A DNA stretch of 38,058 nt from Chiloscyllium plagiosum (taxonomy: Eukaryota). This document shows, piece after piece, positions 1 to 38,058 of the stretch; position 1 is the stretch's first letter; each line of letters opens with the position of its first letter. The notes below the pieces were generated by a model, which searched no databases, was not told the origin of the DNA, and saw nothing but the letters and a program-made list of their open reading frames with translations. The DNA lies in the NCBI RefSeq assembly GCF_004010195.1, contig NC_057755.1, forward strand, positions 62,001 through 100,058, written 5' to 3'. The translations under genes were made by a program, and so were the position numbers.

Positions 1-246
1 TTGTCTATCTTCCTTCCCACCTATTCATCCCATCCTCCCTTCCAACCTATCATCTTTACCCCCAACTCCATCCACCTATCTCACTCTCAGCTACCTTCCC
101 CAGTGCCACCCCTTTCCCATTTATGCCTCCATCCCCAAGGCACCCAACCTCATTTCTGATGAAAGACCTCTGCCTGAAACGCCGCTTTTCCTGCTCCTCG
201 GATGCTGCCTGATCTGCTGTGCTTTTTCAGCATCACAATCTCGACT
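1..246 (+). mobile_element. Penelope-like element 3' end (pLTR) fragment with a degenerate hammerhead motif
   Basis: A pyrimidine-rich stretch is followed by CTGATGA(156-162)...GAAAC(176-180) and the tail 'tcctgctcctcggatgctgcctgatctgctgtgctttttcagcatc'. The same tail occurs at 35625-35700, directly after a GIY-YIG-type C-terminus. Confidence 0.75.
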
Positions 247-249
247 GTA

Positions 250-2887
250 TTCCTCGGAATATATCCTGGGAAGGTATTCGGGCTGAACTGAGAAATAAGG
301 AAGCAATGATCACCTTATTGGAATTTTATGGCAGACCCCCCACCTACCCATTGTTGTCAACGGGAATTTAAGATAAACATTTTCTAAGGAGATCTCAGTT
401 GTCTGTAAGAATAATAGGGTGTAATGGGAGGGAATTTTTACTTTCCAAACACAGAGTCAGACTTCCATAGTGTTAAGAGTTTAGATAGAGTGGAATTTGT
501 TAAGTGTGTAGAAAAGAAAATTCTGATTCAGTATGTGTATGTACGTACGAGAAAAGGTGCAAAACGTGACCGACTTTAAGGAAATAAGGCAGGGCAAACG
601 ATTGCGGCGTGAGTGGCAGAGATCATTGGGGTGAGCGAGAATAATACTCTTAGTTTTAATATTCTGATGTAAAAGGGCAGACCAGGGCTAAAAGTTGATG
701 TTCTAAATTTCAGGAAAGCCAATTTTGATTGTACCGGGCAAGAAGTTTCATAAGTTGACTGGGGACAGATGTTCTCAGGTCAAGAGACAGGTGGCCAATG
801 GGACCCTTGAAAAATGAGGCAACGAGAGTGCAGCGACTGTATGTTCCTGTTCCGATGAATAGCAAGTCGGGTAGCTTTAGGGAATGCTGGATGATGAGAG
901 AAATTGGGGTTTTGGTAAGAAATAGATGGACGCATATGTCACATATAGACAGCAACTATCGAGTGAATACTTAGAAGAGTATAAAGGCAGTAGGAATATA
1001 CTTAAGAGGGAAATCAGGAGGTCAAAAAGGGGGCATGAGACAGCTGTGGCAAATAGGGTTCAGGAGAAACCAATGGCGTTTCATAAATACATTAAGGACA
1101 AAAGGGAAACTCAGGAGAAAATAGGATCCCTTAAAGATCAGGAAGGCAGCCTGTGTGTAGATCTGCAGGAGATGGGGGAAATACTAATTGAGTATTTTTG
1201 CATCATTATGTACTGTGGAGAAAGACATAGAAGATACAGAATGTGGGGAAATAGATGGTGACATCTTGAAAAATGCCCATATTACGGAGGAGACGGTGCT
1301 TCATGTCTTAAAATGTATGAAGGTGGATAAATCTCCACGACCTGATCAGATGTACCCTCGAACTCTTTGGAAGCTAGGGAAGTGATTGCTGGGCCATTGC
1401 CGAGATATTTGTATCATCGCTGGTCGTAGCTGAGATGCTGGAAGTCTGGAGGTTGGCTCAGGCCGTGTCACTATATAAGAAATTTGGTAAGGAAACGCAG
1501 AGGAAGTATGGACAGGTGAGCCTGGCGTCGGTGATGGGCAAGTTGTTGGAGGGAATTCTCAGGGACAGGATTTACATGTACTTTGGTTGGCAAGGACTGA
1601 ATAAGCACAGTCAACAGCGACTTGTGTTGGGTACTCATGTCTCACAAACTTGATTGTGTTTTTTGAAGAAGTTACGAAGCGGATTGATGAAGGCAGAACT
1701 TTGGACGTGATCTATGTGGACTTCAGGAAGGCGTTCAACCAGATTCCTCAAGGTAGAGTAGTTAGCAAGATTAGATCACATTCAACTAAGGGAGAGCCAG
1801 CCTTTGGGACAGACGTGGCTCGAGGTAGAAAACAGAGTTTGGTAATGGAAGATCGCTTTTCACACTGGAGGCCTGTGACCAGTGATGTGCCACAAGGATC
1901 AGTGCTGGATCCACAGCTTTTCCGCGTTCATACAGATGACTTGAATGTGAACCCGGGAGATACAGTTAGGAGGTTTGCAGAAAACACCAAAATTAGAGTT
2001 GGAGTGGGCAGCGAAGAAGATTCCATCCGTGTACAACGGGATCTTAATCAGATGGGCCAATTGGCAAATGAGTGACCGATGAAGTTTAATTTAGACGAAT
2101 GTGAGGTGCTGCATTTTAGAATGGCAAATCAGAGCACGGTATATACAGTTAATGGTAAGGTCCTGAGGAGTGTTGCTAAACAAAGAGATTTTGGAGTGCA
2201 GCTTCGCAGTTCCTTGAAAATGGTGTGTCAGGTAGACAGGATGGTGAAGAAGACGTTTGGTATACATTCCTTTATTGGTCAGAACATTGAGTCTTGAAAT
2301 TGAAAGATCATGTTGTGGCTGTACAGGACATTGGTTCGCCCACTTTGCTCATATTGTGTGCAATTCTGGTCTCGCTCGAGAAGGAAGGATGTCTTGAAAC
2401 TTGAAAGGGCTCAGAAATGATTTAACAGGACGTTGCCAGTGGTAGAGTATTTGAGCCATAGTGAGGAGCTGAAAAGGCTGGGGCTTTTCTCCGTGGAGTG
2501 CAAAAGGCTGAGGAGTGACCTTGTGAAGGTTCATCAAATCATAATGGGTATGGACAGGGTGAATAGACAAGTTCCTTTCCCTGGGTTTGGGGGAGCCCAA
2601 AACTAGAGCGGATAGTTTTAGGGTGAGTGGAGAAGAAATTTAGAGAGACCTGAGGGGCAACGTTTTCATGAATGGAGTGGCGTGTGTATGGGATGAACTG
2701 CCAGAGGAAATTTTGATGGCCGCTGCAATTGTAAACTTTAAAATATACCTGGATGGGTATATTAGCACAAAGGGTTCAGAGGGTTATGGGTGCAAATGGG
2801 ACTGGAGTAACTTCGGATATCGGGTCAGCCTGTACAATTTGAACTAAAGAGTCTGTTTCTATGTTGTATATCTAAATAACTTTAACT
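250..2887 (+). mobile_element. Degenerate, 5'-truncated CR1-clade LINE (ORF2 endonuclease end, RT and 3' UTR)
   Basis: ORF fragments carry CR1 RT motifs: KVDKSPRPDQMYPR, VSLASVMGKLLEGILRDRIY, DVIYVDFRKAF, VPQGSVLDP, RFAENTK (degenerate FADDTK), MKFNLDECEVLHF. There are many stops and frameshifts. Confidence 0.93.
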
Positions 2888-3269
2888 ATGCCGCTATATT
2901 CACCTACTCCTACCATGGAACATTTGCTAGTGCAGTGTAACAAATGTTCCATAGTATGTGAATATCAACAGTTTAAATCTCAATTCCATTTTGGAAATTA
3001 ATCCCTGCCTTTTGTTTGCAATGATAGGGTCTTGTGCGGGAAGAAACCTGCGATGATGTTTGAGTTCAGTGGCCCATGTTCAGATGAAAATATTCTGATG
3101 AATAGTGATTCAACTGACGCTCTTACTCTCTCCGCAGATGCTGCCATCGCTGTTGGCTTTTGCCAGTTATATCCGATCCTCTGTCGTGTTTTTGACATTC
3201 TAATATAATTCATTTATTTTAAGGAAATGATTCGCTTTCCCACCTGCTTGCCAGCAGGAATTCTTACAA

Positions 3270-3560
3270 TCAGAGAACCCGAAGACGCCCTGCGTTCCAT
3301 CCATTTAGTGCTGTCAAATCGATACAAAATCTACACGCATCCCAGCTTCGAGCACTCGTCTCGTAGTCTCGAATGTTATGACGCTTCAAGTGTTCATCCA
3401 GATAGTTTTAAAGTTTGTAATGTTTCCTGCTTCCACGACCCTCCCAGGCAATGATTTACCAGACCCCCACCACTCTCTGGGTGAAAACCTCTTCCTCAGA
3501 TCCTCTCGAAACCTCTTCCCTTTCATCGTAAAAATTACACCACCGTGTCAACTGTTGATC
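3270..3560 (-). mobile_element. Old CR1 3'-end fragment in the GPCR intron
   Basis: The reverse strand resembles the CR1 3' regions elsewhere in the window. A paralogous copy lies at ~22420-22745 in the inverted duplicate. Confidence 0.6.
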
Positions 3561-3760
3561 GCCTGCCCACACTTAGTGAAACGCAGGAGTGAGCAGTTTT
3601 GAAATGGGTCAGACCACTGGACCTGTCCTGTTCAACCTCGAAATCGGAAACCTCCCAAATGGCTCAGTTGGGTGCTAAGATCTTCCATTGCTCTCTGGGC
3701 CGACGGAAGAACGTTTGAACATTAATTTATGATTTGTATTTTATCTCCTGTCTCTTTCAG

Positions 3761-4635
3761 TTAATTTTCTGGTGATTCTCGTCTTCGCACATGGGAATTG
3801 CGGTCTCTCTAAATGCACAACGCGCTGCCTGTTGGCTATGGCATTATCGGATATAATGTTCATTCTCACAAAGATCATACTGTGGGAACTTAATCATTTT
3901 TACTTCCCAAAGTGTTTTCTGGACCTCACCCCTGTGTGCAGTGCTGTCTTTGCCCTGTTTTGTGCAGCCACAGACTGTTCGGTCTGGTTCACTGTCCTTT
4001 TCTCCTTTGATCGTTTTGTGGCCATTTGCTGCCTGAAACTGAAGAGGAAATATTGGACAGAGAAAGCCTTGGCTGTGGTTCTGGCTACAACTGGCATTCT
4101 GGTCTGTTCAAAAAACATACCCTTCTACTTTCGGTTTAAACCGCAGATCATAAGTGACAATGTTTTGTGGTACTGTCAAACAAAGTCAAGTTATGATACT
4201 GATCCCAGGTGGTTGGGGTTTAAGTGGCTTGATATCATTTTAACACCTTTAATCCCATTCGTATTAATTCTGTTGATAAACACTCTGACGGTCAGGCACA
4301 TTTTAGTAGCCAGTCGAGTCTGCAAGAGCCTGAGGTGTCAAAGGAAGGGAGAGATTCACAAAGACGAAGAGATGGAGAGCCGGCAGAAGTCAGTGATTAC
4401 CCTCTTCACCATATCCATCAGCTTCATACTTCTGTGGGTACTGAACTTTGCAACGGTCTTATACATTAACATTAAAGGGACATATGAGTGGTGGGACAGG
4501 ACTCTCGTCCTTTTTAACGGCATCGCAGAAATGCTGAAGGAGTTCAGCTGCAGCACGAACACATTATTTTATGCAGTGACTCTGCCCAAGTTCAGAACGA
4601 AGCTCAGGAATGCACTTCACCAACTGTTCACGTAA
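3761..4635 (+). CDS. Main coding exon of an orphan rhodopsin-class GPCR, GPR139/GPR142-like; short first exon not located
   Basis: A pyrimidine tract and AG acceptor end at 3760 (ttttatctcctgtctctttcag|TTAAT). The frame is open: (V)NFLVILVFAHGNCGLSKCTTRCLLAMALSD...CSVWFTVLFSFDRFVAICC (DRY-like DRF)...PLIPFVLILLINTLTVRHIL...FTISISFILLW...SCSTNTLFYAVT (NPxxY-like). Hydrophobic TM segments are evident. No ATG start lies at the exon start, so an upstream exon is needed. Confidence 0.88.
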
Positions 4636-5449
4636 ATTCTTCATTTAATGACTCAGCAAAATAACTGAGAGAGCTCCAGAGTCATCCACATTGTTCCCAG
4701 TGCAGGAATTGCTCGTGTACGGTCAGGATTCTATCAGCACCATCACATGGATCCGAGTATAACACCCAGTGGTGAATGGGGTGGTCGGATAACAGGATGA
4801 GTCATCATTCACCACGCTGAGGAACACGCTGCTGTCCCTGTTTGACTTAAGGATTGACACGCACAGGGACACACAGACAATGAGCAGCAGGAGGCCGTTC
4901 AGCCCTTCGTGTCTGATCCTCCTGACTGCCCAGATCATCCAATTGTACCATCAAATCCGCATTTCCCTGTGCACCCGAGCTGCGCCCCCGTCCCACATCA
5001 TCACCCAAAACATGAATAAGAACCTATCTACATCCCCCTTCAACAATACTGAAGGACATGACAAAGGGATAACAGGTAAGGGAGCAAGAGGTGACTGTCA
5101 GGGGCATGGTAGGATTCAAAGAGGTTGCAGGAGTGATTCCAAATGATGGACTGGCTGTGACTGATGGGTTCAGCTGGAACATTGGGTCTTCACTGACTGC
5201 CCTATGGATGAGTGTTAAAGACTGACAGGAGCGGCCTCTTCATTTTCCCTGCAGAGGAGGAGGAAAAGGGACAGAAATAATCCCTCCTCCACCAAAATGA
5301 TTGTCGGACTCTCTTGTATAGCTCACAATAAACACTTCTTTACAACAATTTGAAGGCTCCCCTCGTCTGAATGGATTATTGTTACATGCACATTTGCTTT
5401 TGAGAGAGTTTATTGAGTCTCCCTTCTGCCTACTCCATGCACAAGGATA

Positions 5450-5730
5450 TCGTTTTCTGTCTCTCTCTCTCTGCTTCTTTCTATCTGTCTTTGTCTTTTC
5501 CTCTCTCGCTTTGTCTCAGCTTCTTGCTCAGTCTATCTCTCACGCTCTCAGTCTCACTCTGTGTGTTTCCCTGCTGTATCGTTCCATCTCTCTCTCTCTC
5601 TACCGACGCTCTGTCTGTCTGTCCCTCTGTCTTCCTTTATATTTACCCTTCTTGTCTCTGTGTTCAGCTCATTCTCTGGCTCTTTCTGGCTCTCTCTCGT
5701 GCTGTCTGTATCTTTATCTCACATTGTCTC
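5450..5730. repeat. CT-rich low-complexity tract (degenerate microsatellite)
   Basis: Runs of (CT)n/(TCTG)n; paralogous tracts at 20290-20560 and 34840-35160. Confidence 0.85.
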
Positions 5731-5899
5731 AGTTTAGTACGTGCTCATTTGCATTGACTAAAATCACGTCCTGATACCTTCATTCACTGATCCTTCCCCA
5801 GGAATTGATTTTGATAAATACAAAGTACGCAGATACAGCCAGCAACAACTTGACACATTAAGTATGTCTGCTGAACTTTGATTATCCCCCTTTTCTCTC

Positions 5900-7300
5900 A
5901 CAATGGCTGGGCAGGGGATGTGTTCATGTGTTTATCTTTCATTATGTGAGGGGCTCTGTGTGTCTCACTGTGGGGTGCGAGCTTCATTAACTTTGTAGGC
6001 ATGTCACTCTGGGCGTGTGTGTCCCTCAGTTTTTGCCATTGGACTGTGACACATTTTGAGCCCATTTTATCATCGATGTGTGGGTTTCTAATTCTGCGTA
6101 CTGGAAAGTTTTTCAGTGATTTCCTATTCATGTTTCTATGTGTTAGGGAATGTTATTCCCTCTGTATGAGAGGATTTCTGTGAAGTTGGATATTTTTATG
6201 TTAGTGTATGTTACTGTGCCTATGTGGTTTTTTTTGTGCGTGTGTTATGGTCAGCATGTCATGATGGTTCGGTGACTCCATGTGTTTGTGTGTCTCTGAG
6301 TGCCAGTGTATAAATGTGTGAGTGTGGGCGTGTGTCTTTCCTTGGCTGTGGTCTTGTTTAAGCAGGTGAGTGTGTTGTTCAGACTGTGTTTGGCTGTCTG
6401 TCCGTGTGTCAAGATCTTTCTGTGTCCCCAGCAGGATCTCTCTCTGCGTCTCTGTGGGTGTGTCTCTGTTTGGTACTGAGTGTCACCCTCTGTCGATACT
6501 TAATTGTGGTTTGGTTCAGGAGCGGTGCTTAAATATGCTTGTGTATATGTATAAGATGTCTCTGTCAATTCTTGCTCTGTAATGTATCTTACTCTGAGTT
6601 CGTTTATGTATGTGTATGAGGGTGTCCATGCGATTCTGTGTCTGTGTGGAGATGTGTTCCTATATCTCAGTATGAATGTATTTCTGTGTGCGCAAATATG
6701 TGTGCATTTGGTATGCACATGTTTGGGTTCCTTTCTTTGTCAGAATGTCTGTATTTATGTGTGTGTGTGTGCGCACGCACGCGCGCGCGTGTTTGTGCGG
6801 GCACACACTTGTGTAGCTTGGTTTCTCGCTCTCAGTATGACTGTATTTCTTTGTGTGTGGATGTGTGCATTCTGTCCATACATGAGTGCGTTCCTATATG
6901 TCATAGTACGTCTATTTCCATGTGTTTGAGTTCTTGTGTATATGTGTGTTTGTGCGTGTGCACGCACGCTTGTGTGAGTAGGGATGCCCCTTCTGCACGC
7001 TGATTGTATTCCTGTGTGTGTGGTGTGAGGATGTGGGAATGTTTCTGTAGTCCTTGTGTAGGTGTGTTCCCACATTTCAGTTTGATTGTGTTATTGTGTG
7101 TGTGTGTGTGTGTGCATGTATGTTTGTGAGTTAATGCGTATGCATATCTGTGTGTTTTTGTTTGTCAGTGTGTTCCTATATCTTACTTTGACTGTATTTC
7201 TATGTGTGGGTGTGCTTCTGCTTTTATGTGTATGTGTGTATGTGTGAGGCTGTGGGTTTGTTTCTCCGTCCCTCAAGGTGTGGTTATGTGTCTGTCTGAT
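5900..7300. repeat. GT-rich low-complexity region with (TG)n microsatellites
   Basis: Dense TG dinucleotides, with pure runs near 6760-6790 and 7095-7114. Confidence 0.85.
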
Positions 7301-7778
7301 CATGAGACTCCTCCTGCAAAATGACAACTGAAACCTTCAGCAAGTCACAGTGCACAGTTTGCTCTCAATTGCGTATTTCGGCAATCTGGGAAAAATCTAA
7401 ATATCAGAACCTGTACCTCCAGGTGATAGCTGAACTGTTATTTCAGTTCAAGGACCTACGGCCAATGAATGAAGCAAGACAGGGGAATTTTAAATGAATG
7501 GCAGGATTCCAGTTCTTTCATCCAAGTTTCAACAAGAAATGCAATATATACATTTTTTTTCACATTGGAGCTGTTTGTGTCCATATATAAATGTTGTTAT
7601 GTATTGAATTATAAGGCCGTGCAATGTAGGATCGGAATTAGGCCATTCAGCCCATCGAGTCATCTCTGCCATTTGTTCGTGAGGGAACCATTTATCAATT
7701 CTATTCTAGCGCCTTCCCCCCATAACATTTGATTCCCTCACCAATCAGGAACCTATGTATCTCTATTTTTAATACATT

Positions 7779-8500
7779 CACTATGGACCAGGCCAGACTC
7801 TCTCAAAATATTTCAAGATAGTAGCCCAGACCCTAATTTTTCCATTGGTTTTGATCAGGTGTAAAATGCATATTCCAGGAGTGATGCAGCAGGTCAACCT
7901 TCATCGGCTTTAAATAAAACGGAGTTTATTTACAGAGTATCAAATGCAACACAAATAAAAGAGAACAGAATACAGAATAACTTAACGTGTTCTAAAACCC
8001 AACACACGATCCCAACTTAAATATTGCTTCAAATTCCTGCAACAATCCCAATAAAAACCCCATGGCAAAATCGGCAAAATCCAACGCACGTTATTACAAG
8101 AGAGATGTCAGAGAGACATTCAACATGGAACAATATCTTCCATGTTCTGGATTAGTGGTGCTGGAAGAGCACAGCAGTTCAGGCAGCATCCGAGGAGCAG
8201 TAAAATCATCTTCCATGTCGCTATTCCTTTCACCAGCAGTCTGAAAAACTGACTGATTGGTAACACCTAATCAAACTAAACAGGACCAGAGATAAGCTGA
8301 GCAAGAAGAATCCCCACCTTCCTTTCATTGTAAATGCTTTTACATTTGAAAGTCCTTTTCCTGAGGCAGTGTCCGTTAGCTATCATGAAATTGCTCCGAC
8401 AACCCATCCAAAGTAGACACCCCGGAACGGCTGAATGATAAACACTCCATGAAGTACACCCAGGACAACACAACCTTGGTAAAGGAGCAGCATCATTACA
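7779..8500. mobile_element. Probable solo LTR inserted into CR1
   Basis: A ~720-bp non-coding block splits a continuous CR1 3' region and ends in ...cattaca (CA terminus). Its left end is degenerate. Confidence 0.5.
8146..8207 (-). mobile_element. 62-bp Penelope-like 3' tail insertion with an 11-bp TSD
   Basis: Reverse complement of the pLTR tail, flanked by ATCTTCCATGT at 8135-8145 and 8208-8218. Confidence 0.8.
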
Positions 8501-8679
8501 CACCTCAGGTACTGGCCTCCAAAGCCGTCTGTGATAATAATTTCCACAGTTTAACCACCCATTGGTTGAAGAAATTAATTTCCATCTCAGTTCCAAAGGT
8601 GGTCCCTTCCCTCTGAGGCTGTGCCCTCATGTCCTAGTCTCCTACATTTGGAAACAGCTCACAAGCACAAGCTGAAATA

Positions 8680-9160
8680 GGAGGACTCTTTGCAAAAGGA
8701 AGTACAATGCTGTTCTGAGGCTTTGATTGACAGACTGAGGGATGCCAAAAGGGAGTACTAGACCAAATGAGAGGCCCATACCTACCAAATAGACTCCCAT
8801 CGCCTATGGCAATGGAGAAACAACAATTCGGGATACAAAATGAAGCAGAGCAAGACACCAGACAAAAACGCATTGCTCCCTGGGCGTCCAATGCTTTCTC
8901 TGGTTGGTTTCAGAAGAACGCCAGTGGCTCAGTGACGCCTGCTCCCTTGTTCACCACTGTACATGTCAGCACGGTCTTGCTGAAAGTCAAACCAAGGAAA
9001 GTTACTGGCCTGGATGGAGATTCTGGCCGTGCATTTAAATCTTGCACGGACCAACTGGTGGAGATATTCATCAACATCTTCAACCTCTCCCTGCAACAAG
9101 CTGAAGTCCCCATCTTCTTCAAGAAGACCACCACCATCCCTGTACCAAAGAAAGCACATG
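8680..9160 (+). mobile_element. Rex1/Babar-clade LINE RT fragment
   Basis: The ORF reads VKPRKVTGLDGDSGRAFKSCTDQLVEIFINIFNLSLQQAEVPIFFKKTTTIPVPKK, resembling the Rex1-type RT N-terminal region. Confidence 0.8.
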
Positions 9161-9259
9161 CAATTTCCGAACTTATCTTCCAAGCTACTTTTGTGTCAAC
9201 TGCAAATTTGCCAATAGTGCATTCACTTCCTTCCTGCAAGTCCTTTATGTTCACACCAT

Positions 9260-9510
9260 TTCATGTTTTATGTGTATAATATATATTATGTATTGTTAAA
9301 TGTTGGAGCTGTTTGTGTCTGCACAAATATTGTTGTAGATTAGAACTGACTGTGTTAAGATGCAATATTATTGTGCATTGTATCTGAAATCTTGTTTACA
9401 TTGTAGAAATTTGAGTTTATATCTAAATATTGCTGTATATTAGAACTGTTCATGATTGTATGTAAATGCTGTTTGATATTGTAGCTGTCACTATTTTTGC
9501 ATCATTACTG
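9260..9510. repeat. Degenerate AT-rich minisatellite
   Basis: Recurring ttggagctgttt / ttagaactg / ttgtagctg units; one further unit at 7563-7612. Confidence 0.6.
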
Positions 9511-9761
9511 TATCAGTTCATGTTAAAATTCTACCTTCCTTCTTCCCATCAGTAAATCAATGTCTGACCTGTAGGGGTGCTGCTGAACTCACCCAGCACT
9601 TTGGGGTGGATCTGCGGTCCCAGCGCCGGCCAGAGTGTGGTAGCACGGACCATCACCGGTTGTGGGGATCGATTAGGCAGAGACACCTGATCTGTGGTGA
9701 ATGTCGAGTGGAAACACATACTCTGGATGGGGGTGCTGGGGGCGTGGTTGGGTGTTGGGAT

Positions 9762-9985
9762 TGTAATGAGGGCAGCCAGGTGAATCTCATTGAGTATGAG
9801 TTCCCTGACTGGGGATGCTAACTTGATACAAACAGGGAGTCCTAGCTGACAGATAGAAACAGGAGTGTCAGGGACTCTGCTCACTTTAGGAACCAGCTTT
9901 GTGCTAGCTGAGTCAGTGTCATGTACCATGCAAGTGTAAACACTAGGTGATTTGACGATGGGTTACCAAGTTTGTGGAATTTGAG
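9762..9985 (+). mobile_element. Short LTR-like interspersed repeat, copy 1
   Basis: Begins TGTAATGA and is similar to 14880-15105 (cagccag..ga..tcat...tatga..tccctga.tgggg.tg.taa). Confidence 0.55.
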
Positions 9986-9999
9986 AGGATATAATCCAG

Positions 10000-10690
10000 A
10001 GTAGTAGGGAGAGTGTTGAATACTGGGGAGCAACTTGATTGGGCAGATAATTGGAAATGGAGCAGGATTAACACAAAATAATCGAAACAGATCTATATAG
10101 AGAGTAATGAAGAGATGGTTGAGTACAGTATAGCAGGGACAGGGTTAAATACAGGGGCGAGGACAGGGTTAAGTACAGAGTGAGGTGAATTAAATGAAGA
10201 ACAACAGTTAGAGAGCTACTTTGTGAATAATGGGGCGAACTCGACTACAAAGTGAACGTTAATGATTGTCATATGTGATGGACAATAGAGCGGTTGCAAT
10301 GCAGAAAAATTGTGAAATGATTAAATGGAAAGTATTAGATACAGGATTAAACATTCAGTAACGGTGAGGGTTGAATACAAACGAAGAGATATGGTTCAGC
10401 ACAGGGAAATAGCGAAGATCATATATTGATAACGATATAGTTGAATAAAGAATAACAATGGAGGCTAAATACAGACTGAGAGTGAGCGTTGTAAATAAAA
10501 GAAGTGAATAGAGGGGATGGAATACAGATGATGGCTTAAACACACATAGAGAGAAAAAGACAGAGAGAGACAGAGAAAGTGAACGACAGATTAATCTGGA
10601 GAAAATTAAACACTGGGGAAGGCAATGGAGTGCACAAAGGAAAATAGAGATTATTAAATACTGGGGAATGGAGAATGGATGAAATGCAGA
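10000..10690. repeat. Purine-rich degenerate tandem repeat
   Basis: Many variants of the unit 'gggttaaatacagggg/ag', for example at 10137-10180. Confidence 0.6.
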
Positions 10691-11134
10691 GTAATAGAAA
10701 TGATTTCCAACTTTTGTCATTTTGGGGGAATGAACATTGGCTTCCAATGTGAAACTAACAAATGGTCTTATACTTTCAAATTCTCAAAAGTCAACATTGA
10801 GCCTTGCTCTCACTTTGCCCATTGACACAGTTACTTGACTCCCTGTTGTATTGCCTCCCAGCGTCACTTCTCTCCATCTCACTAACATTTCCTCATTCCT
10901 TATCCAATTGTCATCAAACCTCATACAAATCCCCACTCCTCACGCCTTCCCTTTCACGCATGCCTTGGCTTGTTCAAGTAGAACAGTGTGGACTGACGTA
11001 ATGTCCAACTGCTGATGTTGTCCTCACATGAGAGGGGATGAATGGACTTCTGCTGTTCTCCTTTTCAATCTCAAAATGAGTAAAGTCGCCTCCTCAAATT
11101 CCCAATTCCTCTGTTAACGTTTCAAGAAGGGTTT

Positions 11135-11452
11135 TTATTTTTATTCATTCAGGGGATGCGTGTGTCGCTGGCTTGCACCAGCATTTATTGAAAATCCCTA
11201 ATTTCCTCGAGGCCAGGTAAGTGTCAACCACATTGTTGTTGGTTGGGAGTTATATGTCGTACTGATGAGGGCAGGGTGGCAATTTTCCTCCCGAAAGGGT
11301 ATGAGTAAATTGACAACCGATCATCGTTAGACTCTTCAGTTTCAGAGTTTTATTGAATGCAAATTCTACCATCTTCTGCGTCCGGGTCCCCAGAACATTA
11401 CCGGGCTTCTGATTTACAGTCCAGTGATAATTCCACTTAGCCATTGTTTCCA
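11135..11452 (-). mobile_element. tRNA-derived SINE, copy 1
   Basis: On - there is a tRNA-like head (ggaaacaatggctaagtgg...ggggacccgg) and a 3' end 'catcccctgaatgaataaaa'. Confidence 0.65.
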
Positions 11453-11707
11453 CCTGCTGAATGGCCTCCTCCAGTATAACAGGCTGGAGAAGGGGCTGAA
11501 CAAAACCAAAAGAACTGCGGATGCTGTTAATTAGAAACAAAAACAGAAATTGCTGTTCATTCAATCAATTCATTAATCACATCAATTTTCTACCTCTTCC
11601 CAGTCTGACGTTCTGACAACCTAGGCCATTGCTTGAGCCAAACTTCCATCGATTGACTTCACCCGGTAATGATCATCCACATTTTCTTCAACGTTTCAAG
11701 AAGGGTT

Positions 11708-12027
11708 TTTATTTGTATTCATTCAGGGGATGCGTGTGTCGCTGGCTTGCACCAGCATTTATTGAAAATCCCTAATTTCCTCGAGGGCAGGTAAGTGTCA
11801 ACCACATTGTTGTTGGTTGGGAGTCATATGTCGTACTGATGAGGGAAGGGTGGCACTTTTCCTCCCGAAAGGGTATGAGTGAATTGACAACCGATCATCG
11901 TTAGACTCTTCAATTTCAGACTTTTATTGAATGCAAATTCTACCATCTGCTGCGTCCGGGTCCCCAGAACATTACCGGGCTTCTGGATTTACAGTCCAGT
12001 GATAATTCGACTTAGCCATTGCTTCCA
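11708..12027 (-). mobile_element. tRNA-derived SINE, copy 2 (made by the tandem duplication)
   Basis: Duplicate of 11135-11452. Confidence 0.65.
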
Positions 12028-12348
12028 CCTGCTGAATGGCCTCCTCCAGTATAACAAGCTGGAGAAGGGGCTGAACAAAACCAAAAGAACTGCGGACACT
12101 GTTAATTAGAAACAAAGACAGAAATTGCTGTTCATTCAATCAATTCATTAATCACATCAGTTTTCTACCTCTTCACAGTCTGACGTTCTGACAACCTAGG
12201 CCATTGCTTGAGCCAAACTTCCATCGATTGACTACACTAGACTCCTCCCACCCCGGTAATGATCATCCACATTTTCTTCCATTAGGCAGAAGGAGCAGAA
12301 GCCTGAACATACACTCCAGCAGGTTCAGGGACAACTTCCCGTCAGAAC

Positions 12349-12469
12349 TGGGTATTGCAGATGCTGGAAATTAGAGTCAAGATTAGAGTGGTGCTCTAAA
12401 TGCACAGCTGGTCAGGCAGCATCCAATGAGCAGGTAATGAACATTTCATTAGGAGTCCTTCGTCAGAAC
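12349..12469 (-). mobile_element. Penelope-like pLTR fragment, probably inside a Rex1-like 3' end (~12200-12560)
   Basis: On - it reads ctgacgaagg...gaaat followed by the 'cctgctcattggatgctgcctgaccagctgtgc' tail. Confidence 0.6.
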
Positions 12470-13189
12470 CTTCACTGACTTTTTGTTTCATACCATCTCG
12501 CCGTATTGCTCATAAACAGAGCTTTTCACTAGACTTCTCTACATGTGACAATAAATAAATCATTTAGAAACAAATCATACTCAGCCGTGCCGAACTGATC
12601 CACTAAATTGTCCCATTTGGCCCATTTCAATCTAAACCCTTCCTATTCATATCCGCATAGAGACTTCTCAAAGGGTAAGGTGAACAATACAGCAGAGGTG
12701 ACAGAACCTTCACTGACATTTTGTCATTTGTGTTCTATTATTGACCTGTGTTTCGAGTTGTGAATTGGGAACTGTTTGCTGAGAATAACTTGTGGCCTTT
12801 AAGACAGCTTGTGGTAAAAGGAACAGACGAAGCAACCTTTTGTTATTTGTGAAGTCAGACCTTGAGGCTAATTGTCGGATGAGTCTGGATTAAAAGGATT
12901 TCTACTGACAGAGCGACCAACGGACAGAACTGAGGATCAGCAAATCCTTTTTTTGCCAGTCTTCATGACACGAAGCACACAGACATCACATCCTCCCAGT
13001 TGCTCCTGTACTCCTAGAAAAGAGTACAATTTCCAGAAGTGATGTCTTACCACCTAAGTTGTTTCCACCTCTGTGCCACATGATTGGCACATGAATGGAC
13101 ATTCTGGAAGTGGACAGCAGTATGCTTCAAACAGGTAGTCTGTGTGAATCCAACAGGAACGTATCATCCCTCTCATCTACAATGGGAAG

Positions 13190-13620
13190 AGGGATAGGAA
13201 GGACTGACGACCTGTTTCACTGCTAAATGCAGTTTACAGAATCCTTTATGAGATAATCGCCAACGAGGTCAGGTGTGCTGTGGGATCTGTGATTCACCCC
13301 GACCAAACCTGTACTGTACTGCTAAGGATGACATCTGAGAGCCTAGTGCTCCTTTGTGATGTAATTTTCTATGTGTTGGGTAGTAAGTTAGGAAAGCTAC
13401 CTGATCAGCCTGGACCAGGAGAAGGCCTTTGACAGGAAATCACACACAAACACGTGTGACTTACTCTACAAAACTGGCTTTGGGACAGAGAGCTGCAATT
13501 GGATTGGCCTGCTGTGTACCAACTTCGTTAGTGCAGTTTCTATAAATGGGTGGGAATCAGAAAGCTTCACGAACTGTCCTGGAATCAGGCAGCGCTGCCC
13601 ATTGTTACCTTTCCTGTTTA
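13190..13620 (+). mobile_element. Tx1-clade LINE RT fragment
   Basis: Translates to RPVSLLNAVYRILYEIIANEVRCAVGSVIHPDQTCTV...SLDQEKAFDR...VSINGWESESF...GIRQRCPL, which are Tx1/L1-type RT motifs. Confidence 0.85.
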
Positions 13621-13712
13621 GTTATTGTCCTTGAGGTGATTGAATAATTGTTGTGATTCATTAATATGTTTCTTACTTTTTAGCGATTGCCTATCCACTG
13701 AGAAAGTGTGCA

Positions 13713-13920
13713 TTGCAGATGTTGAAGATCAGAGTTGAGAGTCTGGGGCTGGAATACAGCAATTCTGGCAGAATCCAAGGAGCAAGAGAGCACATGTTTT
13801 GAACATAGGCTCTTCATCAGGAATCATCTGCTTCCGCTTTAATGGCTTATGCCCAAGGTTGCGATTTTCCTGCTCCTCAGATGCTGCTGACCCGTTGTGC
13901 TTTTCCAGCACCACTTTCTG
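13713..13920. mobile_element. Two Penelope-like pLTR fragments in inverted orientation
   Basis: 13713-13825 lies on - (attcctgatgaagagcctatgttcaaaac...). 13842-13920 lies on + (ggcttatgccc...ttttcctgctcctcagatgctgc). Confidence 0.65.
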
Positions 13921-14879
13921 TTCCCTGTGAAATCAATCAGGTTTTTGGCCATTTATGCATCAATTCCTTGTTGTTCCCTGTATTTAAATTCAGGGCTCTG
14001 GTTTCAAATTCAGTTTCTTCATTCTTCGTTGTAATAAACAATTTGAGCATTTTATGATAATTCTTCCCAAATACAATAATATTGGTACATAATACTATCT
14101 CATTATGTCCGTAACTTTTGGAGAAAATGTAATACATTTCTGCATGCTTACATCTTTGTTTTTGTGTTAATACAATGCTGGGAGATGTAATCAATTAGTG
14201 AATTGTAATTTTTGCTTCTTGGGCAGATGTGAACAGTTCAAAATGTTGATGTACCATTTCAGTCTTTTTCTGAACAAATACCTCGCACATCATCATAGAG
14301 ACAAAATAATAAATGAAAAAGTTAGGTTTCCACAGTAACTGCATCACTTAATGCATATGTTATTGAAGATCCCCTGAAATTCGACAAGTAACGCGCTGGT
14401 AAGAACTCTAAACCGAAATGTGTGAGGGACGGGAAGCAAGTGTTTGATCTGAAGACAAGGACTCAGAAGCACAACATCTTAAGAGATCCCGAATGTGATT
14501 CTGCTGCTTTTCTCTTTTAGCCACAGATTGTCTACTTCCCGTGGCCAGCTTCATTTCACTTCTAACTTCGTTTGATTCCAGATTCCCAACCCTCTGACAG
14601 ATCTGATTAAATATTCCTCAGCTTCAGTAGCATTTCTCCCCAGCTGGGTGGCAATCCCCATATAATTAAAACAAAACGAACGCAATATATTCAGATCACC
14701 ATAGCCTCAGAAGCACTTCCAATAATTTAAATGTCCAAAGTCCTTCCCCTGTAACCAATGTTTCCCAGCCACACGTTCTTCGGACTAATGAGGACTCAGA
14801 GTCACCCATGGATCAGCTTTTCAATGTTTTGCCCGATTTGCTAATTTCTACCTACAGAAACTCATTGTTTTTTCTCCTG

Positions 14880-15105
14880 GTAATGATTGCCATGTGGTCA
14901 GCCAGCTGGACCTTATAGGATATGAAATCCCTGATTGGGGCTGTTAATCTGTGCCAATCAGGGTCACCTAGCTGATTGTCAAGGGTGAATGTCAGCGATA
15001 TTGAGATGCTGAATACCTGACTCAGTGAGACGCCACTGTGAAAGACTATGCATTTGTAAATAAATGGTAATTCAGAATACAAGACACTGAAGAGTTATTT
15101 TATCA
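14880..15105 (+). mobile_element. Short LTR-like interspersed repeat, copy 2
   Basis: Similar to 9762-9985; has AATAAA near its 3' end and ends ...ttatca. Confidence 0.55.
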
Positions 15106-15859
15106 CATAATGTTGTTGGTCCCAATGTGGACCAGGATCTCGGCCATTTTTCACTTTACATATTTTCACGACCCCACCCCTGGTTCACACACAGTCTACC
15201 CTCATTTCTCATCCTGGATTCTGTCACGTCAGGACAGATGCTTCTAAAAGAGTCAATCAGCAATTTTAGGTTTTTCCCTTGCTGTCACTTGATGCTCATA
15301 CAGTAGTGGCTTGAATTTGCAGAAAGGAAGCAACAATGAAAGAGTGGAGACTGGGTAGTCCATGTCCATTTGACTGCAGCATTGATTGCCTCGAAAGATA
15401 GGTGGCAAGTCATGGTTCAACTCTGAGTGCCTGAAATGACACAAACTCTGGGTTGTCTTCCTGGAATTCAGAAGAATCTAAGGGGAGTAAATGTTTTAAA
15501 CAGAATAATGGAAATCGCCGGCATTGAATGGAAAGAAAGACCTCTTATTGTCTCTTTATTTCGGACATGGAAAAACATCGAGAAATTTATTCATGCCTGA
15601 AATCTTTCCAAGGCTAAAATGAAGGGACAGTGCCTCACATTTCTCCACAATATGGTGGTCAGACTATGACTTGCTCACTCACACTGAACCTGCCCTTCCT
15701 CTTTTCAGCATTCCCATTTAATCCTTGTCTTTTACCGTCTCACCTGACATTGTGTTGTCGGTCATTGATAGAGATTACAAACACTGCGTCTCAAGTAAAG
15801 ATTCACAATGCCAGCTTGAGAACATGTAAATGAAATGTTGTTCCCACTCTGTTTTTTCT

Positions 15860-16035
15860 CCTTTACCAGTCCTCACACGAAGACGCATTTCGCCATCACT
15901 ACAGGACTTAGTGACACTATTGACTACCGCTCAAACGTTTCAGGACGTTGACAAATTTTCACTTTTATCCCTCTCTGGCTTCACCTTCACATCTCCTTTC
16001 AAACTATTCGATCAATTCATCGGTCAGCTATCTTA
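15860..16035 (+). mobile_element. Possible L2 LINE 3' remnant
   Basis: LTRRRISPSLQDL resembles the L2 ORF2 C-terminal HITPxLxxLHWL motif; very degenerate. Confidence 0.35.
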
Positions 16036-16623
16036 CGTTTCTTCACTGCACTTATGCGGGACACTGCAGGGAACAGAGAATGACTCACCCCCCTGTCTGC
16101 TGCTGTACAGCTCATGTATCGCTGAGAGTCAGCTATGAAATATATTCAGGATACTCTCATTCTGCTAGGCCGATGCGTATTGATTGGAGCTGATATAACC
16201 ATCGAGGAGCAACCTCATTGAGGATGCATATGAACTCCTATGGGAAATAGAAAATCTGTGAGTGAAAAAGCAAAGCAACAGAGACAATTTCTGCCTCCAT
16301 CAAGATGCTGTGCTTCAGAATCCTAGTCTTAAGGATCAAGCACTTCCCTTACGTGTCCCACAGATTCGGGGACCGCGTTAGTTCAGGAGATTTACACTTT
16401 GAATTTGAGGAGATCCTCAGTCGTGGATGTGTTCAGTGACACAGTTACTGTCGGAAACTGACTTTCATTACTTATTCTTTGTGATTATGTGTGTGGTATT
16501 GGCGAAGACCATTACAGGATTTTTAAAATCCATACTCACAATGAAATTGGTCAACTGCCGTCCCTGTCCCCATTCTGATCGTAGTTGCGGGTGGGCGCGG
16601 GGGGGGGGGGGCGTCGGGGGGGA

Positions 16624-17335
16624 GGGTTGTGGCACCTTTCCTCATGGAATCACACAGGCGACCTCTTTGTAGCAGGCTGTCCTACACCACCAAAAGGACC
16701 TGGCCGATCACGTCGCAACTCGGCCAGTAAGGCATCACTTCATGGAAACTTACTATTGTCTGAGGACTCGAGGCCTTTAGTCATCTTATTAAGAGATAAT
16801 TGTTGGTAAATCCTCTCCTATGTACAGTTGCCTGTGACCTCCATGAGAGAGGAATGGAATGACCGAGGGGCCGCACTGTTTGTGGAATTCATGTCATTCA
16901 GTCTGGCAGAAAAGGATTTGTTGATTATCTTAGAGGTTATCTTGGAGACTTCTGAAGTAAAGAGTGATGTTTACTGGTTATTCACCTTCTAGAGATCATC
17001 CATGACATAAACCCCAACCATCAGCTCCAGCAGGAATTTCTAAAAAACTTTTCTGGAGTTTTCTCAATTTCTCTCTCACCTATAGATCACCTTTGAGAAT
17101 AAAGATCCTCTTGATGGTCCCCTTGACAGATTCCCACAAGTCTGATGAAGACTCAAAGGAGGGCTTCACGTTCCTCCAACGTGTGTAACCCTTTTTAACT
17201 CCTCCATGTTTTCTGGTTTTGACAGTTTCACTTTCAGATTCCATGTTCCCTTGCAGGCCAGCAGGAGGCAGTAGTCAGAGAAGAACACGAACTTGACATC
17301 AGTCGATTATCTGAAACCAAATCCAACTTGGCTAG
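16624..17335 (-). mobile_element. Tx1-clade LINE ORF2 fragment, copy 1
   Basis: On - it reads DVKFVFFSDYCLLLA..GTWNLKVKL..PENMEELKR and is homologous to the Tx1 element at 27900-28370. Confidence 0.75.
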
Positions 17336-17689
17336 TCTCACTTCACAGGTGAAACACTCGGGTCCTTGTCAATCTCCCTTGCCTCTTCATCGTGAATTTT
17401 ATTTTCGAATGGCGCCAGTGGCAGGATAGAGCGTTTAGTCTCCGGAGCCTGTTAACTTCTGATCATCAGGCCGGTCGCAAGATCTTTCTTCTTTTCTCTC
17501 TCGTCTTCGTCTTGTTCTTCCGTTCCTTGTGGCAGTGATCACGGTGAAAGATGCCATCGGTGGTGTCTACAGCAGCAGCATTGTGAACCTGGAACAGGAA
17601 TCCTGGTGTCGATATTTAATTCTCCTTTACTCCTGACTTAACCTGATCATTATCTGTATTAAACTATATGTATTTAACTCTCTCTCTCT

Positions 17690-18062
17690 CTTTATAGATA
17701 CAAAATGATCAGAGGATTAGGTAGGATGGACAGTGAGAGTATTTTTCCTAGGATGGTGAAAACGGCTTGTACGAGGGGACATAGCTGCAATTTGAGAGGT
17801 GATAGATTTAAGACAAATTACAGAGGCTTTTTTAACTCAGAGGGAGTAAGGGCGTGAAATACCCTGCCGACTGAAGTAGTCAACTCAGCCACATTTGGGG
17901 CATTTAATCATCCCTTGGATAAGCATATGGATGATGATATGAAAGTGTGGGGGGAAGATCTTAGATTAGTTCACAGGTCGGCGCAACATCAAAGGCCGAA
18001 TTGCCTGTTCTGCACTGTATTGTTCTATGTTCTATATTCTATATTCTATGTTATATGTTCTC
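17690..18062 (+). mobile_element. CR1 3' end with a (TTCTA/TATGTTC)n tail, copy 1
   Basis: Similar to 30540-30886; microsatellite tail at ~18020-18060. Confidence 0.85.
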
Positions 18063-18142
18063 TATTAAACAAGAAAATAGCCAGGTAGAGATATGCTCCA
18101 CACTCCCACAGTAATGCACTGACACTCAGAGATACTCACACG

Positions 18143-18855
18143 GGGTTGTGGCACCTTTCCTCATGGAATCACACAGGCGACCTCTTTGTAGCAGGCTGTC
18201 CTACACCACCAACAGGACCTGGCAAATCACGTCGCAACTCGGCCAGTGAGGCATCACTTCATGGAAACTTACTATTGTCTGAGGACTCGAGGCCTTTAGT
18301 CATCTTATTAAGAGATAATTGTTGGTAAATCCTCTCCTATGTACAGTTGCCTGTGACCTCCATGAGAGAGGAATGGAATGACCGAGGGGCCGCACTGTTT
18401 GTGGAATTCATGTCATGCAGTCTGGCAGAAAAGGATTTGTTGATTATCTTAGAGGTTATCTTGGAGACTTCTGAAGTAAAGAGTGATGCTTACTGTCTAT
18501 TCACATTCTAGAGATCATCCATGACATAAACCCCAACCATCAGCTCCAGCAGGAAGTTCTAAAACACTTTTCTGGAGTTTTCTCAATGTCTCTCTCACCT
18601 ATAGATCACCTTTGAGAATAAAGATCCTCTTGATGTTCCCCTTGACAGATTCCCACAAGTCTGATGAAGACTAAAAGGAGGGCTTCACGTTCCTCCAACT
18701 TGTGTAACCCTTTTTAACTCCTCCATGTTTTCTGGTTTTGACAGTTTCACTTTCAGATTCCATGTTCCCTTGCAGGCCAGCAGGAGGCAGTAGTCAGAGA
18801 AGAACACTAACTTGACATCAGTCGATTATCTGAAACCAAATGCAACTTGGCTAGT
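18143..18855 (-). mobile_element. Tx1-clade LINE ORF2 fragment, copy 2
   Basis: Duplicate of 16624-17335. Confidence 0.75.
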
Positions 18856-19207
18856 CTCACTTCACAGGTGAAACACTCGGGTCATTGTCAATCTCCCTTG
18901 CCTCTTCATCGTGAATTTTATTTTCGAATGGCGCCGGTGGCAGGATAGAGTGTTTAGTCTCCGGAGCCTGTTAACTTCTGATCATCAGGCCGGTCGCAAG
19001 ATCTTTCTTCTTTTCTCTCTCGTCTTCGTCTTGTTCATTTTCCTTGTGGCAGTGATCACGGTGAAAGATGCCATCGGTGGTGTCTACAGCAGCAGCATTG
19101 TGAACCTGGAACAGGAATCCTGGTGTCGGTATTTAATTCTCCTTTACTCCTGACTTAACGTGATCACTATCTGTATTAAACTATATGTATTTAACTCTCT
19201 CTCTCTC

Positions 19208-19581
19208 TTTATAGATACAAAATGATCAGAGGATTAGGTAGGATGGACAGTGAGAGTATTTTTCCTAGGATGGTGAAAACGGCTTGTACGAGGGGACATA
19301 GCTGCAATTTGAGAGGTGATAGATTTAAGACAAATTACAGAGGCTTTTTTAACTCAGAGGGAGTAAGGGCGTGAAATACCCTGCCGACTGAAGTAGTCAA
19401 CTCAGCCACATTTGGGGCATTTAATCATCCTTTGGATAAGCATATGGATGATGATGTGAAAGTGTAGGGGGAAGATCTTAGATTAGTTCACAGGTCGGCG
19501 CAACATCAAAGGCCGAATTGCCTGTTCTGCACTGTATTGTTCTATGTTCTATATTCTATATTCTATGTTATATGTTCTCTA
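19208..19581 (+). mobile_element. CR1 3' end, copy 2
   Basis: Duplicate of 17690-18062. Confidence 0.85.
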
Positions 19582-20289
19582 TTAAACAAGAAAATAGCCA
19601 GGTAGAGATATGCTCCACACTCCCACAGTAATGCACTGACACTCAGAGATACTCACACGGGGTAACAGAACCATCATGACATCCTGACAGTAACACACAT
19701 ATACACACATGCAAAGCTACGCAGTCATGCGACTGTAACCCCACAAACAACACATACATAGTCAAAAACAGAACAGATGCACATGTGCAAGCACAAGATA
19801 CGCAATCACACAGGCACCGTAACATACACCCACACAAAATACACTCACCTTCATGGAAACCCTCTCATAGAGACTGAATAACATTCCAAAATACATAAAC
19901 ACATGAATATATCGTCACCGACGTACTTCCCAATACCCACAAAGGGAAACTTATGCGCATAAATGCACTCTTAAAGTGTCACACTCAGAGACATACCTAA
20001 TGACAAGAACTGAGGGACATACACACAGAGTGACATCCTCACAATGGCAGTGACACTCAGAGACACGCAGAGACCCTCACACACCGAAAGGAAAATACAT
20101 AAACACACGTCCCATCCAACAACAGGGAGAGGACAGGTCGATGATCAAACTCCATCAGACTTAATTACGGTAATGTGCCAAAATATTGCTCCTGTATCTG
20201 TGCACTGTGTATTTTGCAAAATCACTGCCTGGGGAATGATGGGATGTTAGTATGTGACAAGTGTCTGACATGGTCAATGTGAGAAAGAT

Positions 20290-20560
20290 GCAGAGAGAGC
20301 GAAGGCGAGACAGAGAGACAGCGAAAGATAGACAGTGAGCCAAAAAAGGATAGTCACAGACGGAGACAGAGAGACAAACAAACAGATAAAGAGGTAGAGA
20401 GAGAGAGAACAATACAGACAGGGAGGCTCATCGAGCAAGACAGAGACAGAGAGAGAGAGACTGATCAAGAAGCTGAGAGATGGGGGCAGTTCGAGAGAGG
20501 AACAGAGGAACAGACAAAGATAAACAGAAAGGGGCAGAGATAGAGAGAAAGCCGAGGAGC
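20290..20560. repeat. GA-rich low-complexity tract
   Basis: (GA)n/(GACA)n runs; inverted paralogue of 5450-5730. Confidence 0.85.
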
Positions 20561-21369
20561 TGACGGAAGGTGGACTGAATGAACTCAATCTCAAAAAATA
20601 TGTCTGTGAAAATAACTCATTCAGATGAGGGGATCACCAGCACCCGGAGCCTTTCCCTTGTTGTAATAGTGTTTATTATGAGCTGTGCAGAGAGTCAGAC
20701 AGTTATGATGGTTCGGGAGGAACTATTTCTGACCCTTCCGCTCTTCCCCTGCAGGGGAAATGCAGTGACCTTTCCTGCCAGTCTTTCACGGTCATCCACA
20801 GGGCAGGCAGTGAAGACCCAATGTTGCAGCTGAACCCATCACTCACAGCCAGTCCGTCATTTTCAATCGCTCCTGCACCCTCTTTCCATCTGACCCTGAC
20901 GTTGGTCGTTACCTCTTCCCCTTTATCTGCAGTCACTTTGTCACGCCATTCAGTATTGCTGAATTTGGAGATAGATAGATTCAAATACAAATTGTGGGAT
21001 GGGGGTTGCGGTGGTGCAGTGCACAGGTGCACACGAAATGCGGGTTTGATGGTCCAATTTAATGAACCACCATCTACTGGCTGGCAGGAGGACCAGACAT
21101 GAAGCGCTGAAAGGCCTCCTGCTGCTCATTTCTGTGTGCCCCTGTGTATGACAAACCGTCTGTCAATCAGAAATTGCAGCGTTTTCCTGAGCGTATTGAA
21201 TGTTGACCCATTCTTTTCCCCTCCTTCCCGTCCATCATTGGGTATATACTCAGATCCATGTGATTGTACGGATGGAATCTTGGCCGTGCATATGCAATTC
21301 CTGGACTGGGAAAAGTGCGGTTGCCTCTGGAGTTCTCTCCGTTGCTTTGCTGAGTCATTAAGTGAAGGA

Positions 21370-22258
21370 TTTGTGTAACCAGTTGATGCACCAAATCCTG
21401 AACTTCGCTCTGAACTTGGACGGAGATACTGATTAAATAATGTGTTTGTGCTGCAGTTGAAATCCTTCAGCATTACTCTGACGAACACAAGATTCTTCAG
21501 AGAACCTCCATACTTGTCAGGAATTGTTCTGTTAATACTGTAAAATAAGAAATTTGCACGGGCCGCAACCCACAGAAGTATGAAGGTGGTGGATGTTGTG
21601 AAGAGGAAAATCACCGACTTCCCGTGTTTCTCCATCTCTGCATCGTTCTGATGCTCTCCCTTCCTCTGCCCCCTCAGACTCTTGCAGATTCGACTGGCGA
21701 CTAAAATGCATGTCATGGTCAGTGTGTTCATCAAATGAAATAACACAAATGGAATGAAATGATTTAAATGTGACCGAACTAAATAACTCTTGCTACATAT
21801 GATCAGTAATATAGCTTAACTTTGATCGAATGTACCATGGAACGTTATCAATTATCTTCCGAGTTTCAAATTGAAAATAGCTGGAAATGTTTTTTGAACA
21901 GACCAGAATGCCAGTTGCAGCCAGAGCCACAGCCAGGGCTTTCTCTGAACAACATTTTCTCGTTATTTTCAGGCAGCACATAGGCACAAAATAATCAAAG
22001 CAGAAACTGACTGAACCAGATGGAACAGTCTGCGGCTGCACTGACCAGGACAAAGACAGCACTGCACAAAGGAATCATGACCATAAACAGTTTGGGAAGT
22101 AAAAGTGTTTGAATTGGAACAGTATGATGTTAGTGAGAATGAACAGTATATCCGATGTTCCCAGAGAATGAACAGTATATCCGATAACAGCCAGCGCGTT
22201 GTGCAGTTGGAGAGGCCACATTTTACACGCAAGAGACCGAAGATCACGAGGAAATTAA
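21370..22258 (-). pseudogene. GPR139-like GPCR pseudogene (main exon)
   Basis: The acceptor AG lies at 22260-22259. Pieces in different frames match gene 1: VKCGLSNCTTRWLLSD; FDYFVPMCCLKITRKCCSEKALAVALAATGILVCSKNI; MNTLTMTCILVASRICKSLRGQRKGE...FILLWV...MLKDFNCSTNTLF. There are multiple frameshifts and deletions. Confidence 0.92.
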
Positions 22259-23644
22259 CTGAAAGAGACAGGAGGTAAAATGGAAATCGGAAATTACAGA
22301 TCAGACATTGTCTATGTCAGCCCAGATAACAGTGGAAGATCTGAGCACGTAAATGGGAGGGTTCAGACGTTAAATCTAAAAATGATGGCTCCAAGGCTAA
22401 CTCATTTCAAAGCTGCTCACTCCTGGGTTTAACTAAGTGGAGGCAACGAATTGGGAGATTCTACTGGGACATAAGTTTGAAGGTGAAATGCAGAAGGTTC
22501 AGAAGGGATTTGAGGAACCCCTTTCACCCAGAATATGGGGTTCTGAGAATTCAGTGCTGGGGAGTGGGAGTGGGGGTTAGTTGAGGCGCGAAACCTCACA
22601 ACTTTTAAAAACTATCTGGTTGGACGTTTGAAGTGTCATGATATTCGAGGTTATGATTACATTCCTGGAAGCTGGGACAAGTTCAGGTTTCGTATTGTTT
22701 TGACAACACAAACTTGACGGACCGCTTCTGTTGGGCTCGATGATTAGAAGAATTGCCTCTTTGAGGCAGGTTAGGAAGTGAACTATTTCAATGGCATAAG
22801 TCAGACTGAGGATGCTGGAAGCACCAAACAGAAACGGCTGGCGAAACTCAACAGAAATGGCAGCATCAGTGAAGAGAGAAATAGTTAACAAAATCACTCA
22901 TCAGAACAACTTCATCTGAACATGGGTCATTGGAGTCAAAAACTAAACTCAGTTTTTTCCTTGCACAAAACTACATCGTTACAGAAGAAGGACAGGGGTT
23001 CATTTCGAAAAGGAAACTGAGATTCAAAGTGTTGATAATCATCTATTTTGGAACATTTGTTAGATCTCTCTTAGGATACCAGGGGATAGTTCTCGTAGCC
23101 ATATTACAAGATGTATCGTTCCACCTGAGATGATGCAAATATTCAATGGAGAACGCTAACAGCTGAGAACGTTTGTTTTATCACTAAAGGCACAAGCCAT
23201 TATCTAAGCCCTCACTGTGATCATGAAATGAGAACTTGTTGTCTCATGACTTTTGAAAAGTCAACAATTCCATGTCATATTCAGCAAATCTTTTAATTTT
23301 ACTGGTACATTCCGTTAGCAAAGCGTGCAAAATTCAATAAGAGAAATGTATTTTTTGTTGAAAATGCATCCTCTGCGCTGTGTGACTCCAATATTTCACT
23401 AGTGCAATTACTGACTGCGTCTTTTCCATTCTGTGTTTGGCATAATATTATCAAAACCCAGTCTCTCTGACTGTCCATTGTGTTCTATTCATGTCCAGGG
23501 TAACTAACATTTAAAGTAACGATCTGAATACCCAACAGTCAGTATACTGAACGAGACAATATCATTTCACATTTCTTTTTAAGAAAAGCACTTTATCTTA
23601 TAATTAGAACAAGCAAGCAATATTAACCTGAAGAGTTAATTGAT

Positions 23645-23705
23645 AAATTCCGATGTTATAAAGTCAGGTAAAATTAATCTTCCCTGTGAAGAATTTTTAA
23701 TGCAT
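23645..23705 (-). pseudogene. Possible degenerate first exon of the GPCR pseudogene
   Basis: On -: ATGCATTAAAAATTCTTCACAGGGAAGATTAATTTTACCTGACTTTATAACATCGGAATT. This loosely resembles a short M...FYxxxxxIGxP first exon, but has a stop at codon 3 and no clear donor. Confidence 0.3.
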
Positions 23706-23814
23706 TGTAAAAATTGTGAAACTATAAACATTTCTTCAGTGAGTAACTGGAAGGTAGCCACAGCCCCTGGAATTCACTTCAACACTCCACAGTGTTCCAA
23801 TGATCCTTTAGAAC

Positions 23815-24430
23815 TGCTGGAAAATTACAGAACAGAGTGAAGCCATTCAGCCCAGCAAATGAATTCACTTTCACACTCTTCAATTTTCCAGCCATTCCAT
23901 AGAACCGCAGGAGAGCACTGAAACTTAAAGATTTCATTCATGTTTGTATCACTAAATAAATAAACTTTTACCTATTCTAATCCCATTTTCCAGCACCTCG
24001 TCCACGTCCTTGAAAATTACTTGACTTCAGATGTGGAGCCAGTTTCCCATTATATCAGCTGAGGATTGCCATCACAAGCTCCCCAAACAGACAGTGAATT
24101 CCAGGCCCAACAACCTTCAGGATGAAAGAGTTACCCTCATGTCCCCTTTCGTCCTTCCATCAATCAGTCTCACTCTGTGTCACATGGTAAATGGTCCTCT
24201 CCATTCGGGGTAACAGTTGTCTATCCAAGACACTGACTATATTATATGTTTCAACCACATCAGCCCTCATTATCCTCTATTCTCTCGGAAACAACCTTAA
24301 CCCTACACATCTTCCCTCAATGCTGCAATAAATTCCACGCGATGGCAGCATTCCTGTTAATATCCTCTGTGTTCTCTCTGGAGCAATTCGATCCTCACTG
24401 TTGGGTGGTGACCAGAACTGTGAATAAAAC
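23815..24430 (-). mobile_element. Old CR1 3' fragments
   Basis: Contains agccattcagccc, taatcccattttccagcac and ggtggtgaccagaactg, typical reverse-strand CR1 3' sequence. Confidence 0.55.
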
Positions 24431-25527
24431 TGTGCTGTTAGCTCCCCAGTTTATCATGAACTTCCAGTGTTACATGTCTGGCAGGGGGTGAGGAAATTTG
24501 TTTGGGTTGCCTCTGGTGCCAGGTGAAGAGGTACTAATTTGGAGGGAGGGCTGATGGGGAATTGTATCCCACTGTTGATGTCAGGTCATACAATCTGGGG
24601 CATATAATAGATCTTAAGGGGTGTAGTTGGAGTGCAGTCTGCCGTCAGTTTTCAGAACTCAGGAGTTAAATTTTGTGTTTAATAGCCTCACTTCTGTTCT
24701 GATACCACCTGACATAATTACTGAACTACTCACACACAAGGCAAAAATCCAGCTTGATGGATCACAACCTTATTTGCTTTTGGTTTAATAAAGCGATATT
24801 TTGCTATTGGAAACGCCCAATACTGCAAATACTTCCTCAACAACACAATAGAAAATTACTGCAACAGAAACGATGTAAAATAGAATAAACCACACTCTGC
24901 ACTTGCGACGCAGGTTCAAAGGCATTGAACATGCAGTAAATATTGAATCCCATTAACCTCAAAGGAATGCATAAATTCAAAAGAAAGAAAATGAATTTTA
25001 TATAGTAAATAAAGCCACACTCCTGCTGCCATTCGAAAGAATATAGCTCTGGTATTTTACACCAGATTCCCAGTATCTAACACTTAGTTAAGGGACTTGT
25101 GACTTCCACTTTTAAACTGGAACTGAAGTAACTTCTTACTGAAGGGATCACACAACTGAGCGTCAAAGTCCTCAGCTTTATATCATTTCTTCAGGACTTT
25201 GGTCTGTTTCTAATATTTCGGGACTGGGATGATCATGAAATGTTCACTCTTATGTAATCTAATCCACGAAATCTCACATTTCCTTCTGATGAGCACAGAT
25301 CTATGCATTCACCCAGTTCCAATGTATTCCAAGGGCTAAGAAAATGACTCAAGTTTAGACGTGCAACTGAAGGTTTCTCAGTTAAGGTTGCTTTCTAAAA
25401 TCTCAGATTCTAGAACTCTCCAACAAATCTTTGACTCTCCATTAAAGCCATGCTGACTTACAAACAATCGAAAATAAACAAAAAAATCATTCATGCAAAA
25501 AGCCATTCAACACACAGCGAAACTTCA

Positions 25528-26983
25528 AATAACATACCCGAAACAACAGCGAAGACAGGTGATAGAACTATTACTGACTTTTTCTTTTTTTTTTCATTGG
25601 AACTGTTCTGAACTTTTGGAAAAAGTAGTGACTATGGAAAATACGATATGAGCTATGGGATTTTAATGTAGAAAATATCATTTCAGTGAGTTTAGTTCTG
25701 TTTTTTTTTGTTAGAGTTAATAAATGGCGGCCTTCTCTGAAGTTCAGACTTAACTTCAAATGTAGCTTTTGTTAGAAAGTAGTGGTTGATCCCTCTCTGA
25801 CAACTAAAACTGCATCATCCAAAGAGGAGCAACTCATCCTATAATCCGTAAAAAGAGTGTGAAAGTTTGTGTAACCAGCTTTTCAGAAACATCTTGTAGT
25901 TGAACAAAATAAATCCCTGATACTCACTTTAAATTCAACAAGCAACACTTTATCTAACTCTAATAATTAACAAATAAAATAAACTATGAACAAACCTAAT
26001 AAATCTCTCCTAACTACTAATTATTCCAGAATGAAGCAAACTTCTATTGGTATACTGGTTCAAATTCCCTGATGTTAAAAAAAACTCAGAATTTAGTCTC
26101 CAAATTAATAGCCAAGTGATGCGTCTTCTGGAATGTTCTGTGCATTCTTCCGTCTAGTCTTCTGTTAGGAATGCTTCCACCAATTCTTTTGCCAGGAAAC
26201 CTTTTTCCATTGTTGGTCCAGTTATTTTTTTTTTAGATGGTGCTTTAGAGTGTGAAAGCCAATTCTTTCTCAAAAGCTGAGATCTATTAACTCTGGCAGA
26301 CGGCAATTAGCTCTGGAGTCTCTGTCCAACTATTGCCTTCTTTTGTACCCTTGACATAACAACATTCTTGTATATGATTGTGTCTATGCTGTGAAAAAAA
26401 ATCTGATTTAATTTTAATTTATTTTGTGCGTCTAAGGGCCTGGTTCGAAATGATTAGCTAAATTCAAAACCTGTTGTCTTGTTAAAATCTGCTCCTTGAC
26501 CTGTTAACTGTACAGCCTTTTGATAAAAAAAAGTTTCCGTTTGGGCTCTTGGTGTACCTGCAAGCCCCCAAGCTGCTGCTCGCAGAGATCCATTTTAAGC
26601 TCCAAACACAGAAATAAAAACAACATATTTTAAAAGAACCATGCAATGCTTTCCCCATTTTACAATTTTACAAATAAAAACTTCTAACTACCCGCCCCTA
26701 ATCCACAATTATTCTACTCCATCTCACGACACAGTCTTAACAGCAATGCTGACAAGTTAAGTCTGAACTTCAGAGAAGGCCGCCATTTATTAACTCTAAC
26801 AAAAAAAAAACAGAACTAAACTAACTGAAATGATATTTTCTACATAAAAATCCCATAGCTCATATCTTATTTTCCAGGGTCACTACTTTTTCCAAAAGTT
26901 TAGAACAGTTCCAATGAAAAAAAAGAGAAAAAGTCAGTGATAGTTCTATCACCTGTCTACGCTGTTGTTTCGGGTATGTTATT
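25528..26983. repeat. Inverted repeat pair with ~230-bp arms (25528-25756 and 26754-26983) and a ~1-kb spacer
   Basis: The left arm AATAACATACCCGAAACAACAGCG...CTGAAGTTCAGACTTAACTT is nearly the exact reverse complement of AAGTTAAGTCTGAACTTCAG...CGCTGTTGTTTCGGGTATGTTATT. Confidence 0.95.
25761..26663. mobile_element. LTR-like block inside the inverted-repeat spacer
   Basis: Starts TGTAG and ends TTACA; non-coding; no TSD seen. Confidence 0.35.
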
Positions 26984-27179
26984 CAAGTTCTCCTTTGTGA
27001 TGACTGGATTGGTATATGAGCAGGTAAGGTTTAGAGGGACATGGGCCAAATGGGATTGGATTGATTCAGAATATCTGGTCGGCATCGATGAGTTGGACTG
27101 AACTGTTTTTGTACTGTGCATTTCTATGATTCCATGATTCAAAGTCTGAATTTAGTTTCTCAGCCCATTCTTTTCTTTT

Positions 27180-28375
27180 CAGACACTCGTTGCACTGGGG
27201 AGACAGCTACCCCGGTGCAGAGTGTGTTTCTGAAGATGCTCCCCCAAACACGGGGTTGCAGGGAGACCCCAGTGTCCTTACCGTGTGTGAACAGAGTTTG
27301 GGTCTCTTGTTAATTCCATAAACTCCCAAAATTAGTTTTGAAATGGCTGGCATTACCTGACCAAGGTTAAAGCGGACCTCCTGTTTCTGCAAGAGTGTAG
27401 GATTCAGCATCCCAACAGGTCCAGGGAAGGGTCGAGCATAATGGACCTGATTGGCCTTTAACCTGATTGGGGGCATAAAATACCGTTCCTCTGGTCTGTG
27501 CATTCTGCTGTAAGGAGGCAACTTCAAAATCTCCGAGGTTAAGGAGGTGGCGGAAGTGAGGCTCCTCCTCGTAGCAGAGGCTATGTACAGAAACGCTGCC
27601 CTGAGACTAATGAACGTGCATGGCCTGATGGTAAAGAGTGATTAGCTGGGTGTCCTGCAGCAGCTCCCACTGCTGTAGGCATGCCCAGACCAGTCATTCT
27701 GGGCAGAGACTGCAACTTCATCATCGATGCGGATGGAAGATGCTGACAGCAAACCAGACACCATGTCCAGATTCTTGATGGAAACGGTTAAAGCTGCATG
27801 ATATCTTCCACACCCCTGCAGATCGAACGTGGCCTAGATACACTTAGTCTAAGCCAGAAGCTCCATCTACTTAAGGGTAGATTTCCTCTTTTTATTCAGC
27901 ATGTTCTTAGTCAGATCTATCAACTTCAAGCCGACGTTCTACTCTGACAACTGCCTCTTGCTGGCCATCAAGGAAAGGACGTATCTGAACGAGAAATTGA
28001 TAACCCCAGAAAACTTTGAGAAGCTCAAAAGGGATCTCACAGTGAGGATACCCGTGAAGCCCATCATTGAGTTTCAACTAGACGTGTGGGAAACGGTCGA
28101 GGGCAACAACAAGGCGTTCTTTATCCTCAAAGGTGTTGAAAGTATGGGAGGGATGGGGAAAGCTGTCCAAAATCCAGAAAAGCGTGCAGCGCCTATTCCT
28201 GTTGCATAAAATGGGGATCGATGTCACAGACGATCTCCAGAATGTGAAGAGCCTGTAAGCCACACTCTTTGCCTCGGAAGCGTCCAAGATAATCTCCCAG
28301 TGCAGGGTCCACACCGTGGAGCAGGATGAAACGTGGTCGCATTTTTTTCCAGGACCTGCTGGAAGTGTACGTCAG
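27180..28375 (+). mobile_element. Tx1-clade LINE fragment: APE endonuclease region of ORF2
   Basis: Reads VKADLLFLQEC, LRLMNVHG, PVILG(GDFN-like)..IIDADG, KPTFYSDNCLLLA and LITPENFEKLKR; degenerate. Confidence 0.85.
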
Positions 28376-28844
28376 TCTGCTTCGAACCAATCGGAATACA
28401 TGAGGAAAGACATCATTTCCCCTCATCTGTGATCGGAAAGAGGAGAGCATCGGATTGTCATTGGCCTTTTAAGATTGTCAATATACTAAATTCAAACTTA
28501 ATTTATGTTTGGTATTTTTCGGGATTTAATTTACACTGATTAGTTGAATTTGAATTCGTTTCTGTCTCCAGACAATCAGGTGCACTAACTGCTCGACCAA
28601 TACTACATTGCATCTTGTTGATTACATTTGATGCTGTCAAGTAGTTCTGCCAGCTTTTAACTTTTTTAAATGTACACCACCCCCATATCATCATTATACG
28701 TCCACCATTAAGAAAAAGGTGAACCACCATAATGAAAAGATGGCTTCATTATATTCTTCTTTTTCTTAAAAGCACATTACCCTAAAATACAGGCAGTTTT
28801 AATATAAGTTCACCTTAAGTTCATCCCATGTACCTGTACGCACG

Positions 28845-29320
28845 TTTTGAGAAGATTTGTAGCTCAGGCTGAGTTTCTGGATGTAGGTTTGCTCCCTGAG
28901 CTGGAAGGTTCGGTTTCAGACTATTCAGATATCATTAGTGAGCCTCAGGATGAAGCAATGCTGGTATGTCCTGCTTGTTATTTATGAGTTTAGGTTACAT
29001 TGGATTGTTGACGTGATTTCCCGTGGTGATGTCATTTCCTTCTTTTTTCAGTGGGTGATAAATAGGGTCCAAGTCAATATGTTTGTGATAAAGTTCTGAT
29101 TGGAATGGCATGCTTCTAGGATTTCTTTCGCGTGTCTCTGTTTGGCTTGTTCTAGGATGGGTATGTTTTCCCAGTTGAAGTAGTGCTCTAACTCATCTGT
29201 ATGGAATGATACCAATGAGTTTGGGTCATGTATATTTGTGGTTAGTTGGTTTTTGTGTATCCTGTGGCTCGTTTTCTGCTTGCTTGTCCATTATAGTGTT
29301 TGATACAGTTCTTGCTAGGT
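28845..29320 (-). mobile_element. Penelope-like element: GIY-YIG endonuclease and 3' end
   Basis: On -: KNCIKHYNGQASRKRAT..HDPNSLVSFHTDELEHYFNWENIPILEQAKQRHAKEILEACHSN, i.e. the YIGQT-like half of the GIY-YIG domain. Confidence 0.85.
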
Positions 29321-29324
29321 AATT

Positions 29325-30886
29325 TAAAATAGATAAGTCCCCTGGGCCTGATGGCATTTATCCTAGGATTCTCTGGGAAGCAAGGGAGGAGATTGCAGAG
29401 CCATTGGCCTTGATTTTTATGTCCTCTTTGTCTACAGGAGTAGTGCCAGAAGACTGGAGGATAGCAAATGTGGTTCCCTTGTTCAAAAAGGGGAGTAGGG
29501 ATAACCCTAGTAACTATAGGCCGGTGAGTCTCACTTCTGTTGTGGGCAAAGTCTTAGAGAGAATTGTAAGGGATAGGATTTATGCACATCTGGATAAGAA
29601 TAATGTGATCAAGGATAGTCAGCATGGTTTTGTGAAGGGCAGGTCGTGCCTCACAAACCTTATTGAATTCTTTGAAAAGGTGACGAAGGAGGTTGATGAG
29701 GGGAAAGCGGTAGATGTGGTATATATGGATTTTAGTAAGGCGTTTGATAAGGTTCCCCATGGTAGGCTACTGCAGAAAATACGGAGATATGGCATAGAGG
29801 GTGAGTTGGAGGTTTGGATTAGGAATTAGCTGGATGGAAGAAGACAGAGGGTAGTAGTTGATGGCAAAGTTTCTTCATGGAGTGCCGTCACTAGCGGTGT
29901 TCCGCAAGGATCTGTGTTGGGACCATTGCTGTTTGTCATTTTTATAAATGACCTGGAAGAGGGGTTAGAAGGTTGGGTGAGCAAGTTTGCGGATGACACA
30001 AAAGTCGGAGGAGTTGTTGACAGTGAGGAAGCATGTGGCAGGTTACAGCAGGATATAGAGAAGCTGCAGAGCTGGGCAGAAAGGTGGCAAATGGAATACA
30101 ATGTAGCTAAGTGTGAGGTGATTCACTTTGGGAAGAATAACAAAAAGATGGGGTACGGGGCTAATGGACGGATACTTGGTAGAGAGGATGAGCAGAGGGA
30201 TCTTGGTGTCCATGTACACAGATCTCTGAAAGTTGCCACCCAAGTAAATAGTGCGGTGAGGAAGGCATATGGCGTACTGACTTTTATTGGTAGAGGAATT
30301 GAGTTCCGGAGTCCTGAGGTCATGATGCAGTTGTATAAGACTCTGGTACGACCGCATCTGGAATATTGTGTGCAGTTTTGGTCACCATACTATAGGAAGG
30401 ATGTGGAGGCATTGGAACGGGTGCAGAGGAGGTTTACCAGGATGTTGCCTGGTATGGAAGGAAAATCGTATGAGGAAAGACTGAGGCACTTGGGGCCGTT
30501 TTCACTAGAGAAAAGAAGGTTTAGGGGTGACTTGATTGAGGGGTACAAGATGATTAGGGGGTTAGATAGGGTCGACAGAATGAACCTTTTCCCGCGTATT
30601 GAGTCGGGTATTACAAGGGGGCATAGCTACAAATTGAAGGGCGATGGACAGATGTCAGGGACAGGTTCTTTACTCAGAGAGTGGTAAGGGCGTGGAATGC
30701 CCTGCCTGCCAATTTAATTAACTCAGCCACATGAGTGGTATTTAAGCAATCCTTGGATAAGCACATGGATAATGATGGGATAGCGTTGGGGGATGGGTTT
30801 AGATTATTTCACAGGTTGGTGCAACATCGAGAGCCGAGGGGCCTGATCTGTGCTGTATCATTCTACGGTCTATGTTCTATGTTCTA
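29325..30886 (+). mobile_element. Relatively young, 5'-truncated CR1 LINE (RT domain and 3' UTR)
   Basis: ORFs 29404-29829 and 29914-30687 share a frame and are separated by TAG at 29827. Motifs include NYRPVSLTS, DFSKAFDKVPH, GVPQGSVLGP and FADD (29986-29997). It ends in a (TATGTTC)n tail. Confidence 0.96.
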
Positions 30887-31071
30887 AGTAGCTGTTTTGG
30901 CTAAAAGTACAAGATCAAGATCCTGGCAGCTTTGCAGATCTGCTGCACATTTTGGAATAGTGGCCTGTGTGTTCCCTAAATCTATCCCATTAAATCAATT
31001 ACCTGTCATGTCATATGCATGCAGCTAAAGATAACCTGCACCATCAGGAATCTGCATCCTGGAGAAGCTAC

Positions 31072-31370
31072 GCGGACTGTGTTCATTGAGTCCCCTTTCA
31101 TTTTGAATTCACTATATAGTTGATTTTCCTCTGTTCTTCCGCCGTTCCTCTGTGCTGCAGTGTGTGGAGGCTTATTGAAATGATATTCTAATGCATCCTT
31201 GTTTGTGGATGTCGGGATGACTTCTTCTGTAGTTCGGTATTTGGTCCGTATGTATTGTTATCCTGCAGATGCTGTTTGAAGTTCCCCATTGGCTGTTCGC
31301 TCTACTGGACATCTTGCAATAGCAGTTATTGTTGTTCCATGCCAGTAAGAGTATTATTGATGGTCTTAAA
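31072..31370 (-). mobile_element. Penelope-like element: RT C-terminal/thumb fragment
   Basis: On -: DVPVERTANGELQT..HTDQI.NYRRSHPDIHKQGCIR.SFQ..STHCSTEE (with frameshifts). Same orientation as 28845-29320. Confidence 0.75.
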
Positions 31371-31384
31371 GGTTCAGAGAAAGA

Positions 31385-31975
31385 GATAGATATGTTCTTG
31401 ATTGTTAACAGGACGAAGGCTTATAGGGAGAAGGCAGAAAAATCGGGCTTTCAAATTAATGAAACATAATACGCTTTACATTTTGCCTTATCTGAGAATA
31501 GATGTACCAGCACTGGCGTGAGTGGCTAATGAGGACAGACTGAGTGTCCTGGGAATATACTCATTGAAATTTAGGAGAACAAAAGGGGGATATAATGAAA
31601 ACATTTAAAACTATGACGAAAAGAGATTAGATCGATACAGGGAGATTGTTTGCACTGGCAGGCGAAACTCGATCTCGGGGACATAGCTTCAGAATAAGCC
31701 AAAATGATTTAGTGAAGTATTTGAATAGAAACGTCTTCAAAAACGGGTTGTAAATCTATATTATTAACTTCCTAGTGATGTAGCTCAGAGTACCTCGTTG
31801 CATGTCCTTTTTAAAATCAAACAAACATGGTTTTTTGAACAGGGGAGGAGTGAAAATGTTTGGTGGGCAGAACGGTAAGTTGAGCTGAGTCCACGAGAAG
31901 ATCAGCTGTAATCTTATTTAATACAGGAGAGAGTTTCATCGGCCAGTTAGATTTTTCCTGTTTCTTCTGTTCTTT
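31385..31975 (+). mobile_element. Old CR1 3' fragments
   Basis: Contains gaggacagactgagtgtcctgggaatatactcattgaaatttaggagaa and ggggacatagcttcagaataag, then a 3' UTR ending cctgtttctt. Confidence 0.65.
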
Positions 31976-32109
31976 TGACAGAATGTTGAGACAGAAGTTT
32001 TGGAGCAAAGGCTCTAAATCTGATCCTACATACAATGATTTGAATGTCTAGAATGAAGAGAGGAGAATGGTAGGCTGGAAGGTGAGATGCAAGCGATCGC
32101 AAGTGAGAG

Positions 32110-33500
32110 AAGAAGAAAGGAGACAACAAGGACTGCCCCTCAAAGAACAGCAAGGCGGTTTCTGTGTGGATCTGCAGTCGTGGATATATCTCAGGACCTG
32201 ATCAGGTGTACACTAGAACTTTGTGGGAAGCTGGGGAAGTGATTGCTGAGATACTTGTATTATAGATAGTCATCGGTGAGATGTTGAAGACTGGAGGTTG
32301 GCTAATGTGGTGCCATTATTTAAGAAAGGTGGTAAGGAGAAAAAAGGGAAGCATAGACCAGTGAGGCTGACGTCAGTGGTGGGAAAGTTGTTGGTGGGAA
32401 TTCTGAGGGAGAGGATCTACATGTATTTGGAAAGGCAACGACTGATTATGGGTAGTCAACATGGTTTTGTGTGTGAAAAATCGTTTCATATACTCAATTG
32501 AGTTTTTTGAAGAACTAACAAAGAGGATTGATGAGGCAAGAGCAGTGGAAATGATCTATATGGACTTCAGTAAGTTTGTCAAGGGCGTTTCCCATGGGAG
32601 ACTGGTTAGGAAGGTTAGATCGCATGAATACAGGGAGGACTAGCCATTTGGGCACAGAACTGGCTCGAAAGCAGTAAATAGGGTGGTGGAAGGTTATTTT
32701 TTCAGACTATAGTCCTGTGACTAAAGATGGGTGCGGAGTCCACAACTTTTAGTCATTTATGTGAATGATTTGGATGTGAACACAAGATGTATAGTCAGTG
32801 AAGAAGGTTACTTGAGTGTACAACGTGATCTTGATCAGATGGGGCAATGGGCTAAGGAGTGGCAGTTGGACTTCAATTTCGATAAATGTGAGGTGCTGCA
32901 TGTTGGGAAAACAAATTTTTGCAGGACTAACACACTAATGATTAGGTCGAAGGGAGTGTTGATGAACAAAGAGACCTTGGAGTGCAGGTTCATAGCTTCT
33001 TGAAAGTGGAGTTGCAGCTCAATAGCATCGTGAAGAAGGTTTTCGGAATGCTTTCCTTTATTGGTCAGAGTATTGAGTATATGATTTGTGAAGTCGTGTT
33101 CTGGCTGTACAGGGTGTTGGTTAGGACACATTTGTAATATTGCTTGCTATTCACGTCTCCTTCTTCTCGGAAGGATGTTGTGAAACTTGAAAGGGGTACA
33201 GGATGTTGCCAGATTTGAAGGAATTGAGCAAGAGGGAGAGGTGACTAGGTTAGGCACTGTTTTCTCTGGAGCATTGGTAGCTAATGGGTGACCTTATAGA
33301 GGTTTGTAAAATCATGAGGGGCAAGAATACGGGGTAGAGGCAAAGTATTTTCCCTGTGATGGGGAGTCCAGAATTAGAACTTACAGCCTTAGGGTGAGAG
33401 GGGAAAGATACAAAAGAGTCCTAAGGAACAACCTCTTCATGCAGGTTGGTACAGATATGGAATGAGCTGACAGTGGAAGAGGTGGAGGCCAGTAAAAATA
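32110..33500 (+). mobile_element. Degenerate CR1 LINE RT
   Basis: Reads ANVVPLFKKG, RPVRLTSVVGKLL, MIYMDFSK, VQRDLDQMGQWAKEWQLDFNFDKCEVLH; closely resembles 250-2887. Confidence 0.9.
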
Positions 33501-33599
33501 TAAAAATCACCACTATACTTGTGCACACAAAAGCCATCACCCTAAATATGTTACCTGCAGAATGGGATCATAGTGAATACATTTGTAATGGACGTACCC

Positions 33600-33700
33600 A
33601 AAGCTGAAATATTGAAACAACGTATACAGTCGTCCGAGGCTGGAATCGAACCTGGGTGCCTAGAACCCTCAGGCAGTTGCTGCACATTTGCTACCACATC
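33600..33700 (-). mobile_element. tRNA-derived SINE head (HE1/V-SINE-like)
   Basis: On -: gtggtagcaaatgtgcagcaactgcctgag...cccaGGTTCGATTCCagcctcgg, which contains a Pol III B box. Confidence 0.6.
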
Positions 33701-34029
33701 TCTAACCCCAATTCCAACTTTAAACTTAGCAATCCAAGCATTGCACTGATAAGCCTGATATTGACCCTCTGGAACAAATGCAAACTGACAAACAGATTTC
33801 AAGGAATTATTTTCCCCACTGATTTCCAGTGATCCTGGTTTTGGGCTTACATTGCACAACTCTTGACATTCTCCAGTCATTGAGCCATTGGGATGTATGG
33901 CACAGAAACAGACCCTGCTGTGCAACTCATCCATGCCGTTCAGATGTCCCAGCCTAATCTGATCACAGTTTCTAGAACCCGGTTCGTACCCCTATAAATT
34001 ATTTCTATTTGCATTTTCAACTCATTTAA

Positions 34030-34137
34030 TAGAGACCAAAGTGACAACGTCTTCACGCAGAGGATGATACGTGCATGGAATGAGCTGCCAGTGGAAGTGG
34101 TGGAGTCCAGTACAAGTATAGCGTTTAGAAGGCACTA
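34030..34137 (+). mobile_element. Short CR1 3' fragment at the breakpoint of the third duplicate
   Basis: caacgtcttcacgcagagg...tggaatgagctgccagtggaagtggtggag is similar to 2658-2720 and 33430-33495. Confidence 0.7.
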
Positions 34138-35314
34138 AGAGAGCTCCAGAGGCAATCATAGTGTTCCCAGTGAAAGAATTGCATATGCATATCCAGGATT
34201 CCATCAGAAAAATCACATGGATCTGAGTATAACTCCCAGCATTGGATGGGGAGGCGGATAACGGGATGGGTCACTATTCACCACGCTCAGGAACGCGCTG
34301 CTGTCCCTGATTGTGGCTCATCTAATTATAATGTCAATTTTACATTCACTTATGTCCGTAAGGACCAACCCATTCCTCCCTGTCCAAAGGTTAACAATAC
34401 TCTATCCATTTCTGCATTGAAATTATTGAAGGGACAGCAGGTATGGACGCAAGGGGTGACTGATAGGGGCATGGTAGGGTGGAAAGAGGCTGCAGGAGTG
34501 ACTCAAAATGAAGGACTGACTGTGAGTGATGGGTTCAGCTGGAACATTGAGTCTTCACGGACATCCCTGTGATTGAGTGTTAAAGTCCGGCAAGAGGGTT
34601 CTCTGCATTTCCCCTGCAGGGGAGGTGGGGTCAGATACAGTCTCTCTTTTACCATGATGATTTGTTGGACTCTCTCTGTGCAACGTGCGATAATCACATT
34701 ATTATAAGAAGAGAAAGGATCCGTATGCTGGTGAACCACATCTAAATTTAAAATCTTTTTCTGCTGCGTTTTTTACTTTTGAAAGAGTTTCTTGAGCCCA
34801 ACCTCCCGTCCACGCTCAATACGAGAATATTACTCCCCACTCTGCCTTTTTCTGTCTACCATTGTCGCACTCCCTGTCCTCTATCTCTCTCTTTCTGTCA
34901 CTCTATTTCACTACGTCTATCTCTGTCTCTCCCTATCTTTCAGTTTGTCGCTATTAGTTTCTTCCTGTGTCACTCTGTCTGTCGCTCTATCTCTCTTCGC
35001 CTTTCTCTGCCTTCGCTCTCTCTACATCTCTGTCTCAGTTTATCTTTGTCTCTCTCCCTCTCTCTTTTTCTCTCACTCGTTGTCTCTCTGTCGAACTCTT
35101 TCTCAGTCTCTGTCTCCTTCTCTCTCTCTCTATCTGTATCTCCTTCTCTTTCTCTCATTAACTGAGTCAGACGCTTGACTCAGTTATGTACGTGTTCACC
35201 TGTATTAGCTCAAATCCTTTCTTCATTTCTTCAGTCATAGGTTTTACCTCAGGAAGTGATTTTGTAAAACACATCATGCACTGCGACAACCAGCAATGAC
35301 TTGTCACAATATGA

Positions 35315-35718
35315 ACCTCATCTTCCACCCAGGAACCCTCCAACCACAAGGGATGAACTCGGATTTCACCAGTTTCCTCATTTCCCCTCCCCCCACCTTG
35401 TCTCAGTCAAATCCATCGAATTCAGCACCGCCTTCCTAATCTGCAATCTTCTTCCTGACCTCTCCGCCCCCACCCCAGTCTGACCTTTCACCCTCACCTT
35501 GACCTCTTTCCACCTATCACATTTCCGACGCTCCTCCCCCAAGTCCCTCCTCCCTACCTTTTATCTTAGCATGCTGGACAAACTTTCCTCATTCCTGAAG
35601 AAGGGCTTATGCCCGAAACGTCGATTCTCCTGTTCCCTGGATGCTGCCTGACCTGCTGCGCTTTTCCAGCAACACATTTTCAGCTCTGATCTCCAGCATC
35701 TGCAGACTTCACTTTCTC
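35315..35718 (+). mobile_element. Penelope-like 3' fragment with a 10-bp TSD
   Basis: Starts with a GIY-YIG-type C-terminus (LIFHPGTLQPQGMNSDFTSF), followed by the pLTR. Flanked by CACAATATGA at 35305-35314 and 35719-35728. Confidence 0.85.
35591..35626 (+). ncRNA. Minimal type-I hammerhead ribozyme motif in the Penelope pLTR
   Basis: CUGAAGA-A-[GGGC UUAU GCCC]-GAAAC-GUC has both core boxes, a 4-bp stem II, a palindromic ACGU stem III region and a GUC triplet. Confidence 0.7.
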
Positions 35719-35814
35719 CACAATATGATTTACAGTTCTGTAAAGATCTATATCCCTGCATCTGCAGCAATCTGAGTTTCTCTCTCTCTGTCTCTCTCTG
35801 CTTCTCTCTCGCTC

Positions 35815-35847
<33 letters not shown>

Positions 35848-36745
35848 ACCTCTTTTTTCCGTGTCTCCCATCCGAACACCTTCGACCATGGTCTCTATCT
35901 CTCCTCGTGTCAGTGAGGGCGATTGTCTGTGTGTCTTGCCCTTTCGGTGTGTAAGGATCTTTGTGTAAGTGGTTTCGATGTTTTTGTGGGAATGTCACTC
36001 TGTGTGTGTATCCCACTTTTTTCCCATTGTATACTTCCCTGTGCCACCCTTTCTGAATGTGATTCTGCATCTCTCCGTTTTTTTTTATTTTCTGGGTGCG
36101 TGGAAGCTATTCTGTGACTAGATATAGCAGTTTGAGTATGCTATTGAGTTTGTGTGCTACTGTGTCTGTGAGTGTTTTTACCGATGTGCCTGCTACTATG
36201 CTTTACAATTGTGTATCTGTGTGTGTTTTGCACACGTGCATCCGATGTCTTTCTGTCTGTGTGCATGTTCTTTGTAAATTTGTGTGGGTCACCATGTGTG
36301 ATTACATTCCTGTAACATGTTCGCCTGGGGCGTGTGTGTTTGTGTGTGTGTAACTCTCAGCATCTCATGATGATTCTGTGACTCCATGTGTTCAGATCTC
36401 TCTTTGCCCCAGCAGTATATCTCTTTGCGTGTGTCTCTGGATTTGTTTATAATTGTCGCTCTATGACTGTATCTAATTGTGTTTTTCGTTCTGTAATTTG
36501 TTTGAGTGTGATCATGTGAGTGGAAAGAATATTTCTGTAAGTCCTCGCATATTGGTGTGTAATGTCATTCAGTATGACTTCATTTCCCTTCGTTAGGATG
36601 TCTGCATGATTCGGTGTCTATGTACAGATGTGTTCTTATATCGAAGGATGACTTTATTTCTCTGTGTGCGGATGTAGATGCCTTCTCTTTGTGTGCCTAA
36701 GTGTATTTCTATAACTCCGATTATGACTGGATTCCTGTCTGCGTA

Positions 36746-37445
36746 TGTCATGTTTTGGGTGTACTGTACCTTTAAGGGAGCTGACATGCCCGTAAGGACT
36801 TAGCAAGCACACAGAGTACTGGAAAATGTAAAATGTAACATGTGGTCGAACAGCTAGCTAAGAGACAATATCAAATTCAAATTGTGTCCCAAGATACCAA
36901 ACTCCAATCAAGTTTCAATATAGTATTTTTACAATATTAAAACCAATGAAACAATCTAATGTTAGGGGTATAAATGTCAGATATTTTCAAGAGTTAGCCA
37001 GATTGTCAAAGAGCAGCAAGGCGCCCAACTAGTCTAGAATACCACCTGAACTGTTCTCCAAAAGGTAAATTTACCTATCAAAGACCCAGAAGCAGAATCC
37101 CTGAGAAGCAGAAAAGAAAACAGAAAAATCCACAGAGGAAAATCTGCAAAGCTGGCTTATTTTGAAATGTGAATTTATTTTACCATAAATTGCGATCGGG
37201 ATTTGTTTATTGGACTAATATTATAGAGGGGGTGTATAAACATAGGTTTTAGACAAAGGCGTTGTTTCTAGTTGGTAGTTAATATTCATTGTTAGACTAA
37301 AAGAATAAAGTTGTTAACTTTTACTTCAAATAGTGACTTTTGGGATAGTTGTTTGTCTCTCGACTTTTAACAGATTAGAGCACGGGGTGAATCTTTCCTG
37401 TATTTCTGGTTTATGTTAGTAGAGGGTTTTACCCTGTGTCATAAC
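36746..37445 (+). mobile_element. Probable solo LTR
   Basis: TGTCATG...CATAACA termini, AATAAA near 37304, non-coding. No convincing TSD. Confidence 0.55.
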
Positions 37446-37446
37446 A

Positions 37447-38058
37447 GCTAGAGCGTGAAGGATTGGTGGCAGTACCAAAGCTGAAGAACAGAATGCAGTT
37501 TCCTGTTAGGTGGTCGCAGAAAAGGTTTCTCTATTTGGGAAGTTTTATTAACCTGTTTTCCGTCAGCTGTACAGAGCAAACTTTGTGCAATTGTTCCATA
37601 AGATAAAGCAGAACGTGCAGCGGTGGGCGTGGCTGCCACAGTCTTGTGGCTAGGCCATATAGCTCTGAATAAAATGAATTTTCTTCTTCGGTTATTATAT
37701 CCTGTTTTTACCCAGACAGATGATGTGGAGGTTTAGCAACTGGCTTGGATACTGTATGCGCCCCAAAATAAAATTTACCAAGCTGCAACTACCACAGAAT
37801 ATGTTAGGTGTGGACTTCCCAGATCTGAAGATACCAAATAGGCGCCCTGCTGTCATATGTGGCTGACTGAGTGTGCAAGGATTCAAGGTCGATGTGGATC
37901 GATGTTGAGGCCTCTCAGGCGAAATGTCCCCGCATCAAAATACTGTTTATGTCCAAGATGAAATCTCTGACTGAGCACTGTGAGATCCCAATTATCTTAA
38001 AGAAGCATGAAGAATAATACGCAGGGTGAAGCCAATTTACTTAAGATTTTGTTGTTCA
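37447..38058 (+). mobile_element. L1-clade LINE ORF2 fragment (end of RT and downstream region)
   Basis: Reads FPVRWSQKRFLYLG, IKQNVQRWAWLP..WLGHIALNKMNFLLRLLYP, RPKIKFTKLQLPQNMLGVDFPDLK and SMWIDVEASQ. Confidence 0.8.

Follow-up and report, generated by a model that had tools for sequence, protein, structure and literature searches.

Clustered paralogs, pseudogenes and variable ligand pockets are common to the mammalian FPR and MRGPR clusters and to the OR, V1R, TAAR and T2R repertoires. From all of these, the shark receptor family described here differs in ancestry. The receptor-family table of one review reportedly draws on Yun et al. 2015. Beside GPR139 and GPR142, this table (PMC5207463, Table 1) places 'Orphan 139-like' and 'NMOGPR' families, whose membership and ligand are given as 'Unclear/Unknown'; either may be the shark lineage, and the accessible portion of the review does not mention a shark expansion of them. 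F109, H187, W241 and N271 are key residues of the Trp/Phe site in GPR139 (PMC5430874), and GPR139/142 group together with the MIP, FMRFamide and proctolin receptors (PMC8514136, PMC12208981). The same wider clade gave rise to the nematode srw genes, which derive from myosuppressin/FMRFamide-type peptide receptors and have been proposed to sense environmental peptides (PMC2576165). Like the shark family, srw is a clustered birth-and-death expansion, here in another phylum and independent, and its ligands are also unproven.

Sharks are described as having a 'relative paucity' of GPCRs and olfactory receptors, and MAS1 relatives are reported to be absent from cartilaginous fishes (PMC8455134). 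For the catshark, 2 ORs, 6 OR-like, 3 ORA and 3 TAAR genes are reported (PMC11979771). We found no description of the shark expansion in the literature searched, and the family name 'Orphan 139-like' is in print. GPR139 was not found in the supplements of PMC10529500, PMC13188829 and PMC12361510 (one file of the last was unreadable), and the supplement of PMC8455134 holds only a GPR142 orthogroup, with 70 proteins in 35 taxa. We analyzed a window of 38,058 nucleotides from Chiloscyllium plagiosum (NC_057755.1, positions 62,001 to 100,058), which is likely a piece of a chondrichthyan-expanded cluster of two-exon class A GPCR genes.

A receptor cassette in three states

By self-BLAST, a unit of ~3.4 kb occurs three times in the window, as a copy with an open exon 2, an inverted broken copy and a 3'-flank remnant. 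The first-pass annotation had described these same three states, and its three-copy pattern stands; its start at 3030 does not, as the unit begins at 2938, and copy 2 reaches further, to 23062. The features are as follows.

2938..3760, + strand: 3' part of the copy 1 intron, common to copy 2 (71% identity to 23062-22259)
3761..4635, + strand: open exon 2 of copy 1 (291 aa, phase-1 acceptor), coding for a GPR139-like class A GPCR from the end of TM1 to helix 8
4636..6361, + strand: copy 1 3' flank, common to all three copies (self-BLAST)
19582..23062, - strand: copy 2, whole inverted unit with intron end, broken exon 2 and 3' flank
21371..22258, - strand: copy 2 pseudogenised exon 2, with 7 frame-breaking indel events and a TAG at 21795
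34134..36748, + strand: copy 3, 3' flank only (self-BLAST blocks), no coding remnant by HMM

The alignment of copy 1 (2938-6361, +) to copy 2 (23062-19582, -) spans 3397 columns at 70% identity (E 0.0). Copy 3 matches only the 3' flank of copy 1, in three collinear blocks (4664-4844 vs 34134-34313, 81% identity; 5064-5860 vs 34429-35311, 65%; 5992-6770 vs 35983-36748, 60%). It starts at the position of the family's old stop codon, where LINE-like sequence adjoins directly, and deletion of the exon would be the simplest account of this junction. With a family HMM run over all six frames of the window, coding remnants turn up at copies 1 and 2 alone, and the third copy is exon-less, as annotated before. 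LINEs and tandem duplications abound in the neighbourhood, and reverse transcriptase was the only match when 13 other ORFs of the window were scanned.

In copy 1, the intron ends in a polypyrimidine tract followed by an AG acceptor at 3759-3760, and the frame stays open to a TAA at 4633-4635. An older family stop (TGA, 4666-4668) lies 10 codons past this present stop, and the family HMM reaches 4662. The peptide is a class A GPCR, with 7tm_1 as its sole Pfam match (61.5 bits, cut-off 30.5). Its predicted structure (pLDDT 86.8) runs from the end of TM1 to TM7 plus helix 8 and matches class A structures with a Foldseek probability of 1.0. The microswitches N1.50, D2.50, C3.25, DRF, P5.50, F6.44, W6.48, N7.49 and Y7.53 are present; P6.50 and P7.50 are replaced, likewise across the whole shark family.

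The open frame and acceptor thus agree with the exon reported earlier at 3761-4635, but this is not a whole gene. The exon that ends at 4633-4635 is exon 2 only, and exon 1 of the family encodes ~22 residues comprising the N-terminus and most of TM1. Two profiles, built from 11 and 95 peptides, did not detect exon 1 in the window, and neither scored above shuffles (best score 8.8 vs shuffle maxima up to 9.4); real exon-1 peptides reach a leave-one-out median of 43.5. The region searched includes 3.76 kb on the upstream side of copy 1 and 15 kb on that of copy 2. A family-type exon 1 is also missing from the models of the five closest relatives, which begin in intron read-through or LINE-like sequence. 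A single-exon gene at this locus was rejected, as stops in both window copies interrupt the intron read-through start that RefSeq models of the nearest relatives use. Copy 1 probably represents an exon 2 that still functions, or did so until recently, with its exon 1 upstream of the window, and the subfamily of closest relatives could be exon-2-only fragments.

Sequencing runs were inspected for transcript-like evidence. In run X23, taken for RNA by guess only, two contigs with a 30-nt overlap cover exon 2 at ~91% identity, and the exon 2 stretch 4441-4524 (TM6-ECL3) is the part that does not align. The alignment of one of these contigs breaks off at 3762 and leaves 137 letters unaligned, unlike contig 11 of run X4 (3623-3834), which passes straight through the acceptor. 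The X23 contigs may come from the spliced mRNA of a ~91% paralog. The depth of X4 over the exon is high, which is not a copy number and is not used as one. In the single-cell run X21, of which about 2% was read, depth over 3801-5000 was zero, and the 853 reads fall nearly all on repeats and none on the exon.

The lesions of copy 2 bear out the frameshifted inverted copy of the first-pass annotation: the in-frame TAG at 21795 is clear, and a second TAG, at 21781, adjoins an indel. Copies 1 and 2 share 76% identity in the exon, no more than in the flanks (71-79%), and dN/dS is 0.66. These values would be expected under neutral amplification, in which segmental duplication in LINE-rich DNA copies exon 2 together with its flanks, no diversified function arises and most copies, perhaps including copy 1, are headless or decaying. 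The lack of an exon 1 in the window, the read-through or LINE-like starts of the closest relatives' models, the death of two of the three local copies and the abundance of LINEs and tandem duplications point in the same direction. We nevertheless consider neutral amplification improbable. Copy 1 stayed open while copy 2 gathered 8 or more lesions, and outgroup residues are kept in copy 1 over copy 2 at 59:26, 53:21 and 52:20 (p<5e-4), about 2.5 times as often. In addition, a canonical exon-1 peptide is carried by 97 relatives, and the ~91% paralog looks spliced. Because the relatives form close pairs, we did not rely on a count of changes private to copy 1 (18/149 vs 4-11).

The shark family and its relation to GPR139

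At E<=1e-5, 989 of 2132 candidate proteins matched the copy 1 peptide. The 120 matches listed, a sample biased to one subfamily, all come from sharks or rays (14 species), with 69 from the horn shark Heterodontus francisci; by hand count, 30 of these 69 lie on a contig of one same size, 74.5 Mb. At E<=1e-30, the matches form 95 clusters at 50% identity, and the more distant members that we checked come from elasmobranchs, with one further from Callorhinchus. The family consists of dozens of paralogs per shark genome, in line with the lineage-expanded repertoire first suggested for this locus and against the total of one or two copies that would have refuted it. RefSeq mostly labels its members 'probable GPR139', and an atlas search returned only automatic GPR139- or FMRFamide-receptor-like names. 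For family DNA in metagenomes, 10 pattern matches were obtained and none was confirmed.

A search with a salamander relative gave 25 matches among 1675 candidates, namely 20 amphibian rows from 20 different species, 1 sturgeon and 4 elasmobranch proteins. In quick trees supported by SH-aLRT only, from which true GPR139 and GPR142 are absent, the shark proteins form a separate clade with this amphibian/sturgeon gene (XP_069092602.1, RXM35349.1) as its sister (98-99). The two share a motif at ICL3-TM6, and the amphibian/sturgeon proteins have 22-25% identity to the copy 1 peptide. In the sister lineage, each species has a single row, and amphibians and sturgeon seem to carry one copy of the gene; the amphibian gene retains F3.33, W6.48 and N7.39 of GPR139, with K replacing R at 6.51. 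A second non-mammalian GPR139-like gene, the Latimeria XP_005988539.1 type, which has the same RefSeq label and belongs to the same wider clade, is separate from the shark family (support 99 each) and has its own shark orthologs, one row each in three shark species. A search with the Latimeria protein gave 145 matches, and true GPR139 and GPR142 are not among the 120 listed.

Human GPR139 (PDB 7VUG) and GPR142, both class A, are the nearest solved relatives by profile and fold. Both the family profile (111 bits vs 89) and the copy 1 model match the GPR139 structure best, followed by neurotensin and other peptide receptors; like the family, GPR139 lacks the NPxxY proline and keeps W6.48. Together with the RefSeq name, this could suggest that copy 1 encodes GPR139 or GPR142, or that it arose from one of them by simple local duplication, which we regard as highly implausible. 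The structural match has only 20-21% identity, and the copy 1 peptide alone gave no GPR139 match at E<=0.001. At the GPR139 pocket positions F3x33, H5x43, W6x48 and N7x38, copy 1 has C, D, W and E, one of four, and its C3.25 forms part of a TM3/ECL2 cysteine pair that GPR139 lacks. GPR139 is moreover a conserved gene, whereas the shark family is multi-copy with a hypervariable pocket. We thus rejected copy 1 as a GPR139 ortholog on account of low identity, pocket residues and copy number. The earlier term 'GPR139-like' is right at the level of the clade only; GPR139 is the nearest characterised receptor. The OR, TAAR, V1R, V2R and T2R families are not the ancestry of copy 1 either, with only 7tm_1 found in Pfam and GPR139 and peptide receptors nearest.

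We compared 26 ligand-pocket positions, placed by generic numbering from sequence anchors and not from model geometry, with 146 other TM positions, using entropy, which is a protein-level measure and not a codon test of positive selection. In the horn-shark paralogs (mean identity 77%), pocket entropy is 1.61 vs 0.54 (p 9e-9), making the pocket 3.0 times as variable as the other helix positions. The ratio stays at 2.6-3.8 over 200 subsamples of 20, and the excess holds against 46 outer-half positions outside the pocket (0.89, p 2e-4). In the amphibian orthologs, the pocket is nearly invariant (0.07 vs 0.46, ratio 0.16, at 80% identity), and the Latimeria-type gene is not hypervariable (ratio 0.73). 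Distinct pocket strings number 68 among the 69 horn-shark paralogs, compared with 6 among 20 amphibian sequences. Among six near-paralogs from Chiloscyllium, 40 of 85 extracellular sites are variable, against 15 of 98 intracellular ones (p 4e-6). The family keeps a signalling core of N1.50, D2.50, C3.25 with the ECL2 cysteine, DRF, P5.50, W6.48 and NTxxY, and C3.25, D3.49, W6.48, N7.49 and Y7.53 are found in all 69 horn-shark paralogs. Variation that sits in the pocket while these motifs are kept argues against neutral amplification.

Possible ligands and significance

It is probable that the family is a birth-and-death receptor repertoire tuned to many, probably external ligands, of chemosensory or microbial nature. 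It would derive from a non-mammalian GPR139-like paralog, seemingly single-copy in amphibians and sturgeon. The copies in the window show that local duplication with inversion, pseudogenisation and erasure have all taken place in the cluster. Each paralog would bind a different small ligand, likely a peptide or amino-acid-like compound as for GPR139 and its invertebrate FMRFamide/MIP-receptor relatives, and signal through a G protein. The repertoire would sample a diverse, changing and probably external ligand space. The first-pass annotation had likened the family's mode of evolution to that of chemosensory or immune receptors, and either role may hold. Environmental or social chemosensing is quite possible, and sensing of peptides from microbes or damaged tissue, by the skin, the gut or immune cells, is somewhat less so. 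For the catshark olfactory library, no GPCR is reported among the 50 most specific genes (PMC11979771), a weak observation against chemosensing, as known ORs are absent from them too.

The paralogs might instead form an expanded set that recognises diversified peptides made by the shark itself, in neuroendocrine or reproductive roles, and that co-evolves with a peptide family yet to be described. Kinship of the clade to MIP, FMRFamide and proctolin receptors (PMC8514136, PMC12208981) and the ranking of neurotensin and other peptide receptors next after GPR139 in structures are consistent with this. Yet receptors for endogenous peptides keep stable 1:1 orthology, an argument made for srw vs FMRFamide receptors (PMC2576165), and here the paralogs arise in bursts specific to single species, one of which has 68 different pockets; we therefore hold own-peptide receptors to be quite improbable.

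A large repertoire with diversified ligands, filed under 'probable GPR139', would change the picture of shark GPCRs, be its role in smell, skin/gut sensing or immunity. We tentatively suggest that cartilaginous fishes possess a chemoreceptor family, overlooked so far and 400 million years old, which descends from a GPR139-like amino-acid/peptide receptor and numbers dozens of genes per genome, perhaps hundreds. If so, it would exceed their known OR, TAAR and V1R families in size and would help to account for the detection of amino acids and peptides by animals with few canonical ORs. The nematode srw genes, expanded from the same receptor clade, would then be a parallel case. The single-copy amphibian sister, with much of the GPR139 pocket kept, offers a route to the ancestral ligand and to the path from single gene to repertoire. 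At least 68 distinct pockets in one shark already surpass the catshark count of OR, OR-like, ORA and TAAR genes (2+6+3+3).

Three states of one receptor unit

We compared the window with itself and found a 3.4-kb unit at 2938-6361 (+) that recurs inverted at 23062-19582 (70% identity over 3397 columns), and a third copy, at 34134-36748, that matches the downstream flank only. These states are genuine and well above chance, as the first-pass annotation had proposed for one cassette.

Receptor units and repeats in the window (SC, from window self-comparison)
2938-6361, +, copy 1 unit (SC)
23062-19582, -, copy 2 unit, inverted (SC)
34134-34313, 34429-35311 and 35983-36748, +, copy 3, downstream flank only, collinear (SC)
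11116-12279, two units of ~0.58 kb in tandem, 94% (SC)
16624-19663, two recently duplicated units of ~1.52 kb in tandem, 98%, taking in the far end of the copy 2 flank (SC)
16933-17286, 18452-18805, 27936-28296 and 30544-30889, dispersed repeats, ~71% identity (SC)
25500-27010, element with ~257-bp inverted ends (93%) and an AT-rich interior of ~1 kb, resembling a non-autonomous DNA transposon
29323-30687, well preserved LINE reverse-transcriptase frame with one stop and an RVT_1 match
about 900-2700 and 32180-33441, older fragments related to this LINE

In copy 1 an AG acceptor (3759-3760) is followed by an open frame of 291 residues ending at TAA 4633-4635, in agreement with the open exon previously noted at 3761-4635 (+). 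The inverted copy, noted before as frameshifted, indeed carries seven frame-breaking indel events plus a TAG at 21795. Copy 3 starts where the older stop codon of the family falls, with LINE-like sequence immediately before it. It is exon-less, as had been noted, and a six-frame search of the whole window with a family HMM found no coding remnants beyond copies 1 and 2. We infer that its exon was lost through deletion. The window thus records small-scale duplication, inversion, decay and erasure. The copy 1 stop falls 11 codons short of the usual family stop (window 4633-4668). The nearest Hemiscyllium and Chiloscyllium proteins share this end point, whereas copy 2 has CAA there; a shortened tail thus characterizes the subfamily.

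In favor of a living copy 1, it stayed open while copy 2 gathered at least eight lesions, and at differing sites copy 1 retains the outgroup residue more often than copy 2 (59:26, 53:21 and 52:20). Counting against copy 1 being alive, the two copies are equally diverged in exon (76% identity) and flanks (71-79%) with a dN/dS of 0.66, and an exon 1 of the family type is likewise missing from the closest five database proteins. In sequencing run X23, taken for RNA by guess only, two contigs with a 30-letter overlap span most of exon 2 at ~91% identity. The alignment of one ends at 3762 and leaves 137 letters unmatched, their direction being inferred from the contig overlap, whereas a contig from run X4 aligns across the acceptor. 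We read the X23 contigs as spliced mRNA of a close paralog, which again speaks for a living copy. On the opposing side, single-cell run X21, of which ~2% was read from a sample of unstated tissue, gave zero depth over exon 2.

Identity of the open frame

The sole Pfam match of the copy 1 peptide is 7tm_1 (61.5 bits, cut-off 30.5), and its predicted structure (pLDDT 86.8) is that of a class A receptor, starting at the end of TM1. Relatives are typically ~22 residues longer at the N-terminus, where most of TM1 lies, and the open frame thus corresponds to exon 2. An exon-1 profile built from 95 family peptides (leave-one-out median 43.5) scored at best 8.8 in the window, with shuffle maxima up to 9.4; exon 1 was not found there, and the window therefore does not show a whole gene.

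The family profile first matches human GPR139 (111 bits; neurotensin receptor, 89), which places the family in the GPR139/142 clade, linked in passages of PMC8514136 and PMC12208981 to invertebrate MIP, FMRFamide and proctolin receptors. GPR139 (7VUG) is also the top Foldseek match, at 20% identity. Only W6.48 is kept of the four GPR139 residues described in part of PMC5430874 as key for Trp and Phe, and the peptide has C3.25, which GPR139 lacks. We thus rejected the peptide as GPR139, the orthology that the first-pass annotation had set against its own reading; a plain GPR139 is highly improbable.

An expanded family with variable pockets

In a protein search with the copy 1 peptide, 989 of 2132 candidates reached E<=1e-5. 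The best 120 of these all come from sharks and rays (14 species), most labeled 'probable GPR139', and 69 belong by our own assignment to the horn shark Heterodontus francisci, 30 of which lie on contigs of one and the same length and so appear to sit on one chromosome. The best matches (66-69% identity) are from Hemiscyllium and Chiloscyllium, with which the window peptide groups in two quick trees (support 100 in both), pointing to a probable carpet-shark origin of the window. The all-against search found 95 clusters at the 50% identity level that reach E<=1e-30. The 20 representatives looked up comprised 9 + 6 from elasmobranchs, one from Callorhinchus, one sturgeon gene, one family-like and two outgroup proteins; with Callorhinchus and elasmobranch members, the family is older than the shark-chimaera split.

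We calculated entropy at 26 pocket positions, assigned via generic numbering, and at 146 other helix positions. In the horn shark, whose 69 paralogs share 77% identity on average, the pocket reaches 1.61 versus 0.54 elsewhere (p 9e-9). This excess persists when non-pocket positions of the outer half serve as the reference (0.89, p 2e-4), and across 200 subsamples of 20 (ratio 2.6-3.8). Eleven Mustelus paralogs behave alike (1.26 versus 0.59). The relation is reversed in 20 amphibian orthologs of one related gene (80% identity; 0.07 versus 0.46) and in 47 orthologs of a Latimeria-type lineage (0.63 versus 0.87). Distinct pockets number 68 in 69 horn-shark paralogs versus 6 in 20 amphibian orthologs. 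Differences among six closely related Chiloscyllium paralogs fall on 40 of 85 extracellular versus 15 of 98 intracellular sites, and core signaling residues are invariant or almost so. Neutral amplification, set beside these patterns, seems improbable.

Large paralog sets with diversified pockets thus occur across sharks and rays, in line with the lineage-expanded repertoire anticipated earlier, and the window is supported as part of a birth-and-death, pocket-diversified GPCR repertoire of unexpected ancestry. Each paralog, we predict, would respond to a small ligand of its own through G-protein coupling, and paralog turnover would follow a changing, external ligand space. Chemosensing is a plausible role, if short of an even chance; a shark chemoreceptor family as such is slightly less likely, and microbial or damage sensing a little less likely again. 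Receptors for endogenous peptides are quite unlikely: those for an animal's own peptides usually keep 1:1 orthologs, as argued in part of PMC2576165 for nematode srw genes, which originate there in the same wider receptor clade.

The family's genes are already annotated, automatically; the expansion itself is apparently undescribed. We found no description of it for sharks, elasmobranchs or chondrichthyans in the literature covered, largely papers outside subscription. After Yun et al. 2015, PMC5207463 lists two families, 'Orphan 139-like' and 'NMOGPR', whose membership is unclear; the lineage may already carry one of these names. A passage in PMC8455134 describes cartilaginous fishes as showing GPCR paucity. 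Many RefSeq family models have spurious-looking N-termini derived from intron read-through or repeats, and some bear stray names ('compound eye opsin BCRH2-like', 'CCR8-like', 'capa receptor-like', 'vasopressin V2 receptor-like'); both would conceal the family from surveys.

Related GPR139-like lineages

The Latimeria-type lineage occurs in fishes, amphibians and reptiles, includes shark orthologs of its own, and forms a clade separate from the shark family; no mammal or bird name occurs among the 120 matches listed. Two of its models bear the name of TMEM183A isoforms, a hint that TMEM183A may be the neighbor gene. The 25 matches to the second lineage include 20 from as many amphibian species and one from sturgeon, with no teleost or amniote row among them; in amphibians and sturgeon the gene is apparently single-copy. 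The phylogeny proposed in the first-pass annotation was realized in part: this gene falls next to the shark family as its sister lineage (SH-aLRT 98-99) in both trees, which are quick searches with no bootstrap and do not include GPR139 and GPR142. It keeps F3.33, W6.48 and N7.39 of GPR139, residues suggesting that the ancestor may have sensed amino acids or peptides. Its polar, basic pocket is almost invariant (R2.61, K6.51, K6.55, R7.35, N7.39), and the gene is a good target for deorphanization.
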